This document shows, piece after piece, positions 1 to 64,000 of a stretch of 64,000 nucleotides of DNA (the stretch's first letter is position 1; every line of letters starts with the position of its first letter). The position numbers and the translations under genes were made by a program. This DNA is from Pseudomonadota bacterium (GTDB taxonomy: Bacteria; Pseudomonadota; Alphaproteobacteria; MED-G09), in the NCBI GenBank assembly GCA_036344135.1, contig JAYYUG010000097.1:8034-72033 (forward strand). The letters run 5' to 3'. The notes beneath the pieces were generated by a model, which was given only the letters and a program-made list of their open reading frames with translations, was not told the origin of the DNA and did no database searches.

Positions 1-1096
1 TAGTTGTTGCTCTTTCAACCCATTCCATATTCGAGGTATAGAGACCGGCTTGCCATTGCAAATTGCTGTCAGTAGTAGATGTTAAGCGAATTTCTTGAGT
101 AGTAGTTTCAAATGTTTCATCTTGTCGAGCGTCAAGCCACAATTCTGGTTGAAGGTCAACATCTGTTAATCGTTTAGCTTCTGTGTCTGTATAAGAAGTA
201 ATTGAAGTTACATCATATCCATCTAATTCCCAAACAAGTTCAAGATGAGCACCAAATGTTTCCTTATCATTATTAGATTTTGTGTCGATATCATTGATAA
301 AAGGATATTCAAAATTAGGCGGAGTTCCTCTCTCCATAGCCCAGTTATTATTAGGCCCATCATATTGATTAGATCTTATAGATGCATAAAGTGACAAATT
401 ATCAGATATAGGTCCAGCGACAGAAAGTCGACCTCCACTTTCTTCATATCCAGCAACACTTTCATCATCTTTAGTTGGATTGTACATAAATCCGTCATCT
501 TCTCTTGTAAATGCAAAGAGACGTGCTGCCCAACCATCGCCAAATGGAACATTAATTGAACCCTCAACATCTCTTGAGCTTTGTTCACCTACCATTATTT
601 TTACATTACCGCTTACAGCATCTGGAGATGGTCTAGTGCTAATAAACTTAATTGCACCACCAATATTGCTTCCACCATATAAAACGCCTTGTGGACCCTT
701 TAATATCTCTATCCTATCCAGATCACCAAACCTGGAAGAGGCATCACCAAAAAGCTGGACATCATCAAGATAAAAACCTACACCCTGAGTAAGACTAAAC
801 GCACCCATACCTCTCATAGTAACATTCGGCCAGCCATCCGTTCTTGTGTTTAGATTGAAATTAGGAACTGTCATGCCAATCTTATCAAGAGTTTTCATAT
901 TATGTTGGGATATAGTTTCACCTGATATTGCAACAACGGTTTCCGGAATATCTAAAAGACTTTCTTCCCTTTTTCTTGCAGTAACAACAATTTCTTCGAT
1001 TGTTACTATAGATGATCCTTCTGTCACATCAGTTTGTGCGTGTGACTCAATATTGACTAATGACAACAGCACAAACACAATAATTAATATTTTCAT
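1..1096 (-). CDS. TonB-dependent receptor, partial: N-terminal signal peptide, plug and start of barrel; C-terminal part runs off the left window edge
   Basis: Minus-strand ATG at 1096 preceded by GGGAGGG RBS; translation MKILIIVFVLLSLVNIESHAQTDVTEGSSIVTIEEIVVTARKREESLLDIPETVVAISGE is a classic TonB-box/plug N-terminus; not in ORF track because it lacks a stop within the window. Confidence 0.75.
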   Translation of the reverse strand, partial: MKILIIVFVLLSLVNIESHAQTDVTEGSSIVTIEEIVVTARKREESLLDIPETVVAISGETISQHNMKTLDKIGMTVPNFNLNTRTDGWPNVTMRGMGAFSLTQGVGFYLDDVQLFGDASSRFGDLDRIEILKGPQGVLYGGSNIGGAIKFISTRPSPDAVSGNVKIMVGEQSSRDVEGSINVPFGDGWAARLFAFTREDDGFMYNPTKDDESVAGYEESGGRLSVAGPISDNLSLYASIRSNQYDGPNNNWAMERGTPPNFEYPFINDIDTKSNNDKETFGAHLELVWELDGYDVTSITSYTDTEAKRLTDVDLQPELWLDARQDETFETTTQEIRLTSTTDSNLQWQAGLYTSNMEWVERATT

Positions 1097-1200
1097 TAAA
1101 ATACCCTCCCAGACTATTATTTGTAATTATTATAGATCAATTATTATTTACATTCCTTAAAATTCTAATATTTATTGTGTATAATTCTTGAAAAGCAACT

Positions 1201-1566
1201 TTACATTGCAGCAAAAACCAGCTTGTTCCCGTCCAAATCTCTAAAATAGCCTCCGTAAAAACCATTTCCACGATCCCCCGGAGGTCCTTCGTCTGTGCCT
1301 CCTAATTCTATGGCTTTTGCATATAAAAAATCAACTTGATCAGGTGTCTTAGCGCTAATTGCGACCATTCCTCCATTTCCGATAGTGGCATCTTTTTTGT
1401 CATACGGTTCAGCAATTGCCAGCATTGGTTGGCCGGGGCCGGTACCCCAACCAATAAGCCTCTCGTTTTCAAAAGCTCTTTTCGCTCCAAGCTCACCTAA
1501 TAAGGCATCATAAAATTCGGCAGCACGTTCTTTATTATTTGTACCAATGGTAACATAACTTATCAT
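1201..1566 (-). CDS. VOC (glyoxalase/bleomycin-resistance/dioxygenase) family protein
   Basis: 121 aa; MISYVTIGTNNKERAAEFY...LDGNKLVF pattern typical of single-domain VOC fold proteins. Confidence 0.8.
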   Translation of the reverse strand: MISYVTIGTNNKERAAEFYDALLGELGAKRAFENERLIGWGTGPGQPMLAIAEPYDKKDATIGNGGMVAISAKTPDQVDFLYAKAIELGGTDEGPPGDRGNGFYGGYFRDLDGNKLVFAAM

Positions 1567-1645
1567 TAGAAATCTCCTGAGTTAAAACTTAAATTTCTTT
1601 TATAAATAATTATCCAAATAATTGAAATAACAGATTCTTTTTGTA

Positions 1646-2716
1646 TTAATCTATATAGAGATCAAATATTTGTTTTAATGGAATTAACTTAAAATTCTGA
1701 TTAACTTTTCTTTCTCCTGAAGTGTAAGGTTCGGTGTCGAGATAATTGACATTAGAATCGTCTTGAACAATAAAAATTCCTTCTTCAAAACGTGTACCTA
1801 AATTTTGAGAAAAAGCCTCTATGCCGTCAGTATTTGAAACAGCATCAATATCATTATTTCTTCCAATGGCAAATCTTCCTAGATATTGATTTGTATCATT
1901 TGCATTATAAACCACAAAATCGCTAGAACCTTGTGAGGAGGCAATTAATAGTTTGTCTTTTCCGCGAGTGGCAAGAGCTAAACCTTCGGAATCCCCATTA
2001 ATGTGGCCACCCTTTTTTATGCTTTGATCAATTTGTGTTACTTCTACATTCTTAGAATTAATTTCTGTTTTATAAATTCCGGTCTCATCATCTTCTTGAG
2101 AAAAATATAAAATACCATCATCATCGTCAGCAACACAACCTTCTGAAATCGAACCGGTTCGTATTTTTCTGACCATTTTTGCTTTAGCGGGAACGAGTGA
2201 AAGAAGTTCGAACTGATAAATAGATTTAGACTTCTCATCGCTTACAAAAATATATGTCTTATTATTTATTTTATTTTTGTACAGACATAAACCATAAATG
2301 CTTGAAAGACGGGTCTTTATTTCGTTTTCTTTGTATCGTATAAGTTCTCCATCCTCAGTAATCAAAAATAATTTTACTGTATTATTATCTCTTTTTGATC
2401 CTGCCATTAAAGATATATTTTTGTCATCGAAAGAGAAACCTGACCGTATATCAATATTATTAATTCTTCCTGCTGGAATGAAATCTAAACGAACGCCATT
2501 TAAAGAGAACGCATGAATCCCAGCTTTTTTATCCGTACCAAACACAACACTTTTTGAAGGTCGGTTTTTGTTAAACCAGAAAGCAGGATCATCAGCAGCA
2601 TCACCCCAAGAGTAAACTGAATCCGTTTCTTCCTCAGGAAGGATAAGCTCAAGACTATAAGCATAAGGACTTAAAACAAAAACGATTATAAATAAGATTA
2701 AAAATTTAATTTTCAA
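1646..2716 (-). CDS. Beta-propeller phytase (3-phytase), secreted
   Basis: Signal peptide; strong matches to Bacillus PhyC motifs: GDAADDPAFW (DDPAIW), TDKKAGIHAFSLNG, NNIDIRSGF, LIASSQGSSDFVVY, QNFKLIPLKQI. Confidence 0.85.
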   Translation of the reverse strand: MKIKFLILFIIVFVLSPYAYSLELILPEEETDSVYSWGDAADDPAFWFNKNRPSKSVVFGTDKKAGIHAFSLNGVRLDFIPAGRINNIDIRSGFSFDDKNISLMAGSKRDNNTVKLFLITEDGELIRYKENEIKTRLSSIYGLCLYKNKINNKTYIFVSDEKSKSIYQFELLSLVPAKAKMVRKIRTGSISEGCVADDDDGILYFSQEDDETGIYKTEINSKNVEVTQIDQSIKKGGHINGDSEGLALATRGKDKLLIASSQGSSDFVVYNANDTNQYLGRFAIGRNNDIDAVSNTDGIEAFSQNLGTRFEEGIFIVQDDSNVNYLDTEPYTSGERKVNQNFKLIPLKQIFDLYID

Positions 2717-2768
2717 TTAATATTACCTCAAAGGAGCTTAATTTATCACCTTATAAACGAAAAAAATA

Positions 2769-4208
2769 TTAGTCTTTTTCAATACCCAAAGTGTCGAGAG
2801 CCTCTTCGTGAGAAGATTTTGAAATATTGTAAAAGAAAATACATGAAATAGATGCTAGACTTAAAAGGGGTGATAAAATTGCTTGAAAATACGCCAAACG
2901 GTAAATAGGCTGTTGCATTTCCAGTACCGTAGGATTCTTTACATCAAATCCTACAATTTCTAAAAGTATACCAACAATCACCACACCTAAACCACTAATT
3001 ATTTTTTGAATAAATCCATTAGCAGATAAGTAAAGTCCCTCATCTCTTCTACCTGTCTTTAGTTGACCATCTTCGACGACATCAAAAACCATTGAAATCA
3101 CTAGTATCCAACCCGCAGTTCTTAAAAAATAACCTACACATAAAAAGAGAATAATTAACCACCATAGAGCATCTGTTCCATTTTCAGGGAATAGCTGAAT
3201 AGGAACATAAGGGTCTAACAATCTTAACCATAACGGCATTGGTTCTATGATAAGATTTAAAAGGAACAGCCCTATTGCAAAGTTTTTTTTGCTTTTTCCT
3301 TTAGCCAAAGGAGCAGCAAAAAATCCAGCCAAAACGACTGGAAGAGCGATAATAATCGGAAATAATTTAATTTCCTCTGGTGTCCATTGCCAAAAATAAA
3401 TACTAAAATATGTATCTAAGCTTGAAAATATTCCAACATTTAGAGCTAAAATAATTCCGCCAATAAAAAGGATTAACCAATTCCTATTGGAAAGAGATTC
3501 AAATATTTCTTTCCAGAATTGAGAAAATTTAAAAGGCTTTGGTTCTGGCTTAACCATATCGGGTATATGTTTGTGTGTTGAGTAAGCTGATATAAAACCA
3601 AATACTATAATTAAAAAACAAGCCAAAAGACCAAATTTTGGGTATGCATCAGGGTTTAAGAAGGCTCGTGGACCTGAAAATGTTTCGGTTTCAACAAGAA
3701 AGTAAGCTAGCATTATATAGCTCATAATTCCTAACCCCATGTTTCCGTAAAGGACTCCATAACCACTTAAAGTGTTTCTCCTTTCATAAGCAGTAATTAA
3801 TTCAGGACCAATAGCTGCTCTTGGTGTTTCATAAAAAGTAAACAATGTCCTTAAAAGGATTGCTGACACTAATAATTTTATAAAAAGAGTAGATTGGGAA
3901 TTGTCAGAAGGAGTTGAATAAAGATAATAAGCACATAAACCGAAAGGTATTATTGATAGATAAACAAAAGGATGTCTTCTACCCCATTTCGAACGAAAAC
4001 GATCTGACCAGGCACCAACCAAAGGGTCTGAAATTGCGTCAAATACTAAAGCGATAGCAAGTGCGTAGGAAGCAAGTAAAGGCTCAAGCCCTAGAATCTG
4101 ATTAAAGTAAACAAGCAGCCATGATCCAAATAAGACATTTTTAACACCGACCGCTCCTGAGCCCAGCGTATAAAGATGTAGGGTGTTATTTGTAACTTTT
4201 TTATTCAT
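2769..4208 (-). CDS. MFS transporter, glycoside-pentoside-hexuronide (GPH):cation symporter family
   Basis: 12 predicted TM segments; GPH signature D-x-(x)-R-x-x-WGRR-x-P (DRFRSKWGRRHPF) after TM2. Confidence 0.8.
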   Translation of the reverse strand: MNKKVTNNTLHLYTLGSGAVGVKNVLFGSWLLVYFNQILGLEPLLASYALAIALVFDAISDPLVGAWSDRFRSKWGRRHPFVYLSIIPFGLCAYYLYSTPSDNSQSTLFIKLLVSAILLRTLFTFYETPRAAIGPELITAYERRNTLSGYGVLYGNMGLGIMSYIMLAYFLVETETFSGPRAFLNPDAYPKFGLLACFLIIVFGFISAYSTHKHIPDMVKPEPKPFKFSQFWKEIFESLSNRNWLILFIGGIILALNVGIFSSLDTYFSIYFWQWTPEEIKLFPIIIALPVVLAGFFAAPLAKGKSKKNFAIGLFLLNLIIEPMPLWLRLLDPYVPIQLFPENGTDALWWLIILFLCVGYFLRTAGWILVISMVFDVVEDGQLKTGRRDEGLYLSANGFIQKIISGLGVVIVGILLEIVGFDVKNPTVLEMQQPIYRLAYFQAILSPLLSLASISCIFFYNISKSSHEEALDTLGIEKD

Positions 4209-4212
4209 TTAT

Positions 4213-5535
4213 TTAATTTTGTTTTTTTAATTGAGCCTGAATTTTTGAGTGCATCTCTTCAGTAATAGGGTATTTCCATATTATGGCTACAGCCAATAAG
4301 AAAAATATAGAAGGCAAGGTAGAAAATAAGAACTTAAGTCCAAATAACTGACTTGAATTGTTGTAAACATCTGGCCCAGTATTGAAACCGATCCAAGCTA
4401 ATGCAGTTAATGCAATCCATGTTCCAACAGAGCCAGTCATTTTCGAAGTGAATGACCATGAAGAGAAGAATAAACCAGATCTATTCTCTCCGCTTTTTAA
4501 TGTATCAAGGTCAATAACGTCTGCTTTCATAGAATTAGGTAACGCAGCAAAACCACCTGCCGAAAATCCTGTTACTACAGTAATTGGTAACATCCACCAG
4601 AAATCTCCTTCTCCTAAAAAAAGATAGAAAGGATGTGCTAAAGCTATCATTGTAAAACTGCCAATGTAAGCTCTGTGTTTCCCTATTTTTTTTGATAACC
4701 AAACCCAAAAAGGCACAGCTGCAAAATTAGTTAGATAGAAGAAAGTAAGCATATAAATAGCCATAGCTTCTGCTTTTAGAACATAGGTAATAAAGAACAG
4801 ATATAGTGGTGTTGTTATGGAAATAGCAATTCCTCCAACCATGAAAGCCAGAATTAATCTTTTAAAAGGAGCATTCTCTAACATTAGTTTAAAACCTTTT
4901 ATGGGCGAAATAGTTGATGGAACATGTTCTTTGGATTCTGGAACATTAGCTACGGTTAAGAAAACACAAATAGGCATAATAATTACCATAGCAATTCCAA
5001 CAATATAGAGAACATTTGCGCTTCCTCCAAAACCAAAAAATAGTAAAGCTATTGCAGGTATTAATTGAGCGCTTAAGCTACCAACTACTCCCAACATGGA
5101 TCGCCAGCCTGTTATTCGTGATCTTTCATTATAATCAGAGGATAATTCGGCGCCCCAAGCATAATAAGGGATTATTAACATTGTTGTCGCTATTGAAAGA
5201 AGCATCATCCATATAAAAAGATGGGTAGCGCCAGACCCTTCTGGTGGTAGAAAGAGCATAAAAATACTTATCATCATTAAAGGGGTCGCGAGTACTATCC
5301 ATGGTCTTCTTCTACCCCATCTCGTATTTGTTCTATCATTTATATAACCAAATATTGGATCAGTGATGACATCAAAAATACGTACAAGTAGGATGATATT
5401 AGCTGCAAGAATTAAGGGAACACCCATCTCGCCGGTATAGAATTTAGGAATAAAAACTAAAATTGGGAACAAAGCAATATTAATAGGCATTTCTGTTAAG
5501 CCGTAATAGAATAAGGTTGATCTTTTAAGTTTCAA
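4213..5535 (-). CDS. MFS transporter, GPH:cation symporter family (tandem paralog)
   Basis: Signature DRTNTRWGRRRPW; multi-TM; 4-bp gap to downstream paralog suggests co-transcription. Confidence 0.8.
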   Translation of the reverse strand: MKLKRSTLFYYGLTEMPINIALFPILVFIPKFYTGEMGVPLILAANIILLVRIFDVITDPIFGYINDRTNTRWGRRRPWIVLATPLMMISIFMLFLPPEGSGATHLFIWMMLLSIATTMLIIPYYAWGAELSSDYNERSRITGWRSMLGVVGSLSAQLIPAIALLFFGFGGSANVLYIVGIAMVIIMPICVFLTVANVPESKEHVPSTISPIKGFKLMLENAPFKRLILAFMVGGIAISITTPLYLFFITYVLKAEAMAIYMLTFFYLTNFAAVPFWVWLSKKIGKHRAYIGSFTMIALAHPFYLFLGEGDFWWMLPITVVTGFSAGGFAALPNSMKADVIDLDTLKSGENRSGLFFSSWSFTSKMTGSVGTWIALTALAWIGFNTGPDVYNNSSQLFGLKFLFSTLPSIFFLLAVAIIWKYPITEEMHSKIQAQLKKQN

Positions 5536-5619
5536 TTTTAGTACTCTCTAGAATACAGACTACATTTTATTTTCTAAATTGGTAGATCAAATACAAATAC
5601 TAATTAATGGAGTTAGAAT

Positions 5620-6654
5620 TTGAATCTAGATAATAAAGAAAAAAATAATAAATGGCTAAATCAAGTTGTGGAACCAATTCTCGAACCTGATTTACCCATA
5701 ATAGATCCCCATCATCATCTTTGGCCAGCACCATGGGGGAGAAGTAAAATACCCGTAGAATCTTATTATCTTTTAGAAGATCTTTGGAATGATACCCAAA
5801 GTGGACACAATATTGTCAAAACAGTTTTTGTTGAATGCGGCCAGGGTTATTATCTAGAAGGTCCAGAATCCTTGAGACCTGTTGGGGAAACTGATTTTGT
5901 TCTTGGTATAGCTAAAGAAGCTCGGCAAGATACTTCGAAAGCTCAAATTGCTGGAATAGTAGGTCATGCTGACCTGATGCTTGGAAAATCAGTAAAGGAA
6001 GTACTCGAAGCACATCGAGAAAAAGGTGGGGGTCTTTTTAAAGGTATTCGTCATGCAGCAGGATGGGATCAAAACGAAGAAATAAGAAACTCTCACTCTA
6101 GACCTATAAGACACATATATCTTGATGATGACTTTCAAAAAGGTATAGAACAATTAGAGAGTTTAGATATGAGTTTCGATGCTTGGCATTATCATCACCA
6201 AATCAAAGAATTAACTCTATTAGCCAAAACATTCCCAAATTTAATTATAATTCATAATCACTTTGGAGGTCCCTTAGGAATTGGTCCATACGAAGGAAAT
6301 AGAGAAAAGATATTTAGTCAGTGGAAGGAGGATATCTTTGAATTATCTGGTTGCAAAAATGTTGTTTCTAAGCTTGGAGGTATGGCGATGCCAATTAACG
6401 GGTGGGATTGGCACAAAACAACTAAACCCGCCACATCAAACGAGTTAGTGCTTGCTCAAAAAGAATATTATTTACATGTGATAGACTCATTTGGATCGGA
6501 AAGATGTCTATTTGAAAGTAATTTTCCAGTAGACAAACAATCGATATCCTATCCGGTTCTTTGGAATGCCTTTAAGAAGCTGACTTCCAATTTTAGTGAG
6601 AAAGACAAAAATCAACTCTTTTATGAAACAGCGGCTAGAGTTTATAAAATATAA
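5620..6654 (+). CDS. Amidohydrolase-2 family metal-dependent hydrolase (TIM barrel)
   Basis: N-terminal IIDPHHHLW metal-binding motif characteristic of PF04909 (LigI/ACMSD-like); only in-frame start is TTG at 5620 with GGAG 8 nt upstream. Confidence 0.75.
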   Translation: MNLDNKEKNNKWLNQVVEPILEPDLPIIDPHHHLWPAPWGRSKIPVESYYLLEDLWNDTQSGHNIVKTVFVECGQGYYLEGPESLRPVGETDFVLGIAKEARQDTSKAQIAGIVGHADLMLGKSVKEVLEAHREKGGGLFKGIRHAAGWDQNEEIRNSHSRPIRHIYLDDDFQKGIEQLESLDMSFDAWHYHHQIKELTLLAKTFPNLIIIHNHFGGPLGIGPYEGNREKIFSQWKEDIFELSGCKNVVSKLGGMAMPINGWDWHKTTKPATSNELVLAQKEYYLHVIDSFGSERCLFESNFPVDKQSISYPVLWNAFKKLTSNFSEKDKNQLFYETAARVYKI

Positions 6655-6664
6655 TAGTTTAAGA

Positions 6665-7759
6665 TTAACCTGCAGACTTTAAAGGAGCCCATGCAAGCAA
6701 TGTTTTGTCATTTGATTTTGAGTTTGGAACAAGCTTACATCCGCCCTCTTCAGCCATAGCCTTATAATCTAACCAAGATACTACCGCTTCAACTGGAGTG
6801 CCTGGTCCAGAATCAAAAACTAATGGGCCGTAAATATTAGCAGTATAGATCAAATCCTCGTCAGTAACCCTTTGCGTTGCATCGTGCCTAGCTCCAGCAG
6901 GCTCATAGAACCATATGCCTGGTCCATAACCTTCAGCAGGTCCTGCGCGAACACCTAAAGCTCCACTCAATACCAAGAAATCACTTGCACCAATATGTGT
7001 ATGCGGAAGGGCAACACCGTTATGTCGAACAATCATTGAAACAAAACCTGTTTCTTCGCTAACACGCAAAAGCTTGAGACCTACATCTGGCATTGTAGGC
7101 ATTGTAAACCATGGTACATCTCTTGTATCAACAAAATGAGGATGAGAAATTTCTGAAGACAAGACCGAGCCTGCGTCCGAATCCACTAATGTAGCTGCAT
7201 TTGATGACGCAATAGCAAGAGGTTCTCCTGGACCATTATAAGTTTGAGATCCTCTCTCCCAACATTCTGATGATGAATTAGGAACAAGCGAAATATTTTT
7301 CTTTTTAGCGAGGCTCATTAAATCAGTTCCTGTTAAAATCGATTTTAAAGAACCATCTTCTTTTAAAAAGGCTACCGCACTATAAAAATTCGCTAATACC
7401 TCTGCTTCTTCATGAGCAGTAATTGAATTCACTTTAGAATTAGCCGAAATGAAACCCCAAGTACCAGGCGCTAAGATACTTTCTTTGTCTTCTTCAGTAT
7501 AGCCAAGTTGGCCTGATAAGACGAGAAGATCCATACCACCTAAATATATTGAGCTCGGAAATGAAGATCCTTTGTCTAATTTAAAAATCATAGAAAACAT
7601 TCCACTTTCAGGACTTACCCTAATTGGCTTAACAGATAGGCCCGGTACATCTTCAATAGGTATCCAAGGTAATTTATTTGTATCAATGGATCCTTCAGCG
7701 CCATTTGGATTGTGATCAGGATTAAATTGTTCCGTGCTTTCACTCATGTTGTCCCCCAT
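6665..7759 (-). CDS. Cupin-fold protein with two cupin-like halves (possible dioxygenase)
   Basis: Two repeated halves each with His-rich metal motifs (e.g. HNGVALPHTHIGASDFLVLSG, NSKVNSITAHEEAEV); no closer assignment possible by eye. Confidence 0.5.
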   Translation of the reverse strand: MGDNMSESTEQFNPDHNPNGAEGSIDTNKLPWIPIEDVPGLSVKPIRVSPESGMFSMIFKLDKGSSFPSSIYLGGMDLLVLSGQLGYTEEDKESILAPGTWGFISANSKVNSITAHEEAEVLANFYSAVAFLKEDGSLKSILTGTDLMSLAKKKNISLVPNSSSECWERGSQTYNGPGEPLAIASSNAATLVDSDAGSVLSSEISHPHFVDTRDVPWFTMPTMPDVGLKLLRVSEETGFVSMIVRHNGVALPHTHIGASDFLVLSGALGVRAGPAEGYGPGIWFYEPAGARHDATQRVTDEDLIYTANIYGPLVFDSGPGTPVEAVVSWLDYKAMAEEGGCKLVPNSKSNDKTLLAWAPLKSAG

Positions 7760-7878
7760 AAATATAATTTTTAAATTATATTAACTATTCCCATGTGTCA
7801 AAGTTAGGTTACTGAAAATTCAGGAAATTTATTGAAATTTTATCTTTATGTTAAGATCAAAATAAATTCAGATTTCTT

Positions 7879-8316
7879 TTAAATTGAGTAATCTTGAAGC
7901 ATTTTTTTTAGTTCGATAGTATGTTGTTCTTCTTGACCTATCATCGTTCTGGCATATTCTTCTAAATAAACAGAGGCGTTTTCTACCAAATCAAGAAGGC
8001 TTTTGTAGAGATTTAAAGCGTGCACTTCGTGTTCTAAACTTTCTTCAAGAATGTCTTTAATAGAATGTTTGTTGCTTTCTTCTATTGGAGTTATTTTTTG
8101 GCTAGGATGACCATCTAATCCAGTAAGAAGCTCTCCGGCCTGTTGAGCATGTAAAAGTGATTCATTTGCCTGACCTTGAAGAAAGGCAACAATTGGAATC
8201 CTATGAGGACCTGTAACCATAAGGGAGGAATGAGTATAACGAACTACACCCGCTAACTCATATTCCATTATAGAATTCAGAATCTCACATATCTGTTTTT
8301 CATCAATTTGCTTCAT
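7879..8316 (-). CDS. Ferritin-like diiron protein (bacterioferritin family)
   Basis: 145 aa; ExxH pairs (ANESLLH, ESLEHEVH) spaced as in bacterioferritin four-helix bundle. Confidence 0.5.
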   Translation of the reverse strand: MKQIDEKQICEILNSIMEYELAGVVRYTHSSLMVTGPHRIPIVAFLQGQANESLLHAQQAGELLTGLDGHPSQKITPIEESNKHSIKDILEESLEHEVHALNLYKSLLDLVENASVYLEEYARTMIGQEEQHTIELKKMLQDYSI

Positions 8317-8425
8317 AAATAAGCTCCAAAAATAGATATAATATTGCCTATTTACATTAAAAAATTTATAAAATCATTTCTTTTCTGTGCTACTGCATAT
8401 CAGTCGCAAAAAAAAATAAGTCTAT

Positions 8426-9589
8426 TTATTTATGGGATACAGGGAGTTTCGATCTTCCCCAAAACAGAAAAGGTCCTACACGTTCGCCATCATCCACTAG
8501 TCTTAAATTTGGAAATCTTCTACGTAAGGCATTAAGAGCAATCCTTGCCTCCATTTTGGCCAACTCTTTTCCAAGACAAACGTGAATTCCTACACTAAAA
8601 GATAAAACCTTTTTGCCATCTCTACTTACATCAAAAACGTTCGGATTGTTAAAAACTTCTGGATCCCGATTCGCCGCACCATAATGCATCATAATTTTAG
8701 TGTTTTTCGGAATTATTGAGCCTTCAATATCAACATCTTTTGATGTGGTTTTAAACAAACCCAGGATTGGTGGATCAAAACGTAAGCTTTCGCTGATCGC
8801 ATCTTCAATATTAATTTTATCTTCAATAAAATCATTCCAAAGATTATCAATAGATAATAATCGCCAAACAAGATTGGAAATTAAAGATGTGGTTGTTTCG
8901 TTTCCTGCAACAAAAATTTGTCTCGTCAATTTAACAGCCTCATCTTTAGACAAATGTTTTGAATCTATTTTTGCATGAGCAATTCTTGATAACAAAGATT
9001 CTTCTTCTTTTTCATTTCTTTTCAGGAGCATCAAATCTAATAAATATTTATCCATACACTGTAATTCTTCCTCAAAGTCATTCGGGTTATCACTGCACAT
9101 CTGTGCTATTGAAGCGTCTGCCCATTTCTTAAATTTATTAATATCGTCGGTCGGAATTCCTAAAATTTCACAAATAATAATGACCGGAAGAGGAAAAGAA
9201 AGATCGTCATGCAAATCCCAGACTTCCTTATTTTCAACTTTATTAAGCAGCTCATCGGCTATATCTTCAAGTCTCGTTTTCAAATTTTTGATCGAACCCA
9301 TAAGAAAGTCCGGCTGAACAATTCTCCTGATATATGTGTGATGAACTCCGTCCGATAAAATCCCGTTCGATTCTACAAAATTAGGACCATTACCAAAACC
9401 TTCAATAAAGGTTTCGGGATCCCTCAGAGCTGAACTGACGTCGTTATGGCGCGAAAGGATGTAGAATGGAGGATTGAAAAGATCGTAATAATAGGTGCGA
9501 TCTCCCCTTAAAAGTTTTTCCGCAGAGATGGATGGATCAGCAAGTTCTTCTGGACTCATTAAATCAATTGTATTATTCGTCTCGCTCAT
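8426..9589 (-). CDS. Cytochrome P450
   Basis: Heme-thiolate loop FSVGIHVCLGKELA (FxxGxHxCxG); AGNETT oxygen-binding helix motif; ExxR (ESLR). Confidence 0.9.
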   Translation of the reverse strand: MSETNNTIDLMSPEELADPSISAEKLLRGDRTYYYDLFNPPFYILSRHNDVSSALRDPETFIEGFGNGPNFVESNGILSDGVHHTYIRRIVQPDFLMGSIKNLKTRLEDIADELLNKVENKEVWDLHDDLSFPLPVIIICEILGIPTDDINKFKKWADASIAQMCSDNPNDFEEELQCMDKYLLDLMLLKRNEKEEESLLSRIAHAKIDSKHLSKDEAVKLTRQIFVAGNETTTSLISNLVWRLLSIDNLWNDFIEDKINIEDAISESLRFDPPILGLFKTTSKDVDIEGSIIPKNTKIMMHYGAANRDPEVFNNPNVFDVSRDGKKVLSFSVGIHVCLGKELAKMEARIALNALRRRFPNLRLVDDGERVGPFLFWGRSKLPVSHK

Positions 9590-9723
9590 ATCGCTAAACC
9601 AGAATTTGATTCATAAAAAAAATATTTTTCGTCACTTGATAGATTCTCCTTTGTGAACTTTAATACAAATGGTTATTCAAGAATTGTCAATCCCTCAAGA
9701 AAAAACTTATATAGGAGAAAAGA

Positions 9724-10143
9724 ATGACTTTTAAAGGGCCGGTTGAAGATAGACTAGCTATACATGAGCTGGTTATGAGTTATGGTGATGCGGTAACTAG
9801 AAAAGACGCAAAAGATTGGGGTAAAACTTGGGCAGAAGACGCAATATGGAGAATTCCACATTTTCCACTCTTAGAAAAAGTTAAGGGACGCGAAGAGATA
9901 GTAAGGCTATGGTCTCAAGTAATGGAAGATTACAAATATATTGTCTTTACGGCAGTTTTGGGATCGCTATCAATTGAAAACGATACCGCTAAAGGGGTTA
10001 CATACACCACCGAAACGGGTATGGATATTAAGGATAATAAATTACGAACACATGGCCAATACGAAGATGAATTTATAAAAAAGGATGGGAATTGGTACTT
10101 CTTAAAGAGAACTTTCTCTATCCTTCATCAGGATCGATTATAA
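9724..10143 (+). CDS. NTF2-like / SnoaL-like (SnoaL_4) protein
   Basis: 139 aa; paralogous (~40% id by eye) to 32562..33035; DRLAIHELVMSY...WAEDAIW motif typical of SnoaL_4. Confidence 0.6.
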   Translation: MTFKGPVEDRLAIHELVMSYGDAVTRKDAKDWGKTWAEDAIWRIPHFPLLEKVKGREEIVRLWSQVMEDYKYIVFTAVLGSLSIENDTAKGVTYTTETGMDIKDNKLRTHGQYEDEFIKKDGNWYFLKRTFSILHQDRL

Positions 10144-10149
10144 AAAAAA

Positions 10150-10188
10150 GACCTTGATTCCAATAAAAGGAAGCAAGGTCAATTTTTT
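10150..10188. terminator. Bidirectional rho-independent terminator between convergent genes
   Basis: Perfect 7-bp stem GACCTTG(10150-10156)/CAAGGTC(10174-10180), preceded by A8 and followed by T6. Confidence 0.5.
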
Positions 10189-10196
10189 CATTCAAT

Positions 10197-12668
10197 TTAT
10201 CTTTGGTAAGACAACTCAAGCATCATAGTTCTTCCGGGTTTCATATAGGAATATCTATCAGCTTGGAAGCCGTAAATACTTCCGGCGTTACCACCTGTAG
10301 ATGGAGTATCTGATGCATAGGTTTGGATATACTCGTCATTAAGATTTTTTCCAATAAGACTGAGCTTCCATCCTTGATCCGGAGAGCTAACACTAACGGC
10401 AGCATCAAAAACATGATATGAACCTTGTATTGCATTGGGTATGGTATCTCTCAATACATAATCATCAGAGAATTTCACATTTCCGTTAAGACCCAATTCC
10501 AGTTCACCCCCAATATCGGTAATATAATTGAAACCAAGGTTGTAACGCAAATCTGGAGACATAGCTTTATCACTTCCATTAAGACTTTGTTCCCATAAAC
10601 CTCCGACTTGTGTCGTACATCCTTCTGAAGGTTTTTGACCGCCATAACAAGGACCGCTAAATTTTACATAGTTGGCATCATTATAACCTAATGCTCCGGT
10701 CAATCTAAGACCTTCCACAGAAGGCGGTAAGTAAGTAAGTTGTATTTCAAATCCTTCAGATTCAGTTTCCTCTGCATTCAAGGTTCTGTAGGCAAAAGTA
10801 GCAGAATTAAAGAAGTTTAATTGAAGATCTTCATACTCGTATTTATAGATATCAAACTCAACATTAAGAGCTCCATCTAAGAGAATAGCTTTAACTCCCG
10901 CTTCTACACCTTTTACCGTTTCAGGATCATAAGTGATGTCAGCAATCGGATCAGCATTTAATGTGCTATCAATAGAACCGTTATCAAATCCAGCTGACTT
11001 CCAGCCTTCTTTGTAAGCAACGAAATAAGTAACGTTTTCAGACGGTTGATAACGAAGAGTTAGCTCAGGAACCAATTCATCAAGTTTTGTTTTCGAAGCT
11101 AATACTCTGCCTTCAACAAATAAGAATCCAAACATTGGATTAACATAAGGTTGAGTAAAATAAGAATCCTTTTCTTCCTCAATATAACGCGCACCGACAG
11201 TTATTTGGGTTGTGTCAGACATATCCCAAATCAATTCACCATAAACAGAAATGGTTTTTCCATCTGTTTCAGATACCTTATCGTAAGCCACAAAACGATT
11301 TGACGGATCAGCTAAAGAATTTTCAGCTCCAGCAAAAATTACCTCTTGAATGAAGTATCTTTCAGTGTTGGCATAATACGCTCCTAATGCCCAGTTGAAG
11401 TTTCCTTCGTTCTTTGAAATAACTTTTGATTCTATAGAAAAATTCTCGAAATCATTACCTTCACCAGCAAAACATCCAACACTTGCTCCACCATCACAAT
11501 CAATTACCCAACCAACATTTTGTTCGTGATGGTTCACAATTGTTTGAATAAAAACTTCATCCAAATCCACATTTAAATGCGCGGTAATAATTTTGGACTC
11601 GTAATTTTCTCCCAAATCTCCACCCAATTGACCTGTAAGTGGTAATGCAGCAGCAGGAGTCGTTGGAATAGGATTAGCGCCGCTTCGTCGGTCTTTATTA
11701 CATTCACCACCGCCCACATTCTCAATCGGCATTAAAAAACCAGGATTGTCTGGATTTGCCGTGTTTACGTGAGGTTTTCCACCTAAAGTGGTGCAATCAT
11801 ACCATTCACTAACACCCATGTTTGCATAAGTATTATCTGCAAAAGAGGCTTTTAATTTAAAAAATACATTTTCAGAAAAATTTCCCGCAAGTGTCAAACG
11901 ACCAGCGCTAAGTTCTGATTGGGGTGAATGGCTGGAAACAGGTCCTCTAGTCTCATGAACTGTTGGGGCAAATCCTTGAGATACATCAACCGTTGTATAG
12001 GTTGTTGGTCCTGCAGTATTTTCTAACCATCCTTTATCCATCTCGGAATTAAACAACGCAAGTCGTATTCCCCAATTATCACTTAGTGGAGAAGAAACCA
12101 TAAATTCTGCAGTGTTTGTCTCATATTCAAACTCATTAGCCACCTTAAATCCCCATTCAAGTTCGTCTCCAGGATCATTAGTTGTAATTACAACCGCGCC
12201 TGATGTAGCATTTTTACCGAAATAAAGCGCTTGGGGACCCTTAAGGATAGCAACTTGGCTTACATCAAATAAACCTTCATTGATAACTCTTCCTTGTGGA
12301 AAGTAAACACCATCAATCATGACAGCTGTTGATTGTTCAATACCTAAACTACCTGGACTGGATGCAATACCACGAATGGCAATCTGAACACCACTACCAC
12401 TGCTCAACCTATTGATCTCAAGAGAAGCGGAGCTATTAGCAATATCGTCCAAAGTTTGGAATCCGTACGTATCCATTTCTTCCTCGCTTATAGCTGTAAT
12501 TGCTACAGGAATATCTCTCACTGATTCATCGCGTGCTCTCGCTGTAACAACAATCTCTTCTATGTATCTTGAAAGATTACTAGATGAAGAATTATCCTGT
12601 GCCTGAGTATAAGAAAAACTAAAAATTAAAGAAAAAACAAAAAATAACGAAGGAACAAATCTCATCAC
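10197..12668 (-). CDS. TonB-dependent receptor (complete)
   Basis: 823 aa; signal peptide; TonB box/plug (EEIVVTARARDESVRDIPVAITAI); long beta-barrel with alternating amphipathic strands. Confidence 0.9.
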   Translation of the reverse strand: MMRFVPSLFFVFSLIFSFSYTQAQDNSSSSNLSRYIEEIVVTARARDESVRDIPVAITAISEEEMDTYGFQTLDDIANSSASLEINRLSSGSGVQIAIRGIASSPGSLGIEQSTAVMIDGVYFPQGRVINEGLFDVSQVAILKGPQALYFGKNATSGAVVITTNDPGDELEWGFKVANEFEYETNTAEFMVSSPLSDNWGIRLALFNSEMDKGWLENTAGPTTYTTVDVSQGFAPTVHETRGPVSSHSPQSELSAGRLTLAGNFSENVFFKLKASFADNTYANMGVSEWYDCTTLGGKPHVNTANPDNPGFLMPIENVGGGECNKDRRSGANPIPTTPAAALPLTGQLGGDLGENYESKIITAHLNVDLDEVFIQTIVNHHEQNVGWVIDCDGGASVGCFAGEGNDFENFSIESKVISKNEGNFNWALGAYYANTERYFIQEVIFAGAENSLADPSNRFVAYDKVSETDGKTISVYGELIWDMSDTTQITVGARYIEEEKDSYFTQPYVNPMFGFLFVEGRVLASKTKLDELVPELTLRYQPSENVTYFVAYKEGWKSAGFDNGSIDSTLNADPIADITYDPETVKGVEAGVKAILLDGALNVEFDIYKYEYEDLQLNFFNSATFAYRTLNAEETESEGFEIQLTYLPPSVEGLRLTGALGYNDANYVKFSGPCYGGQKPSEGCTTQVGGLWEQSLNGSDKAMSPDLRYNLGFNYITDIGGELELGLNGNVKFSDDYVLRDTIPNAIQGSYHVFDAAVSVSSPDQGWKLSLIGKNLNDEYIQTYASDTPSTGGNAGSIYGFQADRYSYMKPGRTMMLELSYQR

Positions 12669-12797
12669 ATTCTCCCAAAAAAAGGTTATCTTTTAGAAGT
12701 TTACTGCTTTAATCTCATTTGTAAATCTTAATTGCATATTTAATTATTTATATACCAAATAATGCAATGCTATTAATATGGGGTTGGAGGGAATTAA

Positions 12798-14144
12798 ATG
12801 AGTGAAAAAAGACTAGAGGAGCGTTCAGCAAGGGTTTCTGGGTCTGCCAATAGGGTATATTCGGAAGATGTTTTAATCACCGGAGATCGTTATACTTCAA
12901 TAGATTTCATGGAAAAAGAGATGGATAAACTGTGGTCAAGAGTTTGGAACATAGGAGGTTGGAGTAATGAAATTCCAAAATCGGGAGACTTTGTTACTCA
13001 CCATATAGGACGTGAATCTATACTAATGGTTCGTCAAACGGATGGTTCTGTTAAAGCGTTTCATAATGTCTGTCCTCATAGAGGAAATCGTCTTGTTCAT
13101 AACGATATTGGTTCAGTCCCGGAATTCACGTGCACTTACCATGGTTGGAAATTTGACCTCGGCGGTACGCTTATCTATGCTCAAGATGAAGAGGACTTTC
13201 CCAAAGGTAACCCATGTGGAAAACTTACTTTATCAGAAATCCCATGCGAAGTGTACGGTGGTTTTATTTGGTACAATATGGATGAAAATTGCTTCCCACT
13301 AAGCGGATTTTTGGGTGAAGTCAAAACCTACTTTGATATGCATGATTTAGAGGGCATGAAACGTATCTACCACAAAGTATGTGAAGTCCCTTTTAACTGG
13401 AAAGCATTAAGGGATAATTTTTGCGAATCCTACCATTTGCCAATGACTCATCCTCAAATCATAGATTACTTTGATGACGATTATAAAAATACTGATTTTG
13501 AACTTTTCGAAACCGGTCATAATTTAATGAAAATGAAAGGTTGCTTACCTTCTCTTCGCGATGCAGGAACATTTGAGATTAATGACAAACTTGAGGCAGA
13601 CCTTCTCAACTGGGGGCTGGATCCTGCTGATTTTGAAGGAAAAGCTCATAACGTTAGAGAAGCTCTTCAAAAACAAAAAAAGAAATTAGGTTCTAAAAGA
13701 GGTTTCAAACATTTTGAGAAAATGCCAGACGCTTGGCTTACAGATGCTTTCCATTTTAATGTTTTCCCGGGCACGTCCATCACCTTCACAGCTGAAGTTG
13801 TCTCTCTTCAGAGGACCGAACCACATCCGACCGATCCAAATAAATCGATTTATGATCATTGGCAAATGGCTTTGAAAGCAGATAATTCCGACAGCCCTGA
13901 AACTAACCCAACGATGTTGGTATCCAGTCCCGAAGAAATGGTTGAATGGGAAGAAGTTGAAAAGACAGTGGTAATATTTGGCGAAGAAACACTTAGTGAG
14001 GTCGCTGATCAAGATTTGGAAAGATCGAGCGGTCAACAACTGGGTTTTCACTCCCGAGGATTCAAGGGTGCTTATTTGTCTGGTCAAGAAAATCGTGTGC
14101 AACAATTTCATAACTTCATTGACCGTTATATAAATAAAATATAA
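12798..14144 (+). CDS. Rieske [2Fe-2S] non-heme iron oxygenase, alpha subunit (alpha-only type)
   Basis: CPHRGNRLVH...CTYHGWKF Rieske motif; catalytic-iron motif ESYHLPMTH; GGAGGG RBS. Confidence 0.9.
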   Translation: MSEKRLEERSARVSGSANRVYSEDVLITGDRYTSIDFMEKEMDKLWSRVWNIGGWSNEIPKSGDFVTHHIGRESILMVRQTDGSVKAFHNVCPHRGNRLVHNDIGSVPEFTCTYHGWKFDLGGTLIYAQDEEDFPKGNPCGKLTLSEIPCEVYGGFIWYNMDENCFPLSGFLGEVKTYFDMHDLEGMKRIYHKVCEVPFNWKALRDNFCESYHLPMTHPQIIDYFDDDYKNTDFELFETGHNLMKMKGCLPSLRDAGTFEINDKLEADLLNWGLDPADFEGKAHNVREALQKQKKKLGSKRGFKHFEKMPDAWLTDAFHFNVFPGTSITFTAEVVSLQRTEPHPTDPNKSIYDHWQMALKADNSDSPETNPTMLVSSPEEMVEWEEVEKTVVIFGEETLSEVADQDLERSSGQQLGFHSRGFKGAYLSGQENRVQQFHNFIDRYINKI

Positions 14145-14247
14145 TTCTCAACCACTAATATAGGATTTTCGAAGCGTGTTTATCCCTATTTCTATTTCCT
14201 TGGATTGCAAATATTAAAGCTTAGTATATCCATATAGATTAAGTATT

Positions 14248-16203
14248 TTAAATTTTTCTCGTTAATTCGACAGCCTCATGAATTGCGCTCATCATCGAGT
14301 TTCGACCACGTACATCACCAATAAGATGAGTGTTTCGATTTGTTTTAGCTAGAGCTTCTGAGAGCTCTCTATTAGGTTGATTGAAACTCACCAAGAATAC
14401 GGTTTTGGCTTCTAGTTTACGTTTTCGTTCTGTAAACAAGACTCCTATTTCTACCTCCTCTTCAGTGATTCCACGTAAATAATGACCGCCAATAAAATCA
14501 AAATCTCCTGACATTAATCGCTCTCTAGCAGCGCCTACTGTGACAGGAGGATATGGAACATTTTGCGCCATTTGTTCCATCCTAGAAACCAGAGTTACGT
14601 GAACGCCTGCATTGAGTAGTACATCAGCTACAGAGATTGATTCAAACGTTCCTGTATCGTCAAATATCACAGCTGGTCCCTCTATTTCTGGCTTTTTACC
14701 AACACCAAATAGACTCCAGGAATTATACACATGAGATAAATCAAACCCTGGTATAGGTTCTGCAGGACTAGATACCTGAAAGCCATCGTCGCGCGGTGTT
14801 GTTCCTGTTGCTATTATGATTTCATCTGGAGAAATTTCTCTGACCTTTTCTTCATCAACCATTGAGTTTAAGTGAACATCTACTGTAAGCTCTTCAATTT
14901 CATCCATTAGATACTGGATAATAGCTCCTAAATCCCCACGATTCGGCGCACTAGCAGCCATTGCCACTTGTCCGCCAAGACGACGAGAGGCTTCGTGTAG
15001 CTCTACTTCATGTCCTCTAATAGCTAATGTTCTTGCGGCTTCCAACCCTGCAAGACCTCCTCCAACTATAAGTATTTTTTTGGAATCAAGCACCTTGTCC
15101 TGAGGATCGAAAGGGATAGATTTTTCTTGTGCGGCAGCGACATTTACTACGCAACTTAATGTGGAACCGTTCATTATACGTCCCACACAACCCATATTAG
15201 AACCTACACAAGGTCGAATCTTACGTTCATTACCCGATCGAGCCTTATTGACTAACTCAGGGTCAGCAATAAGCGCACGAACCATAGAAACCATACTGGC
15301 TTCTCCACTAGCTACAATGGAGCTTGCATGGTCGAGGGTCATTATTCTCCCTGTAACAATTGTAGGTTTTGTGATTCCAGGAGTAACAACTTTATTAGGG
15401 ATCATCTCTACCCCTAGTGGATCATCTGAAGGTGCAATCAATTTGTGAAACCTCCAATATGCACCCATATGAAGAGAAATATAGTCAACTAGAGGATCAA
15501 CTATTTTTGCTATCTCAGCATTGTCTTCCGGTTTAAGTCCACCTGGTACATGGTCTTCATTAGGGATACGAACCCCCACCACAAAGGAACTGTCTTTAAC
15601 TTCTTCTCTTATCGCATTTATAATCTCAAGTAGAAAACGAACCCGATTATTTAATGACCCGCCATATTCATCAGTACGATGATTAGTAGCAGGTGATAAA
15701 AACTCATGAATTAAATACCCGCTGGAAGCATGTATATCTACACCATTCATGCCGCCATCACGACATCGTCGTGCAGCTGAAGCAAATGCTGCGGTAATTT
15801 CACCAATTTGCTCCTTCGTCATTTCTAATGGTATAACTCCTATCATAGGGTTAGGTATTGGGCTAGCTGACCAATTCTCAGGTGCTGCTCCATCAGGAAA
15901 ACTTGCCCCAGCATGATAAATTTGCTGGAACAGCTTCATTCCATAGGGTTTTATAGTAGAAGTCAGTTTTTCGTAAAATGGGATGCATTCATCTGACCAC
16001 AAAGGTAATAGGCCTGGTGCGCTAGGATGTACGCCAGTAGCTTCCAAGGTTGACATACCAACTCCTCCCCGGGCCCTAGCCTCGTGATAAGCAATCAAAT
16101 CATCTCCAAGGGTCAAAGTTGCATGAGGGGTTCTCACAATACGGTTCGGGATTGTAATCCCACCTACCTTTATGGGAACAAAGAGGTTATCATATTGAGC
16201 CAT
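14248..16203 (-). CDS. OYE-like NADH:flavin oxidoreductase fused to FAD/NAD(P)-binding domain (2,4-dienoyl-CoA reductase / TMA-dehydrogenase-like)
   Basis: N-terminal OYE TIM-barrel (HATLTLGDD...QIYHAG); partial Fe-S motif CVGSNMGCVGRIMNGSTLSC; Rossmann GGGLAGLEAARTLAIRGHEV. Confidence 0.85.
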   Translation of the reverse strand: MAQYDNLFVPIKVGGITIPNRIVRTPHATLTLGDDLIAYHEARARGGVGMSTLEATGVHPSAPGLLPLWSDECIPFYEKLTSTIKPYGMKLFQQIYHAGASFPDGAAPENWSASPIPNPMIGVIPLEMTKEQIGEITAAFASAARRCRDGGMNGVDIHASSGYLIHEFLSPATNHRTDEYGGSLNNRVRFLLEIINAIREEVKDSSFVVGVRIPNEDHVPGGLKPEDNAEIAKIVDPLVDYISLHMGAYWRFHKLIAPSDDPLGVEMIPNKVVTPGITKPTIVTGRIMTLDHASSIVASGEASMVSMVRALIADPELVNKARSGNERKIRPCVGSNMGCVGRIMNGSTLSCVVNVAAAQEKSIPFDPQDKVLDSKKILIVGGGLAGLEAARTLAIRGHEVELHEASRRLGGQVAMAASAPNRGDLGAIIQYLMDEIEELTVDVHLNSMVDEEKVREISPDEIIIATGTTPRDDGFQVSSPAEPIPGFDLSHVYNSWSLFGVGKKPEIEGPAVIFDDTGTFESISVADVLLNAGVHVTLVSRMEQMAQNVPYPPVTVGAARERLMSGDFDFIGGHYLRGITEEEVEIGVLFTERKRKLEAKTVFLVSFNQPNRELSEALAKTNRNTHLIGDVRGRNSMMSAIHEAVELTRKI

Positions 16204-16341
16204 TATCCTGCTTTCTAAAAATTAAGGTTACCGCAAGTGTATCATAAAGAATTCTTAGTATGCCTTTCTTTCTTTTGATAATGATTTATTGTAGGTTTAA
16301 TATAACGTGTAAACAACTGAAAATATTGATAGAGGTTAATC

Positions 16342-17697
16342 ATGGGAAAAATGTTTAAAGATCTTGACCCGGACACGATGGTTCGATCGCCAGGTATTAC
16401 TTATCAGGAACTACTTGATACTGATTCACACGATGTTCCTGATGTATTAAGAATCCAATCACCAAAAGATCTTGGGCATTCAGAATTCTCGGTAGAACGT
16501 TACATTTCTAAAGACTGGCATGACAAAGAAGTTGAAAGAATGTGGAAAAAAATCTGGCAATTTGTATGTAGGGAAGAAGATATTGCTGAACCAGGCGACC
16601 ATTATCGTTATGATATTGCTGGAATTTCATTTCTCATTCTTCGTACAGAGACGAATGAGATTAAAGCCTATCCCAATTCATGTCTTCACCGTGGTCGGAT
16701 GCTCAAAGAGTTTGATGGTCACGCTTCCGAATTACGATGCCCTTTCCATGGATTCTGTTGGCACCTTGATGGCTCATTAAAGCATATACCTGCAGATTGG
16801 GATTTCCCTCAGATAGATAAAGAAAATTTTTCTTTACCTGAACTACCAATCGCTATCTGGGGAGGATTTGTGTTTATTAATCCTGACCAGCAATGCGAAC
16901 CATTTGATGATTTCATTAAGGATATGAAGACTCAGTTTGAACGTTGGGAACCAGAAAAGCTATATAAACAAGCGCATGTTGCAAAAATCGTGCCTTGTAA
17001 CTGGAAAATCGCACAAGAGGCTTTCTGCGAGGCCTATCATGTCAGCGGAACCCATCCACAAATTTTACCAAGTTTGGGGTGTGTTAATAGTCAGATCGAT
17101 GTTTGGGATAATTGCGCCCGAGTTATTACACCATCAATGACACCTAGTCCTCTTTTAGATTACGAACTTTCTGAAAAAGATATGATGCGTACCATGATGG
17201 ATCTACCACCGGAAGCCCAGGTTCCAGAATTACCAAAAGACATGAATCCTCGAGAGTTTATGGCGAATAGTAGCAGAGAGGATTTAAGGCCTAACGCAGG
17301 AAGTAAAGTTGATGAATATTGTGATGCTGAAATATTAGATAGCCTCGATTATACCTTGTTTCCAAATTTTCATCCGTGGGGTGCATTTAATAAAATAGTG
17401 TATAGATTTAGGCCCAATGGTAACGATCACCGATCAGCGATTATGGAATGCATTATGCTTTCGCCATTTCAAGGAGAAAGACCGCCTCCAGCTCCCATTC
17501 ATTGGTTGAAAGAAGATGAAAAATGGTCCAGTGCCTTGGGTTTTTTAGGTAAAGTTTTCGATCAAGATACTTTCAATATGCCTAAGGTACAACTTGGACT
17601 AGAATCTACCTACAAGTCAGGAATCACACTATCTGGTTACCAGGAAGGGAAGGTTCGTTGGTTACATCACAAATTGACTGAATGGGTGGGAGAATAA
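16342..17697 (+). CDS. Rieske non-heme iron oxygenase, alpha subunit (paralog 2)
   Basis: CLHRGRML...CPFHGFCWH; catalytic-iron motif EAYHVSGTH; clear paralog of 39763 and 60993 genes. Confidence 0.9.
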   Translation: MGKMFKDLDPDTMVRSPGITYQELLDTDSHDVPDVLRIQSPKDLGHSEFSVERYISKDWHDKEVERMWKKIWQFVCREEDIAEPGDHYRYDIAGISFLILRTETNEIKAYPNSCLHRGRMLKEFDGHASELRCPFHGFCWHLDGSLKHIPADWDFPQIDKENFSLPELPIAIWGGFVFINPDQQCEPFDDFIKDMKTQFERWEPEKLYKQAHVAKIVPCNWKIAQEAFCEAYHVSGTHPQILPSLGCVNSQIDVWDNCARVITPSMTPSPLLDYELSEKDMMRTMMDLPPEAQVPELPKDMNPREFMANSSREDLRPNAGSKVDEYCDAEILDSLDYTLFPNFHPWGAFNKIVYRFRPNGNDHRSAIMECIMLSPFQGERPPPAPIHWLKEDEKWSSALGFLGKVFDQDTFNMPKVQLGLESTYKSGITLSGYQEGKVRWLHHKLTEWVGE

Positions 17698-17939
17698 TGC
17701 CTTCTGTAAAACATCCATTTGACCCAAATATTTTATATGAGCTAGATAAGGATGGCAACATAAGAGTGACCAATGGAGAAAAATTCGGTGTATTTACTAC
17801 TGAAGGTAGGCATATTACAGGAGAAATTCGTGAAGCCGATCCACAATTATGTGTTTGGGTCGGAAACAATCCTGATGTTGAACAACAGCAAGCGAGGGAT
17901 GAACGTTTTACGGAACGTCATGGTTTTAGGAAAAAATAA
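17697..17939 (+). CDS. Small hypothetical protein translationally coupled to Rieske oxygenase (TAATG overlap)
   Basis: 80 aa from ATG 17697 with GGGAGA RBS inside the end of the upstream gene; no recognizable motif, no Cys cluster. Confidence 0.35.
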   Translation: MPSVKHPFDPNILYELDKDGNIRVTNGEKFGVFTTEGRHITGEIREADPQLCVWVGNNPDVEQQQARDERFTERHGFRKK

Positions 17940-17979
17940 ATATCACGACTTCCAAACCTTAAGTTTTATTCTGTCAGTG

Positions 17980-18183
17980 TTATTTAAACCATAAATATGG
18001 TTTATTTCCAGTTATCCTAAAGTAAATTGACATGTTTACCATATGCGTAATCAAAAGAGCTACTGCTATTCCGATTGCCCATATAGGATCGCGGTAATTT
18101 AAATGCGCCCCGATCAAATATAAAGCAATAAGAACCACAATAGTCCATACACCCATTACCAAAAATGCTTTTAAAGAGCTCAT
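17980..18183 (-). CDS. Small two-TM membrane protein (hypothetical)
   Basis: 67 aa, two hydrophobic helices; last gene of minus-strand alkB operon; 3' end overlaps a hairpin (17986-18003). Confidence 0.3.
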   Translation of the reverse strand: MSSLKAFLVMGVWTIVVLIALYLIGAHLNYRDPIWAIGIAVALLITHMVNMSIYFRITGNKPYLWFK

Positions 18184-18185
18184 AT

Positions 18186-18524
18186 TTATGTCCTCCTAAT
18201 TCTCTTTTGCTTAAAATCCAGTTCTACTTTGATGTCGGATTTAAGGACCGATTGACAAGCAAGAATATATCCTTCTTTTAATTGTTCATCAGCCAACACA
18301 TATCCGAAATCTGTAAGTGGTCTAATCTTTCCCTCTAACAATTTGCATCTACATGTCCCGCAACTTCCGACCCGACAATAATGTGGCCATTTAATACCAT
18401 TGTCCAAAGCAGCTGTAAGTAATTTCTCTTCCCGTCTTACTTTCAAAGTTTCATTAGCATTTACAATATTTGCCACAAAATGCTTATCTTTTTTTATAAA
18501 AAAATTAAGCACATTTTCAAACAT
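18186..18524 (-). CDS. [2Fe-2S] ferredoxin (plant/adrenodoxin-like Cys spacing)
   Basis: CRVGSCGTCRC...C (Cx4Cx2C...C) cluster-binding motif. Confidence 0.8.
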   Translation of the reverse strand: MFENVLNFFIKKDKHFVANIVNANETLKVRREEKLLTAALDNGIKWPHYCRVGSCGTCRCKLLEGKIRPLTDFGYVLADEQLKEGYILACQSVLKSDIKVELDFKQKRIRRT

Positions 18525-18553
18525 AAATAATTCTGGCCAGTACTGAGTAAAAC

Positions 18554-18913
18554 TTAAAGTTTAATTACTTCAGGTCTAAGAGACCATAAAATAGCCAATA
18601 TTTCGTCTTTTATACCCTGATCAATATTGTTTTCATCTAAAGCAGCCATCATATCATCAACAACCGCATTGAATTCCTCTTCGGAAATATTCATACTCGT
18701 ATGTGCAGTTATCATGTCTTTACCTGTATACTCTTCAGGCCCTCCAAACCCGTTACACATAAACTCGGTCACTAATCTTATAACTTCATTAGGATCACTA
18801 TTAGCATAACGATTATTAACCGTTGGATTTGAAGTATGATTCTTAAACAATGATGTAGCAATTTCTTTAATTGAATCGGGACCACCAATCCTTTCATAAA
18901 GACTATCAGACAT
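18554..18913 (-). CDS. Truncated hemoglobin (group I trHb, HbN-like)
   Basis: LYERIGG start, GGPEEYTGKDM...H motif matching 2/2 globin signature. Confidence 0.75.
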   Translation of the reverse strand: MSDSLYERIGGPDSIKEIATSLFKNHTSNPTVNNRYANSDPNEVIRLVTEFMCNGFGGPEEYTGKDMITAHTSMNISEEEFNAVVDDMMAALDENNIDQGIKDEILAILWSLRPEVIKL

Positions 18914-18971
18914 AATTTTCTCCTTTTTATAAAGCCTTAGTAAAATAGACTAAAGCTATAATCAATATTTA

Positions 18972-20120
18972 TTAAGCATAACCAACTTGTTTGTTAATCT
19001 TAGTTGCAATTTCACGCTCTGCATCAGTTGCAAAAGTATTATCCCAATGATCAAGCTTTTTCTTAATTAAAGCATGCCATAAAGGTGGCACAAGGGCTAA
19101 AGTAAATCCAGTAAAGTAACCCCACCCAGGATTGGGTCCTCCAACATCATCCAATTCCCAGAAATGTGTTTCTCCACGAACATGGTGATCGCATTGACGA
19201 CCAATTTCTATGAAAAACCAACTCGTAAAAGCCGTATCATTATCCCAAGAATGACGGTGTTCAATGGGTTTGTCCTTTTCTCGTACTAACCCAAAATGCT
19301 CCATATAGTTAAGAGCTTCCAGCTCAAAATTAGATATAGTCCAGACAAAGAACATGCAAGCAACTCCGACTATACCGCCTGCCCACACAAACAGGATTAT
19401 AGTTGGAAGACTTATTAAATAACCTGTAATCCATTTGTTATCTAATGAGAAAAACGATTTCCCTTGTTTCTCAAGTTTTTCTTGTTCCAACTCAAAAGAA
19501 AATTTTGACTGTCCCATATGTGATAACCAAAAATGTTTGTAAAGACTTCTACCCCTAGGAGAAGTGGCAGGATCATTTTCATGGGCAAGTTCTAAATGAT
19601 GGTTATAGACATGTGCGTAACAAAAATGTGCAGCACCGCTCAACCCCATCATCAATCTTGAAATAGGCCAACCTATATCTTTAGTATGAGATAATTCATG
19701 ACCATAAATTATTCCAAGTCCTGCAAATGCACCTGCTGACAAAGAAGCTCCGTACAATTCAAGACCTGTAATGCCTGTTTGAACAGGTAACCAACCCAAC
19801 AACGTAACAGTCCCAAAATCAGCTCCACTCGTATACTGATAAACTCTCCAAGCTAATACTACTTGTAAGATAATGAATATTGGCAGCATCAAATACATTA
19901 CTAGATTTTGTAATTCTTTTATTCCATAAGACTTTCCATTTTTATCAAATCCAGCACCTTTAGTATGGAAGTTGATCACCAGAGTATCTATAGTAATGCC
20001 AACTAAAAATAAAACAGCTCCTGTCCAAACAAAAGGTCCGCCAACAATGAGACCTAATATCGTGACAGACGTCAAAACTGGTACAATAAAGTATCTAATA
20101 TTAATAAAAAATTTTTTCAT
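18972..20120 (-). CDS. alkB: AlkB-family integral-membrane alkane 1-monooxygenase (fatty-acid-desaturase-like diiron hydroxylase)
   Basis: His boxes HELSH, HVYNHH, RQCDHH and the AlkB-specific NYMEHFGL (NYIEHYGL) motif; about 6 TM helices. Confidence 0.8.
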   Translation of the reverse strand: MKKFFINIRYFIVPVLTSVTILGLIVGGPFVWTGAVLFLVGITIDTLVINFHTKGAGFDKNGKSYGIKELQNLVMYLMLPIFIILQVVLAWRVYQYTSGADFGTVTLLGWLPVQTGITGLELYGASLSAGAFAGLGIIYGHELSHTKDIGWPISRLMMGLSGAAHFCYAHVYNHHLELAHENDPATSPRGRSLYKHFWLSHMGQSKFSFELEQEKLEKQGKSFFSLDNKWITGYLISLPTIILFVWAGGIVGVACMFFVWTISNFELEALNYMEHFGLVREKDKPIEHRHSWDNDTAFTSWFFIEIGRQCDHHVRGETHFWELDDVGGPNPGWGYFTGFTLALVPPLWHALIKKKLDHWDNTFATDAEREIATKINKQVGYA

Positions 20121-20412
20121 TTTATCCTCTCTTTAGTGCTTTCAGAAAACCCTTGGGCGCACAATCTGAAAATCAAATACCCTGCTCTTTGGCGAGCAAA
20201 CCATGACCACACTAAACTTTCGTTTAGCTTTTTACATTTTGAGATTTATAAACGGACCGTTTTTTTGCTTCCTGAGCCACATTGTATCACCACCTTCGCA
20301 CGGTATGCAGGTTGGCAGGGGTAATTCCCCCTCTCAAAATGTACTGACATTTAATGACAGAAGTCTATAAAATGCAACTAAAAATTGTATATAATATTAA
20401 AAAAGGGCAAAT

Positions 20413-21150
20413 CTAGGCGCCTTGAGCCGTAGGGCGTACAACTATTTCATTTACGGCTACACCAGGATCCTGCTGCAAAGCATAAATAATAGCTTCTGCA
20501 ATCCTCTCTGCAGGCTGAGCAACAGCTGCGAGATTTCCCTTCATAAGAAACTCCAACATAGATTCATCTTTAATTGAACTTCCTAATTCCGTCTGAAATG
20601 CGCCCGGATAAACGCATGTCACTTGCAATTTACCCGCGCTTTCCATTCTTAGACCTTCAGAAATTGCGCTTACGGCAAACTTGGTGCCAGAATAAACTGC
20701 ACTTCCCGGCATGACTCTTTTTCCCGCTACAGATGAAACATTAATAATCTGACCATCTCCTCTCTCTAACATGTGCGAATAAACAGCATCAATACCATAA
20801 AGGACGCCCTTAATGTTGACATCAATCATAAGATCCCACTCATCGGTTCGACCTTTTTCTAATAAAGACAAAGGCATAACACCAGCATTATTGACAATGG
20901 CATCAATACGACCAAAAGTTGAAATGCCGTGACTTGCTAATTCGTGGATCTCTTGTTTGTTCGTTACATCTGTTGTTTTAAAAATTGCATTTTGATTTCC
21001 AAGACTAGCACACAATTCTTCAAGTCTGTCTTGTCTACGGGCACCCAAAATTACTTTTGCTCCAAGGTCTACACACATTTTGGCGGTTACCATACCAAAA
21101 CCGGAACTGGCACCTGTGATTAATATAACTCTATCTTTAATATCTCTCAT
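20413..21150 (-). CDS. Short-chain dehydrogenase/reductase (SDR)
   Basis: TGASSGFG cofactor motif, YxxxK (YSGTK) catalytic motif. Confidence 0.9.
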   Translation of the reverse strand: MRDIKDRVILITGASSGFGMVTAKMCVDLGAKVILGARRQDRLEELCASLGNQNAIFKTTDVTNKQEIHELASHGISTFGRIDAIVNNAGVMPLSLLEKGRTDEWDLMIDVNIKGVLYGIDAVYSHMLERGDGQIINVSSVAGKRVMPGSAVYSGTKFAVSAISEGLRMESAGKLQVTCVYPGAFQTELGSSIKDESMLEFLMKGNLAAVAQPAERIAEAIIYALQQDPGVAVNEIVVRPTAQGA

Positions 21151-21171
21151 TTCTTACCTCATTAACTTTTT

Positions 21172-21531
21172 TTATATATCGGACTCAAATTCATCAAGAA
21201 TATAAGACCTCATATTTTTTACGTTAGTATCAAAAAGCTTTTCTTCATCCGTATAAATCTCCTTATTAGCCTCCGGCTCACTTAGCTTTTCGCTACAAGA
21301 TTGCATAGTTTCCATATCCGGATACCATATCTCTAAAAAGACATCGAATTCAGGATCGGTTAAATTTCCATCGCGATCCGGTGTGGGGTTGGTAAATCTT
21401 CTAAGATATTTGCTAGCATACCCACTAAGATATTTTTCACCAATCAATCTGTGATGATTTTCATAATATTCCCTGAACTCTTCAACTGTCATTCCTGGCC
21501 TTCGCTTCATTGGCATTACAATCTTAATCAT
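21172..21531 (-). CDS. EthD-domain protein
   Basis: ~119 aa; size and composition (MTVEEFREYYENHH...) consistent with EthD/dimeric alpha-beta barrel family found beside monooxygenases. Confidence 0.55.
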   Translation of the reverse strand: MIKIVMPMKRRPGMTVEEFREYYENHHRLIGEKYLSGYASKYLRRFTNPTPDRDGNLTDPEFDVFLEIWYPDMETMQSCSEKLSEPEANKEIYTDEEKLFDTNVKNMRSYILDEFESDI

Positions 21532-21630
21532 GACTTAGTCCTCTTAAAAATTAATTAATATTCAAATTATAGTATTAATTGTGAGTTTTATACCCTTCAC
21601 TTCAATAATTATTAATGGTAACTGAAAAGA

Positions 21631-21903
21631 ATGGAAAACAAAATTATATCACCTTGTATTTCGGTTTGTGTGCATGATCCATACAATGACTTTTGCTATG
21701 GATGCGGAAGAACACAAGAAGATAAGAAAATATGGATAGAACCTCAAACGACCAACGAATGGAAAGAAAAGAACCTTATTGAAATAATCGATCGCTTAGA
21801 GGAAAAACAAAAAAAATCCTTCGAACTGCAATATCAATACAAACTGAAAAATGGTATCTCACCTATTAAAGAAAAAAAATTAAAATTAGAAAAAGGGTTA
21901 TAA
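21631..21903 (+). CDS. DUF1289-type small Fe-S/cysteine-cluster protein
   Basis: SPCISVCVHDPYNDFCYGCGRTQEDKKIW matches the C-x-x-V-C...C-x-G-C-x-R-T motif of DUF1289. Confidence 0.55.
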   Translation: MENKIISPCISVCVHDPYNDFCYGCGRTQEDKKIWIEPQTTNEWKEKNLIEIIDRLEEKQKKSFELQYQYKLKNGISPIKEKKLKLEKGL

Positions 21904-21907
21904 AAGT

Positions 21908-22306
21908 ATGATGGGTACTGAAGATAAATTTCTCATAACAGAAGTAATGGCAAAATACGCTGCTGCAATAGATGGGAAAGATTTTGAATTGTTCTCGACT
22001 TGTTTTCAACAAAATGTCGAAGTTCTTAGGAATGGAGACAATACTACAGCTATTAAGGGACTTGATGATTGGATATCGTATGTAAAAGAATCTGTTGGCA
22101 AATGTAAATTTACTCATCACTTGCTCAGCATACCATTAATTCAGAAAGATGGTCAGTTAGCAAAAGTTAGAACTAACTTCAAACTCTTCACTCGCTATAT
22201 TGAACCTGAGGGAGAAATTGCGGATTTTTTTGGTTTCTATGAGACAAAAATGATCAAAGAAATAGACCAATGGAAAATAACACAACACAACTTGAATTTT
22301 TTCTAA
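21908..22306 (+). CDS. NTF2-like / SnoaL-like protein
   Basis: 132 aa, AKYAAAIDGKDFELFSTCF pattern typical of SnoaL-like cone fold; 4 nt downstream of DUF1289 gene. Confidence 0.5.
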   Translation: MMGTEDKFLITEVMAKYAAAIDGKDFELFSTCFQQNVEVLRNGDNTTAIKGLDDWISYVKESVGKCKFTHHLLSIPLIQKDGQLAKVRTNFKLFTRYIEPEGEIADFFGFYETKMIKEIDQWKITQHNLNFF

Positions 22307-22322
22307 GGGATTGTAGAATTAT

Positions 22323-24191
22323 ATGATTATACCAATTCAGATTGACCCAGAAAACGGCCTAAAAATCTTCAATACTCGCGCATCCAAAGCAAGTGAAAAA
22401 ATTTCCGGTAAGGGTTATTCGGTAATGCAAGATGATACTCTTACTGATCTTCCCGCAGCACCTAAGGGTGCAGTCTTTAATGCCGAAGAACAGTCAAAAT
22501 ATCGAGAATTTAAGAAAAAAAGAACAGGTTCAGCTAACTATATGGCTATGGATGGAGACTTCAAAAAATATCTTGAAGATCTTTATTCTACAGATCCTAT
22601 TCCCAGAGATTCACTCAAGGATGAATGTGAGATACTTGTTGTTGGCGCGGGCTTAGCTGGACTATTACTCTGGTACAAACTTCAGAAAGCAGGTTTCAAC
22701 GATGTTCGTTTTTGTGAAAAAGGAGGCGATGTAGGTGGAACCTGGTACTGGAACCGTTACCCAGGTGTAGCTTGTGATGTGGAATCATACAGTTACCTGC
22801 CCCTACTCGAAGAAATGGATTACTTTCCAACAATGAAATTTGCTTCTGGATTTGAAATCATGGAATATTGTCAGGGTTTAGCTGAAAAATTCGGTTTCTA
22901 TAAGCGGTGTCTTTTCCACACGACCGTAGAAAAAACTGTCTGGGATGAAACTACATCAAAATGGACTATTTCAACAGATCGTGGAGATGAAATGAAAGCT
23001 CGTTTCGTTGTCCTTGCTAACGGTCTTCTCACTTCTCCTCGACTAGCAAGAATAGAAGGTATGGAGACTTTTAAAGGCGAATCCTTTCATACATCTCGTT
23101 GGAACTATGATGTTGATCTGTCAAATAAGGTTGTAGGTATTATTGGAACAGGTGCTACTGCCGTACAAACAATACCGGAATTAGCAAAAACAGTTAAAGA
23201 ACTTTTCGTTTTTCAACGAACTCCTTCTTCCATAGATGTCCGGGATCAAAGGGAAACTACTCAAGAAGAAGTCCAAACCTGGAAACGGGAACCTGGATGG
23301 GCAAAAGCTAGGCGCGCTAGATTTGCAAAAATTTCGGCTGGTCGTACTGCAATGAAAGCAAACGACGACTATCTATCTGGGAAAAAAGACCACTTTAAAG
23401 AAATAAAGCGCCATGAGGGAGATCTGTCTCCCGAGGAAATGATTGAAAAGCAGCTAGACACAAATTTTCGTATTATGGAGCAAATCCGAGCTAGAGTAGA
23501 TGCCATCATAGAAGATCCGGAAGTGGCCACCTCACTTAAACCATATTATCCCTATGGTTGCAAAAGACCAACTTTTCATGATGAATATCTTCCAACCTTT
23601 AATTTAAAGCACGTAACTTTAGTCGATACAGCACCTTTAGGTGTCACAAAAATCAATAAAGATGGAGTTGTGTATGATGATAAAGAATATCCTTTGGACG
23701 TATTAATTTATGCAACAGGCTTTAGATGGATGGAAGCTGCAACTTTTAATATGGTCATAGGTAAAGACGGAAAATCCTTAAAAGAAAAATGGGCTTTAAA
23801 TGGTACAAAAACTTTCCTTGGAATTCATAGCAACGGTTTTCCAAATCTATTCATTGTTACTGGCCCTCAAGGAGGTGGAGGAAGTTTCAATTTCACAGAT
23901 GCCATTGAAGCCCACGGCGATTATATAATATGGATGTTAGAAACCATGAAAAATCAGAATACAGGAGTTCTTGATGTTAAGAAAAAACATGAGGATGAAT
24001 ATTCTGAACACTGCAGAGACGTTGATACAAGAACCAGTGCCTTTAGAGACTGCATTTCCTATTACAACGATGAAGGAAAAGCTGAACCAGGGAGTTTAGC
24101 CTATTATGGTGGTGGACAATGGCACAAAAGAAGAATTAAAGCTCAGAAAACCCTCAAACCCTATCTTTTTAATACTGTTCCTCGTCAATAA
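22323..24191 (+). CDS. Baeyer-Villiger monooxygenase (type I flavin-containing, NADPH-dependent)
   Basis: FAD GxGxxG (VVGAGLAGL), BVMO fingerprint FKGESFHTSRW, second Rossmann GIIGTGATAVQ. Confidence 0.9.
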   Translation: MIIPIQIDPENGLKIFNTRASKASEKISGKGYSVMQDDTLTDLPAAPKGAVFNAEEQSKYREFKKKRTGSANYMAMDGDFKKYLEDLYSTDPIPRDSLKDECEILVVGAGLAGLLLWYKLQKAGFNDVRFCEKGGDVGGTWYWNRYPGVACDVESYSYLPLLEEMDYFPTMKFASGFEIMEYCQGLAEKFGFYKRCLFHTTVEKTVWDETTSKWTISTDRGDEMKARFVVLANGLLTSPRLARIEGMETFKGESFHTSRWNYDVDLSNKVVGIIGTGATAVQTIPELAKTVKELFVFQRTPSSIDVRDQRETTQEEVQTWKREPGWAKARRARFAKISAGRTAMKANDDYLSGKKDHFKEIKRHEGDLSPEEMIEKQLDTNFRIMEQIRARVDAIIEDPEVATSLKPYYPYGCKRPTFHDEYLPTFNLKHVTLVDTAPLGVTKINKDGVVYDDKEYPLDVLIYATGFRWMEAATFNMVIGKDGKSLKEKWALNGTKTFLGIHSNGFPNLFIVTGPQGGGGSFNFTDAIEAHGDYIIWMLETMKNQNTGVLDVKKKHEDEYSEHCRDVDTRTSAFRDCISYYNDEGKAEPGSLAYYGGGQWHKRRIKAQKTLKPYLFNTVPRQ

Positions 24192-24239
24192 TTATTATTA
24201 AATTAGATAAGGTCCAGAGAAAAAAATTTATTTTCTTTT

Positions 24240-25493
24240 CTACCACAAGTCATATTTTTGAAGTTCAGCCCTTCCAACAACCATATGGTGGACTTCATCT
24301 GGTCCATCAGCAAATCTTAAATGCCTCATGTCAGTATACATATCTGCTAAAGGAGTCCATTGCGATATACCTGCAGCTCCATGCATTTGAATGGCTTGAT
24401 CAACAATTAAACAAGCTTTTTCAGGAACCATTGCCTTCACAGCGCTAATGTAAATTCTTGCTTCTTTATTTCCTAATACATCCATGGCCTTTGCTGCTTG
24501 CAGTACGGATAAACGCATAGCGTTGATTTCTATTCGAGCGCGAGCAATTACTTCTAGATTTTTACCCAATTTGGCTATGGGTTTTCCAAAAGCTTCCCGA
24601 GAACCTGCGCGTTTTACCATTAACTCCAGTGCAGTTTCAGCTTTTCCTATAGTCCTCATACAATGATGGATACGCCCTGGACCTAGACGCACTTGGGATA
24701 TTTCAAATCCTCTTCCCTCTCCCAATAAGATATTGCTTTTAGGTACTCTCACATTATTAAATTTTATATGCATATGACCCTGAGGCGCATGATCGTGTCC
24801 AAACACTTCCATTGCTTCTAACATTTCCACTCCCGGAGTATCTATGGGTACAAGAATTTGTGATTGTTGTTTTGAAGGTGAGGCATCAGGACTGGTTTTA
24901 ACCATCGTGATCATAATCTTACAACGAGGATCTCCTGCGCATGAAATATAGAATTTCTCTCCATTGATAACCCATTCATCACCTTCTAAGACAGCACTTG
25001 TACTAATGTTTTTTGCATCCGAAGAAGCTAGATTAGGCTCGGTCATAGCATATGCTGATCGTATTTCACCATTCAATAAGGGCTTTAACCATTGCTCTTT
25101 CTGTTCTTCTGTACCGACTCTTTGTAAGACTTCCATATTCCCTGTATCAGGAGCACTGCAATTTAAAGTTTCCGAGGCAAGCGGGTATTTCCCTAATTCT
25201 GCAGCAATGTAAGTGTAATCTAAGTTTGTTAACCCATCGCCAATTATCCCATCAGAATCAGGTAAGAAGAAGTTCCATAAACCTATTTCTTTTGCTTTAT
25301 CTTTAGCACCATCTAAGAGTTCAAGTTGACGTGGGTGCCAAGACCATCTGTCCTCTTTCTCCTTGTGAAGAGCAAAAAATTCTTCACTTATAGGCACAAC
25401 ATTTTCTTTAATGTGTTTATTTACCAGGTCCAACAATGGTTTTGCTTTTTCGGACATTGCTAATTGAAAAAGCTCACTGTTTAAAGTTGTCAT
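24240..25493 (-). CDS. Acyl-CoA dehydrogenase
   Basis: 417 aa; ACAD N/M/C domain pattern, YAMTEP, GGxG flavin region, C-terminal helical domain. Confidence 0.85.
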   Translation of the reverse strand: MTTLNSELFQLAMSEKAKPLLDLVNKHIKENVVPISEEFFALHKEKEDRWSWHPRQLELLDGAKDKAKEIGLWNFFLPDSDGIIGDGLTNLDYTYIAAELGKYPLASETLNCSAPDTGNMEVLQRVGTEEQKEQWLKPLLNGEIRSAYAMTEPNLASSDAKNISTSAVLEGDEWVINGEKFYISCAGDPRCKIMITMVKTSPDASPSKQQSQILVPIDTPGVEMLEAMEVFGHDHAPQGHMHIKFNNVRVPKSNILLGEGRGFEISQVRLGPGRIHHCMRTIGKAETALELMVKRAGSREAFGKPIAKLGKNLEVIARARIEINAMRLSVLQAAKAMDVLGNKEARIYISAVKAMVPEKACLIVDQAIQMHGAAGISQWTPLADMYTDMRHLRFADGPDEVHHMVVGRAELQKYDLW

Positions 25494-25542
25494 AATTTAT
25501 TCTCCTTATTTAATTCTCTTTCTTATCTTTGCGTCTAAAAGG

Positions 25543-26157
25543 TTATTGTGGCTCTATAACACCTTTTTTAAAAGCAGGACGGTCCATCAACCTCTGAATA
25601 TAGCCTTTTATATTAGTCATTTCTTCAGAAACACAACCTAAGTTGTTGCTCATAAAACAAGCATGTCCCAACATTGTATCTGCCGCTGTAAAATCTCCAA
25701 CTAGATAGTCCTTACCTTCTAGATTTTCTTCTATAGGTTTAAGAGCATTTGCTAAAAGTCTTTGAGCTTGACCTAATACAGTTTCATCTCTCCTCTCAGG
25801 AGGCAAAAGGATAGTATGCACTACAATAGTATTCATTGGAGGCATAACCATGCCTTCACAATAATGAAACCATTGAAGGTATTTTGGGAAGCGTTCATCG
25901 TCTGCACTAGGTTTTAAACCTCCATTTTTGTGCCTTTCAAGGATGTAATCAATAATTGCTCCTGATTCCCAGATTTGGATATCTCCATCATCCAGAACAG
26001 GAACCCTTCCAAGAGGATGCCTGGCTCTGTGTTCATCCGATTTAAGGTCTTTAGGATGAAAATCCATTCTATTTAATTCATATTCAAGCCCTAGCTCTTC
26101 TAAGAGCCATAGAACCCTTCCAGCTCTGCAATTAGGTGCAAAATGTAATTTCAACAT
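25543..26157 (-). CDS. Glutathione S-transferase
   Basis: N-terminal thioredoxin-like GST domain (RVPVLDDGDIQIWESGAI) plus helical C-domain. Confidence 0.85.
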   Translation of the reverse strand: MLKLHFAPNCRAGRVLWLLEELGLEYELNRMDFHPKDLKSDEHRARHPLGRVPVLDDGDIQIWESGAIIDYILERHKNGGLKPSADDERFPKYLQWFHYCEGMVMPPMNTIVVHTILLPPERRDETVLGQAQRLLANALKPIEENLEGKDYLVGDFTAADTMLGHACFMSNNLGCVSEEMTNIKGYIQRLMDRPAFKKGVIEPQ

Positions 26158-26178
26158 AATTAATCCCCTTCTTTAATT

Positions 26179-28083
26179 TTATTTCTTATCGGATTGATTT
26201 CCCGTTTTACAAGATGGCGGGATATCTAAGGTCGGATTTTTATCAAAAAACCCTACTGGCATTAAATGAAAACCACAATACTCCACAGGCATTACCGGCC
26301 AATCCTCTGGTCTAGGAATATGACTTAACCCAAAAGTATGCCATGTCACAAGATCACATTTTGAAATATCTCTATCATTTTTAGTATAATCTTCTAAACC
26401 TGATTCTCCATCACTCATCACTGTATAACTTCCGGCCGCTCCTAGCTCCTCAGAATTATAAGGAGTAGCCCACAAGTTATGTTTCGCAAAAGCGGCTCTT
26501 TTACTAACGATAGAATCTGGATTGGAAAGAAGTTTAGGTGTCGCTCCTGGTAAAAGTTTATATGCTACTGGAACTCCCAAAGAATTTTTTTTATTAGGAT
26601 TAACCACTTTCCAGACTCGACTTGTTTCAGGAGAGATTTCTCTTTTTGCATCACTTTCTTTTGTTAGATGGGAAGCAACAGAGCTGAATTGCGTCCCATT
26701 TGGATTGTTCTCACTGACGGGAAGCAATTGAATTTCTGTTTCAAATAACTGATTTTCTTTTCCATCCAACTCCCAATCTAATCGAAAACAAAAAAGATGT
26801 TGATGAAGAGGTGCAGCTAAATTGTTCGCAACTTTTGGAGCTTGTGAAGGATTGTACGTCTCCTCAGTTATAGCACTAATTCCCATTATACCGGTCAACT
26901 TAACTTCCATCTGAATTGTTCCATCTAAATACAAATACCAAAATAATCCATAATCGTAATTGCCTACAGTAAATATAGAGCTAATAACGAGTCTTCGGGA
27001 TCTACGTACTTCACTTGCTCCACCCCTATCATCGGAATGCTTCCATTGAATCCCATAATCTTCCTCATGAAGACAAATGGCATTCTCAGTCTTGATTATT
27101 TCTCCATCCCAATTGATTTGATTAATATCAAAGTATTGAATCTCTCCAATACAATCACAACCAAGTGTAAGAGAATTAATAAATCTTCCTAAACCAAACT
27201 CGCTTCCGTCGAAAACATGCTTCCATGAATGCATGGGGTCGGAATCACCATATGGAACAACCATATCAGACAAGGCTGCACGGTATAAAATTGAGCGATC
27301 GTTTAAGGATAACTCATGTAGAACTAGACCATGAACATCGTGAATAGAAATTCTAAATTTCCAACCCTGCCAAGATATATGATAACCGTCCACCTCAAAA
27401 CTTGGTCCATTCGGTTGAGTTATATTTATAGTTTTTAATCCTTCGCGTATCTTAGACTGAGACTCAATATCGTAACGCGCCTGTTCCTTTGGAATTGGCA
27501 CCACCCCATGATCTTCTACATGAACAACTTTACCAAGTGTGACATCTACCCAAGAAATTACTCCCTGAATAGGTTTGGCATAACCATTATCATCTATACT
27601 TTCTTTAAGGAATGAAATGCATTTAAGGGCTCGATGACCAGGTTTTACGGTTTCATGAACAAAACCTCCTGCGGGCCATGGATCAATATGAAGAAGTTCA
27701 AAATTGGTTATACCTCGTTTCTCTAAGGCTTTTTGGTATTCAGGGTTTTGAATTGTTAACCCTATCGCAGTCATCATTTCTTCCATATTATATGGAGCTT
27801 GGCCATTAGCCTTTAATCTTTCATATGAAACAAACTGATTTTTGACGATATCAATTTTAGCACAAAAACCCCCGTCTGGATTTTTATCAGATCCTAATAA
27901 TTTGACCTTTCGTGGAATAGGGTCATTTTCTTTATAATCTCTAACAATAGATTTATCCGGCTCATCAAGAATAGCAGAAATAAATGTTGATCCTTCTTTA
28001 AATCTTTTATCTGACTTTAGTAATTCCACTGCTTTTTCAATTTCATGAGATTCCAAGGGATCTAAGGGATGTTTTAAAGTCAT
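26179..28083 (-). CDS. Copper amine oxidase (TPQ-dependent primary-amine oxidase), no signal peptide
   Basis: TPQ consensus TVGNYDY; His copper ligands in C-terminal domain; 634 aa. Confidence 0.85.
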   Translation of the reverse strand: MTLKHPLDPLESHEIEKAVELLKSDKRFKEGSTFISAILDEPDKSIVRDYKENDPIPRKVKLLGSDKNPDGGFCAKIDIVKNQFVSYERLKANGQAPYNMEEMMTAIGLTIQNPEYQKALEKRGITNFELLHIDPWPAGGFVHETVKPGHRALKCISFLKESIDDNGYAKPIQGVISWVDVTLGKVVHVEDHGVVPIPKEQARYDIESQSKIREGLKTINITQPNGPSFEVDGYHISWQGWKFRISIHDVHGLVLHELSLNDRSILYRAALSDMVVPYGDSDPMHSWKHVFDGSEFGLGRFINSLTLGCDCIGEIQYFDINQINWDGEIIKTENAICLHEEDYGIQWKHSDDRGGASEVRRSRRLVISSIFTVGNYDYGLFWYLYLDGTIQMEVKLTGIMGISAITEETYNPSQAPKVANNLAAPLHQHLFCFRLDWELDGKENQLFETEIQLLPVSENNPNGTQFSSVASHLTKESDAKREISPETSRVWKVVNPNKKNSLGVPVAYKLLPGATPKLLSNPDSIVSKRAAFAKHNLWATPYNSEELGAAGSYTVMSDGESGLEDYTKNDRDISKCDLVTWHTFGLSHIPRPEDWPVMPVEYCGFHLMPVGFFDKNPTLDIPPSCKTGNQSDKK

Positions 28084-28116
28084 ATTTCTTTCTTTTCCTT
28101 CTTAATTAAGAGGTAT

Positions 28117-29322
28117 TTAATCTTCCACAACCTCAAAGGTAACGCCCGCTCCTTCAGGAAGACGTGTTAATAATGCTTCCCCCATTGCAGAAGCTGGGGT
28201 CCAGAAACCCCCTCCAACATTTAAATCATCTTGAGCTAGAGCAAGTGCACTTTCAGCTATCATCTTTGATGTAGAACCATAACCTGGGTCTTTATCTCCC
28301 TTAACGCGAACTTTAATATTTTTGCTGATATCATTAGAATGAATTCCCAATAAGTCGATTTCAAAGAATCCTTTATCCATAGATTCTTTTGAAGGACCTT
28401 CCCCTGGTTTTGGTAGGACACGTTTTAGCAGAGATCGCGTAGGCGAAAAGCTTGCAAGACCAGCAAACGCTCCTGTACCAATTCCAACACCAGTGGCCCC
28501 TAGAAAACCAGTCGCGCCCTTGCCTGAGAGAGTTCCCTCATCATATTGAAAATCACTACCATATGCACTCTTCAAAAGTTCATTAGTGCGACGCACCACT
28601 CTAGTATTGATGGCGGCCATAACAAATGGTCCTACCCAAGAATCAAAGTCTTCATCGAAATAAGCAGCTACACGATCAGGACCGTCTTGACCTATATCTT
28701 TGTCATTCAGCGAGTAAGGATCTGCCATAATCTTGAATATAGAAGGGTCTTCTTTAGCTTTCTCCATCATAGACATCATACTGTCCATAGTACCGCCACT
28801 AAAACCACCAGAAAATCCTTTTACCCGGTATTTTATACGATTTGCTACAACATCATGCCGTTCTTTCATCTGCTTCTGAAGATAAAAGACACCGATGTCT
28901 GAAGGAATACTATCAAAACCACAAGTGTGAACTATTTTTGCCCCACTATTTATAGCTTCTAATTGATGCTTCGATATCATCTCTCGCATCCAATGAACTT
29001 CTCCTGTTAAGTCGCAATAATGCGTCCCATGACGAACACAAGCAGCCACTAACTCGGAACCATAACGAGCATAAGGGCCTACTGTTGTAAGAATGACTCG
29101 TCCCTGCTGTACCAGTTGATTTAAGGATTCAGTGTCATGGCTTTCAGCTTCCAATACTGGAATATTTCTACCTTCAAGAACTTGTTCCAATTTATTAATA
29201 TTTCGACCGGCAACTGCCCAACGAAGGTTGCTATTTGCTTGTCGTTCCGACATATAATCGACAACCAACTGACCTGTAAAACCACTAGCACCCCAAACAA
29301 TGATATCATAAGGCCTTTCCAT
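28117..29322 (-). CDS. Saccharopine dehydrogenase-like NAD(P)-binding oxidoreductase (SCCPDH family)
   Basis: DIIVWGASGFTGQLVVDY N-terminal Rossmann matching Sacchrp_dh_NADB. Confidence 0.8.
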   Translation of the reverse strand: MERPYDIIVWGASGFTGQLVVDYMSERQANSNLRWAVAGRNINKLEQVLEGRNIPVLEAESHDTESLNQLVQQGRVILTTVGPYARYGSELVAACVRHGTHYCDLTGEVHWMREMISKHQLEAINSGAKIVHTCGFDSIPSDIGVFYLQKQMKERHDVVANRIKYRVKGFSGGFSGGTMDSMMSMMEKAKEDPSIFKIMADPYSLNDKDIGQDGPDRVAAYFDEDFDSWVGPFVMAAINTRVVRRTNELLKSAYGSDFQYDEGTLSGKGATGFLGATGVGIGTGAFAGLASFSPTRSLLKRVLPKPGEGPSKESMDKGFFEIDLLGIHSNDISKNIKVRVKGDKDPGYGSTSKMIAESALALAQDDLNVGGGFWTPASAMGEALLTRLPEGAGVTFEVVED

Positions 29323-29342
29323 GTTAAACTTTCTCCTTTGAA

Positions 29343-29771
29343 TTAAGTATTTGCTTCATATGTATCCCCAGATTCCCACTGAACATCGATTGGGCCAGAA
29401 GAAATGAGAATAAATTCGCATCCATCTGGACCAGACTCTTCAGGGCCATAAGTGTGATTTGCTCTAACCCAGCGTACATCACCTCTTTCGTACCATCCCG
29501 TTCCATCATTGAAAGTCATGGAACCGCGCATAATAACATAAATTGTATCGTCAGCATGGGCATGACGATCAGCTTTCGTGTTTGGTGGGAATTTGTTTGG
29601 AACTACCCAAGGTCCTCTTTCCCAGTTCTCTCCCATAAATTTTACCTTAACAACGTCGCTCATATGATCAAAAAAATCAGGTGAGGTTTCAGGATCAACA
29701 AAAGTTGTCCATTCGCCATCATCTAAATTAGCTTTACCACGCCAATCATTGTGTTTAGCAATAGTTTCCAT
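29343..29771 (-). CDS. Cupin-domain protein
   Basis: 142 aa, small beta-barrel with HAHADDTIYVIMRG His cluster. Confidence 0.45.
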   Translation of the reverse strand: METIAKHNDWRGKANLDDGEWTTFVDPETSPDFFDHMSDVVKVKFMGENWERGPWVVPNKFPPNTKADRHAHADDTIYVIMRGSMTFNDGTGWYERGDVRWVRANHTYGPEESGPDGCEFILISSGPIDVQWESGDTYEANT

Positions 29772-29788
29772 TTCTCCCTCCTTAACAT

Positions 29789-30928
29789 TTATTTATTAGG
29801 ATTAATAAGATATTTTTCTCCAGTCGCTTGTTTTGAGTAAACATTAATATTTTCAGGTAGTAAAACCTCCGCAAGCGATATTTCCTTTGTGTAGTGGCTA
29901 GCAAAAGTTGTTTTTATTTCATCAATGACTCTCTGTTTTAATTTATTAAATCTCTCTGGCCCTATTTTCGTTATAAATGGTGTAAGAAGCCATCCTCCCA
30001 GACCCCACGAAAACCCAAAAGATCGTGTTAAAGTTGTAGGAGATCTATCGAGGCCACCATAGATATAGACTTGTTTAAAGGTGTCCGATCCATAACGATT
30101 GTAATCTGAGGAAGTTTTGGATGCTGCAACTTCCATTGCCGTAAGTATTTGTCCTGAAAGCTTTCCTCCACCTGTTGCATCAAAACCTATAGTTGCTCCA
30201 GTTTCAACTAGAGCTTCTATTAAATCTTCCATAAAGGTATCGCTGCTAGAATTACAAACATTTTTTGCTCCAATAGCTTTCAATTTTTCAACATGTTCAT
30301 CTTTTCGAACTATATTCACCAGAGATACATCTTCGCTTAAACAAATTTTAATTAGCATCTGGCCTAAATTTGAACCAGCAGCGGTATGTACTAGGGCAGA
30401 ATGATTCTCCATTCTCATAGTTTCGACCATTGCTAAAGATGTCAGAGGATTTACGAAACAAGACGCGCTTTCTGAGGGTGAAGTCCCTTCGTTCATTACA
30501 AAACAGGAGGATGCTTTCACACATCGGTATTGCGAATACATTGAGCCTCCTGCAACACCGACCGTTTTCCCTACCAAGTCCTTGAAGTCTTTTCCTCCAG
30601 AAGCAACTACTATTCCTCCGCCTTCATTGCCTACAGGAAGAGATTGACCTATTCGAGCCGTAACCACTCTTAGAAAGTTCTCTTGGATATCCATCTTCAC
30701 TTGTGCATTCTCCCCTTCACCTGTAACGGTCATGGTAGAAACTTCTGCGGGCCCAATCAACAAACCTAAATCCGAGGGATTAATAGGAGAAGCCTCAATC
30801 TTAATAAGAACTTCATCTTCTTTAGGTTCGGGAATTTTAGTTTTTTCAATATATATTCTTAGTTTTCCTTCTTTTGTTACTTCTGATCTGATTTGCTTAG
30901 AACTCTCTTCACTCATATCTCTCTCCAA
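29789..30928 (-). CDS. MDR-superfamily zinc-type/quinone oxidoreductase
   Basis: GroES-like N-domain (EVLIKIEASPINPSD) and Rossmann (TVGVAGGS) organisation. Confidence 0.7.
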   Translation of the reverse strand: MERDMSEESSKQIRSEVTKEGKLRIYIEKTKIPEPKEDEVLIKIEASPINPSDLGLLIGPAEVSTMTVTGEGENAQVKMDIQENFLRVVTARIGQSLPVGNEGGGIVVASGGKDFKDLVGKTVGVAGGSMYSQYRCVKASSCFVMNEGTSPSESASCFVNPLTSLAMVETMRMENHSALVHTAAGSNLGQMLIKICLSEDVSLVNIVRKDEHVEKLKAIGAKNVCNSSSDTFMEDLIEALVETGATIGFDATGGGKLSGQILTAMEVAASKTSSDYNRYGSDTFKQVYIYGGLDRSPTTLTRSFGFSWGLGGWLLTPFITKIGPERFNKLKQRVIDEIKTTFASHYTKEISLAEVLLPENINVYSKQATGEKYLINPNK

Positions 30929-30994
30929 AAAAATTTACGCTCAGATTTTCTACAAGAATTAGAAATTGATGCTTGTAAATGATTCTTTTTTAAA

Positions 30995-31357
30995 TTAATC
31001 CGAACTAGCTCCATCTACTGTGCCTATTATATTTTCAGCTGGCAAACTAATATTTTCTATACAGGCAATATTTACACTAATTTGGTTGGGGTCTTTTCTT
31101 CTCTTGTGGTGGGTATAAATACCACAAACTTTACAAAAAAAGTGTTCGGCAATATTTTTGTTCCATTTGTAGGAACTCAGAAACTCCTCGCCTTCAAGAA
31201 GAGAAAAGTCATGTTTGTCTACAAATTTCATAATTATTGATTTCTTCATGCATAAAGAACAATTACATCTATATAGTTCATCCATTACATTTTTAGCTTT
31301 GATTTGAAAGCTTACCTTTTCACAATGACATGACCCTTTGTATAAATTCATTTTCAA
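30995..31357 (-). CDS. Gfa-like protein (glutathione-dependent formaldehyde-activating / CENP-V fold)
   Basis: Zn-Cys motifs GSCHCEKV, CNCSLC, CKVCG. Confidence 0.8.
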   Translation of the reverse strand: MKMNLYKGSCHCEKVSFQIKAKNVMDELYRCNCSLCMKKSIIMKFVDKHDFSLLEGEEFLSSYKWNKNIAEHFFCKVCGIYTHHKRRKDPNQISVNIACIENISLPAENIIGTVDGASSD

Positions 31358-31464
31358 ATCTCAATAACTCACTTTAATCTTCATGAACAAAATAAATATA
31401 CTGATTAATATTTTCTTTTGCCCAACAAAAGAAGCATAAGCTTTAATTCTTCTCATAGATTTTC

Positions 31465-32529
31465 CTAAGATTCTGATTTTATAAATTTTATTAGGATTTC
31501 AGACAACTCTTTTGCTTTAGTCCATTGATAAAAATGACCTCCACCAATATGGGGTGCACTTTTTGCATTCGGTACCATCGCCAGTACATCTCGTTCAATT
31601 CCATTGGTAACTGGGTCATCTCCAGCAAAAACACTTAAAAAAGGTTTCTCAAAGTTATTAAAAAATTCTCTTGCTTTCTTTTGGGCTTCTAAAGAAGAGT
31701 CTGGGATAATTGGCACATGGCTTGGCATAGCCCTAGGCCCCATTTTATAACTTGAATCAGGAAATGGAGCTTCGTAAACCTTAACTAATTCTGAGCTGCA
31801 TGGAGAAAATCTTTCCAAACCAATTCTTTGAAAAAAATATTGAATAGCTGTGCTTATTTTTGATCTTTTTTCCATCATTTGAGAGCTCAAAAAGCCAATT
31901 GGAAGGTCAACAGTATCCCAGCAAAATTTCTGCCAAAACATAAATTTTAAAGCAGGAGAGCTACTATCGTCCATTTTTCTTAGCTCTTTAGCCATTGATA
32001 TTGGGGTTAGTTTTAAGTCGCTATTTCTAAATTCTATTACTCTTTCAATAACCTCATCGGAAACATCAGGATTATAGGGTAAACCTGTATTTCCTATTGA
32101 GACCTTAGTAAACTTATCTGGGTGTTCAGCTATAACTCTTAAACCTATTAATCCTCCCCAATCTTGCCCGAAAAAAGATAAATCCGAAAAATTATTTTTA
32201 GTGAGCCACTGACTCATCCAATCAACTTGGCGTTGATAACTATAATCTTTTCTAGATGCTGGTTTGTCAGATTTACCATAACCTGGAAGATCAGGTGCAA
32301 TCACTCTAATTCCCGCTGAATTAAAGTATGGAATCATCCTCGCGTACAAATAACTCCATACAGGTTGTCCGTGCATACATAAAATTGATGGACCGTCTTT
32401 CGGTCCCTCATCTATATGATGAATTCTAAGATCGCTGCCATCATGTGTCTTGATAACTGTATAAATGGGTTCAAAAGGATAATCTTTTATTTTTGAAAAA
32501 CATTTATCGGGTGTCCTTAGTATATCCAT
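31465..32529 (-). CDS. Alpha/beta hydrolase with Asp nucleophile (haloalkane dehalogenase / epoxide hydrolase-like)
   Basis: HGQPVWSYLY...APDLPGYGKSDKP and nucleophile elbow GQDWGG (D-W-G). Confidence 0.7.
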   Translation of the reverse strand: MDILRTPDKCFSKIKDYPFEPIYTVIKTHDGSDLRIHHIDEGPKDGPSILCMHGQPVWSYLYARMIPYFNSAGIRVIAPDLPGYGKSDKPASRKDYSYQRQVDWMSQWLTKNNFSDLSFFGQDWGGLIGLRVIAEHPDKFTKVSIGNTGLPYNPDVSDEVIERVIEFRNSDLKLTPISMAKELRKMDDSSSPALKFMFWQKFCWDTVDLPIGFLSSQMMEKRSKISTAIQYFFQRIGLERFSPCSSELVKVYEAPFPDSSYKMGPRAMPSHVPIIPDSSLEAQKKAREFFNNFEKPFLSVFAGDDPVTNGIERDVLAMVPNAKSAPHIGGGHFYQWTKAKELSEILIKFIKSES

Positions 32530-32561
32530 ACGATTTATCTATTTTTGCATTAGACAGAAAA

Positions 32562-33035
32562 TTATTCACCATGTAGTGGAGTGAAAACCCTTCTGGAAAA
32601 CTTCCATTCTCCACCTTCTTTAATACATTCATCATCATACTGCCCGCAAGGGTGTATCTCTGTTCCATCAGGCAAGACGGCTGTCTCAATTGTGTAGCTT
32701 CTCATAGTAGCCTTATCGCCATTGATTTCTATGTGTGCGGGTTGCGCCATCATGTGCACAAAAGGATAACCTTTCATTGCTTCCACCCAGATATTTACGA
32801 TATTTTCTTTTCCTTCATTTCTGATTTCCAAATGCGGAATTTCCCAGAAAGATTCTTCTGCCCATGAACTTCCCCATCTTTCAGCGTCTCTCTGATTAAC
32901 ACCGTCACAATACCTATCAAGTAATTCCCGGATTGCTAACCTATCAGCAACTTGGTCTAAATCTGTCATTTTCGTTTGTCCTCCGTATATAATGCGATGC
33001 CTTACAATTATGAAGTAAATCTTTAACTGAAACAA
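32562..33035 (-). CDS. NTF2-like / SnoaL_4 protein (paralog of 9724..10143)
   Basis: DRLAIRELLDRY...WAEESFWEIPH; likely true start is internal ATG (MTDLDQ, near 32969) with GGAGGA RBS; the ORF-track start is a TTG. Confidence 0.6.
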   Translation of the reverse strand: MFQLKIYFIIVRHRIIYGGQTKMTDLDQVADRLAIRELLDRYCDGVNQRDAERWGSSWAEESFWEIPHLEIRNEGKENIVNIWVEAMKGYPFVHMMAQPAHIEINGDKATMRSYTIETAVLPDGTEIHPCGQYDDECIKEGGEWKFSRRVFTPLHGE

Positions 33036-33094
33036 GAAAGAAAGATGTTATTGGTGTTTAGCTCACAAATTTTCTAAACAATCATTATTATATA

Positions 33095-34015
33095 TTATCC
33101 ACTCGTGGCTTTTTTGAGGACTGCTAAGTATGAACCTTCAACACACATTTGTTCTAAATATCCATTCTTTACTAGTATGTCATGCACCTTAGGTAAGTTG
33201 TACCAAGGACAACTAGTAAATAGATGGTGCTCTAAATGGTAATTTACATTATGGGGAACCATAAAGAATTTTATTAATCTCGAAGCTTTTGTCGTCCTGG
33301 TATTATCAAGATCAGATAGACCAGGCGTTACAGCATGTTCCGCAATATTTCTTATACGTATTATCAGGCTGTAATATGTGAAAGAGGGTAACCACCAAAG
33401 TAAGAAAAACAAAGACCAGTGAAATAATGTGCTTATAATAGCCAAAATAATAAGATTAGTTATTGTGAAACCTGATATTTTTTTCCATATCTTTTCTCGT
33501 TTCGTTCCATTTTCATCACCTTTTGAGGAAAAAATTGAAATTAATGATCCTCTATAACGCCTTAAACCAGTGATTCCCAACAAGTCTCTAACAACTTTAC
33601 GAAAAAAACTGGTTTTCTTAATGGGAAATGGATCACTCAAAACCTTGTCTGGATCTTTTGATGTTTCTGTAAAACGATGATGCTTTAGGTGATAAGGTCG
33701 ATATTGCCTATTATCTTGAAATAATGGGAATGAACAAAACCATTGTGTTATGAAATCATTTATTTTGGGATTTTTAAATAAGAGATTGTGTGCACCCTCA
33801 TGAGCTAAAACTGCTAAAGCAAACTGCCTACATCCAATAATAATAATGGCCAAAATAAAAGTCAAAAAAGAAGGGAAATAAGAAAACAATGAAATAGCCG
33901 CAAAAATCTGCACCCAATTGGATAGAATTGAAAAAATGTTTATCCAATCTTTCTTTTCTTTTATTGTTCTCAGTTGTTCTGCAGTAACTAACTCGGAAGG
34001 ATTGACGCTATCCAT
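33095..34015 (-). CDS. Fatty-acid desaturase family membrane protein
   Basis: His boxes HEGAHNLLF, HLKHHRF, HNVNYHLEHHLF; multi-TM. Confidence 0.75.
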   Translation of the reverse strand: MDSVNPSELVTAEQLRTIKEKKDWINIFSILSNWVQIFAAISLFSYFPSFLTFILAIIIIGCRQFALAVLAHEGAHNLLFKNPKINDFITQWFCSFPLFQDNRQYRPYHLKHHRFTETSKDPDKVLSDPFPIKKTSFFRKVVRDLLGITGLRRYRGSLISIFSSKGDENGTKREKIWKKISGFTITNLIILAIISTLFHWSLFFLLWWLPSFTYYSLIIRIRNIAEHAVTPGLSDLDNTRTTKASRLIKFFMVPHNVNYHLEHHLFTSCPWYNLPKVHDILVKNGYLEQMCVEGSYLAVLKKATSG

Positions 34016-34027
34016 TCTAACTCCTGT

Positions 34028-34468
34028 TTAAATCCATCTTCTTACTTCCTTTATATACGAAAGATATTCTTCTCCAAAAGTCTCTTTCAATAATTCTTCT
34101 TCTTTCATCACAAATTTATTACGAATCAAAAGAAAAAATCCGCTAATTACTGCTATGTTATAGAAATTATTTAAGATTACACCTAACCCTACTAAAAAGA
34201 TTGTCATTCCGGTGTACATTGGGTTTCTAGAAAATCTAAAAATCCCTTTTTTTACTAAGAAAGATGATTCAGTAAGTGGAATTATACTTGTTTTAGCCTT
34301 TATAAATTGATTTGCTGCAATTACATTACATGTTAGCCCACTAACTATTAATACCCACCCCGTTGACATAAGAAAGATATTCTTCGGATTACTGGAAGAA
34401 AATACGTACCATATAGCTAGCATTACAATGACGCTAATCAATAAAAAATGCGGTGGATATAACTTCAA
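34028..34468 (-). CDS. ICMT/PEMT-family membrane methyltransferase
   Basis: RNPMYTG ... EEELLKETFGEEYLSYIKEVRRWI C-terminal SAM-binding signature of isoprenylcysteine carboxyl / phospholipid methyltransferases. Confidence 0.65.
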   Translation of the reverse strand: MKLYPPHFLLISVIVMLAIWYVFSSSNPKNIFLMSTGWVLIVSGLTCNVIAANQFIKAKTSIIPLTESSFLVKKGIFRFSRNPMYTGMTIFLVGLGVILNNFYNIAVISGFFLLIRNKFVMKEEELLKETFGEEYLSYIKEVRRWI

Positions 34469-34595
34469 TTTTTTTCCTATAATATAAATCTATTAAATGA
34501 TAATTGATTATTTTAAAATAAAAAATGCAAGAATGTGTAAAAAATCTTAAAATGTTTTTAGAATCGTTCCGATATGCTAAGGGATAAGAAAATAA

Positions 34596-35342
34596 ATGAA
34601 ATTTTTTTTTAAATTCTCTGTTGTAATATTATCTTTTGTTGTTTCTTTCTCATCTTACTCTTGGTCAAAATCACCAGAATCTATCATTGATGAGGTTGAA
34701 AAGCTTTATCAAGGTAATTCAAGTAGAGTAAAGATAACAATGAAGATTGTTACAGAAGATTATGAAAGATCCCTTTCTTTACAAGGCATAACTGTCGGTG
34801 ATGATCTTGCGAATTTTCGAATTCTAACACCAAAGAAAGATCGGGGTGTAGCAACTTTGATGAGATTTAAAGAAATGTGGAATTTTCTTCCAAAAATTGA
34901 TCGCGTTATTAAAGTCCCACCTTCCATGATGATGAGTTCGTGGATGGGAAGTGATTTCACAAATGATGACCTTGTAAAACAAACTCATCTTTCAGAAGAG
35001 TATGATCTTACGTTATCTGAGAAAGAAGATAGTTACATAATAACTTTAATTCCTAGGGTTTCGACAGTTACTGTTTGGGGGAAAATTCAATATCATATAT
35101 TGAAAGAGCCTTTAATACCGACAAAGCAAATATTTTATGATGAAAAAGGAGTCGCTATTCGTCAGTTGGATTTTATTGATCCTAAAATTTTTGATGGGAA
35201 ACTATTACCCTCTAAACTTGTTATGGTTCCACTAAATAAAGAAGGTCATAAAACTATCATAATCTATGATTCAATTTCTTTTGATCCCGATGATATTTCT
35301 GAAGACATGTTTACCCTCAGATATCTTAAAAGGAGATTTTAG
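34596..35342 (+). CDS. Periplasmic LolA-like (outer-membrane lipoprotein-sorting-like fold) protein, secreted
   Basis: Signal peptide; ~250-aa beta-rich protein immediately upstream of an FtsX/ABC module; assignment tentative. Confidence 0.5.
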   Translation: MKFFFKFSVVILSFVVSFSSYSWSKSPESIIDEVEKLYQGNSSRVKITMKIVTEDYERSLSLQGITVGDDLANFRILTPKKDRGVATLMRFKEMWNFLPKIDRVIKVPPSMMMSSWMGSDFTNDDLVKQTHLSEEYDLTLSEKEDSYIITLIPRVSTVTVWGKIQYHILKEPLIPTKQIFYDEKGVAIRQLDFIDPKIFDGKLLPSKLVMVPLNKEGHKTIIIYDSISFDPDDISEDMFTLRYLKRRF

Positions 35343-36562
35343 TGCTTGTAATACGCATGGCTTTTAGGAATCTTTTTCGTCAATACAGAAGAACAATACT
35401 TACCGGATTATCAATTGGCGGAGGATATATTGTCTTTGTCTTATCTGTTTCACTTGTCGAAGGAAGTTACGGTAATGTCATTGATATATTTACAAAAGAT
35501 AGTGTAGGGCATATTCAGATACATCAGAAAAGTTATCGAGAAAAGCCTAAGACATATTTGACAATAAAAAACCGTCAAGAAGTAGAAGAATTATTTCTTA
35601 AAGAATCTAAAATTATAAGTTTTACACCTAGGGTTCTTTCAATGGCGTTAGCGTATGGAAAAGATAAGTCTACTCCTGTAAAGGTTCTTGGAATTGATCC
35701 AAATCTTGAATCAGATGTAACTAGAATTAAAGAGAAAATTTTTAGTGGAGATTATTTTGACAACATTCCCAATGCTGATGGTTACTACAAAGCCATGATT
35801 GGCTCTTCTATTGCTAAGTCATTAAAAATTAATATTGGCGATGAACTAATTTTAATTGGCCAAGGAGCAGAAGGGTCAATTGCTAATGATATTTTTATCG
35901 TAAGTTCAATTGTTGGAAATGAAGATTCTTTTGATAGAATGACCGTTTACCTACCTTTAATTGCAGCACAAAGTTTTTTATCTTTATCCGATGAGGTTCA
36001 TCAATATGCTCTCTTAGTAAATACTCCGAAGAGAAATGTAGAGATTGCGGATGAATTACAAGAAACTCTTTCCAATTTAGAGGTTGCGCCCTGGCAAAGA
36101 ATTGAAACTACTTTTTATCAAACGATGCAGGCAGATAAGAAAGGAAATAATTATGTTCTTGTATTAATTGTGTTCCTTGTTTTTGTGGGGGTGTTAAATA
36201 CTATTTTAATGTCAGTGCTTGAAAGAACAAAGGAATTTGGCGTAATTCGGGCAATAGGCTGTAGACCTTCAAAATTAATACTTCTCATAAATCTTGAAAC
36301 CATGTTTCTTACTTTCTTAAGTATTTCCCTTTCTCTCGTTATAGTTATTCCTATGATCTACTGGTTTGCTAACACTGGGTTTTTACTTTCAGAACCTATT
36401 GATATGGGTGGTGTAATGTTTCAGCATATGAGGGGAGAATTTTCATTATATGTATTTTTAAAACCTTTGATAATTATCTTTATAACTTCAATGTTAGTAA
36501 GCCTTCCTCCAGGTTTTCGTGCTGCTAGAATGACACCTAAGAATGCAATGGATATTAATTAA
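35342..36562 (+). CDS. ABC transporter permease, FtsX/MacB/LolC-like (4 TM with large periplasmic loop)
   Basis: N-terminal TM after MAFRNLFRQYRRT, large periplasmic domain, three C-terminal TMs; GTG start overlapping upstream stop with AGGAGA RBS. Confidence 0.8.
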   Translation: MLVIRMAFRNLFRQYRRTILTGLSIGGGYIVFVLSVSLVEGSYGNVIDIFTKDSVGHIQIHQKSYREKPKTYLTIKNRQEVEELFLKESKIISFTPRVLSMALAYGKDKSTPVKVLGIDPNLESDVTRIKEKIFSGDYFDNIPNADGYYKAMIGSSIAKSLKINIGDELILIGQGAEGSIANDIFIVSSIVGNEDSFDRMTVYLPLIAAQSFLSLSDEVHQYALLVNTPKRNVEIADELQETLSNLEVAPWQRIETTFYQTMQADKKGNNYVLVLIVFLVFVGVLNTILMSVLERTKEFGVIRAIGCRPSKLILLINLETMFLTFLSISLSLVIVIPMIYWFANTGFLLSEPIDMGGVMFQHMRGEFSLYVFLKPLIIIFITSMLVSLPPGFRAARMTPKNAMDIN

Positions 36563-37783
36563 ATGTTAATGATTAGACAGGCTTGGAGAAATATATTTAG
36601 GAATATCCGTAGAACGGTATTGACCTGTACTTTAATTGCAAGTTCATTAGTCATTATAATTTTAGTTGATACTTTAATCAATTCAATGACCGGGTTAATG
36701 GTTAAAGGAATTACTGAAACTATAGAAGGTGAAGCCCAAATTTATCATTCGGGCTTTAGAGATCAATATGATCCAGAATTATATATAAGCGATCCCAAAT
36801 CCATTATTTCAAAATTAGATTCTGATGATGAGATAAAGACATATGCATCAAGAGTAATAGTCCCATCAATGATCGGCTCTAGCTACAACTCAGATGGAGT
36901 TGTACTCTATGGAGTTGATGCAGAAAAAGAATCAAACACCAGCAGATTGCAATCAGCAATTATTGAAGGCGATTATTTAAGTGGCTCTGATAGGGAGTTA
37001 TTACTTGGACGACTTATTGCTGAAAAATTAGAAGTAGGTATTGGAGATAGAATTGTCATAACATCTTCAGAAATAAATACTAATCAAATGATTCAAGAGT
37101 TATTTAGAGTATCAGGAATTGTCCAATTTGGTCCAAAAGAGTTAGATGAAGGTTTTGCTTTTATAAATCTTTCTACCGCACAAAGAATGTTTAATATTGG
37201 AGAAGGGGTTCATCAAATAGCTATAAGATTTAATAATCCGGAATTAGCCAATTCGCCAGATTTAGACATTTATAAAACCTTACCGTCAGATACTTTAGAG
37301 GCAAAAGGTTGGTTAGCTTTACAGCCTGGATTGGGGGCTATGCTTGAAATGACTGGCTTATCAACGCTTATAATGGGCACAATTCTTTTTATACTTGCTT
37401 CTTTAGGTGTTGTTAATTCGATATTTATGTCAATTTATGAACGAACTTATGAACTTGCGGTAAGCAAGGCAATTGGCACGCGTCCATCAGGAATTGCATC
37501 TTTGGTTTTACTTGAAGGGTTATTTCTTGCTTTAATAAGTTGTTTTTTTGGTATCATAATAACTTTTATTTTAGGGATTTTTCTTCAAGAAAGTGGATTG
37601 TCTTTAGGGGTAATGGAATTTTCAGGAGTTGCCTTTCCAGATAACATACCTGTTAAACTAACATTAGACCAATATGTTAATTTCCCTTTTTATGTTGTTT
37701 TATTAACTTTAGTAGCTGCAACTTACCCAGCAATTTTTGCCGCCCGCATTGTACCAGCGCAAGCTGTTCAAAAGGCTTTATAG
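36563..37783 (+). CDS. ABC transporter permease, FtsX/LolE-like (paralog)
   Basis: Same architecture as upstream permease; start 1 nt after its stop. Confidence 0.8.
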   Translation: MLMIRQAWRNIFRNIRRTVLTCTLIASSLVIIILVDTLINSMTGLMVKGITETIEGEAQIYHSGFRDQYDPELYISDPKSIISKLDSDDEIKTYASRVIVPSMIGSSYNSDGVVLYGVDAEKESNTSRLQSAIIEGDYLSGSDRELLLGRLIAEKLEVGIGDRIVITSSEINTNQMIQELFRVSGIVQFGPKELDEGFAFINLSTAQRMFNIGEGVHQIAIRFNNPELANSPDLDIYKTLPSDTLEAKGWLALQPGLGAMLEMTGLSTLIMGTILFILASLGVVNSIFMSIYERTYELAVSKAIGTRPSGIASLVLLEGLFLALISCFFGIIITFILGIFLQESGLSLGVMEFSGVAFPDNIPVKLTLDQYVNFPFYVVLLTLVAATYPAIFAARIVPAQAVQKAL

Positions 37784-37795
37784 GAGAAAGTACGT

Positions 37796-38497
37796 ATGTC
37801 TAGGGTTATTGAAATTGAAAATCTTACGCGCAAATATGGTAAGGGCATAGGAGAAGTTGTGGCAATAAATGAAATCTCCCTGAATATTGAGTACGGCGAA
37901 TTTACAGCAATTATTGGTCCTTCAGGTTCTGGTAAATCAACTTTACTTAATTTAATAGGGGGTTTGGATAAGTCCGATTCTGGTTGTGTCCTTCTGGCTG
38001 GAAAGGATATAGCAAAAATGTCTGGCTCGCAGATGTCAGATTTCAGAAGAGATCGTATTGGGTTTATTTTTCAGGCTTATAACCTGATTCCCGTTCTCTC
38101 AGCAGCAGAAAATATTGAATACATAATGCTTTTACAAGGTATTTCTTCGGTTAAACGTAAGGAACGAGTCCAAGAAATGCTATCTCTCGTTGGTTTGGAA
38201 GGATTAGGACATAGAAGACCATCCGAATTATCTGGGGGTCAACAGCAAAGAGTCGCTGTTGCCAGAGCAATGGCCTCCGAACCCGAAATTATCCTCGCTG
38301 ACGAACCTACTGCGAATTTGGACTCTAAAAATGGAATGGCCTTACTGGATATGATGAGACAACTAAACGAGGATCAAGGCGTAACCTTTATTTTTTCCAC
38401 ACATGATGAGATGATTATGAAACGGGCTCGCAGATTAATCCACCTTCGTGATGGTTTGGTTGCACTTGATGAAAGAAATAGTAATGCCACGCCTTAG
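37796..38497 (+). CDS. ABC transporter ATP-binding protein (LolD/MacB-type)
   Basis: Walker A GPSGSGKST, signature LSGGQQQRVAVARA, Walker B ILADEPT. Confidence 0.9.
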   Translation: MSRVIEIENLTRKYGKGIGEVVAINEISLNIEYGEFTAIIGPSGSGKSTLLNLIGGLDKSDSGCVLLAGKDIAKMSGSQMSDFRRDRIGFIFQAYNLIPVLSAAENIEYIMLLQGISSVKRKERVQEMLSLVGLEGLGHRRPSELSGGQQQRVAVARAMASEPEIILADEPTANLDSKNGMALLDMMRQLNEDQGVTFIFSTHDEMIMKRARRLIHLRDGLVALDERNSNATP

Positions 38498-39677
38498 CTT
38501 GGTATTGATAATGCTAATTTTATCATCAGAGGCTTATTGTGCTGAACTTTCTGGTTATTTAAAAACTTATGCAGTTATACAAAAAGAAAAAGACCTTGAT
38601 GTTATTGAGGTTCCCAAAATGGATCTCTTGCAGACAACGTTACGCCTAAAAATTGAATCTAAGGGTGAAAGATCAGCATGGGAAATTCACTATGAACTCA
38701 ATACAATAAATAGTTCCAGACGATTATCCTCGTACGTCTTACCGGGGTCATCTGATGAAATACTACCTGTAGAGAGAACTTATCGATACAATGACTTAAA
38801 TCGTGAAATTTCGAAAGATGATCAGTATTCTCTTCAACAGAATCTGGATCGCTTAAACATTCAGTTTCAACTCGACTCTGGAGACCTCACTTTGGGTCGT
38901 CAAGCTATATCCTTAGGAACTTCACGATTTGTAAATCCAATGGATGTATTTTTACCTTTTGATCTACGAGCATTGAACACAGAGTATAGGCCCGGTATTG
39001 ATGCCATACGATTTCAAAAGCCATTGGGAAATCTTGGAGAATTGGATGTTGGATGGGTTTTTGGAAGAGACGGAGAAAAGAAAAATTCGGCTGCTTACGC
39101 TAAGCTTTCCAGGCGTTTTCGTGGTCAGGATTTTCAAATTACCTTTGTGAATACCGATTCACTCTTACTGGTGGGCGCTGGAATCCAAGGGGCAGTTGGT
39201 AATAGTGGGTACTGGCTAGAGATTGCTAATATCTCGGGTGATGATGACTATACGAGGATTTCCATTGGTCTTGATCACGCTTTTACAGACAATATTTATT
39301 TTATGACTGAGTATCATTACAATGGTATCGGAACAACTTCACCAGAAAAATACTTTGAACAATACGAACGGGATGCCTACCAAGAACATGGGGTTTTCCT
39401 TCTAGGTGAACAATATCTCGCCAGCAGTTTGAGTGTACAAATCTCACCAGTAACTATCGCAGGTCTACAAATGCTTTATAATCTTGACGATCGTTCGGCG
39501 TTTACAGCATTAAGTATTGAACGTCATCTGACCGATGACCTGTATCTAGATCTTGGATATTACAGGTTTTTTGGTGATAAAAAATTAGTATTCTCTGAAA
39601 AAAATGGGATTGTCCCAACGTCGGAATATGGTTTAAATCCTGATATGGCATATATAAGTCTTAGATATTATTTTTAA
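38484..39677 (+). CDS. Outer-membrane beta-barrel protein (hypothetical), secreted
   Basis: ATG at 38484 overlaps the ATPase stop; signal peptide MPRLSLVLIMLILSSEAYCAE; alternating amphipathic strands; C-terminal ...RYYF aromatic terminus typical of OMP. Confidence 0.5.
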   Translation: MPRLSLVLIMLILSSEAYCAELSGYLKTYAVIQKEKDLDVIEVPKMDLLQTTLRLKIESKGERSAWEIHYELNTINSSRRLSSYVLPGSSDEILPVERTYRYNDLNREISKDDQYSLQQNLDRLNIQFQLDSGDLTLGRQAISLGTSRFVNPMDVFLPFDLRALNTEYRPGIDAIRFQKPLGNLGELDVGWVFGRDGEKKNSAAYAKLSRRFRGQDFQITFVNTDSLLLVGAGIQGAVGNSGYWLEIANISGDDDYTRISIGLDHAFTDNIYFMTEYHYNGIGTTSPEKYFEQYERDAYQEHGVFLLGEQYLASSLSVQISPVTIAGLQMLYNLDDRSAFTALSIERHLTDDLYLDLGYYRFFGDKKLVFSEKNGIVPTSEYGLNPDMAYISLRYYF

Positions 39678-39762
39678 TATTTATAAAGGAAAGTATTTAC
39701 TAAAGTTTAATTTTGTCTTTAAATCTGATACAAACTCTAAATACTTAAAGTTAGGAAGAAGA

Positions 39763-41175
39763 ATGAGCGAGAGAATTAAAGAAAAAGAAGAAAATTTAGA
39801 ACCGGGAGAGGCCCGATCTCCATTTACAAGTTACACTGAATATTTAGAAGAAGACTCAAAAAAATTACCAGATTTTATGATGGACGAAAACTATGAGTTT
39901 CTTGGTTCTGAAGATATTTCAATGGAAAGATATACTTCCAAAGAATTCTTCAAAAAAGAAGCGGAATGCATGTGGACTAGAGTCTGGCAATTTGCTTGTA
40001 GAGTGGAAGATATTCCTGAGGTAGGTGATAGCCTAGTTTATGATATTCTTGATTACTCATTCCTAATAGTAAGATCTGAAGAAAATAAGATTCAAGCTTT
40101 TTACAACTCTTGCCTTCATAGAGGAAGAAAATTAAAAACAGAAAGAGGTATTAGTAAAGATATCGAATGCCCATTCCACGGATATTGTTGGAATCTTGAT
40201 GGTACATTGAAACACACACCTGCTGCATGGGATTTTCCTCATGTCAAAGCAGATAAGTGGAGCCTTCCAGAAGTAAGAGTTGAACTTTGGCAGGGTTTTG
40301 TTTTTATTAATATGGATGATAATGCGGTTTCTCTCGAAGAATATTTAGCCCCATTACCCGAACATCATGAAAGATGGAATTTAGCAGATTGTAAAAAAGT
40401 TATTCATGTTTCTAAAGTAGTCCCAGGAAATTGGAAAACGGTTCAAGAGGCTTTTATGGAAGCCTTTCATGCTACAAAAATTCATCCTGAGATACTTCCT
40501 TTCCAAGCTGATGAAAACGCAAGATATGATATTTATGGTGATCATATGAATAGAAACTTAGCTCTTGTTGGTAAGCCCGGACCCCATTGTTGGCCAGTTA
40601 CTGAACAAGAAATACTAGATACAATCTCTTATGGTTCTGGGAGGGTTTTTGATGAAAATAAGACTATAGTTCCAGAAGGAGAAGAAGCAAGAAAAGTAGC
40701 AGCAGAAGCTGCTAGAAAAGCTTATAATGAGGCTGATGGACATGATTACTCAGATAAATCCGACGCGGAAATGCTCGATGCTTTAGTCTATAATGTTTTT
40801 CCAAATTTTTCACCTTGGGGTGGATTTCCTAGAAATCTTATTTATAGGTTTAGACCAAATGGTACTAGAGAAGATTCAGCTATTATGGAAGCTTTCTTTC
40901 TTCAAAGGAATCATAAAGACCCTGAAAAACAAGAACCTTACGAACCTATTCCTATTCACTACCTTAGTGAAGATGAAAACTGGGATGACGCTGAAGAGTT
41001 AGTAGGTATCGGTTTCATATTTGATCAGGATATGTCAAATATACCGGAAGTTGAAAAAGGAATGAGAGCCTCAAAAAAAGGTGCAGTGACTTATGCAAAC
41101 TATCAAGAAAGCCGTATCCGTCATTACCATCAGACAATAGATAAATATATTTCTAAAGGACCTTTTAAACCTTAA
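39763..41175 (+). CDS. Rieske non-heme iron oxygenase, alpha subunit (paralog 3)
   Basis: CLHRGRKL...CPFHGYCWN; catalytic-iron motif EAFHATKIH. Confidence 0.9.
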   Translation: MSERIKEKEENLEPGEARSPFTSYTEYLEEDSKKLPDFMMDENYEFLGSEDISMERYTSKEFFKKEAECMWTRVWQFACRVEDIPEVGDSLVYDILDYSFLIVRSEENKIQAFYNSCLHRGRKLKTERGISKDIECPFHGYCWNLDGTLKHTPAAWDFPHVKADKWSLPEVRVELWQGFVFINMDDNAVSLEEYLAPLPEHHERWNLADCKKVIHVSKVVPGNWKTVQEAFMEAFHATKIHPEILPFQADENARYDIYGDHMNRNLALVGKPGPHCWPVTEQEILDTISYGSGRVFDENKTIVPEGEEARKVAAEAARKAYNEADGHDYSDKSDAEMLDALVYNVFPNFSPWGGFPRNLIYRFRPNGTREDSAIMEAFFLQRNHKDPEKQEPYEPIPIHYLSEDENWDDAEELVGIGFIFDQDMSNIPEVEKGMRASKKGAVTYANYQESRIRHYHQTIDKYISKGPFKP

Positions 41176-41190
41176 TTAAGAAAATAAGTT

Positions 41191-41955
41191 CTAATGATTC
41201 CACCAAGCTAAGTCAGAGAAAGATCTCATGTCTATTTCATGAGTCCAGCTTGATCTGTGTTGTTGTGATAAATGGTAATATGTTTCAGCAATCTTCTCAG
41301 GCAAGAGTAATCCGTCATGCTCCATACCTTTTGTTTCTCTTAATTGTTTATACATTTTAGGTCCTAACATTTTCCCTAAAGTATCTGGAGCATCGACTGC
41401 TCCATCAATAACAATATGGGCAACATGAATTCCCTTGGAAGAAAATTCTGCACTTAATGATTGGCATAACATTCTCCTGCCTCCCATAGCAGATGCATGA
41501 GAATGTTGGTTTTTGTTTCCTCTGACGGCTGCAGTAGCAGAAGTCACTAAAATGGTTCCTTTGCCTCTTTCTTCCATCATAGGGCATAAAACCTTTGCTG
41601 CTCTAAAAAGACCAAAACTCGCTATTCTCCAACCCCATTCAAATTCCTTATGAGTAGTTTCATTCAGAAGTTTCATGCCAGTTTGAGCGCCTAAATTGTA
41701 TACCAAAACTTCTATTGGGCCTATATCGGCCTCTATTGAGGTTATAATATTCTCAATTACATCATCTTCAATTGCGTTAACTAAATATCCTGTTGCCGTA
41801 CCGCCTTCACTCTCTATAGTTTCAACCAATCTATCCAAACCTTCTTGGTCCGTCCTTCGGCATAGACAAGAATGATATCCCTCTTTAGCAAATTTTATTG
41901 CAACGGTACCTCCAATGCCGGCACCTGCCCCAAGAACTAGACACACTGGTTTCAT
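41191..41955 (-). CDS. SDR-family oxidoreductase
   Basis: GAGAGIGG Rossmann motif; 254 aa. Confidence 0.8.
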   Translation of the reverse strand: MKPVCLVLGAGAGIGGTVAIKFAKEGYHSCLCRRTDQEGLDRLVETIESEGGTATGYLVNAIEDDVIENIITSIEADIGPIEVLVYNLGAQTGMKLLNETTHKEFEWGWRIASFGLFRAAKVLCPMMEERGKGTILVTSATAAVRGNKNQHSHASAMGGRRMLCQSLSAEFSSKGIHVAHIVIDGAVDAPDTLGKMLGPKMYKQLRETKGMEHDGLLLPEKIAETYYHLSQQHRSSWTHEIDMRSFSDLAWWNH

Positions 41956-42050
41956 ATTTTATTTACTCCTTCTAAATAGTTACATATTGTAAAAGTCTTT
42001 ACTAGCAAGAGTTTTAAAGTCATGCTTTTATTTGATAGATAGAGGTAATT

Positions 42051-43043
42051 ATGCAAAAGAGAAAATTCAAACCTTTTGGAGAGGTGAGCTCACTGACTTT
42101 AGGGGGTGGAGGGTTAGGTCAAGTTTGGGGGAAAACAACTCGGGAAGAAGCTATCCTAACTGTTCACATGGCTCTTGAAGCGGGAATTAACCACTACGAT
42201 GTTGCTCCTATGTATGGAAAAGGAGAAGCAGAAAGAGTTATAGGGCAAGCTTTTGAAGGTAAGAAGCTTGATGAAATATTTATTACTACAAAATGTTGGC
42301 TTGGTACTTTACCTGAAGAAGGTGTTTATGAACGTTTAAGTATATCTTTGAAAAGAAGCCTTGAGACTATGAATATTGAAAAGGTAAACCTTTTTCTTTT
42401 GCATTCTCAATTGATAGAAGATGATTATGAACTTTCCAAATTTAAAGAGATGAGGGATAGCAATACTACTTCATTAAGTTGTTATTTCAATGCTGTCATT
42501 CCTGCTTTCGAAAAATTAAAGCAAGAAGGAAGAATTGATCACTGGGGCATAGGAGGACTGGGTCAAAATGAAGCCTTATTGCAAGCTATAAATTTTGAAA
42601 CTCCACCTGAGGTAATTCAATGCGCAGTAAATCCTCTGAATTCAGCGGGAGCAATAAGTTTCATCGATGATAATTTCGATCCAAAAATAATCTTAACTGA
42701 AAGTCAAAACAAAAATATCCCTATCTTAGCTATTAGAGCTGTACAAGCAGGTGCTTTAACTACGAATATGGATAGGAATCCCGATCCCTCAGGATTTGAT
42801 AAAAAGGACTTCGATGACTATGAGCGTGCTGCCTCGTTTAGAAATTTAGCAAAAGAAATGGGGCAGTCCCCTGCCAGTTTAGCGCATAGATACACATTAA
42901 GCATTCCCAAAGTAAGTTCTGTTATCCTAGGAGTTAAAAATAGATCTGAATTGGATGAATGTATAAACGCTGAAAGAAAAGGCAAGCTAACATCGGAAGA
43001 GATTGAGACCATAGAGAATCTTTTCCAGGATAAAAAAAGTTAA
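42051..43043 (+). CDS. Aldo/keto reductase
   Basis: AKR (alpha/beta)8 barrel pattern (GINHYDVAPMYG, catalytic tetrad region). Confidence 0.85.
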   Translation: MQKRKFKPFGEVSSLTLGGGGLGQVWGKTTREEAILTVHMALEAGINHYDVAPMYGKGEAERVIGQAFEGKKLDEIFITTKCWLGTLPEEGVYERLSISLKRSLETMNIEKVNLFLLHSQLIEDDYELSKFKEMRDSNTTSLSCYFNAVIPAFEKLKQEGRIDHWGIGGLGQNEALLQAINFETPPEVIQCAVNPLNSAGAISFIDDNFDPKIILTESQNKNIPILAIRAVQAGALTTNMDRNPDPSGFDKKDFDDYERAASFRNLAKEMGQSPASLAHRYTLSIPKVSSVILGVKNRSELDECINAERKGKLTSEEIETIENLFQDKKS

Positions 43044-43052
43044 ATAATTTAT

Positions 43053-44027
43053 ATGAAAGTTTTTTCATTTTTTTTCATAATTTTAACATTTAATGTCTCC
43101 ATTTTTGCCGAGGAAGGATTCACAAATTCTGATGGAAAATCAAACAATAAGTCCCTTAGCGAAATAATCAGATGGAGTTCTGAAAGAAACAGACCCGATC
43201 CTGAATATCTTGAAGTTTTCAATATTAACAATCCCTATATTTTTAAAACTGATAAGCCTTATGCATTCTGGATAGGGCACGCCAGTTTCCTAGTTTTTAA
43301 TGGAGATATAACAATATTATTTGATCCCATCTTCTCAGATAGAGCCTCTCCATTTAAATTGTTTGGACCAAAGAGGTTAATCAAGCCAGCTATTGAAATT
43401 TCGAATTTACCTAATATTGATTTGGTGGTGATTAGTCACAATCATTATGATCATTTAGATATTCAAAGTTTGAAAGATCTTCAAAATAGATTCCCTGATA
43501 TTGCAATTCTTATACCAAAGGGAGATGGTAAACTACTGAAAAAATATAATATAAAAAAAGCTAAAGAGTTTCTTTGGTGGGATAATTATAAAATAAAAGA
43601 CAGCACTATTACCTTTACGCCTTCACAGCATTGGTCAGCAAGAGGGCTGACTGATAGAAACAAGAGCTTATGGGGTAGTTGGTATGTAAGTTATATGGGA
43701 AAGAACATTTTTCATGCCGGGGATACGGGTTATTCTAGCGACTTTAAAGAAATTAGGAAAAGGCTAGGAAAAGTAGATTTTGCAATGATACCCATCGGAG
43801 CATATTCACCAAATTGGTTTATGAATTATTCTCATGTAACTCCTGAACAGGCCGTAGAAATAGCAATTGATTTAAATGCTAAAGAAAGTGTCGCTATGCA
43901 CTGGGGTACATTCATCTTATCAGACGAACCCGTACTAGAGCCCCAAGAAAGGCTTAAGATAGCAGCAAAGAACAAAGAAATAAATTTCTATACAACTTCT
44001 CCAGGAACTTTATTAAGAATAAATTGA
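43053..44027 (+). CDS. MBL-fold metallo-hydrolase (NAPE-PLD-like), secreted
   Basis: Signal peptide; VISHNHYDHLD (HxHxDH) motif. Confidence 0.8.
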   Translation: MKVFSFFFIILTFNVSIFAEEGFTNSDGKSNNKSLSEIIRWSSERNRPDPEYLEVFNINNPYIFKTDKPYAFWIGHASFLVFNGDITILFDPIFSDRASPFKLFGPKRLIKPAIEISNLPNIDLVVISHNHYDHLDIQSLKDLQNRFPDIAILIPKGDGKLLKKYNIKKAKEFLWWDNYKIKDSTITFTPSQHWSARGLTDRNKSLWGSWYVSYMGKNIFHAGDTGYSSDFKEIRKRLGKVDFAMIPIGAYSPNWFMNYSHVTPEQAVEIAIDLNAKESVAMHWGTFILSDEPVLEPQERLKIAAKNKEINFYTTSPGTLLRIN

Positions 44028-45341
44028 TTAGCAATCAGTAATTGATATTTTTTCTTTATTGCTAACAAGACGGATGTCATTATGAGAGACGAGAGTATTT
44101 AATTCTTTTTCGTCTATTTCAAGCAGCAATTTTATAATACCTACCTCATTTGTTGTCTCTTCTACAACCTTGTCTAATGAATAAAGTTTAGACCTAATTT
44201 TTCCTTGATTAGGCTCTAACTCTATCCATTGTCTCATAATATTTTTTTGTCTATGGAAGTGGATTGAACTTACAAGTTCATTTATTCCTTGATTTCTTAA
44301 AGCTGATATCCAAACTTCATAACTAGACTTCTTCACTAAATTACTATTTAAATTTGGCTCAATCTTATCGCATTTATTGTAAACTTTGATTTGAGGTATG
44401 CTAGATAAACCCAACTCTTCGAGAATTTTTAAGACTTGTTCAGATTTAAAAAGAAAGTCGGTATCAGAGATATCTATAACATGGATTAATACATCTGCTG
44501 CTTTCAATTCATCTAATGTGGCTTTGAATGATTCAATTAGTTGTGTAGGTAAATCTGAGATAAACCCCACGGTATCAGAGAAAAGAATATCTTCTAGACC
44601 TAAAATGGAATTTTTCCTGGTAATTGAATCTAGGGTGGCAAAAAGCTTATCATCAGCATATAGCTGACTTTGAGTTAATAAATTAAAGAGGGTAGTCTTT
44701 CCTGCATTGGTATAACCAATTAGAGCTACTAAGGTTTGACTGCTTTTCTTTCTTGAATATCGGTTAACCTTCCTTTGTTTGTGAGTTTTATCTAGTCTTT
44801 TCTTTATACTCTTAATCCTATGATTTAGGAGTCTCCTGTCGGTCTCTAATTGAGTTTCCCCTGGACCCCTTAAGCCTATCCCACCTTTTTGCCTTTCCAA
44901 ATGACTCCATCCTCTAACAAGTCGAGTTGAAAGATGGGATAATTGAGCTAGCTCAACTTGCAATTTTCCGACATGGCTAGAGGCTCGAACAGAAAATATA
45001 TCTAAGATTAATCCAGTTCTATCTAAAACTCTCTTCTGGAAGATATTTTCTAAGTTCCTTTCCTGAGAGGGAGATAAGTCGTGATTAAAAATTACCAGGT
45101 CTGAGTGTGTTTCTTCTGCAAGAATCTTAATTCTTTCCACCCTTCCTTTACTTATAAATAATCCTGAAATTGGTTTAGTTTGCTTAAAAATCTTTTCGTA
45201 AGATATTTTGGCGCCCGAGGAAAGAACCAACCCTTTAAATTCTGCAAAAGCATCCAAAGAAGAAAATTCTTCTCTTTTTTTGGGAAAATCAACCTGTATA
45301 ATTATAGCTCTTTGATCAAAAGATTCTTTTATTTCTAACAT
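44028..45341 (-). CDS. hflX: GTPase HflX
   Basis: HflX N-domain, G1 GYTNAGKTTLFN, G3 DTVGF, G4 NKCD; 437 aa. Confidence 0.9.
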   Translation of the reverse strand: MLEIKESFDQRAIIIQVDFPKKREEFSSLDAFAEFKGLVLSSGAKISYEKIFKQTKPISGLFISKGRVERIKILAEETHSDLVIFNHDLSPSQERNLENIFQKRVLDRTGLILDIFSVRASSHVGKLQVELAQLSHLSTRLVRGWSHLERQKGGIGLRGPGETQLETDRRLLNHRIKSIKKRLDKTHKQRKVNRYSRKKSSQTLVALIGYTNAGKTTLFNLLTQSQLYADDKLFATLDSITRKNSILGLEDILFSDTVGFISDLPTQLIESFKATLDELKAADVLIHVIDISDTDFLFKSEQVLKILEELGLSSIPQIKVYNKCDKIEPNLNSNLVKKSSYEVWISALRNQGINELVSSIHFHRQKNIMRQWIELEPNQGKIRSKLYSLDKVVEETTNEVGIIKLLLEIDEKELNTLVSHNDIRLVSNKEKISITDC

Positions 45342-45399
45342 ATCTTTTGTCTCAAAATATTATCTTTCTAGAGGTTTTGATATCACAGACTGCTTTCAT

Positions 45400-46341
45400 T
45401 TATTCCCAAACAATAACCATTCTTCCTCTTGTTCCACCTGCATCAAGACTCTTATGTGCTTCAGAGGCATTTTCCGGTGTTACAGTATCAGCAACTCTTA
45501 ATGTAATTAAACCGTCTTCAACTTGTTGGCGAATTTTATCTAGCCTTTCAAAATCACAATCGTAAACTCTAACCCATGTCGTTGAAAATTTGATATCTCT
45601 TTGTGGATCCCCTTTAAATCCCCTTATAGAGGTAAAAGATCCACCATCTTTTACGGCCCCAATAGCTAACTCATTTAGCAAAGCTCCATCAGCTAATCCA
45701 TCTACTCCATCAGGATAGATTCCTCTAATTTTTTCAGAAAAATTATCTCCTCTTGGAATAATGTGATCAACTCCAAGATCATTTAGTAACTTTTTATCGC
45801 TTTCGTTTGAATCAACTATTACAATTAGACCATCTGCCTTGGCAAGCTGTATTGCATAACCTCCATAAGCCCCAGGCCCACCAGTGACAGCTAATACTTG
45901 TCCTGATTTTAAGTTTAATAAATCTAGAGATAAGCGGGCAGTCAAACTATTCATAGGAAGTGTACAGGATTCAATATGTGAGGCATTTATAGGAGATCTT
46001 ACAACGGCATATTGATCAAGTATTATTTGCTCTCGATAAGCACCATAATCTCCTTTTGGGATTACCATACCCATAACCCGATCACCAACTTTTATATCAG
46101 TTTTTATTCCATCACCAACTTGATCAACGATACCAGCAATATCCATCCCTGGCACACAAGGCAGGGAAAAATCTTTTTGGAATTGTGCAATTAATCCACT
46201 TCTTGAAACAATATCTGTAGGATTTACTGCTGATGCATAATTTCGAATTCGTACCTCACCTGAGCCAGGATAAACTTCTGGAACTTCCATAATCTCGAGA
46301 ACCTCAGGCCCTCCAAAATTTTTAAATCCTACCGCTTTCAT
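45400..46341 (-). CDS. MDR-family NADPH:quinone oxidoreductase
   Basis: GroES-like N-domain, Rossmann GGPGAYGGYAIQLAK. Confidence 0.85.
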   Translation of the reverse strand: MKAVGFKNFGGPEVLEIMEVPEVYPGSGEVRIRNYASAVNPTDIVSRSGLIAQFQKDFSLPCVPGMDIAGIVDQVGDGIKTDIKVGDRVMGMVIPKGDYGAYREQIILDQYAVVRSPINASHIESCTLPMNSLTARLSLDLLNLKSGQVLAVTGGPGAYGGYAIQLAKADGLIVIVDSNESDKKLLNDLGVDHIIPRGDNFSEKIRGIYPDGVDGLADGALLNELAIGAVKDGGSFTSIRGFKGDPQRDIKFSTTWVRVYDCDFERLDKIRQQVEDGLITLRVADTVTPENASEAHKSLDAGGTRGRMVIVWE

Positions 46342-46406
46342 TTTTACCTCTCTCTTTTACTGGATAATATTAAAATCTATCATTTTTTGTTGCCCTCACT
46401 CAATAG

Positions 46407-46778
46407 TTAGTCTACAAGACTTCCTTCAAACGCTTTGACTTCCTGAGGAAAAGAGCCTGAAAATTTATAAAAATTAAATAATCTCTCTCCTTTAGCATTT
46501 TTTATAGATATAAGTCCTTCACCACCTTTATCTCCTTTATCAGTACTCACTTCAACTTTACAAATATCATTCCAGTTAACATGGATATGGGTGTCGTCGT
46601 CAATATCTAGTCTATCTTCATCAGTCATCTCATTAATAAAAAATTTTCCACTCATATCAGCACTATAGCTTCCTAACTTTTCACTTTGGAATAATAATTC
46701 TCCGCACTCAAACAATGTCTCAAAAAACGCTCTTTGTTTATTACTGATTATTTTGTTCATTTTTCTATACCTAGTCAA
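46407..46778 (-). CDS. Hypothetical protein
   Basis: 123-aa ORF without recognizable motifs. Confidence 0.35.
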   Translation of the reverse strand: MTRYRKMNKIISNKQRAFFETLFECGELLFQSEKLGSYSADMSGKFFINEMTDEDRLDIDDDTHIHVNWNDICKVEVSTDKGDKGGEGLISIKNAKGERLFNFYKFSGSFPQEVKAFEGSLVD

Positions 46779-46838
46779 ATAAATCCCTAAACCAGGGAAT
46801 AATTGGAAATAATATCTCAGTAAACTAAGGTATTACAG

Positions 46839-46891
46839 CTAATTCTATTATTGTGCCATCTGGATCATAAAAGGCCACTATACCACTGGAA
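46839..46891. repeat. 53-bp perfect direct repeat, copy A (intergenic; encodes an orphan VOC C-terminal fragment ..SSGIVAFYDPDGTIIEL.. on minus strand)
   Basis: CTAATTCTATTATTGTGCCATCTGGATCATAAAAGGCCACTATACCACTGGAA identical to 48152..48204; flanks show decaying similarity. Confidence 0.85.
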
Positions 46892-46950
46892 TAATTTGAT
46901 GCATGATGATTATAAGAAATATTGGCCAAATTAATTAGATAGGAGAAATT

Positions 46951-48054
46951 ATGAGTGAATTGCAGACCTTAAAAAGAGATTTAACTAAGACCCGTATTGT
47001 TGATGGAGGCAGTGATCGAGTTAATTTAGATGAGGGAGAGATTGCAGTAAAAATTGAGCGCTTTGCCTTTACTGCAAACAATATAACTTATGGCGTTGCC
47101 GGCGATACGATGGGATATTGGCAATTTTTTCCATCATCAGATGATCCAACAGAGGAATGGGGGTGTATCCCTATGTGGGGGTTTGCTGAAATCAGTCATT
47201 CAAATAGTGAAAATTTAGAGGTTGGAGAAAAGATTTTTGGGTATTTTCCCCCAGCTAGTTTGTTAACCCTAAAACCAACAAAAGTTACTAATCAAAGTTT
47301 TAGTGATGGTAGGAATCATCGTAGGGAGCTTCCCCCAGTTTATAACAACTATGTGAGGCTTTCTGGTGAAGAAAATTATGACAACAAGATGGATAATATT
47401 AGGGCCCTTTTGTTCCCGCTTCACATAACATCATTTTGTTTATGCGACACTCTTCAAAATGAGTCGTATTTGGGGGCATCCCAAGTAATTATTATTAGCG
47501 CTTCAAGCAAAACAGCAATTGGTCTAGCTCAAGGTCTAGCAGATGAAGATCAAGCACCAAAAATTATTGGTCTTACCTCTTCAAATAATATTAATTTTGT
47601 TGAGAGCTTAGGTTGTTACGATGAGGTAATATCATATGATCAACTTGATATAGTTAATTCTAATAACCCAAGCGTAATGGTTGATATGGCCGGTAACAGA
47701 GAAATCTTGGGAACTCTTCATGAGTTTTTGGGAGATAATATGCTGAAGTGTTTTACCGTGGGAATGACCCACTGGGATAATAAAACGACAGCAGAAGATG
47801 CTCTAGGTCAATTGATGATTCGAGATCGGACTGAATTCTTTTTTGCTCCATCTCATATCCAAAAAAGAATTAGTGACTGGGGCTCAGAAAGCTATAACAA
47901 AAAAACCGCATCTTTTATGGCTTCTCGGGCAACTCAAAGTCAGGATTGGATGCAGGTAAAAGAAATCTCTGGCCTAGAGGATTTTTTAGGCACTTACAAT
48001 GAAGTTGTTGCGGGAAATATCAATCCTAATGAGGGAATAATTGTTGTTCTTTGA
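46951..48054 (+). CDS. Hypothetical protein with MDR/Rossmann-like features (possibly DUF2855-type)
   Basis: 367 aa; degenerate nucleotide-binding stretch IIISASSKTAIGLAQGLA; lies between the two 53-bp repeats. Confidence 0.45.
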   Translation: MSELQTLKRDLTKTRIVDGGSDRVNLDEGEIAVKIERFAFTANNITYGVAGDTMGYWQFFPSSDDPTEEWGCIPMWGFAEISHSNSENLEVGEKIFGYFPPASLLTLKPTKVTNQSFSDGRNHRRELPPVYNNYVRLSGEENYDNKMDNIRALLFPLHITSFCLCDTLQNESYLGASQVIIISASSKTAIGLAQGLADEDQAPKIIGLTSSNNINFVESLGCYDEVISYDQLDIVNSNNPSVMVDMAGNREILGTLHEFLGDNMLKCFTVGMTHWDNKTTAEDALGQLMIRDRTEFFFAPSHIQKRISDWGSESYNKKTASFMASRATQSQDWMQVKEISGLEDFLGTYNEVVAGNINPNEGIIVVL

Positions 48055-48083
48055 TCAATGAAAGTCTCCTATATGCACAATAT

Positions 48084-49463
48084 TCAATCAAATAAGTCTT
48101 TGAACCAGATGATAACTGGGAATAATATTCTTGCATAGAAAGGCATTTCAACTAATTCTATTATTGTGCCATCTGGATCATAAAAGGCCACTATACCACT
48201 GGAAGAATTTGGTCCATCACAACAAGGTGTTATATCTGAAATGAATTCAACACCTTGGGTTTTAAGAATTTCCACATCCTCTTCTAAATTACTAGTTGCT
48301 AAAGCGATCCTATGAATACCTAGATGATTAATAGGTATAGGATATGGTTTGTCTAAATCAAAAGGTCTTATCCACTGAACCAACTCCAATTTTGATTTGT
48401 CTTCATTGTGACTAAATAAACCTCCCTTTAATTCAATTTCTTTTTCAAACCCTAAAGCTTTAGAGACCTCAAGAGAATATTTATTAGGCTTTTCATGCAA
48501 TAGCTCGTAACCAAACATTTTATACCAAGATCTAGACCTTTCAAAATCACTCACATTAATTGTAACTTCTCCGAGGCTTTCAATGAAAGTAGTTTTAGTT
48601 TCTTGAAGTTTTCCTGATTTTTCTACTAACTTATAAAAAGTACCATCTGGATCTTTAAAAAAAACAAACTTTATACCTGTGGGATCAGTTACTGGGGTTG
48701 AAATAAAACTAATTCCATTTTCTCTCATATACTCATAGTCATGATCTAATTTACTCGTATACATAGTAGCACTAACCATACCAAGATGATTCAATCGCCT
48801 GTATGGAACATCTGCATTTCGAGGTATTTTAAATTCGATCAAATCTATAACACCGCCTTTAAAATTATTAATCCCTAGAAGTTCCCCGTAAAGAAGATAA
48901 CCCCCTGCTTCACCCCCTTGAGAACCATCGTAAGAGGTTGGATTCTTAATGCCCATAGCTCTTGCCATATCAAGAGTATTTGTTTCAGGAAAACCACTTA
49001 ATGATTCAAAACCTAAGATGCTATAAAAAGCCTTTGAAATATCAAAATCCTTAACATTTGTATTAAAATGAACACGAGATATTACATTCAAATTTATATC
49101 CGCTTTTTGCTTAATTCTTATAGAAATTTTTCCATCAGCAAGATTTTCAAAGTAAGTAGCTAAATCATTATTTTTAGAAAGCTTAATATCTTCTTTAAAA
49201 CATTTTTTTGATAAGTTTGTAACGTTTTGAAAAACTTGAATACCATTTAATTCTATTATCAGTTTTGTTTTTGAATCTGGAATACAAATATATAAATGAG
49301 CAGGACCACTTACTCCAAAGAAACTTACCTTATTCTGCTTATCATCATTAGGAAGGTGATGGGATAGATATCTAGTAAAATCTATCTCAACAGCATAAGA
49401 AATTTCAGAATATGAAATTAGATAAAAAACTACAAAAAAAATTTTAATAAGTTTTAGTATCAT
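48084..49463 (-). CDS. Secreted protein with N-terminal unknown domain and two tandem VOC/glyoxalase domains
   Basis: Signal peptide; two VOC modules (HLGMVSAT...FKDPDGTFYKLVE and HLGIHRIALAT...FYDPDGTIIELVE); its 3' end carries repeat copy B. Confidence 0.7.
   Translation of the reverse strand: MILKLIKIFFVVFYLISYSEISYAVEIDFTRYLSHHLPNDDKQNKVSFFGVSGPAHLYICIPDSKTKLIIELNGIQVFQNVTNLSKKCFKEDIKLSKNNDLATYFENLADGKISIRIKQKADINLNVISRVHFNTNVKDFDISKAFYSILGFESLSGFPETNTLDMARAMGIKNPTSYDGSQGGEAGGYLLYGELLGINNFKGGVIDLIEFKIPRNADVPYRRLNHLGMVSATMYTSKLDHDYEYMRENGISFISTPVTDPTGIKFVFFKDPDGTFYKLVEKSGKLQETKTTFIESLGEVTINVSDFERSRSWYKMFGYELLHEKPNKYSLEVSKALGFEKEIELKGGLFSHNEDKSKLELVQWIRPFDLDKPYPIPINHLGIHRIALATSNLEEDVEILKTQGVEFISDITPCCDGPNSSSGIVAFYDPDGTIIELVEMPFYARILFPVIIWFKDLFD
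48152..48204. repeat. 53-bp perfect direct repeat, copy B (within 3' coding end of the tandem-VOC gene)
   Basis: Identical to 46839..46891. Confidence 0.85.
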
Positions 49464-49669
49464 AATGATTCATTTTGATAACTTGTACTAGAGCAATCCA
49501 TCACCTATCTACATGAGTAAGAAAATTGGTGCTTTGATTTTTCTAATAAGTCTTTGCATTGCGATAAATTAATATTGACAAATGACAAAGAATTAAATGC
49601 CAAAAAAATGCACTGAAATGTATTGGAAAAATACATAAGATTCAATCTTAAAGGTAATTTATCGGCTTA

Positions 49670-50368
49670 CTACCAGGGGTGAATTTCTCCATTCCATTTA
49701 TAAAAGTTACCCGAATCTTCTTTTGACAAACCTGCTATCACTTTGCGAATCCCAGAAGCACTTTCTTCGGAAGTAATTTCTGCCTGGGGACCGCCCATAT
49801 CGGTCTGTACCCAGCCTGGATGCATGATTGAGACTGTTATTGGTTCTGCCGCCCAATCAAGTGATAGTATTTTCCCGACCTTTCCCACAGCAGCTTTTGT
49901 TGTAGAGTAAATATACATACCCCCCATTGGCCAAGTTGATGCCCCCAACTGACTAGAAAGGATCATTAAATTACCATTACCTGAAGCAACCAAGTTTTGT
50001 TTGAAGGCTCTAGCAACAAGGAGTGGTCCAATAGTATTGGTATCAAAATTTCTATGCCATTCCTCTATGTCAATATTATCAATTGACTGCTGATTCACAG
50101 GATCTCCTCCTACTGCTCCCGCAACAATTATAATGGTATCAATTGCATCATCTCCTATACGACCAGCAGCAGCTTCGATAGAAGAAGGATTAGCTACGTC
50201 TAATTGCTCAATTGTAATATTATCTGAGCCAGATGCCAATTCATCAAGCAGTGATGCTGCGTCAGTGTCCCGAGCACAGGCAATAACATTATTACCCTCA
50301 TCAGCATATTGTTTGGTGAGCTCTAAACCTATTCCTCGTGTTGCACCTACAATCATAACATTAGACAT
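49670..50368 (-). CDS. SDR-family oxidoreductase
   Basis: VGATRGIG cofactor motif. Confidence 0.85.
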   Translation of the reverse strand: MSNVMIVGATRGIGLELTKQYADEGNNVIACARDTDAASLLDELASGSDNITIEQLDVANPSSIEAAAGRIGDDAIDTIIIVAGAVGGDPVNQQSIDNIDIEEWHRNFDTNTIGPLLVARAFKQNLVASGNGNLMILSSQLGASTWPMGGMYIYSTTKAAVGKVGKILSLDWAAEPITVSIMHPGWVQTDMGGPQAEITSEESASGIRKVIAGLSKEDSGNFYKWNGEIHPW

Positions 50369-50524
50369 ATTTTATCTCCCTTCCTAAGTGAAATGTTTTC
50401 AGTTATTTGTTCTCTTGAGGATGTATAAATAACTCGCGTTTTGCAAGCTAAAAGTTTTGAAAATATTTGAATCAGCGCCCACTGCGTTATAGCACAAAAA
50501 GTATAAAATATAATGAATCTATAA

Positions 50525-51319
50525 TTACTGTTCTAATTTTTTGAGAATATTTTGAATTAAATTGATCATTTCTACGCTCCCAAAATCCTCTCCCTTTTCA
50601 AAGTCACCTTCCTTTTGTGCCATTGTATTGGTTAGGTTGGCAAAACAGATAACCTCTTTATCATTTGCTTTTGCGAATGCATATAGTGCTGATGCCTCCA
50701 TTTCTACGCATGTTACATTATTCTTCTTCATAGCATTTATTGCAGATTGTGTTTCTCTATAAGGTGCATCTGTTGTCCAGCTTTTTACCTCCAACCAGAG
50801 ACTGTTATTATTTTTTAATTTATTAAGTAATTTTTGACATAGTTCTGATGGTTCGCCTTTCGGTAAGTAGTGATAACTTGTTCCCTCATCTCTAATTGCT
50901 TGAGTAATCAAAGCAAATCGTTTATCTGGTTTTGACTCCGTGATTATACCAGCAGAAGTGATGCTAATTAAAAGTTCACAACCCGAAACAAAGAGTTGTT
51001 CTGCTATTAACACAGCATACGAAGCTCCTACCGCTCTCGGAATTATCCCTACTGTTAATCCACTAATTTCAAATGTATACAAATATGAGTGGTAGCATGC
51101 CCAATATTTACTTTTTACTGTTTCGTTTTTGTTATTTAGATGATCCAGCAAATTGCCGTCGGGATCCAGAATGCAAATACTGGGTACTTCTCCAAGAGGG
51201 ACTCCATTCTGTCTTCTTGACTCTCGCAAAAGATTTGTAGGTTGAAATACCGAAGGTTCAGCATAGCTCTTATGTCTAAGAATATCCGTTGTAATAAGTT
51301 CTTTATCTGGATTTTCCAA
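50525..51319 (-). CDS. Nucleoside phosphorylase (PNP/UDP family 1)
   Basis: VEMEASALYAFAK resembles the VEMEAAA motif of MTA/PNP-family phosphorylases. Confidence 0.55.
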   Translation of the reverse strand: MENPDKELITTDILRHKSYAEPSVFQPTNLLRESRRQNGVPLGEVPSICILDPDGNLLDHLNNKNETVKSKYWACYHSYLYTFEISGLTVGIIPRAVGASYAVLIAEQLFVSGCELLISITSAGIITESKPDKRFALITQAIRDEGTSYHYLPKGEPSELCQKLLNKLKNNNSLWLEVKSWTTDAPYRETQSAINAMKKNNVTCVEMEASALYAFAKANDKEVICFANLTNTMAQKEGDFEKGEDFGSVEMINLIQNILKKLEQ

Positions 51320-51341
51320 AATATTGCTCCAAATATCTCAA

Positions 51342-52460
51342 TTAATAAAGCACTACTGAACGAATGCTTTCTCCAGCATGCATGAGGTCGAAAGCCTTAT
51401 TGATATCTTCTAATGGCATTGTGTGAGTAATCAAATCATCAATATTTATTTTCTTATCCATATACCAATCAACAATCTTAGGCACATCAGTTCTTCCTCT
51501 TGCGCCACCAAAAGCAGTTCCATTCCAGGAACGCCCAGTAACTAACTGGAAAGGACGAGTAGAAATTTCCTGACCTGCCCCCGCAACTCCAATGATATAG
51601 GATTCACCCCAGCCTTTGTGGCAACACTCAAGAGCTTGGCGCATGACATTAACATTGCCAATACATTCAAAACTATAATCAACGCCGCCAGTCATTTGGA
51701 TAATATAGTCGACAACATTGTCTACTTTTTTGGGATTAATAAAATCTGTCATGCCAAAGTTTTTGCCTATTGCTTCACGTTTGGAATTAATATCAATACC
51801 AATAATTTTGTTGGCACCTGCCAGTTTAGCGCCCTGAATAACATTAAGACCAATACCTCCAAGACCAAACACTGCTACAGAAGAACCAATTTCAACTTTG
51901 GCCTGAAACAGAACAGCCCCCACGCCTGTGGTAACACCACATCCGATATAGCAGATTTTATCAAATGGAGCATCTTTGCGGACTTTGGCTAAAGAGATTT
52001 CAGGTAAAACACTATAGTTAGAAAAAGTGGAACAGCCCATGTAGTGCAGCAAAGGCTTACCATTAAGGGAAAATCGGCTTGTCCCATCAGGCATCACACC
52101 CTGACCTTGGGTAACTCTAACGGCCTGACAAAGATTAGTTTTGGGATTTAGGCAGTAATCACATTCCCGACATTCAGCTGTATAAAGAGGGATAACGTGG
52201 TCACCTGCTTTGAGGCCTTTAACGCCCGAGCCAACTTCAACAACAATTCCTGCTCCTTCATGCCCAAGAATAGCAGGAAATGCACCTTCAGGATCTTCTC
52301 CACTTAGAGTAAAAGAATCTGTATGACAAACGCCTGTTGCTTTTAATTCTACCAAAACTTCACCATTTTTAGGACCGTCTAAATCAACTTCACAGATTTC
52401 TAATGGTTTACCTGCATCAAAGGCTACGGCGGCACGTGTTTTCATTTTCTTTTCCTCCAC
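51342..52460 (-). CDS. frmA: Class III alcohol dehydrogenase / S-(hydroxymethyl)glutathione dehydrogenase
   Basis: 372 aa; [14 protein letters not shown], structural Zn Cys cluster [15 protein letters not shown]; near-canonical class III ADH sequence. Confidence 0.9.
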
Positions 52461-52630
52461 TCAATAACACCTTTAAGTAAGGAGTTTTGATATTTGGTTT
52501 GTTATAATTTTATTTAAAAATACAACACTAAAAAATAGTAGGATTATTTTAGTATTTAGTGTTTACGTTTGAAATCAAAAAATAAAAAAATTCTAGTTAA
52601 AGAATATTTCAATTTTAGAACTGAAAATCT

Positions 52631-53575
52631 TTATTTAGATGTTTTAATAAAAGAAAAATTAAAGTCTTGATCTCTTTTAAGAACAATATCCGCAAAACTT
52701 GGCATCTCTTCCAAAATATAACGCGTTAATCTTTCATAGTGCATGACAAACCTCCAAACCTCTTCTTTTGTCATAATCTTTTTCTTTAATTCTGGATCAG
52801 CGAGAGTTTTAGCAAGAGTTTTCTCTTGTATCCACCTACTTTCGTATACATGCTCCATACTTGGGACCTTAATCATTAATAGAATATCGAATCTATTAAA
52901 CAATACCTGGTAGTTTCCACTTAATTCTTTATTGCTCCATTTTGACCAAAAACCTTCTGGGTCTTCCTCCTCCTCCAATTTATTCATTGGTGGTTTCCAA
53001 TTTTCTGTTGAGATTGGTTTAGACCCAACGCACCAGCCATCAAAAAAAATAAAATCAGGTCTCCCCTTATATTTAGCCCAGGTATCCTTTGGTGTATGTC
53101 GATCCAAAGGTTTTGAAAAAGCTGGAATAGATGTCAAAGTAGAAGAATCCGCGTTACATAAGGAATCCAGTGTATCCAAACCTAGTTGTATATCGTGGGT
53201 ACCAGGAACTCCCCTTACTTGGCAAAGTGGGTGGATATTTTTAGCATCCTCCTCTCTTTCTTCTGGTGTTTTGTATATATCATCCAAAGAAAACCCTATT
53301 GTTTTTTTATCAAAACCTAGTTGAAGAACTAATTGTACAAATTCAGATAATGTGGTCTTTCCGGAACCTTGTCCTCCTGTAAAACCTATAAAATGAGGGC
53401 CTTTCTTTCGTTCTAGGGAATTAAAATAAACCGCTAAGGGAATTACAATTTCTTTTAAGAAATACCTTGAGAAATTATCAATTTTTAAGCTGTTTGAAAG
53501 TTTTATGAGAGCTGACTCTGTTTTCTCGAGAATTTCACTACAAACAGGGCTATTTGGATCTGGAAAAGACATCAT
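52631..53575 (-). CDS. P-loop kinase of the plant/cyanobacterial D-glycerate 3-kinase (GLYK/Tda10) type
   Basis: P-loop GGQGSGKTT; SLDDIYKT, VRGVPGTHDI, FFDGWCVGSKP align with GLYK motifs SIDDFYLT, LRGNAGSHDL, LFEGWMLGFKP. Confidence 0.65.
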   Translation of the reverse strand: MMSFPDPNSPVCSEILEKTESALIKLSNSLKIDNFSRYFLKEIVIPLAVYFNSLERKKGPHFIGFTGGQGSGKTTLSEFVQLVLQLGFDKKTIGFSLDDIYKTPEEREEDAKNIHPLCQVRGVPGTHDIQLGLDTLDSLCNADSSTLTSIPAFSKPLDRHTPKDTWAKYKGRPDFIFFDGWCVGSKPISTENWKPPMNKLEEEEDPEGFWSKWSNKELSGNYQVLFNRFDILLMIKVPSMEHVYESRWIQEKTLAKTLADPELKKKIMTKEEVWRFVMHYERLTRYILEEMPSFADIVLKRDQDFNFSFIKTSK

Positions 53576-53590
53576 TACTCCTACTAATGA

Positions 53591-53764
53591 TTATTTCTCA
53601 GCGGCAATCCCTTTCTTCAAGGAACCTAATGCAATTACTGCTAACACAGTTAACAATAACCAAACTGATTTGCTAGGAACAACTAAGACACTAGAAATTA
53701 TTGCTGCTGCCCAAAGAATTGCTTGTGTAGTGATAATGTTCTTCAAAATAATTTTCCTTATCAT
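53591..53764 (-). CDS. Possible small two-TM membrane peptide (57 aa), not in ORF track
   Basis: ATG 53764 to TAA 53591; MIRKIILKNIITTQAILWAAAIISSVLVVPSKSVWLLLTVLAVIALGSLKKGIAAEK; no obvious RBS. Confidence 0.25.
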   Translation of the reverse strand: MIRKIILKNIITTQAILWAAAIISSVLVVPSKSVWLLLTVLAVIALGSLKKGIAAEK

Positions 53765-53986
53765 TAATTATATTTTATTCTAACGAAGCAGTACATATAA
53801 TAAATAGATTGTGCTAAGTAAAGATCAATTTTGATTGTCTAAAAGATAAGAAGAAATATAATACATCAAGAGGAAGTATTTATTTATCTTCTTTTATAAA
53901 TAGTTAATTTATCTTGATTTTGACATAATTATTTTTTATAGAAACTGAAGTATGAATATTTTATTTCTACAGAAGGAGTAAATTAA

Positions 53987-54385
53987 ATGAAGTTAGAAAA
54001 GTTTAAAAACTTTCGATTTAAAGCCCTTTTAGCTGTACTTATATTTTCTTTTTCTTCTGTGAGCTCTTGGGCAGCAATCGTTGATATAGGATATGTTGGC
54101 GAAGATGAAACTGAAATCGAAATAACAAGAGGGTATTCCAAACAACCTACTTTCCCGAGAAAAGCAATCAGACTCGGAAAAGAGGGATATGTAGTGGTCG
54201 AATTTGATATAGACACTGATGGTGCTGTTCTGGACCCCTATGTGGTCGTCGCAGTTCCCCAAGGAGTTTTTGAAAGAGCTGCAATTAAGGCTGTTAGAAA
54301 ATGGGTTTATGAAGCTCCTACTTACAATGGTCAATCAGTTAAAGCCAATAACGTCCAAGTTAAATTAACTTTTTCACTGAATTAA
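53987..54385 (+). CDS. Periplasmic TonB C-terminal-domain protein
   Basis: Signal peptide; PTFPRKAIRLGKEGYVVVEFDIDTDGAV...AAIKAVRKWVYEAP matches TonB_C fold signature. Confidence 0.6.
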   Translation: MKLEKFKNFRFKALLAVLIFSFSSVSSWAAIVDIGYVGEDETEIEITRGYSKQPTFPRKAIRLGKEGYVVVEFDIDTDGAVLDPYVVVAVPQGVFERAAIKAVRKWVYEAPTYNGQSVKANNVQVKLTFSLN

Positions 54386-54426
54386 CTTATGAGATTGTTT
54401 GAATTTACAAACAATCTAAGTTTAGC

Positions 54427-57423
54427 TTGATGTCTATTAGGGCTCAGCTACTCTTATTTGTAGTTATAGGTTACTTATTAATTGCCGTTGTCTTTTTCTT
54501 ATCCACTCAAACTAGAGATTCGATTCAGCAAGATGCTGCTGGTGAGTCCTTGGTTGTTCTTTATGAATCCGCCTGGTATCAGACATACAACAACACCTAT
54601 GATTTAATGGGTCGTTGGTTACCTGGTTACGGCGAAAAAGGAAATATATGGGATCCCGATGACGAAACATTTATAGATGAGGTAGATGCACAGGGAAAAT
54701 ATTTAAACCCAATATTCAATACGATAGAAAACAGATCATTGGGAGATCTTCAGTATCTAATTGAGTTTATCTTCGAAGAAGAGTTAGACGAAGGTGACTT
54801 GAGTTTTGTTATGGCTTATTTTCCCACTGGCGAAAGATTTTACTGTGGAAGCGCCTTAGATTTGCTTGGTATAGATCCTTGTAGCCCAAAAGCGAGACTA
54901 GGGTTTTTCTCATATCTCGACTCCTACATAAAAGATATTTCACAAAGACCTAAACAATCTACTCTCAAGATTCTTGATTCAGAAAACAAGCAGACAACAA
55001 CTCTTAATCAAACTTATTCTTTTCCAATAAAGGTGAACAAAAAAACAATTGCTTTGATAGTTCTAGGGGTTGATGTACGAAAGGCAATTGAGGTTTTTGA
55101 AGATGAGTTTGAAGTAAGAACCGGTATAAAAACTCCTGAGGGTTTAATTTCCTTAGAGGAAGATTATTCATCCGACGATTTGAATATCGAAGCAAGATAC
55201 GGTATAGAAAATTACTCAGAGTTGGTTGCAAAGGCTAACCTTCTTATGGAATCGAAAGGAAGTAGATACAGCGACAAAGATTTTTCTCTTGGTACCTCAA
55301 TTACTCTGTTACCTTTAAGTTCATATCTTTCCTCTGACAAGGCAGAATTATTTATTTTTAAAGATGAGAAGATCTCAATGGCTAGATCTTCTGAGGTTCT
55401 TACGAGAAGCTATATTATTGTAACTTTAATGCTTTTGCTTATTGTCTCTTTAACCTCATTCGTCACTTACCGGACATTCGGAGGTATAACAAGAGCAATT
55501 AAAGTTTTAGAAGGTCTTACAAAAGGTGATCATACTCAACAAATGCCAAAAAGATCAGGTCTGATGGCTTCTGAAAATGATGAAGTAGGTCAACTATCAA
55601 CTGCTCTTCATAGCTATAGAGGTCATTTATTGGAGATGGAGGATATTAGAAAAGAACAAGCCCAAAGAAGAAAAGAAAGAGACAGAGTTATTATTGAGAA
55701 GATGTCTTTTCTAGCTGATCAACTAGAGGGAGACGCACAAAAACTTATTCTTGAGGATGTCGAAAAAATGACAGAACTGGCAAAGAAGGGTGATGATGTG
55801 GACTCCGAAGAGGCATCAGTCGAATTAATGTCTCTAGCATTCTCTCGAATGTCTGATGAAGTAAATGCTTTGATCGCAGCAAGAACAACTGAGATGGAAT
55901 CTTCCAGAGATGAAGCAAGGGACGCTAATGAAGAAAAGACAAGATTTTTCGCAAACATGAGTCATGAACTTAGGACTCCGCTTAACGCTATTTTAGGATA
56001 CGGAGAGATGCTTGCAGAAGATTGTGAAGACCTGGGTTATGATGATCTTTTGCCTGACTTAAAGAAAATTACTTCTGCAGGTAGTCACCTTCTCTCATTA
56101 ATCAACAATATTCTGGATATTTCAAAGATTGAAGCAGGAAGGATGGAGCTCTATTTAACCAGTTTTGAAATAGAATCCATGGTGGAGACAATTAAAGATG
56201 TTACCGGACCTTTAGCCTCTGCTAATGATAATGGTTTTAAAGTCAATTTACAGGACGTTTTAGGATCCATGACTCAAGATGAAACAAAGATTAGACAATG
56301 CTTGACCAACTTCTTGAGTAATGCATTTAAATTCACTTTAAGTGGAACGGTAACTCTTGATGTAGATACTTTCATGCAAGACGAATTAGAAATGATCAGG
56401 TTCGCGGTAACGGATACGGGCGAAGGAATGACAGAAGAAGGTCTCAGTAAAGTATTTAGGGAATATGAGCAAGCTGAAAGATCAACATCTGCTAAACACG
56501 GTGGTACTGGTCTAGGTCTACCTATCACAAAGAAACTCGCAGAAATGATGGGAGGAGATGTAATGGTTACCAGTGAGCTTGGAGCGGGGTCAGTTTTTAC
56601 CCTTTATGTTCCAAGAGTATGTCCACAAGAACACGATGAAGTAGAGGACGCTAATGCAATAAGCAAACTCTCTGATAAGGAGAAAGTAGTTGTCTTAATT
56701 GATGATGATGTCCCAATTCATGATATTATTAGAAGGACTCTATCAAAGATTGGTCTCACTCTTATCGGTGCAACTGATGGTGAAAAAGGCTTACAAATAG
56801 TCAGAGAAATGAAACCCAAGCTTCTTTTATTAGATGTCTTGATGCCTGGTAGGGATGGATGGTCTATCCTTAAAGAGTGCAAGTCTGATCCTGAACTAAG
56901 AGATATGCCAGTAGTTATGGTCAGCCAGCTATCACAGGACGTTCTTTCAGAATCATTAGGTGCGGATGATTATCTTACAAAACCTATCGATAGAGATTTG
57001 TTTCTAGAAACTGTCCAACGACTAATTAAAGATTCTCCGAATGGCGAAAATAAAGTTCTTGTTATTGACGATGATGCTGATGTCAGAGAATTACTTTCTA
57101 GGATGCTTAAGGATGCAGGATGGATTTCAGTAACAGCAAGAGATGGTAAAGAGGGTCTGGAAAAAGTAAAAGACACACCTTCGTTAATAGTTCTTGACCT
57201 TGAGATGCCGCGAATGGATGGATTTGAATTCTTAGATGCCTATATGAAGAACTATAACGAGTTAAACCGTGCACCTATACTGGTTTACTCTGGAAAAGAT
57301 CTTTCCGAAGTTCAAAAAGATATTTTGAATAAGAATGTCGCCGGTATGGTTAGAAAAGATGAGGTTTCAATGGATGAACTCTCAAAAATTGTGAAAAATA
57401 TTTATCAAGAATCTATCTCCTAG
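54427..57423 (+). CDS. Hybrid sensor histidine kinase (periplasmic sensor-TM-HisKA-HATPase_c-REC-REC)
   Basis: Two TM segments flanking a ~300-aa periplasmic domain; H-box FFANMSHELRTPLNAILGY; N/G boxes; two receiver domains (VLIDDD...LLDVLMPGRDG and VLVIDDD...LDLEMPRMDG). Confidence 0.9.
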   Translation: MMSIRAQLLLFVVIGYLLIAVVFFLSTQTRDSIQQDAAGESLVVLYESAWYQTYNNTYDLMGRWLPGYGEKGNIWDPDDETFIDEVDAQGKYLNPIFNTIENRSLGDLQYLIEFIFEEELDEGDLSFVMAYFPTGERFYCGSALDLLGIDPCSPKARLGFFSYLDSYIKDISQRPKQSTLKILDSENKQTTTLNQTYSFPIKVNKKTIALIVLGVDVRKAIEVFEDEFEVRTGIKTPEGLISLEEDYSSDDLNIEARYGIENYSELVAKANLLMESKGSRYSDKDFSLGTSITLLPLSSYLSSDKAELFIFKDEKISMARSSEVLTRSYIIVTLMLLLIVSLTSFVTYRTFGGITRAIKVLEGLTKGDHTQQMPKRSGLMASENDEVGQLSTALHSYRGHLLEMEDIRKEQAQRRKERDRVIIEKMSFLADQLEGDAQKLILEDVEKMTELAKKGDDVDSEEASVELMSLAFSRMSDEVNALIAARTTEMESSRDEARDANEEKTRFFANMSHELRTPLNAILGYGEMLAEDCEDLGYDDLLPDLKKITSAGSHLLSLINNILDISKIEAGRMELYLTSFEIESMVETIKDVTGPLASANDNGFKVNLQDVLGSMTQDETKIRQCLTNFLSNAFKFTLSGTVTLDVDTFMQDELEMIRFAVTDTGEGMTEEGLSKVFREYEQAERSTSAKHGGTGLGLPITKKLAEMMGGDVMVTSELGAGSVFTLYVPRVCPQEHDEVEDANAISKLSDKEKVVVLIDDDVPIHDIIRRTLSKIGLTLIGATDGEKGLQIVREMKPKLLLLDVLMPGRDGWSILKECKSDPELRDMPVVMVSQLSQDVLSESLGADDYLTKPIDRDLFLETVQRLIKDSPNGENKVLVIDDDADVRELLSRMLKDAGWISVTARDGKEGLEKVKDTPSLIVLDLEMPRMDGFEFLDAYMKNYNELNRAPILVYSGKDLSEVQKDILNKNVAGMVRKDEVSMDELSKIVKNIYQESIS

Positions 57424-57782
57424 CTTATTAAGCTTTCGATTTTTTCGAGAAGTCTTTTAAAATCTATAGGTTTTGTATCAAAATCATCTGCTCCGCACGC
57501 CAAAGCCTTTACTCTATCGGACTCTAAAGCGTGTGCTGTCAAAGCTATAATTGGTATCTCTTTAATTTCATCATCTGCCTTTGCAGTTGTTGTGGCCTCC
57601 CAACCGTCCATGACCGGTAATCCCATATCCATTAGCACTAGATCAGGTTTCTCAGATTTCATCATCTCAATTCCTTCTTTTCCGTCAAGGGCAAGGAAAA
57701 CCTCATAATTTCTTCTTTGAAGCCTTCTTGATAACATATCTCTATTCATTTCGTTGTCCTCAACATATAATATCTTTGCCAT
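57420..57782 (-). CDS. Single-domain response regulator (CheY-like REC)
   Basis: ILYVEDNEMNRDML...DLVLMDMGLPVMDG...ALTA...K. Confidence 0.9.
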   Translation of the reverse strand: MAKILYVEDNEMNRDMLSRRLQRRNYEVFLALDGKEGIEMMKSEKPDLVLMDMGLPVMDGWEATTTAKADDEIKEIPIIALTAHALESDRVKALACGADDFDTKPIDFKRLLEKIESLIS

Positions 57783-57795
57783 CTTATTTCCTTTT

Positions 57796-59265
57796 TTAAT
57801 TATTCAAAATAAACTTATCTCTTCCTGTCTTTTTCGCTTCATAAAGCCTCTTGTCTGCCTTATTAACTACATCAGAGATATTTCCAGATTCAGATGTTAA
57901 CGCTATTCCTCCACTCGCAGTGATAGTAATTGATTGACCTTCGTAATCAACTTTAACAGCATGAATACTAGATCTCAATTTATCGCAAAATTCAGAAATA
58001 TTTTTACCATCCTCATTAAAGATTACCGCTAAAAACTCTTCACCGCCGATTCTACCAACAATGTTAGGTTCAGAAATAAAGCTGTCTAAGGTATTAGCTA
58101 GAGCCTTCAAAACCTCATCACCTCCAGAATGACCATAAGTATCATTGACTGTCTTAAAGAAATCTATGTCAATCATAATAACTGTAAAATCTTTACGCTT
58201 TCCATCTTGTAGTTCTGAATATGCGTCTTCAAGAGTTTCGAAAATAACTCTTCTATTATGAATCCCTGTTAGTTGATCGGTGGTGGCTTGGATATGAAGC
58301 GTATTAACAAGCTCCTTTTCCCTTTCTCGAAAGAACTTTCTTTCCAAGGAAGATATAACTTTGGCTAATAATATAGTACCGTTAAGAGGTTTGGGAAGAT
58401 AATCTTGAGCTCCCAATTGTATGCATTTAGCAATTCCATCTACATCATTAAATGCAGAAACCATAATTATTGGGAGATTTTCGCTTCTGTTGTCCTTTCT
58501 AAATCTCTTAAGTAACTCCAATCCATTAATGTCGGGCAGTATTACATCTAGAAGAATTAGATCAGGTAGTTTTTTATTAACCTCCTCAATAGCACTATTT
58601 CCATCATAAGCTATTCTGCAATTCAAGCCCTGCAATTCAAGCCTTCTTTTAAGAACCTCACAATTAGTAACATTATCATCAACTATTAAAATATCTGCAC
58701 CCTGCAAGCTTTCATCTAAGTCGAGAGAAAAATCTATATCACCCAGAGATTTAAACAAAGATTCAGCAGTTTCTAATTGTGAAGAACCTTCATCATTTGT
58801 TTTTGAAGGCTCTCCTCGGATATAATCAACAAAAGTCTCTATGGCTTTCTCAGTCTCTCTGGAAAGATTTATTATCTTGTGGAAATCCAATAAGGCCTCC
58901 TTCGACAAATCGTCCTCTAAATCTTCTATTAGAATTTCGCTATAACCAATAATGGCATTTAGAGGGGTTCTTAGATTATGCCTTAACTCTGAATACTCCT
59001 CCGGTTTTCTTTCTTCTGTGGTAGCATTTGACCCGGTATTTTCTTCGAAAGCTTCCTCATATTGTTCAATAAGTTTAATACAACCTGATTTAATCTGATC
59101 TATCTCATCCCCAGCAGCAATATTGGCCTCGTTGATACTTTTTTCAATCATCTCTAGATAATCAGAGATTGCACCTACAGGAGTAGTGAATTCTTGTTTA
59201 ATCTGAGCTAAAATAATATCTCTAGCCCCTTTGGGAGCTTTATTTCCTGTGACCTTACTCATCAT
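57796..59265 (-). CDS. HisKA-like (x2, no ATPase) - REC - GGDEF diguanylate cyclase
   Basis: N-terminal H-box-like segments (QEFTTPVGAISDY lacking His; ELRHNLRTPLNAIIGY with His); REC ILIVDDN...LLDVILPDINGLE; GGDEF with GGEEF active site and RxxD I-site-like region. Confidence 0.85.
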   Translation of the reverse strand: MMSKVTGNKAPKGARDIILAQIKQEFTTPVGAISDYLEMIEKSINEANIAAGDEIDQIKSGCIKLIEQYEEAFEENTGSNATTEERKPEEYSELRHNLRTPLNAIIGYSEILIEDLEDDLSKEALLDFHKIINLSRETEKAIETFVDYIRGEPSKTNDEGSSQLETAESLFKSLGDIDFSLDLDESLQGADILIVDDNVTNCEVLKRRLELQGLNCRIAYDGNSAIEEVNKKLPDLILLDVILPDINGLELLKRFRKDNRSENLPIIMVSAFNDVDGIAKCIQLGAQDYLPKPLNGTILLAKVISSLERKFFREREKELVNTLHIQATTDQLTGIHNRRVIFETLEDAYSELQDGKRKDFTVIMIDIDFFKTVNDTYGHSGGDEVLKALANTLDSFISEPNIVGRIGGEEFLAVIFNEDGKNISEFCDKLRSSIHAVKVDYEGQSITITASGGIALTSESGNISDVVNKADKRLYEAKKTGRDKFILNN

Positions 59266-60349
59266 GATTTCCGATTAAAGTATCCAAAAACTCAGGTTTA
59301 TGCATAAGAAAACCCTGACCTATTTTGCATCCAATCTTTACCATGGAGGCTTTCTGTTCCTCTGTCTCTATGCCTTCTCCTATCATTTCTAATGAAAGGG
59401 AGTTGCAAACTTCAACTACAAATTTAATAAGTTGTGCTGTTGATTTATCATCTAATCCATTAGTAAAATGTTTATCCAGTTTAATGACGTCTAAGGGAAG
59501 ATCTTTGACATATTTAAGTGATGCATAACCAGCGCCAAAGTCGTCTAACGCAATTTTTATTCCTTTTTCTTTAAGTACATTTAGATATTTACTTGCCTTC
59601 ATAGTATCACTTAATTCAGCAGTCTCAGTTACTTCAAGTCCAAATTCTCCGGGTTCAAATTCAAAACTATCAGCAAAATCTGCAAATATTTTGCTGAACT
59701 CTGGGTGCATAATCGTATGAGCAGAAACATTTAAATATACAGTTGCGTTTTTCAGACCAATTTTATTTTTAACAGGAAATATTTCTGAAAGTTTCTTCAA
59801 AGATGATTTAACAACAAGAGAAAATAGACTTTCTCCTTCAATTTGAGGAATTATTATGTCATTAGGGATAATTTTACCCTCATCATCTCTTAACCTCAAC
59901 AGAGCCTCAACACCTGTCACTTCTCCCGTTTCTAGATTAAACTGCTTTTGATAAGCTAAATCAATACGGTCATACTCTACACAGGATATTGTTTGTTTGA
60001 GGGCTTCCAATCCAAGACGTGATTCACACAAAACCTCTATAAGTAGGAAATTATCAGAATCCTCTGAGGGGATTAGGTGAATTCTAGTTGTTATATAAAA
60101 TTCGATTTTTCGAAGACATATTTCAATAGAAGTGGAATAGGTGTTAGCTATTAAATCTTTGGAAGATTGAGAGTCTTCATCTATTTTAATATTTTTTATT
60201 GTTAGGTCAGATGTGTTTCCTGTACGAAATATGTACTCAGACGCCAGATTTATCCACTTAATGGTTCCATCTGTTTCACAGATAATGTAAGGGCTCGGAT
60301 GATGCATTAGAGATTTGAATAAATAATCTAGGTGATTTGAAGAATCCAT
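59255..60349 (-). CDS. EAL-domain c-di-GMP phosphodiesterase with N-terminal sensory domain
   Basis: EALLR, DDFGAGYAS, KLDKHF, GEGIETEEQ catalytic motifs. Confidence 0.85.
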   Translation of the reverse strand: MDSSNHLDYLFKSLMHHPSPYIICETDGTIKWINLASEYIFRTGNTSDLTIKNIKIDEDSQSSKDLIANTYSTSIEICLRKIEFYITTRIHLIPSEDSDNFLLIEVLCESRLGLEALKQTISCVEYDRIDLAYQKQFNLETGEVTGVEALLRLRDDEGKIIPNDIIIPQIEGESLFSLVVKSSLKKLSEIFPVKNKIGLKNATVYLNVSAHTIMHPEFSKIFADFADSFEFEPGEFGLEVTETAELSDTMKASKYLNVLKEKGIKIALDDFGAGYASLKYVKDLPLDVIKLDKHFTNGLDDKSTAQLIKFVVEVCNSLSLEMIGEGIETEEQKASMVKIGCKIGQGFLMHKPEFLDTLIGNHDE

Positions 60350-60359
60350 TTCCGAGCCT

Positions 60360-60815
60360 TTAAATTTTATTTCTTTGTTCTTCTACAAGCTTAACAAAAT
60401 TCTTGGGAAACGTTGGAGACACCCAATCCCAAATTTCGAGGTTCTTTTTATCTCTTAAGAGGGTTCTAAATGATGATAACATTGCTATCCATTCTTCCTC
60501 ATCTAGCATACCAATAACATATTGATAATGTTGGTTCTGTCTTGCTCTTAAAATGGCTGTAAAGTGGGTTAGGTATATTGAGTTCTCTTCTTCATCAAGT
60601 TCTTCACCTTTTCTCAGTTTTACTTTGATCTTTACGATATCTTTATTAAGTCCAGCTAATGTTAGTTTTTGGTGACTATCAGCCATATTTTGCCGAGCAT
60701 TAGCTCTCGCAACTCTATTTTGCTCCTTCAGCTCTGTAACAAGGAAATAGACCGTTACAAGAACAGTAAAAGGACCGACAGTCTGGAGAATTATTACTAT
60801 TGTCTCAAAACCCAT
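60360..60815 (-). CDS. Hypothetical membrane-anchored protein
   Basis: 151 aa; single N-terminal TM helix, charged coiled region. Confidence 0.4.
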   Translation of the reverse strand: MGFETIVIILQTVGPFTVLVTVYFLVTELKEQNRVARANARQNMADSHQKLTLAGLNKDIVKIKVKLRKGEELDEEENSIYLTHFTAILRARQNQHYQYVIGMLDEEEWIAMLSSFRTLLRDKKNLEIWDWVSPTFPKNFVKLVEEQRNKI

Positions 60816-60992
60816 AAGCAGACTCCTTACTCATAATTTTAATCATAATTTTCCTTATAGCTAATTATATTTTATTCCAACTCAATAGTACATATGAGAA
60901 AAAGCGTATGATTAGCAAATATTTTACAAAATAAAGTGTTGTTGTTAATATCGATGGTGCTGTTGTCAAGATGGCTGGGGGAATCTAAAACC

Positions 60993-62417
60993 ATGAAAGT
61001 GATCAAAGCAAAAGATATGAATTATAAAGCCAACGGTGATGGTCCCACCTTGCAAAAAGTTTTTGATGGTGACAGCATCCAACCACCAGCAGCCTTTCGA
61101 GAAGACCCCAGTATGGAACTGGGTACAGCTGACATCTCTATCGATCGTTACACTTCCCAAGAATGGCATCAAGCCGAAGTAAAGAATGTCTGGCAAAAGG
61201 TTTGGCAGGTTGCCTGCCGATTAGAGGAAATCCCCGAGATAGGCGACTACGTTGTCTACGACATTGTAGACGACAGCTTAATCATTACCCGTACGAGTGA
61301 AAACGAAGTACATGCCTATTTTAATGCCTGTCTGCATCGTGGGAATGCTCTATGTATGGAAAATGGCCATGCCGAGAAATTCCGCTGTCCTTTCCATGGT
61401 TTTACTTATTCTTTGCAAGGCAAACTTGAATCTATCCCCAGTGACTGGGATTTTCAGCATGTCGACAAGAATGAATATTCCTTGCCCGAGGCCAAGGTCG
61501 GTTTTTGGGGTGGTTTTGTCTTTGTTAATCTCGACCCGAATTGTGGGTCTCTGGAAGATTATCTGGAGATCATCCCTAAGCATCTTGATGGATTTGATTT
61601 TGATAAAAAGTATAAGGCTATCCATTTATCTAAGGTGATGCCGTGCAATTGGAAGGTCTGCCAAGAGGCCTTTATTGAAGGCTATCATGTCGCCGAAACC
61701 CATTATGAACATACAGCTGATGGTGGTATCGACCCAGATGGTATTGGCTCCTTCATGGATGATGTAATGATGCAATATGATGTCTGGCCTGAAAGCAAGC
61801 ACGTGACCCGCATGATCCTGGCAAGCGGTGTCGCCAGCCAACATGTCGCTAAGCACGACCGGTCCGAACAACACATTATCGATATGATGTTACACTATCT
61901 GCCTGAAGACCAACGCCCGCAGTTGAAAGAAGGTGAAAAGGCCCGCCCTGCCCTTGCTGAACATAGCCGAAAAACACTTGGTGCCTTGTATGGCGTTGAT
62001 CTATCGCAACACAGTGACACAGATGTTCTAGACCAGGTGGAATACACACTTTTTCCAAACTTTACCTTTTGGCCAACCCTGTTTGCACCGTTGCTGTATC
62101 GTTTCAGGCCCCACGGCCATAATGTCGATGAAAGCATCATGGAAGTGTACATGCTTTATCCTATCCCCGAAGATGGACGAGACTATAAAACAAGTGAAGA
62201 AGTACGGCTGGCACCCGGTGAAACGTGGTCTTCACGCTCCGAACTTGGTAATTACGGCCCTATTCTCGACGAAGACACTCCCAATATGATCCGCATGACC
62301 AAAGGGCTGAAGACATCGCGTAAGCCGGGAATCACTCTCGCCAACTACCAGGAAAACCGCTTGCGCCAGTTTCATGGAGTTTTGGATGATTATGTTGGCG
62401 GGAAATACAAGAAATGA
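60993..62417 (+). CDS. Rieske non-heme iron oxygenase, alpha subunit (paralog 4, in GC-rich island)
   Basis: CLHRGNAL...CPFHGFTYS; catalytic-iron motif EGYHVAETH; ATG 60993 with GGGGAA RBS preferred over upstream GTG 60936; GC ~50% vs ~37% background. Confidence 0.85.
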   Translation: MKVIKAKDMNYKANGDGPTLQKVFDGDSIQPPAAFREDPSMELGTADISIDRYTSQEWHQAEVKNVWQKVWQVACRLEEIPEIGDYVVYDIVDDSLIITRTSENEVHAYFNACLHRGNALCMENGHAEKFRCPFHGFTYSLQGKLESIPSDWDFQHVDKNEYSLPEAKVGFWGGFVFVNLDPNCGSLEDYLEIIPKHLDGFDFDKKYKAIHLSKVMPCNWKVCQEAFIEGYHVAETHYEHTADGGIDPDGIGSFMDDVMMQYDVWPESKHVTRMILASGVASQHVAKHDRSEQHIIDMMLHYLPEDQRPQLKEGEKARPALAEHSRKTLGALYGVDLSQHSDTDVLDQVEYTLFPNFTFWPTLFAPLLYRFRPHGHNVDESIMEVYMLYPIPEDGRDYKTSEEVRLAPGETWSSRSELGNYGPILDEDTPNMIRMTKGLKTSRKPGITLANYQENRLRQFHGVLDDYVGGKYKK

Positions 62418-63295
62418 ACCCCGGTATAACTGCCAAGGTCAGTAGTAGAGTCGGACTGGACCTAACAATTAACCCTCTTTCCGAAGGCGTTGCATATGCA
62501 ACCTCAGACGTTTGGACTCTTGGAGGATGGAAAATTCAATTCGTCCACATTGGCCCTGGTCAACGCTTGGAACTTAACCAGGCTGATGGCACCATCTATA
62601 TAAAGATTATTCTGGGTGACCTGATAAACCTTGAACAAGAGCGATTTGCACCCCCCAAACAGGCTAGAGATACGCTGGTGACAACAGACTTTGTAGATGC
62701 CGGTGTTGCGGGTGCTCTTGTAACTGTCATCATAGAAACAAGTATAGTTGCCGACAATATCCACTCCATGGATGAAGTCACTTTCAAAGGACCTTTCAGC
62801 GAAGAGTTTAAGTGGGTCCAATTTGACCAGAGTCATATCGGCAAGAGCATTCCTTATTTTAAGGGTCTTGATGCCTATCTATTGCCTGGCTTCCACCTGC
62901 TCGATACCAAGGGTGATGAAATAATCTATGTGCACTTTTGGTCGGCTGGTAAAGGTGTCGACATGTCACCCCACGACCATTCATTGGCCCCCACCAAGAA
63001 CGCCCCTGCATTCACTGAAACCCACTGGGTCTTTAACAACGGTACGGGAAAGGGAGGTATGTATGATTGCGACCCCACCGACCGGAGAAAGCGAACCTAT
63101 ATAATCATGCAACGGGGGCAAGACCATGGCCCATTCTGGGTAATTAACGAAGACACGGGCATGCCCAGATTACGGGAAAATGGCGCCATAGAATTTGGTT
63201 TCCATGGTTGGCAGGCGGGTAACGATAATGAGCCCCAGCAAGCCTATGACCTGGTAGGCGCTTTCGAAATGAACCAAGCGCACTCAAAAGTTTAA
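62414..63295 (+). CDS. Uncharacterized 293-aa protein translationally coupled (ATGA overlap) to Rieske oxygenase; possibly metal-binding beta-barrel
   Basis: No P-loop, Rossmann or Fe-S motif; His-rich HFWSAGKGVDMSPHDHS segment; same elevated GC as upstream gene. Confidence 0.55.
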   Translation: MNPGITAKVSSRVGLDLTINPLSEGVAYATSDVWTLGGWKIQFVHIGPGQRLELNQADGTIYIKIILGDLINLEQERFAPPKQARDTLVTTDFVDAGVAGALVTVIIETSIVADNIHSMDEVTFKGPFSEEFKWVQFDQSHIGKSIPYFKGLDAYLLPGFHLLDTKGDEIIYVHFWSAGKGVDMSPHDHSLAPTKNAPAFTETHWVFNNGTGKGGMYDCDPTDRRKRTYIIMQRGQDHGPFWVINEDTGMPRLRENGAIEFGFHGWQAGNDNEPQQAYDLVGAFEMNQAHSKV

Positions 63296-63340
63296 GACGT
63301 CTTTTCTTGCACAGTCCAACTAATTTTACCTGTTAAAGCC

Positions 63341-64000
63341 CTATTTGATTGTGTTAATAAGATCTACATAACCTTTAACAAGGTTGTTTGATCTTGGTCC
63401 GCCTAATATGTCTTCTTCCATCTTATATGGCGTATAACAAAATGAGGTGCGAGAATCCATATCAGCTATAGACAGCGACCCTCCCCATCCAGACCAAAAA
63501 ACAACATTTCTATTTCCAAAGTACCCGTGCCATATGTCTGAACTATCATCCTGAAGTGAGAAACCCAAGCCCCATACCACAGATGGACCCAACGCAAGAT
63601 CTTCTCCTCTTATTTGTTCATTTAAAGCCATTTTTACAATCTCATCAGATAATAAATTTTTATCGTGAGATACTCCTCCATTTGCCATCAGAGCCATACA
63701 TTTAGCCATGGATCTTGCGTTCCCGTGACCGTTACCAGCTGGAATTTCAGCTTTTCTCCATTCTTCAGTTAAAGCATCTGAAGGTTGTATCATTCCATTA
63801 ACAAATGTTTTTTCTGCAATAGAGCCGGGCCTAAGCTCCAGCATATCTGTTGGATTTGGATTATCTGGCATATGGATTTCTGCAACTCTATTAAAATGAG
63901 ATTTATCAAGTCCGATATGAAAATCAGCTTGCAAAGGATCTGCAATATTTTCTTTAAAAAAGGCTCCCAAACTCTGTCCGGATATTCTTCTTACAACCTC
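63341..64000 (-). CDS. Serine hydrolase of the beta-lactamase/esterase family, C-terminal part (N-terminus beyond right window edge)
   Basis: Reading frame continues past 63970 (ORF-track M there is a TTG); C-terminal FWSGWGGS-type motif as in PF00144 proteins. Confidence 0.5.
   Translation of the reverse strand, partial: EVVRRISGQSLGAFFKENIADPLQADFHIGLDKSHFNRVAEIHMPDNPNPTDMLELRPGSIAEKTFVNGMIQPSDALTEEWRKAEIPAGNGHGNARSMAKCMALMANGGVSHDKNLLSDEIVKMALNEQIRGEDLALGPSVVWGLGFSLQDDSSDIWHGYFGNRNVVFWSGWGGSLSIADMDSRTSFCYTPYKMEEDILGGPRSNNLVKGYVDLINTIK

Follow-up and report, generated by a model that had tools for sequence, protein, structure and literature searches.

A strain-variable beta-propeller phytase cassette beside unrelated MFS_2 transporters in a marine bacterium rich in TonB-dependent receptors

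The window considered here is a 64,000-nucleotide stretch of DNA from a low-GC marine bacterium of the Pseudomonadota that probably belongs to the PS1 clade; the label 'Rhodobiaceae' is attached to some members of the cluster. Five co-oriented genes lie at its start on the minus strand, exactly where a sequence-only reading had placed them, with intergenic gaps of 4, 52, 79 and 104 nt in the order MFSa, MFSb, phytase, VOC and TonB-dependent receptor (TBDR). Together with their neighbours, they are:

1-1096, minus strand: TBDR, N-terminal 365 aa (PF07715 Plug, E 1.6e-15)
1133-2768: strain-variable two-gene cassette of 1,636 bp, made up of phytase, VOC and flanking spacers
1201-1566, minus strand: small VOC/glyoxalase-fold protein, 121 aa (PF00903 Glyoxalase, E 1.6e-10)
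1646-2716, minus strand: single-domain beta-propeller phytase, 356 aa, TTG start (PF02333, E 1.4e-60)
2769-4208, minus strand: MFS_2 transporter 'b' (MFSb), 479 aa (PF13347, E 1.3e-75)
4213-5535, minus strand: MFS_2 transporter 'a' (MFSa), 440 aa, TTG start (PF13347, E 2.5e-99)
5620-6654, plus strand: Amidohydro_2 protein of lactonase/decarboxylase type, divergent from MFSa (PF04909, E 6.5e-25)
6665-7759, minus strand: double Cupin_7 protein, from a backbone gene whose sister-clade orthologue is syntenic with the phytase
7879-8316, minus strand: ferritin-like protein, likewise from a backbone gene whose sister-clade orthologue is syntenic with the phytase
10197-12668, minus strand: TonB-dependent receptor of 823 aa (TBDR823), whose sister-clade orthologue is the gene conserved upstream of the phytase

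The first of these receptors runs off the start of the window, which holds only its plug and first barrel strands; its full length of 716 aa is seen in contig L103. There and in L104 it is followed by genes for a DLH esterase, an amidase, an ECH protein and an Amidohydro_2 protein, and the same-strand run in L103 goes on for at least five genes past the TBDR, HXXEE included. Co-orientation is therefore little informative at this locus, and the 716-aa TBDR probably heads a catabolic gene run of its own. The four gaps contain no predicted intrinsic terminator, and promoter-like matches there in a consensus scan stayed at shuffle level. As the first two gaps are short (4 and 52 bp) and the one between MFSb and the phytase lacks a predicted terminator, the genes may share a transcript and be co-regulated in this lineage. 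The sequence-only reading had suggested looking for a Pho box upstream of 5535. None was found, allowing up to three mismatches, in the gaps at 5536-5619, 2717-2768, 1567-1645 and 1097-1200 using a consensus that may not be that of the host; at the same tolerance CTGTCAT-N4-CTGTCAT matched seven times in the 64 kb, against 5.3 expected. Neither inositol-catabolism (iol) nor pho genes were found in the 64 kb.

The phytase scores 205.7 bits against PF02333 (cutoff 21), its residues 25-352 covering profile positions 33-355 of 375, and matches the Bacillus structures 3AMR, 1POO and 1H6L over residues 28-352 with 36% identity (E 5e-48 to 2e-46). It can be aligned end to end with these Bacillus phytases (PhyC/TS-Phy; PDB 3AMR, 1POO/2POO, 1H6L), which have the same six-bladed propeller of about 350 aa, and it shares with them every active-site Ca and phosphate ligand checked: all 13 (D52, D55, D56, K76, K77, R122, Y159, E211, E227, D258, E260, D308 and D314) are kept, and the active-site positions are invariant across a 15-sequence alignment. 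The YG, EGxxxD, DxEG and DG motifs, four in all, are common to both (motif list from PMC12406696, Table 1). Catalytic residues, whose absence the sequence-only reading had named as evidence against itself, are thus in place, and the gene credibly encodes a beta-propeller phytase that appears catalytically intact and whose substrate would be phytate. Marine enzymes of this family derived from metagenomes, including some of the Bacillus-type ABL clade, have been shown to be active phytases (PMC12406696). The N-terminus, MKIKFLILFIIVFVLSPYAYS followed by LE, resembles a Sec signal peptide when read by eye, and a periplasmic location is probable, as the host, unlike Bacillus, is Gram-negative and marine. 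It differs from the Bacillus enzyme at three positions: K179, which we take to be a substrate phosphate contact, is Glu, while E338 and D341, presumably part of the high-affinity Ca sites, are Ser and Asn.

Phytase and VOC form a cassette that some strains carry and others lack. The five-gene arrangement recurs only within the window's own lineage (L001, L091, L103 and L104), and L110, whose backbone is 94-95% identical to the window at the nucleotide level on both sides of the cassette, aligns to positions 1-1132 (95.4%) and 2769-8155 (77-94%) and carries about 150 bp in place of the 1,636-bp phytase-VOC segment. Its gene order passes from MFSa and MFSb directly to the 716-aa TBDR; the VOC gene is absent together with the phytase, and tblastn detected no remnant of either in L110. 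The VOC protein has no NCBIfam match.

Both transporters belong to the broad Pfam family MFS_2 but miss the TIGR00792 (GPH) cutoff of 231.35, MFSa narrowly at 226.7 bits and MFSb at 138.9, and the MelB, GusB and YagG equivalog models score 60-149 bits on them against cutoffs of 456-610. MFSD2A, a Na+/lysophosphatidylcholine symporter, and MelB, a Na+/melibiose symporter, are members of the same family with the same size of about 12 TM; similarity to either is nevertheless distant and far under every NCBIfam equivalog cutoff. MFSD2A scores above MelB for MFSa (113 versus 76 bits) and for MFSb (42 versus 36 bits), and is the best solved relative of MFSb, with MelB next. The helix-2 cation site of MFSa reads DVITDP (DxxTDP; D55/T58/D59), matching the MelB aspartates D55 and D59, and the corresponding MFSD2A motif is DAITDP, with D-x-x-T/N-D-P conserved; the equivalent in MFSb is DAISDP. 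At 22% identity to each other, MFSa and MFSb are old paralogues and no product of a recent tandem duplication.

Elsewhere these transporters keep other company. No phytase accompanies the pair in L105 (MFSa 81% and MFSb 77% identity), in L110 (96% and 84%) and in L111 (83% and 87%), where a GSDH gene follows. MFSb orthologues without a phytase are also found in L106-109, more distant homologues of MFSa or MFSb in L006, L007, L009 and L106-109 have unrelated neighbours, and so do the widespread MFSa homologues of 65-75% identity; no glycoside hydrolase or lipid gene consistently adjoins these transporters. In the window the pair sits in an oxygenase-rich catabolic region. The adjacent Amidohydro_2 protein weakly matches L-fucono-1,5-lactonase, and its gene and MFSa diverge from L103 as one patch (77-83% nucleotide identity, against 96-98% for the backbone).

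The neighbourhoods of phytases in other genomes were surveyed in 80 loci from other species (GTDB species representatives) with flanks of about 10 kb. In half of them (40/80) the phytase has a Pfam-confirmed TBDR no more than 600 bp away, and 28 of these 40 receptors are upstream on the same strand. Phytate was named as an inferred TBDT substrate by Tang et al. (2012; PMC3400609), and phytases near TBDRs are known from Shewanella, Pseudomonas, Colwellia, Caulobacter and Citromicrobium (the 'phytate' TBDT cluster of PMC3400609), an arrangement also seen in the sister clade. The general pairing claimed by the sequence-only reading therefore stands; the particular receptor to which it was applied, at 1-1096, is not the conserved partner of the phytase. 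In all 11 sister-clade loci whose sequence extends upstream of the phytase, the gene that immediately precedes it (in some cases a SnoaL gene intervenes) is an orthologue of TBDR823 (65-80% identity) and not the 716-aa TBDR; in the window TBDR823 lies 7.5 kb away. The classical pairs of Gammaproteobacteria and Alphaproteobacteria mostly involve dual-domain phytases of about 640-700 aa, judged from ORF sizes, whereas the window enzyme is single-domain and its adjacent receptor is downstream, on the far side of the VOC gene, and occurs without the phytase as well. Two TBDRs fall within the first 12.7 kb of this TBDR-rich region, so that a receptor two genes from the phytase is not improbable by chance.

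Judged by sequence, both window receptors are unrelated beyond family level to the classical phytase-linked ones. Against the phytase-adjacent (600 bp or less) TBDRs of the survey, the 823-aa and 716-aa receptors gave BLASTP E values above 0.01 with two exceptions, namely the L012 orthologue and the match of the 716-aa TBDR to the second TBDR of L053, which lies 287 bp from the phytase (E 1e-6); the receptors behind the remaining weak matches (E 2e-32 to 1e-3) lie farther from the phytase. Because neither receptor resembles the classical ones, it is synteny alone that suggests TBDR-mediated uptake of phytate, and the sister-clade synteny could itself reflect simple shared ancestry.

The locus is probably best explained as the meeting, within one species-level lineage, of two or three modules that are independent of one another. 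The first would be the phytase-VOC cassette, with a Sec-exported, Ca2+-dependent phytase whose ancestral TBDR partner in the clade would be the orthologue of TBDR823. Phytate, or its Ca or Mg salt, would cross the outer membrane through a TBDR, periplasmic or secreted phytase would strip alternate phosphates from it, and the freed phosphate would enter through ordinary phosphate transporters, so that an inner-membrane importer of inositol or inositol phosphates would not be required. The second module would be MFSa-MFSb, possibly with the divergent Amidohydro_2 gene, the two proteins acting as cation-coupled symporters of an organic, possibly amphipathic, substrate. The third would be the 716-aa TBDR at the head of its esterase, amidase, ECH and amidohydrolase run.

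It is unlikely, though conceivable, that the phytase-like enzyme acts in vivo on some other phosphorylated compound delivered by TBDR823, the cassette then belonging to the oxygenase-rich catabolic region and not to phosphorus scavenging. The dissimilarity of the window receptors to classical phytase-linked ones, the empty Pho box search of the cluster gaps, the three substitutions, the VOC protein that travels with the phytase and the rate of evolution of the phytase, the highest in the syntenic block (51-53% amino acid identity, against 65-89% for its neighbours), would all fit such a role. They are set against a fully conserved core catalytic site and a family for which we know of no established substrate other than inositol phosphates. 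Moreover, the marine metagenome-derived enzymes that have been assayed were active on phytate (PMC12406696).

A single five-gene phytate operon, as the sequence-only reading had proposed, is very unlikely. In that scheme phytate would enter by way of the TBDR and lose phosphates to the phytase, after which the two GPH-type symporters would bring in inositol or its lower phosphates. The co-orientation, the short gaps without predicted terminators and the stability of the arrangement across four contigs from the window's lineage speak for it, as does a likeness to the 'CUT' loci of Xanthomonas (e.g., SuxA/SuxB/SuxC), in which a TBDR, a degradative enzyme and an inner-membrane MFS carrier are conserved together. 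The window has superficially the same one-strand parts list, but its parts are demonstrably separable: L110 has the same MFS pair and the same TBDR but no cassette between them, L105 and L111 carry the pair without a phytase, and no MFS_2 gene was found near the phytase in any of 91 other loci (0/11 in the sister clade and 0/80 in the survey, within about 10 kb). Functional coupling of the phytase to the MFS_2 transporters is not supported. Import of inositol or its lower phosphates by these proteins likewise finds no backing in their closer match to a lysolipid carrier (MFSD2A) than to MelB, their unrelated neighbours elsewhere and the lack of iol genes and Pho box noted above; the first two of these are observations that the sequence-only reading had itself named as refuting. 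The bacterial inositol carriers known to us are of Sugar_tr type, as is the only sugar-type carrier found next to a phytase in the survey (L042), and beta-propeller phytases stop at InsP3, an unlikely substrate for a GPH transporter. Metal-phytate acquisition, in which the TBDR-phytase pair would serve uptake of iron or another metal in connection with the ferritin-like gene, is highly improbable: Cupin_7 and ferritin-like orthologues (82-89% identity) do follow the phytase, about 2 kb downstream, in L011/L012, L092, L093, L095, L096 and L099, syntenic with it and TBDR823 across the sister clade, and siderophore-receptor models are the top NCBIfam matches of the 716-aa TBDR N-terminus (all far under cutoff), but the synteny is seen in a single clade and could result from inheritance alone, the receptor matches are generic plug-domain matches, and in the window the phytase has shifted off the ferritin side while the other genes have not gone with it.

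With independent modules as the preferred explanation, transcription from the MFS genes may now continue into the phytase, which would be a side effect of the site at which the cassette arrived. A point against this explanation is that the lineage-specific joining of genes into operons can be adaptive. The phytase itself is of a known kind, probably an ordinary phosphorus-scavenging enzyme that stands beside unrelated transporters in a TBDR-rich marine bacterium.

The five genes that the sequence-only reading had grouped as a phytate-utilization operon were all recovered on the minus strand of the first 5.5 kb, with gaps of exactly 4, 52, 79, and 104 nt, and their assigned families agree with Pfam and NCBIfam at family level. 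The principal features of the first 12.7 kb are:

4213-5535, minus strand: MFS_2 transporter 'a' (MFSa; Pfam and NCBIfam)
2769-4208, minus strand: MFS_2 transporter 'b' (MFSb; Pfam and NCBIfam)
1646-2716, minus strand: beta-propeller phytase (Pfam and NCBIfam)
1201-1566, minus strand: VOC protein (family-level label)
1-1096, minus strand: N-terminus of a TonB-dependent receptor (TBDR; 716 aa), start at 1096, the rest cut by the window edge
5620-6654, divergent from MFSa: Amidohydro_2 gene
10197-12668: second TBDR, complete, 823 aa

Past the Amidohydro_2 gene lie a double Cupin_7 gene, a ferritin-like gene, a P450 gene, and a SnoaL gene, followed by the 823-aa TBDR. Neighbors in unannotated comparison loci (L numbers) were called from six-frame ORFs and profiles built for this analysis, and lineage names rest on the database labels ('Rhodobiaceae bacterium', 'PS1 clade', 'Pseudomonadota') attached to the nearest SAG and to members of the clusters.

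End-to-end alignment was obtained between the phytase and structures of Bacillus beta-propeller phytases (3AMR, 1POO, and 1H6L; E 5e-48 to 2e-46, 36% identity). In Bacillus numbering, D52, D55, D56, K76, K77, R122, Y159, E211, E227, D258, E260, D308, and D314 are conserved; K179, E338, and D341 differ. All four diagnostic motifs of Teng et al. (2025; PMC12406696) are present, and motif and active-site positions are invariant in an alignment of the window phytase with 14 homologs. The N-terminus, read from sequence, resembles a Sec signal peptide, and marine metagenome-derived beta-propeller phytases are active alkaline enzymes (PMC12406696). Taken together, these observations remove the concern that the catalytic calcium-binding residues might be lacking: they are intact and the phytase is real. 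That the enzyme acts on a substrate other than phytate appears improbable. Literature searches on SAR86 and phytase, and on phytase residue numbering, returned little.

In L110, a strain whose backbone is 94-95% identical to the window on both sides of the site, the order is Cupin_7, Amidohydro_2, MFSa, MFSb, and 716-aa TBDR, with ~150 bp replacing the 1,636-bp phytase-VOC segment (1133-2768) and no remnant of phytase or VOC detected there. The window arrangement was seen elsewhere only in four contigs, all of its own lineage (L001, L091, L103, and L104). The phytase and VOC genes therefore make up a cassette that varies between strains and was inserted where the transporter pair and the TBDR were already in place. 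Alignment of the cassette junctions for boundaries yielded only AT-rich noise. No ortholog of the window VOC gene was detectable beside phytases of the sister clade, whose phytase is about 52% identical to that of the window and which comprises a single-cell genome of the PS1 clade and numerous contigs of marine origin; in L002 a different glyoxalase-fold gene adjoins the phytase. Across the sister clade, phytase is the fastest-diverging gene of the syntenic block (51-53% amino acid identity versus 65-89% for its neighbors). The nucleotide backbone is 94-99% identical between the window and L103, L001, and L110, with divergent patches at 1900-2700 and 4200-6200. Within the phytase gene, one patch shows only 75-84% identity to its counterparts in L103 and L001; the patch spanning Amidohydro_2 and MFSa is 77-83% identical to L103, and MFSb is 77% identical to L110. 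The divergence is thus mosaic within one population, and the patches look like independent recombination imports.

A survey of beta-propeller phytases, scanning one genome per species, gave 80 loci. L002 and L012, apparently one single-cell assembly, are counted once. TBDRs were sought with an iteratively built profile (Pfam found both Plug and barrel in 38 of 40) and occurred within 600 bp of the phytase in half of the species loci (40/80), upstream and on the same strand in 28. This agrees with the phytase-TBDR association inferred in the literature (PMC3400609), and the theme is already established. The proposed pairing therefore stands as a general pattern but not in its particular form, as the adjacent 716-aa TBDR is not the conserved partner. 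In all 11 sister-clade loci with upstream sequence, an ortholog of the 823-aa TBDR directly precedes the phytase, sometimes with a SnoaL gene between, so the conserved partner lies outside the five-gene cluster. In L103 and L104, esterase, amidase, ECH, and amidohydrolase genes come after the 716-aa TBDR in the same orientation, and the receptor probably belongs with them. Neither window TBDR was found to resemble the classical phytase-linked receptors. Sister-clade loci also carry ferritin and Cupin_7 genes ~2 kb downstream of the phytase; metal-phytate acquisition tied to the ferritin gene, which this neighborhood might evoke, is given very little credence.

The two transporters are only 22% identical to each other, and for both the MFSD2A lysolipid symporters are a better match than MelB (113 versus 76 bits for MFSa, 42 versus 36 bits for MFSb). 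MFSa falls slightly below and MFSb well below the TIGR00792 GPH cutoff, and every equivalog cutoff is far above their scores. Conservation of the helix-2 cation-site aspartates makes cation-coupled symport plausible. Homologs of MFSa (65-75% identical) are widespread in marine Gammaproteobacteria among unrelated neighbors, and those of MFSb (46-48%) adjoin rhomboid/DUF3604 genes or a flavin monooxygenase. Closer relatives keep the tandem with different genes downstream: an unrelated, convergent TBDR in L105 and a GSDH gene in L111. No MFS_2 gene was found in the flanks of any species locus (0/80) or any sister-clade locus (0/11). No inositol-catabolism or Pho-regulon genes were found in the 64-kb window. 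The suggestion that the pair are GPH carriers for inositol compounds thus finds no support; likeness to lipid carriers with unrelated neighbors elsewhere, which the sequence-only reading had itself named as contrary evidence, is what was observed. With the transporters unlinked to phytase, the five co-oriented genes are very unlikely to form a functional unit.

Several other arrangements were encountered. The iterative MFS profile strayed, near acidobacterial phytases, onto MFS_1 carriers and fusions of FHA, kinase, and MFS domains; Pfam assigns the resulting matches to MFS_1, Sugar_tr, or kinase fusions rather than MFS_2/GPH, so they set no precedent for MFS_2-phytase linkage. Nine loci (L013, L014, L020, L022, L028, L035, L037, L045, and L075), from Acidobacteriota/Blastocatellia plus one MAG labeled Heliomicrobium, share a conserved neighborhood in which an MFS_1 carrier and a ~1,000-aa FHA, Ser/Thr kinase, and MFS fusion protein repeatedly lie 0-2 kb from a single-domain phytase. 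Pseudoxanthomonas kalamensis (L042:7030-8532) encodes a Sugar_tr-family carrier (363 bits; not MFS_2) 242 bp from the phytase; no other locus of the 80 has an inner-membrane carrier of the sugar-porter type next to its phytase. The Sugar_tr family includes known inositol carriers. L009 (Amidohydro_2, TBDR, MFS_2, P450, SnoaL, and an MFSa homolog) was rejected as the window's module, its second MFS_2 and Amidohydro_2 being only family-level relatives. In L106-L108 (5894-6331 and 8001-13967), marine contigs of 33% GC, a 47%-identical MFSb homolog precedes rhomboid and DUF3604 genes and another MFS_2 gene; 2 kb upstream of it is a ferritin-like gene that shares 77% identity with the one in the window, a notable likeness in contigs labeled Gammaproteobacteria. 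Between MFSa and MFSb the window has a spacer of 4 nt (4209-4212), compared with 78 nt in L103/L104 (L103 9012-9089) and 50 nt in L105 (11342-11391); the pair is not invariably coupled so tightly.

The cluster's intergenic gaps contain no Pho box, which the sequence-only reading had proposed looking for, at up to three mismatches to an E. coli/alphaproteobacterial consensus that may not be the host's. No terminators were predicted in the gaps, and promoter-like matches were at shuffle background; read-through from the MFS genes into phytase is possible. Elsewhere the window is a catabolic region rich in oxygenases, with four Rieske alpha subunits, P450, OYE, FMO, desaturases, acyl-CoA dehydrogenase, Cu amine oxidase, and SDRs. 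Within 12798-63295, the Rieske ring-hydroxylating subunits (12798, 16342, 39763, and 60936) have no obvious beta subunits and are accompanied by an OYE-type reductase, an FMO/BVMO, two FA_desaturase genes, a LolA-like and MacB-type ABC system, and a hybrid histidine kinase/GGDEF/EAL group (54427-60349). A SAM-I/IV riboswitch (RF01725; 20251-20347, minus strand) scores 51 bits, which exceeds the gathering score, and precedes by ~130 nt an ORF of the fatty-acid-desaturase family (18972-20120, minus strand), a kind of gene that SAM riboswitches do not usually precede.

The probable explanation is an ordinary Ca2+-dependent phytase serving phosphate scavenging from a flexible two-gene cassette, with the MFS_2 pair and the 716-aa TBDR as independent neighbors. 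Phytate would probably reach the enzyme through a TBDR, for which synteny points to the clade's 823-aa receptor as the best candidate, and the phosphate released would be taken up by standard systems. It is highly doubtful that the cassette was instead captured, in this lineage only, into the transcript of two MFSD2A-like symporters as a new route for inositol compounds with recruited TBDRs. Were that so, an MFS_2 carrier would import, for example, lyso-phosphoinositides or partly dephosphorylated inositol phosphates, and the TBDRs specific to the clade would have been recruited anew to admit phytate through the outer membrane. Inositol-containing compounds are, to our knowledge, not a known substrate class of the MFS_2 family.

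The locus does not reveal a new transport mechanism, and it illustrates that in TBDR-rich genomes co-orientation and short gaps are poor evidence of operon-level function. It is of mild interest for its presence/absence polymorphism, its recombination patches, and its use of TBDRs that have no relationship to the classical phytase-linked receptors. Beta-propeller phytases from marine environments are now regarded as one of the major ways in which organic phosphorus is recycled (PMC12406696), and this locus contributes a further example, from a lineage that is abundant, uncultured, and oligotrophic. There, the phytase gene behaves as flexible, strain-variable content, with the insertion/deletion polymorphism and recombination patches expected of a niche-adaptive phosphorus-scavenging trait.

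Follow-up and report, generated by a model that had tools for sequence, protein, structure and literature searches.

We consider it probable that the locus examined here consists of three independent functional modules lying side by side, within an oxygenase-rich catabolic island of a low-GC marine Rhodobiaceae-like alphaproteobacterium (its closest genome, 95% identical, is that of a Rhodobiaceae MAG). The modules would comprise a Rieske oxygenase with an 80-residue partner, a second Rieske oxygenase with an outer-membrane receptor and an NTF2-fold protein, and a large Fe-S flavoenzyme. The label 'catabolic' is taken from gene context. We agree with the preliminary description of this DNA that substrate cannot be read from sequence, and infer that the substrates are hydrophobic or alicyclic. 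The conservation of gene pairings, the motifs and the domain content on which the argument draws were observed directly.

The gene order first reported was confirmed at the same coordinates. Two Rieske oxygenases, Rieske1 and Rieske2, do flank a 651-residue OYE/FAD flavoprotein, as judged by open reading frames and Pfam domains, and the orientations are also as described, with the flavoprotein gene convergent with Rieske1 (103-bp gap) and divergent from Rieske2 (138-bp gap). From the shared 138-bp intergenic region, flavoprotein and Rieske2 could be co-regulated in this organism. The window, by which we mean the whole 64-kb stretch of DNA analysed, was scanned for domains in ORFs of at least 150 aa and in smaller ORFs around the locus. 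It contains four Rieske alpha genes and three SnoaL_4 genes, together with a P450, a BVMO, an AlkB-like gene, SDRs and an acyl-CoA dehydrogenase; these types of gene, and a TonB-dependent receptor, are the neighbours of the locus. A promoter scan returned no more sites than shuffled sequence, so operon boundaries are drawn from gene spacing.

Rieske2 (16342-17697, plus strand) encodes a 451-residue Rieske oxygenase alpha chain with the Pfam domains Rieske and Ring_hydroxyl_A, and its AF2 model has a pLDDT of 89.6. The family is strongly conserved, at 58-80% identity over the 80 loci examined, and extends to 3579 relatives at E<=1e-10; it is common in marine and freshwater metagenomes, with one cluster of relatives, 73% identical, found on 177 contigs. 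Its conserved neighbour (17697-17939, plus strand) encodes an 80-residue protein that had no Pfam or NCBIfam match, and whose predicted fold, a five-strand beta-meander plus helix, found no structural match. The span of the preliminary description had covered this ORF without describing it. The ATG of the small ORF shares one base with the Rieske2 stop codon (TAATG) and has GGGAG upstream, and the ORF is translationally coupled to Rieske2. In 69 of 71 Rieske2-orthologue loci (58-80% identity) a homologue of it is the next gene downstream, on the strand of the oxygenase. The gene pair ranges from Rhodococcus (Rhodococcus sp. USK13 carries it) to marine members of the alpha- and gammaproteobacteria, and ocean metagenomes often contain it.

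Paralogues of about 50% identity from three taxa (loci L009, L047 and L056) carry the small-protein sequence as an in-frame insertion within the alpha chain, at approximately residues 278-347. Because this insertion falls in the catalytic domain, the separate small chain would be expected to dock on the same domain of Rieske2, and the 80-residue protein and alpha chain to associate physically as a two-chain oxygenase. Two further proteins from the representative library were considered as fusions and set aside: P0389 (alpha chain with a C-terminal small domain) has a scrambled alpha end that looks like a frameshift artefact, and P0447 (SnoaL_4 with the small domain) is a single case that we left unused. 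We regard it as an evenly balanced proposition that Rieske2 and its partner represent an undescribed two-chain type of Rieske oxygenase, in which the catalytic domain is bound by a small beta-meander protein that has no equivalent in known Rieske systems, and which sister enzymes have built in as an internal insertion.

Rieske1 (12798-14144, plus strand) is a 448-residue Rieske non-haem-iron oxygenase alpha chain, 26% identical to Rieske2 and with the same two Pfam domains (Rieske and Ring_hydroxyl_A), carrying CPH...CTYH and an F-C-E-S-Y-H...H motif. All of its 663 relatives at E<=1e-10 bear generic names, and the family is also found in sphingomonads, Emcibacter and Niveispirillum. Its conserved companions are genes for an adjacent 823-residue TonB-dependent outer-membrane receptor (10197-12668, minus strand; Pfam Plug and TonB_dep_Rec_b-barrel) and a 139-residue SnoaL_4 (NTF2-fold) protein (9724-10143, plus strand; Pfam SnoaL_4, 68.8 bits). 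Receptor orthologues (48-59% identity) adjoin Rieske1 orthologues in four unrelated contexts, and SnoaL_4 orthologues (61%, 61% and 45% identity) stand beside both in loci L003, L175 and L176. The three genes are kept together there in otherwise unrelated housekeeping surroundings, and identities for Rieske1, receptor and SnoaL_4 protein are 73/59/61%, 74/59/61% and 57/48/45%. Sphingomonad plasmids combine a receptor, NTF2, SDR, P450 and several Rieske alpha genes, and the NTF2 genes overlap the alpha genes. Rieske1 co-varies with the adjacent receptor and the SnoaL_4 protein; the number of independent loci that document the trio is only about seven.

The receptor is presumably the uptake component of this module: it would import a bulky or scarce substrate, which Rieske1 would then oxygenate. 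The NTF2-fold protein may serve as a cryptic beta-like subunit, or else follow Rieske1 in the pathway as an enzyme that acts on its product. It gave no Ring_hydroxyl_B match at E<=1, and its matches among PDB sequences were limited to uncharacterised NTF2 proteins and LinA. SnoaL_4 proteins may even be beta subunits, though highly diverged ones, physically associated with the alpha chains of Rieske1-type enzymes that are coupled to TonB-dependent uptake. The absence of a beta subunit, remarked on earlier, is true of Ring_hydroxyl_B genes, but small partners are conserved beside both oxygenases (the 80-residue ORF and the SnoaL_4 gene). Literature on 6L6J, pNL2 Rieske clusters, tomatidine-degrading Sphingobium and the Rieske/TonB/SnoaL combination yielded no functional assignment.

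The third module would be the flavoprotein (14248-16203, minus strand), a 651-residue Fe-S flavoprotein of the FadH/TMADH class with Pfam Oxidored_FMN (203.6 bits) and Pyr_redox_2 domains. Its parts are an OYE TIM barrel, a cluster motif with three Cys, a dinucleotide-binding domain marked by GGGxAGLE, and a third domain that lacks a Gly-rich motif; its best NCBIfam model is mycofactocin OYE_2, at 447 bits against a cut-off of 793. We aligned the protein to 6l6j, 1ps9, 3k30 and 6qkg and took family columns from 32 sequences. The cluster motif, C332-x2-S335-x3-C339...C351, supplies three of four Fe-S cysteines; at position 335 the 32 family members have Ser (21) or Thr (11), never Cys. The partial Fe-S motif noted previously is therefore genuine, as 6l6j, FadH, histamine dehydrogenase and NCR each have four cysteines. 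Members from different phyla show hardly any variation in the OYE active-site stretch DIHASSGYLIHEFLSP.

Genes within 10 kb of the flavoprotein were surveyed in 80 orthologue loci. SDRs were present in 34-35, P450s in 28, acyl-CoA dehydrogenases in 21, enoyl-CoA hydratases in 19 and any Rieske gene in 12-13. The operon varies by lineage, being ACAD-flavoprotein-P450 in Acidimicrobiia, flavoprotein-VOC-ECH-ACAD in gammaproteobacteria and P450-flavoprotein in Chloroflexota. None of the 80 Rieske2-orthologue loci contains the flavoprotein, Rieske1 orthologues are found without it, and in the nearest relative (L009) an additional Rieske gene stands between flavoprotein and Rieske2. Rieske2-like paralogues (35-51% identity) do lie close to the flavoprotein in roughly 15% of loci, and in some cases (L016, L020 and L021) the two are immediate neighbours. 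The flavoprotein would thus belong to P450 and beta-oxidation-like pathways rather than being a partner of the Rieske enzymes, and would oxidise or reduce a C=C bond next to a carbonyl or thioester (we infer the direction of this reaction).

As to electron supply, the sole ferredoxin in the window, and the one small electron carrier close to the locus, is a plant-type [2Fe-2S] protein (18186-18524, minus strand) encoded 247 bp past the end of the span first described. It scores 62.7 bits with Pfam Fer2, and in NCBIfam it matches the ferredoxin domains of GbcB, BenC and PaaE. It is the third and last gene of a SAM-riboswitch-controlled alkB-like/globin operon, and could therefore serve the Rieske enzymes only in trans. 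Membership of this operon led us to reject, as the default reading, a ferredoxin dedicated to the Rieske enzymes. Among the scanned ORFs of the 64-kb window there is no ferredoxin reductase, including the CntB/GbcB type, in keeping with the earlier statement that no such gene is adjacent. Electrons for the Rieske centres would arrive in trans, from a ferredoxin and reductase encoded elsewhere.

Several other readings of the locus were weighed. Where the preliminary description likened the three genes to Stc2/Stc4 or GbcAB/CntAB systems, they would form one quaternary-amine (or methoxy) demethylase system, with Rieske demethylation releasing formaldehyde and the flavoprotein acting as the next N-demethylase, like Stc4, HpbA or DgcA. 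We placed the alpha chains by proxies: motif alignment, scores against profiles, and the ranking of matches by phmmer (PDB) and by Foldseek. Among NCBIfam models GbcA (NF058607) comes first for both, at 135.2 bits for Rieske1 and 100.8 bits for Rieske2, although only the N-terminal half aligns and neither reaches the equivalog cut-off of 670. For the Rieske2 model, Foldseek ranks CntA and Stc2 highest (TM 0.61-0.64), and identity of the Rieske proteins to solved group V enzymes is about 15-20%. Both families have the Rieske CxH...CxxH and 2-His-1-carboxylate iron site of group V, and across 44 sequences from the two families there is no variation at C114, H116, C133, H136, H233, H238 and D409 (Rieske2 numbering). 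E230 is likewise invariant in both, and in Rieske2 it aligns gaplessly with CntA E205, the bridging glutamate (PMC7948474); both proteins have this CntA-type Glu in a gapless F-x-E-x-x-H motif, where Rhodococcus NDO has a one-residue gap and Asp. Rieske2 F228 lies at the CntA Y203 position and is not discriminating, since NDO also has Phe there. Some group V members have a Cys-x-x-Cys pair beside the iron site (PMC10952381); the CntA Cys206/Cys209 pair is absent here, Rieske2 having Ala and Val at those positions and Rieske1 reading C-E-S-Y-H-L. By profile score and bridging-Glu motif (both proteins) and by fold (Rieske2), CntA, GbcA and Stc2 appear to be the closest known relatives. The proposed quaternary-amine resemblance holds to that extent, but not as family membership (135 and 101 bits against 670; 17-20% identity). 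The flavoprotein also resembles amine dehydrogenases in lacking the second Gly-rich motif, and its C-terminal third aligns with histamine dehydrogenase and 6l6j, not FadH; it nevertheless has Gly/Ala where the amine dehydrogenases have the FMN-linking Cys, and in other genomes it sits among genes for P450, SDR, acyl-CoA dehydrogenase and enoyl-CoA hydratase. Gene adjacency is not conserved (0/80 Rieske2-orthologue loci; about 13/80 flavoprotein loci with any Rieske), the window scan found no CntB/GbcB-type reductase, betaine transporter or C1/folate genes, and the surrounding genes do not belong to betaine or C1 metabolism. Methoxy-demethylase (VanA/DdmC) and KshA classes gave only marginal matches: DdmC against Rieske1 scored 22 bits (E 5.6e-4), KshA against Rieske2 21 bits (E ~1e-3), and KshA had no match to Rieske1 at E<=1e-3. 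A single demethylase system is, in our view, highly improbable.

It also seems improbable that the flavoprotein is the missing electron-transfer partner, its Fe-S cluster feeding the Rieske centres here and P450s in other genomes. The divergent placement beside Rieske2, the lack of a ferredoxin reductase found in the 64-kb window and the P450 neighbours in 28/80 loci, often in the same operon (Rieske genes in about 13/80), would suit such a carrier. The near-invariant active-site stretch fits a conserved small-molecule substrate better, however, the protein has no second dinucleotide-binding Gly motif for NAD(P)H, 0/80 Rieske2 orthologues keep it nearby, and the 15% neighbourhood frequency is roughly that expected from paralogue density at four Rieske alpha genes per 64 kb (an uncomputed, rough estimate). 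A broader alternative takes the whole neighbourhood as a steroid- or terpenoid-like alicyclic degradation cluster, with a flavoprotein like 5beta-delta4-ketosteroid dehydrogenase and the Rieske enzymes replacing KshA as ring or side-chain hydroxylases. There is precedent, in that some known ketosteroid delta4-(5beta)-dehydrogenases are OYE-family FMN/FAD/Fe-S enzymes, and steroid uptake has been linked to TonB-dependent receptors (PMC8399759). The P450, BVMO, SDRs, NTF2-fold proteins and acyl-CoA dehydrogenase of the window, the KstD-like genes near the flavoprotein in seven loci and a full-length BaiCD match of 350 bits point the same way. This alternative is still unlikely: the BaiCD cut-off is 825 bits, KshA is marginal for Rieske2 (E ~1e-3) and gives no match to Rieske1 at E<=1e-3, none of the canonical steroid-core genes (kstD, hsaA-D and ipdAB equivalents) was seen in the window, and the Rieske1 trio can also be found by itself in housekeeping surroundings.

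Reading the locus as a demethylase system would have misassigned three unrelated gene families, whereas the three-module reading leaves three testable units. The 80-residue partner of a marine-common Rieske oxygenase is previously undescribed, and if the two-chain proposal is true the gene pair marks a widespread uncharacterised oxidation step in marine organic-matter turnover; experiments are feasible because a cultured Rhodococcus has the Rieske2-type pair. The compact receptor, NTF2-fold protein and Rieske1 module would tie outer-membrane uptake directly to oxygenation, and the flavoprotein represents a family of FadH-like flavoenzymes that spans phyla and has three Cys at its cluster site. 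All three would be part of a poorly understood enzyme repertoire for dissolved-organic-matter oxidation in oligotrophic bacteria.

Compared with group V enzymes, both oxygenases share the combination of Rieske and Ring_hydroxyl_A domains without a Ring_hydroxyl_B gene, and the spacing F/Y-x-E-x-x-H-x4-H. They differ in that no FNR-type reductase (CntB/GbcB/Stc3) is adjacent to either, a conserved accessory gene (80-residue protein or SnoaL_4) accompanies each alpha gene, and the context is one of TonB-dependent receptor, P450 and BVMO rather than betaine catabolism; the TM scores of the Rieske2 model, 0.61-0.64, are barely above those for BPDO, NDO and TPADO (0.57-0.62). Nor is the Rieske-flavoprotein unit of the stachydrine-type locus (Stc2 with OYE-like Stc4) kept (0/80 Rieske2-orthologue loci). 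Beta subunits of alpha3beta3 dioxygenases also have the NTF2 fold (Pfam clan), those of the Ring_hydroxyl_B type being typically ~170-190 aa long. Against the biphenyl, naphthalene and phenylpropionate dioxygenases of this class, the likeness is the NTF2-fold gene conserved beside Rieske1, whose top phmmer matches are alpha3beta3 ring-hydroxylating dioxygenases over the N-terminal ~200 residues (BphA1, 119 bits). The differences are a bridging Glu in place of Asp, a motif one residue shorter, a SnoaL_4 protein of ~140 aa with no Ring_hydroxyl_B match, and no cognate ferredoxin and reductase operon at the locus.

The flavoprotein was compared with other large OYE-family proteins. It matches the BaiCD model over its full length, although at 350.2 bits against an equivalog cut-off of 825 and with a different cluster motif; 5beta-delta4-ketosteroid dehydrogenase, likewise a large OYE-family enzyme, combines FMN, FAD and an Fe-S cluster in oxidative catabolism (PMC8399759). 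From FadH and TMADH/histamine dehydrogenase it differs in having three Cys and Ser/Thr in place of four Cys (CxxCxxxC...C), and from the latter in lacking the FMN-linking Cys of the PHC motif (P-H-A-T here, H-G/A-T in the family). Its active-site stretch reads H-A-S-S-G-Y at positions where FadH, histamine dehydrogenase and NCR differ. The FadH alignment stops at residue 473, while the third domain aligns with 6l6j and histamine dehydrogenase and, where FadH would bind NADPH, has the invariant DDTG(T/S)FE seen in those two proteins. With FadH and TMADH/histamine dehydrogenase it nonetheless shares the same three-part architecture, full-length alignments of 176-223 bits and the first dinucleotide-binding motif, GGGxAGLE.

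Open reading frames and Pfam matches between positions 12798 and 17939 bear out the gene order and orientations of the preliminary description, in which two Rieske oxygenase alpha genes flank a flavoprotein gene. Rieske1 (12798-14144, + strand, 448 aa) and Rieske2 (16342-17697, + strand, 451 aa) each match the Rieske and Ring_hydroxyl_A families, and the 651-aa flavoprotein between them (14248-16203, - strand) matches Oxidored_FMN and Pyr_redox_2. The span holds four open reading frames and not three. An 80-aa ORF with no Pfam match (17697-17939, + strand) directly follows Rieske2, its ATG start codon overlapping the Rieske2 stop by one base (TAATG), with GGGAG just 5' of it. The window has a G+C content of 31-45% and matches a marine metagenome scaffold exactly; the nearest genome is that of a Rhodobiaceae MAG (L009), with a protein identity of ~95%.

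The preliminary description likened the two oxygenases and the flavoprotein to quaternary-amine or methoxy demethylase systems, and comparison with other genomes does not uphold this grouping. Among 80 genome loci carrying flavoprotein orthologues (59-95% identity; Alpha- and Gammaproteobacteria, Acidimicrobiia and Chloroflexota), only 12-13 have any Rieske gene within 10 kb; two of these loci come from close relatives, and the Rieske genes of the others are paralogues resembling Rieske2 (35-51% identity). As a rough estimate, guessed and not computed, paralogue density alone would roughly account for this 15% co-occurrence, given the four alpha genes found within 64 kb here. Conversely, the flavoprotein is present at none of the 80 metagenome loci surrounding Rieske2 orthologues (58-80% identity), and it is missing beside Rieske1 orthologues in four other contexts. 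Even in L009, an additional Rieske gene separates the Rieske2 orthologue from the flavoprotein. The poor co-occurrence in both directions, together with this intervening gene, indicates that the three-gene arrangement is local and is not a conserved system.

The most novel element of the locus is the conserved 80-aa partner of Rieske2. Of the 71 Rieske2-orthologue loci that extend far enough downstream, 69 have a homologue of this ORF directly 3' and on the same strand; these small proteins share the core HPF..x..LYE..DGN(I/V)RV..G..G.F...G....G.(I/L)R.ADPQ(L/M)C.W. A search of 1.84 billion representative proteins returned 130 clusters (E<=1e-3), nearly all of them stand-alone proteins of 60-110 aa; these have no Pfam family. 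Furthermore, the same sequence occurs as an in-frame insert of ~70 residues in the catalytic domain of three Rieske2-like paralogues (~50% identity) from different taxa (L009 7908-9458, L047 240-1796 and L056 15255-17609), placed between stretches that align to Rieske2 residues ~270 and ~290-300. Such a split-or-inserted pattern is a classic sign of the physical association of two chains, and we infer from it that Rieske2 and the small protein probably associate physically. The pairing extends to a cultured actinobacterium, Rhodococcus sp. USK13, where the gene pair JQT59_RS01425 and JQT59_RS01420 consists of an alpha gene (45% identical) and, with a 4-nt overlap, a 94-aa ORF sharing 37% identity with the small protein. 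Strong conservation and abundance mark Rieske2 itself, which has 3579 relatives at E<=1e-10 and one related cluster (73% identical) found on 177 contigs; the contexts of these relatives differ, with P450s, acyl-CoA dehydrogenases and MFS or TRAP transporters among the neighbours. In L009 the insertion-carrying paralogue stands between the orthologue of Rieske2 and the flavoprotein gene and has the same orientation as the latter. A single representative protein from the search (P0447) fuses an N-terminal SnoaL_4 domain to a small-protein domain (residues 185-236), which could be a link between two kinds of accessory protein or a read-through artefact of a high-GC assembly.

Rieske1, only 26% identical to Rieske2, keeps different company. 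Upstream of it lie a P450 gene (8426-9589), a SnoaL_4 gene (9724-10143) and a TonB-dependent receptor gene (10197-12668). Rieske1 orthologues of 73%, 74% and 57% identity adjoin orthologues of the receptor (59%, 59% and 48%) and of the SnoaL_4 protein (61%, 61% and 45%). The trio stands alone between an rnf operon and metG in two genomes. Another has all three genes on a single strand in the order receptor-SnoaL_4-Rieske1, spaced by 79 and 20 bp, and an Emcibacter locus combines a receptor with two Rieske1-type genes; in all, the linkage is documented at about seven independent loci. The SnoaL_4 protein has no Ring_hydroxyl_B match, so that any role as a beta subunit is hypothetical. The P450/SnoaL_4/receptor block is bordered by a ChrR-type double-cupin gene (6665-7759, - strand) and a ferritin-like gene (7879-8316, - strand), and a 55%-identical cupin is also found close to the Rieske1 trio of another comparison locus (L175). 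On sphingomonad plasmids (L093, L094), Rieske1-like and Rieske2-like genes (37-44% identity) cluster with a TonB-dependent receptor, SDRs and a P450; several genes of the NTF2 family adjoin the alpha genes there or overlap them, and the position of the small ORF is occupied by a ThuA-domain gene. Adjoining this cluster on the Croceicoccus marinus plasmid (L094 1654-7812) are genes for an FAD oxidoreductase, a TIM-barrel protein, a DUF6379 protein, an MFS transporter and a TonB-dependent receptor, a set that we take to resemble C-glycoside deglycosidase loci and which would hint that the sphingomonad relatives act on plant polyphenols.

The flavoprotein belongs to yet other surroundings. Its neighbours within 10 kb across the 80 loci include SDRs (34-35), P450s (28), acyl-CoA dehydrogenases (ACAD; 21), enoyl-CoA hydratases (ECH; 19), luciferase-like monooxygenases (12) and KstD-like flavoproteins (7). 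The make-up of the immediate operon varies with lineage: marine Acidimicrobiia have ACAD-flavoprotein-P450, several gammaproteobacteria flavoprotein-VOC-ECH-ACAD-hydrolase, and Chloroflexota P450-flavoprotein. Full-length alignments relate the flavoprotein to 6l6j (223 bits), FadH (222), histamine dehydrogenase (205), naphthoyl-CoA reductase (NCR; 198) and TMADH (176). In the last third, 6l6j, histamine dehydrogenase and NCR align with it and FadH does not. Its best profile, mycofactocin-associated OYE_2 (447 bits against a cut-off of 793), and the next best, BaiCD (350 against 825), stay below their cut-offs. The OYE active-site stretch DIHASSGYLIHEFLSP is nearly invariant in the family, and an invariant DDTG(T/S)FE occupies the site of the would-be second Gly-rich dinucleotide motif. 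Where the amine dehydrogenases carry their FMN-linking Cys, family members have Gly or Ala. At the second Cys position of the cluster motif, all 32 aligned members have Ser or Thr. This three-Cys plus Ser/Thr motif (residues 332-351) is a family-wide trait in four phyla and suggests either a [3Fe-4S] cluster or ligation by a residue other than Cys, for which no described precedent is known among enzymes of the FadH/TMADH type. In aerobic bile-acid degraders, large OYE-family FMN/FAD/Fe-S enzymes are known to serve as ketosteroid delta4-(5beta)-dehydrogenases (PMC8399759). Given these enzymes and the P450/SDR/ACAD/ECH neighbourhoods, the flavoprotein most likely takes part in a catabolic pathway by oxidising or reducing a C=C bond adjacent to a carbonyl or thioester, with both direction and substrate inferred.

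The rest of the window includes further oxygenase genes. Downstream, an operon on the - strand encodes an AlkB-like membrane di-iron protein (18972-20120, motifs NYMEHFGL and CDHH), a bacterial globin (18554-18913) and a plant-type 2Fe-2S ferredoxin (18186-18524). It is preceded by a SAM-I/IV riboswitch (20251-20347, - strand; score 51.1 bits, gathering threshold 41.1), with a terminator-like hairpin (20200-20181, - strand) in between. A SAM riboswitch is unusual ahead of such genes, and the same arrangement is found in L009. Past the operon lie genes for an SDR, EthD, DUF1289, a second SnoaL_4 protein, a BVMO-like flavoprotein, an acyl-CoA dehydrogenase, a GST and a copper amine oxidase. In all, three SnoaL_4 (NTF2-fold) genes (9724-10143, 21908-22306 and 32562-33035) are dispersed among the oxygenase genes. 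A third Rieske alpha gene (39763-41175, + strand), 40% identical to Rieske2, has no small ORF 3' of it, and a fourth (60936-62417, + strand) shares a 4-nt overlap with an AUDH_Cupin-like ORF (62414-63295). The alpha paralogues thus carry differing, tightly coupled genes downstream. The lack of an adjacent ferredoxin-reductase gene, already remarked upon, extends to all ORFs scanned across the 64-kb window.

These observations favour a model of three modules. In the first, the receptor would import a substrate whose size or scarcity makes porins inadequate, Rieske1 would oxygenate it, and the SnoaL_4 protein might be a structural partner or act on the product. In the second, Rieske2 and the small chain would form another oxygenase, the small chain sitting on a loop at the catalytic-domain surface near Rieske2 residues 264-290, as the insertion position in the paralogues suggests. 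In the third, the flavoprotein would act on an enone or enoyl-thioester, exchanging electrons with an external partner via its Fe-S cluster. Electrons would reach all Rieske centres in trans from a reductase encoded elsewhere, the ferredoxin of the alkB-like operon being the sole candidate carrier nearby. The gene company points to hydrophobic or alicyclic substrates and not to betaines.

Rieske1 and Rieske2 lie outside every characterised family. Neither approaches any NCBIfam equivalog cut-off: the GbcA model gives 135 and 101 bits respectively against a cut-off of 670, and HcaE 124 and 75 against 830. In sequence comparison with the PDB, where alignment is confined to the N-terminal ~200 residues, Rieske1 has its top scores against biphenyl and benzene dioxygenases (119-115 bits), with CntA at 105 and Stc2 at 86; for Rieske2 the top score is with CntA (85), and the matches to DdmC and KshA are marginal. 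The confident predicted model of Rieske2 (pLDDT 89.6) best matches the folds of CntA (TM 0.62-0.64), 3n0q (0.63) and Stc2 (0.61-0.62), with NagG, TPADO, BPDO and NDO close behind (0.57-0.62), all at 15-20% identity. At the iron site Rieske2 and CntA align gaplessly (F228/Y203, E230/E205, H233/H208, H238/H213), whereas NDO requires a one-residue gap and has Asp as its bridging residue; across 44 sequences drawn from both families, E230, F228 and the iron ligands do not vary. The Cys206/Cys209 pair of CntA is missing from both proteins. Taken together, profiles, fold and iron site make the group V quaternary-amine oxygenases the closest known relatives, by a small margin over the ring-hydroxylating classes, and to this extent the preliminary interpretation is supported; the three-gene system is not. 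Overall, the genes of the locus are best filed as variants of known enzyme kinds, not previously described.

Follow-up and report, generated by a model that had tools for sequence, protein, structure and literature searches.

We consider it likely that the four Rieske oxygenase genes of the window (the whole 64,000-nucleotide stretch analysed, GC 36.9%), here called R1 to R4, code for catalytic alpha subunits within the Ring_hydroxyl_A (PF00848) lineage, and that they are anciently diverged, separate modules rather than the outcome of a recent burst of duplication. All four lie on the + strand: R1 at 12798-14144 (448 aa), R2 at 16342-17697 (451 aa), R3 at 39763-41175 (470 aa) and R4 at 60993-62417 (474 aa; GC 0.466, GC3 0.474). 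The open reading frames are intact and their coordinates are exactly those of an earlier note on this DNA, whose identification of four Rieske alpha-subunit genes is borne out alike by the ORFs, the Pfam domains and a six-frame motif scan; the R4 ATG at 60993 also fits the 474-aa orthologues. Each protein matches Pfam Rieske above the gathering threshold (E 1e-15 to 1e-16) and Ring_hydroxyl_A over nearly all of its 208 profile positions (E 1e-16 to 1e-31, 61-109 bits against a cut-off of 24.9), and the pattern CxH-x15-22-CxxH occurs four times in the 64 kb, once per R gene.

The motifs of the four proteins are similar but not identical. The Rieske motif, which begins at C92, C114, C117 and C113 in R1 to R4, has a spacing of x17 in R1 and x16 in R2-R4, while the E-x2-H-x4-H motif is common to all, as had been claimed, at E210/H213/H218, E230/H233/H238, E233/H236/H241 and E229/H232/H237, respectively. 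In every copy this Glu, with CntA-like spacing, occupies the inter-subunit bridging position and aligns with CntA E205, and it is preceded in an F-x-E arrangement (F228 and E230 in R2) by Phe at the position of CntA Y203. A DxD motif close to the C-terminus is conserved in all four, and its Asp would, by homology, be an iron ligand; in R2 the residue, D409, is invariant among 63 relatives. The R2 model likewise predicts the alpha fold of the CntA and naphthalene dioxygenase type. The N-terminal motif and Rieske spacing that the earlier note gave as shared by all copies hold for R2-R4, and R1 (DRYTS..F....LW.RVWN.GGW.NEIPKSGD) matches the motif in part only; the pattern is, moreover, largely family-general, as CntA aligns through it.

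Alignment places the four proteins in one homologous family along their full length, as opposed to unrelated families with only the cofactor motifs in common: pairwise BLASTP gave full-length alignments with E values of 1e-37 to 1e-122. R2, R3 and R4 form one subfamily and are 38-40% identical to each other over the full length, and R1, which stands in a divergent subfamily, is the outlier at only 25-27% to the other three. The family to which they belong is very large (11,989 clusters at 50% identity for E<=0.001 and 588 for E<=1e-30), and R1-R4 are uncharacterised members of it.

The same numbers bear on how the four copies arose. The earlier note had read them as a lineage-specific expansion, in which four copies were duplicated within the lineage and then diversified, and their full-length homology, their position within 50 kb and the mere 2.2 kb between R1 and R2 would fit such a history, as would a fifth copy that shares about 50% identity with R2, sits beside it in the closest species-level relative and suggests that copy number is dynamic. 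However, the paralogues are merely 26-40% identical, whereas orthologues of R1, R2 and R4 at 43-96% identity are found in other orders or phyla. R4 orthologues were seen at 96%, 84% and 62-72% identity; those of R2 at 94%, 81% and 72-79%, with conservation of 72-81% across Pseudomonadales and 51-60% in Acidimicrobiia; and those of R1 at 95, 82 and 73% down to 43%, including sequences from Sphingomonadales, Emcibacter and Halopseudomonas. In a neighbour-joining tree, built without support values, R1, R2 and R4 each fell in their own clade with orthologues of other taxa, R3 stood on a long separate branch, and no two window copies were sisters. R3 belongs to a cluster of 74 members at >=90% identity, whose NCBI labels disagree at class level, and is only 45% identical to the best 50%-cluster representative. 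Look-ups by exact sequence returned no record for R2, R4 or the GGDEF gene, and context was drawn from neighbours and near-identical relatives. R4 also differs from the other copies in composition, and the partner genes of R1, R2 and R4 are all different; inspection of the flanks of R3 (an uncharacterised 409-aa protein, an SDR, an AKR and an MBL protein) identified no partner gene. Since no two copies are sisters and R1, R2 and R4 are closer to orthologues in other taxa, a recent lineage-specific expansion is unsupported, and we regard it as very improbable. The evolutionary reading is thereby corrected: the region would consist of old, independently conserved modules and a single horizontal acquisition instead of locally duplicated genes.

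That acquisition concerns R4. Directly downstream, with a start that overlaps the R4 stop by 4 nt, lies a gene for an AUDH-type bicupin protein (62414-63295, + strand, 293 aa; AUDH_Cupin E 5.5e-28, PDB 4a7k E 3e-17, GC3 0.490), and the two genes together make up a GC-rich patch of 2.3 kb (60993-63295). With a GC3 of 0.47-0.49 against a background of 0.28, they stand alone as GC3 outliers in a set of 45 ORFs (z 3.5-3.8). The GC-rich island that had been described around one Rieske copy is thus real, though limited to R4 and the next gene, and its separate acquisition is supported both by this deviation and by the relatives of R4, as those at 67-71% identity lie in genomes of 57-60% GC, where the GC of the gene equals that of its flanks. 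The same patch is present in locus L013 (0.47-0.49 against 0.37 in the flanks), and the pair is kept in L013, in L014 and on the contig of the 84% R4 orthologue; a scan of metagenome contigs for R4 returned three loci, all of the same lineage, so that the wider conservation of the pair is drawn from three look-ups. Selection, for instance for codon usage suited to high expression, could in principle raise GC without any transfer, and it would sit well with the patch being fixed at an identical site in every relative sampled and with the absence of mobile-element hallmarks: there are no tRNA genes in the window, no integrase, and no meaningful repeats flanking the patch. The case for transfer consists of composition and the GC of relatives. 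Selection nevertheless seems an unlikely cause, given that the jump in GC3 from 0.28 to 0.48 is large and confined to two adjacent genes, that R1, R2 and R3 show no such shift, and that R4 relatives match the composition of their GC-rich genomes. On these sequence data, R4 and the cupin gene are probably a horizontally acquired two-gene unit, with the cupin the probable co-acquired partner of R4.

R2 has a different partner. An 80-aa ORF (17697-17939, + strand) is translationally coupled to it: the ATG of the ORF overlaps the R2 stop codon (TAATG), with an SD-like GGGAG at 17688-17692. This ORF adjoins R2 orthologues in at least 74 of 80 genome loci examined by tblastn and in 78 profile-HMM matches, and is kept with R2 across Gammaproteobacteria, Acidimicrobiia and Myxococcota; it was not found beside R1, R3 or R4. 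It had no Pfam, NCBIfam or PDB match, and a single-sequence AlphaFold model reached a pLDDT of 61, too low for a fold search. In the same 80 genomes the R2 neighbourhoods contained no conserved beta-sized ORF, and the conserved neighbours of R2 in other lineages were P450, SDR, enoyl-CoA hydratase and luciferase-like monooxygenase genes. We tentatively raise the possibility that R2 and the 80-aa protein form an undescribed two-component oxygenase, in which the alpha subunit might be joined by a small, non-NTF2, cofactor-less structural subunit, effector or assembly factor. Unusual conservation (72-81% within the bacterial family, >50% across phyla), together with the near-universal small partner, would make the R2 clade a good target for biochemical characterisation.

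R1 appears to be the catalytic member of a trio. Divergent from it is a gene for a TonB-dependent receptor (10197-12668, - strand, 823 aa; Pfam Plug and TonB_dep_Rec), and the third member encodes a SnoaL_4/NTF2-like protein (9724-10143, + strand, 139 aa; SnoaL_4 E 6e-19). In a 4.4-Mb genome that carries a 73% R1 orthologue, a receptor 59% identical to that of the window lies directly downstream of the orthologue, and the SnoaL_4 gene adjoining this R1-receptor pair encodes a protein 61% identical to the one in the window; the recurrence of the trio was thus seen in one distant genome and in same-lineage contigs. The receptor is a candidate importer of the R1 substrate, which probably enters the cell by this route.

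The description of the four copies as alpha-only holds in that no Ring_hydroxyl_B gene is present, and is to be qualified in that R2 has its conserved 80-aa partner ORF and R1 its conserved SnoaL_4 neighbour. Pfam searches of all window ORFs of >=150 aa and of the called smaller genes found neither Ring_hydroxyl_B nor an FNR-type reductase; two SnoaL_4 proteins had no match to Ring_hydroxyl_B (PF00866) even at E<=10, and a third had none among its Pfam matches. A CntB/GbcB-type FMN/Fe-S reductase was likewise absent beside every copy and throughout the window. The sole candidate electron carrier in the window is a plant-type [2Fe-2S] ferredoxin (18186-18524, - strand, 112 aa; Pfam Fer2 E 3e-17, with NCBIfam matches to fdx_plant and reductase Fer2 domains), which more probably serves the adjacent FA_desaturase/AlkB-like gene. 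It was rejected as a conserved partner of R2, being near R2 only in the same-lineage loci L015 and L061. Between R1 and R2 lies a FadH/OYE-type Fe-S flavoenzyme (14248-16203, - strand, 651 aa; Oxidored_FMN and Pyr_redox_2), for which the best NCBIfam models, mycofactocin FadH/OYE-2 and BaiCD, both score below cut-off; a dedicated role alongside R1 or R2 was rejected for it, because its position beside R2 is not conserved outside this lineage. A scan for promoters and terminators around R1-R2 gave nothing above shuffled expectation. Other genes of the neighbourhood encode a P450, a Baeyer-Villiger monooxygenase, an ene-reductase, SDRs, an acyl-CoA dehydrogenase, SnoaL-like proteins and hydrolases, and a glyoxalase/extradiol-fold gene is located at 48084-49463.

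In the mechanism we propose, each alpha subunit would assemble head to tail into a trimer that lacks a canonical beta subunit. NAD(P)H would supply the electrons by way of a reductase, possibly with a ferredoxin, that we assume to be encoded elsewhere; they would then enter the Rieske cluster and travel through the bridging Glu to the mononuclear iron of the neighbouring subunit, where O2 would be activated. Each enzyme would be expected to mono-oxygenate, by hydroxylation or oxidative dealkylation, a small organic substrate of its own; the specificities should differ because the halves that form the pocket, at the C-terminal end, share only 18-36% identity. Function is read here from context only, every NCBIfam equivalog score being far below its cut-off, and this context makes hydrophobic, alicyclic or lipid-like dissolved organics more likely substrates than quaternary amines. 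The earlier note's proposal of a strong metabolic commitment, for example to the demethylation or hydroxylation of diverse dissolved organics, is plausible only, in a region that is rich in other oxidoreductases as well. Three testable modules, namely R1 with its receptor and SnoaL_4 protein, R2 with the 80-aa protein, and R4 with the cupin, could guide the search for substrates of marine oxygenases.

Compared with the classical alpha3beta3 dioxygenases (naphthalene, PDB 1ndo and 2b1x; biphenyl, 1uli; HcaE, 8k0a), the window proteins differ at the inter-subunit bridge, which in the former is an Asp with one extra residue (N-F-x-G-D-x-Y-H) and in the latter a Glu with CntA spacing in a motif one residue shorter. 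The classical enzymes also have an obligatory Ring_hydroxyl_B subunit and dedicated, operon-encoded ferredoxin and reductase genes, which the window lacks. One could still suppose that R1-R4 are aromatic ring-dihydroxylating dioxygenases whose beta and electron-transfer genes lie elsewhere or, as a variant, that R1 has a divergent beta subunit in the SnoaL_4 protein, as SnoaL_4 proteins and beta subunits belong to the same NTF2-like fold class and SnoaL_4 is conserved near R1. The source annotations (phenylpropionate or aromatic ring-hydroxylating dioxygenase large subunits), the best PDB sequence matches of R1 (biphenyl and benzene dioxygenase alpha subunits) and the glyoxalase/extradiol-fold gene would agree with this. 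On the other hand, Ring_hydroxyl_B is found nowhere among the annotated genes, R1 and the SnoaL_4 gene are not transcribed together, HcaE, BenA and AntA equivalogs score 55-124 bits against cut-offs of 670-830, and no cis-dihydrodiol dehydrogenase or meta-cleavage operon lies beside any copy, so that we give this reading little credence.

A closer resemblance is to the group V enzymes, and it could be argued that R1-R4 are quaternary-ammonium or N-methyl oxygenases like CntA, GbcA and Stc2, with the flavoenzyme between R1 and R2 as an StcD-like second-step N-methyl demethylase. Its Oxidored_FMN plus Pyr_redox_2 architecture is common to StcD and to trimethylamine and dimethylamine dehydrogenases. 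GbcA is the top NCBIfam model for all four proteins, and CntA is the best PDB sequence match of R2 and R3 and the best structural match of the R2 model. A charged-amine substrate is possible because these best neighbours (CntA, the GbcA model and Stc2) act on quaternary amines and because Phe takes the Y203 position. CntA (PDB 6y8j) is a group Va Rieske oxygenase, a carnitine monooxygenase, and group V is characterised by a bridging Glu with, two residues before it, Tyr or Phe (Va) or Asn (Vb) (PMC7948474). R1-R4 show the Glu and the aromatic residue, a combination that may not be exclusive to the group, since NDO has a Phe nearby. Sequence membership, however, is not apparent: GbcA scores 101-135 bits, with a cut-off of 670, matching the N-terminal 190-200 residues only, and no PDB match extends beyond the N-terminal ~245 residues. 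Identity to CntA is only ~20% and the match, which covers residues ~54-244, ends past the iron motif; the window proteins exceed CntA by 60-100 residues, and their catalytic domain contains a helical insertion. GbcA and Stc2 (PDB 3vca, group Vb) are alpha3 enzymes with a carboxylate bridge, as R1-R4 are proposed to be, and the top structural matches include Stc2 and 3N0Q; yet group Vb enzymes carry Asn at the CntA-203 position, where R1-R4 have Phe, and GbcA and Stc2 work with GbcB or Stc3/4 partners, neither of which the window contains. No CntB- or GbcB-type reductase adjoins any copy, the gene context is not one of amine metabolism (R2 neighbours in other lineages included), and the flavoenzyme resembles FadH/OYE and BaiCD rather than amine dehydrogenases and is unconserved beside R2 in other lineages. 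An assignment to group V therefore appears improbable to us.

The literature offered nothing relevant on Rieske enzymes in HTCC2089 or on Azotimanducaceae. At the level of gene content we see the nearest parallel in marine SAR202 Chloroflexota, where expansions of COG4638 alpha subunits without beta subunits have been read as an arsenal directed at resistant dissolved organic matter, and horizontal transfer has been suggested (PMC6946804). Both cases involve pelagic marine bacteria with many Rieske alpha and few or no beta genes (PMC6946804). The SAR202 copies, though, are mostly annotated as phthalate-family proteins of Chloroflexota, whereas those of the window are fewer, PF00848-type, from a pseudomonadotan and, in the case of R1, R2 and R4, accompanied by conserved partner genes. 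Multiple beta-less Rieske alpha genes in pelagic bacteria being already known, the region is an ordinary oxygenase-rich catabolic region.

Four Rieske oxygenase alpha-subunit genes lie in the window exactly where the earlier note had placed them, all on the forward strand: R1 (12798–14144), R2 (16342–17697), R3 (39763–41175) and R4 (60993–62417). All four products score well over the gathering thresholds of two Pfam families, Rieske (E about 1e-15) and Ring_hydroxyl_A (E 1e-16 to 1e-31), and a six-frame scan of the 64 kb gave exactly four matches to the Rieske motif, one inside each gene. The iron motif E-x2-H-x4-H is likewise present in all four, as had been reported. Pairwise full-length BLASTP, the check proposed at the time, showed similarity far beyond chance along the whole length of the proteins, with R2, R3 and R4 38–40% identical to one another (E about 1e-113 to 1e-122), but R1 only 25–27% identical to these three (E 1e-37 to 1e-46). 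Similarly, the N-terminal motif and Rieske spacing described as common to all four are shared by R2–R4 (x16) but not by R1, which has x17 and matches the quoted N-terminal motif only partly. Between the Rieske and iron motifs R2–R4 are 48–51% identical, and in the C-terminal half of the catalytic domain 33–36%, with R1 18–20% identical to them in that half. R2–R4 are three members of one subfamily, and R1 is a distant relative.

None of the four approached an NCBIfam equivalog. The best NCBIfam model for each was that of the glycine betaine monooxygenase GbcA, which gave 101–135 bits where its cut-off is 670, and only over the N-terminal part; PDB sequence matches of the Rieske proteins end after the iron motif. 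An AlphaFold model of R2 made from 63 sequences was confident (pLDDT 93, pTM 0.91). F228-x-E230-x2-H233 of R2 aligns on Y203-x-E205-x2-H208 of CntA, the carnitine monooxygenase oxygenase subunit; alignment of R2 with Rhodococcus naphthalene dioxygenase requires a one-residue gap and meets Asp. CntA E205 is an experimentally supported inter-subunit electron bridge, and Y/F203 (CntA numbering) has been proposed as a group Va signature (PMC7948474). The main alternative for the function of R1–R4, a role on quaternary amines, has to be set beside both this resemblance to CntA and GbcA and the distance from the GbcA cut-off, and we consider it unlikely.

The four genes had been interpreted as a lineage-specific expansion. 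R1 has 658 database relatives, from 95% identity downward, those at 43–60% being in Sphingomonadales, Emcibacter, Niveispirillum and Halopseudomonas; R4 has 2,684 at E<=1e-20, including ones at 96% and 84% and a series at 62–72%. R2 has 3,573, with the next 119 listed after its 94% twin 72–81% identical, and its orthologues in species-representative genomes are found in Pseudomonadales / Candidatus Azotimanducaceae (69–80%), Myxococcales (67%), and Acidimicrobiia and other Actinomycetota (51–60%). R3 is the exception, since outside its own cluster of 74 members at >=90% identity the best 50%-cluster representative reaches 45%. A neighbour-joining tree of 102 sequences placed R1, R2 and R4 each within a clade of their own and R3 alone on a long branch, with no sister pairs among the four. 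Because R1, R2 and R4 have closer orthologues in other taxa and no two copies are sisters, a lineage-specific expansion is not supported. Exact-sequence matches put the window on a 75.7-kb contig of an NCBI MAG labelled 'Pseudomonadota bacterium' (proteins MEE3295557 to MEE3295607). Near-identical copies of window sequences were found in Tara and other marine metagenomes, and a close relative's 293,830-bp contig also carries R1, R3 and R4, with synteny to the window around R4. Rieske copy number is nevertheless dynamic, since L061 (MAG NP1070), the nearest relative among the species representatives, carries a fifth alpha paralogue (8253–9803, reverse strand, 516 aa, of normal GC, with about 50% identity to R2) that is absent from the window; it sits between the FadH/OYE flavoenzyme gene and R2, where the window has a mere 138-bp intergenic spacer (16204–16341). 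Organism labels at NCBI conflict among members of the >=90% clusters of R1, R3, R4 and the cupin described below (Pseudomonadota, Gammaproteobacteria, Rhodobiaceae, Dehalococcoidia), which indicates inconsistent binning or taxonomy in this marine lineage.

The GC-rich island said to hold one copy is real around R4, but is only 2.3 kb long. R4 (GC 0.466, GC3 0.474) and the next gene (0.482, 0.490), an AUDH-type cupin overlapping the R4 stop by 4 nt, are the only GC3 outliers among 45 window ORFs (z 3.5–3.8), in a window of 36.9% GC and with normal genes on either side. Exactly the same two genes form the high-GC stretch (0.47–0.49 against 0.37 in the flanks) of a longer syntenic locus, L013. 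The pair also occurs beside the 84% R4 orthologue; the cupin is not beside the 67–71% orthologues, whose GC equals that of their flanks in contigs of 57–60% GC. No tRNA or flanking repeat was found marking the patch. The best reading is that a two-gene cassette (60993–63295) came by horizontal transfer from a donor of higher GC, at a time before diversification of the sampled population; composition and the GC of the 67–71% relatives both support the separate acquisition of this copy. The finding of four Rieske genes is real, then, and its evolutionary interpretation in the earlier note largely wrong, with the component of horizontal transfer right. Directly upstream of the cassette lies a signalling cluster (54427–60349; 998-aa hybrid histidine kinase, response-regulator/GGDEF protein, EAL protein), which is kept in L013 and another relative's locus, L014.

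The description of the genes as alpha-only stands in part. Pfam annotation of the window found neither a Ring_hydroxyl_B gene nor an FNR/GbcB-type reductase, and the directly checked SnoaL_4 proteins gave no Ring_hydroxyl_B match even at E<=10, but R1 and R2 do have companions. R1 belongs to a trio (9724–14144) that also includes a TonB-dependent receptor, transcribed divergently from it, and a SnoaL_4 protein, and the same trio is found in a distant 4.4-Mb gammaproteobacterial genome (L100, 10001–14295; amino acid identity 73% for R1, 59% for the receptor and 61% for the SnoaL_4 protein). There it is embedded with rnf genes on one side and metG on the other, a position that suggests a self-contained module for uptake and oxidation.

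R2 is followed by an 80-aa ORF (17697–17939, forward strand) whose start overlaps the R2 stop codon (TAATG), with an SD-like GGGAG ahead. By tblastn, at least 74 of the 80 genome loci, which come from several phyla, have this ORF next to the R2 orthologue, on its downstream side in Gammaproteobacteria and on its upstream side in Acidimicrobiia, and a profile HMM of the ORF gave 78 matches in these loci. Its 55-residue core, HP[FL]..LY..G.I.V...G.F...G...SG....DPQ.C.W, is strongly conserved; no relatives were found in Pfam, NCBIfam or PDB, and it is absent beside R1, R3 and R4. This family-less partner of R2, whose clade is highly conserved, is the most interesting by-product of the analysis. 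It is the sole near-universal R2 neighbour in the 80 genomes, the other recurrent ones being variable: SDRs (30 loci), P450s (19, often directly upstream), enoyl-CoA hydratases (13) and luciferase-like monooxygenases (11). Many Pseudomonadales genomes among L016–L060 have the P450 directly upstream on the same strand, in the order P450–Rieske–small ORF (P450 at 8797–9990 in L031 and 8572–9933 in L034); the window has none at that position.

Genes for oxidative and hydrolytic catabolism are densely packed in the window. They include a P450, a PtlE-like Baeyer-Villiger monooxygenase (466 bits to the neopentalenolactone D synthase model, under its cut-off), a FadH/OYE Fe-S flavoenzyme, two FA_desaturase/AlkB-like proteins (one adjoined by a ferredoxin and a globin), a copper amine oxidase (634 aa, Pfam E 3e-149), an acyl-CoA dehydrogenase and a GST, together with several SDR, ADH and AKR genes, a glyoxalase-fold protein, three SnoaL_4 proteins, an EthD protein, alpha/beta, MBL and beta-lactamase-fold hydrolases, MFS transporters and a TonB-dependent receptor. 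From this content and the variable R2 neighbours we infer that R1–R4 are probably four independent mono-oxygenases, each for different hydrophobic or alicyclic dissolved organics, with electrons that would come from a shared reductase encoded elsewhere.

Three gene groups in these surroundings deserve mention. At 17980–20120 on the reverse strand, a 67-aa membrane protein, a plant-type [2Fe-2S] ferredoxin (112 aa), a truncated-globin-family protein (119 aa) and a 382-aa FA_desaturase/AlkB-like membrane protein form a cluster, found in same-lineage loci only; these genes may encode a membrane hydroxylase or desaturase system that depends on the ferredoxin. The Baeyer-Villiger monooxygenase, acyl-CoA dehydrogenase, GST and copper amine oxidase stand in a row at 22323–28083, the last conspicuous amid an otherwise lipid/alicyclic-oriented neighbourhood. 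Directly upstream of R3, at 34596–39677 on the forward strand, are a TP_0789/LolA-like protein, two FtsX/MacB-type permeases, an ABC ATPase and a 409-aa protein of no family, with a weak hint of an OMP beta-barrel.

R1–R4 have mechanistic hallmarks in common with alpha3 group V enzymes, but fall outside that group on score, length and partner reductase; they are new, uncharacterised members of an already known kind of enzyme. In SAR202, COG4638 alpha genes are expanded, with up to 62 alpha against 1–3 beta genes per genome, and this has been partly attributed to horizontal transfer (PMC6946804). Compared with those expansions, the case of the window is smaller; its lineage is proteobacterial and its enzymes are of PF00848 type.
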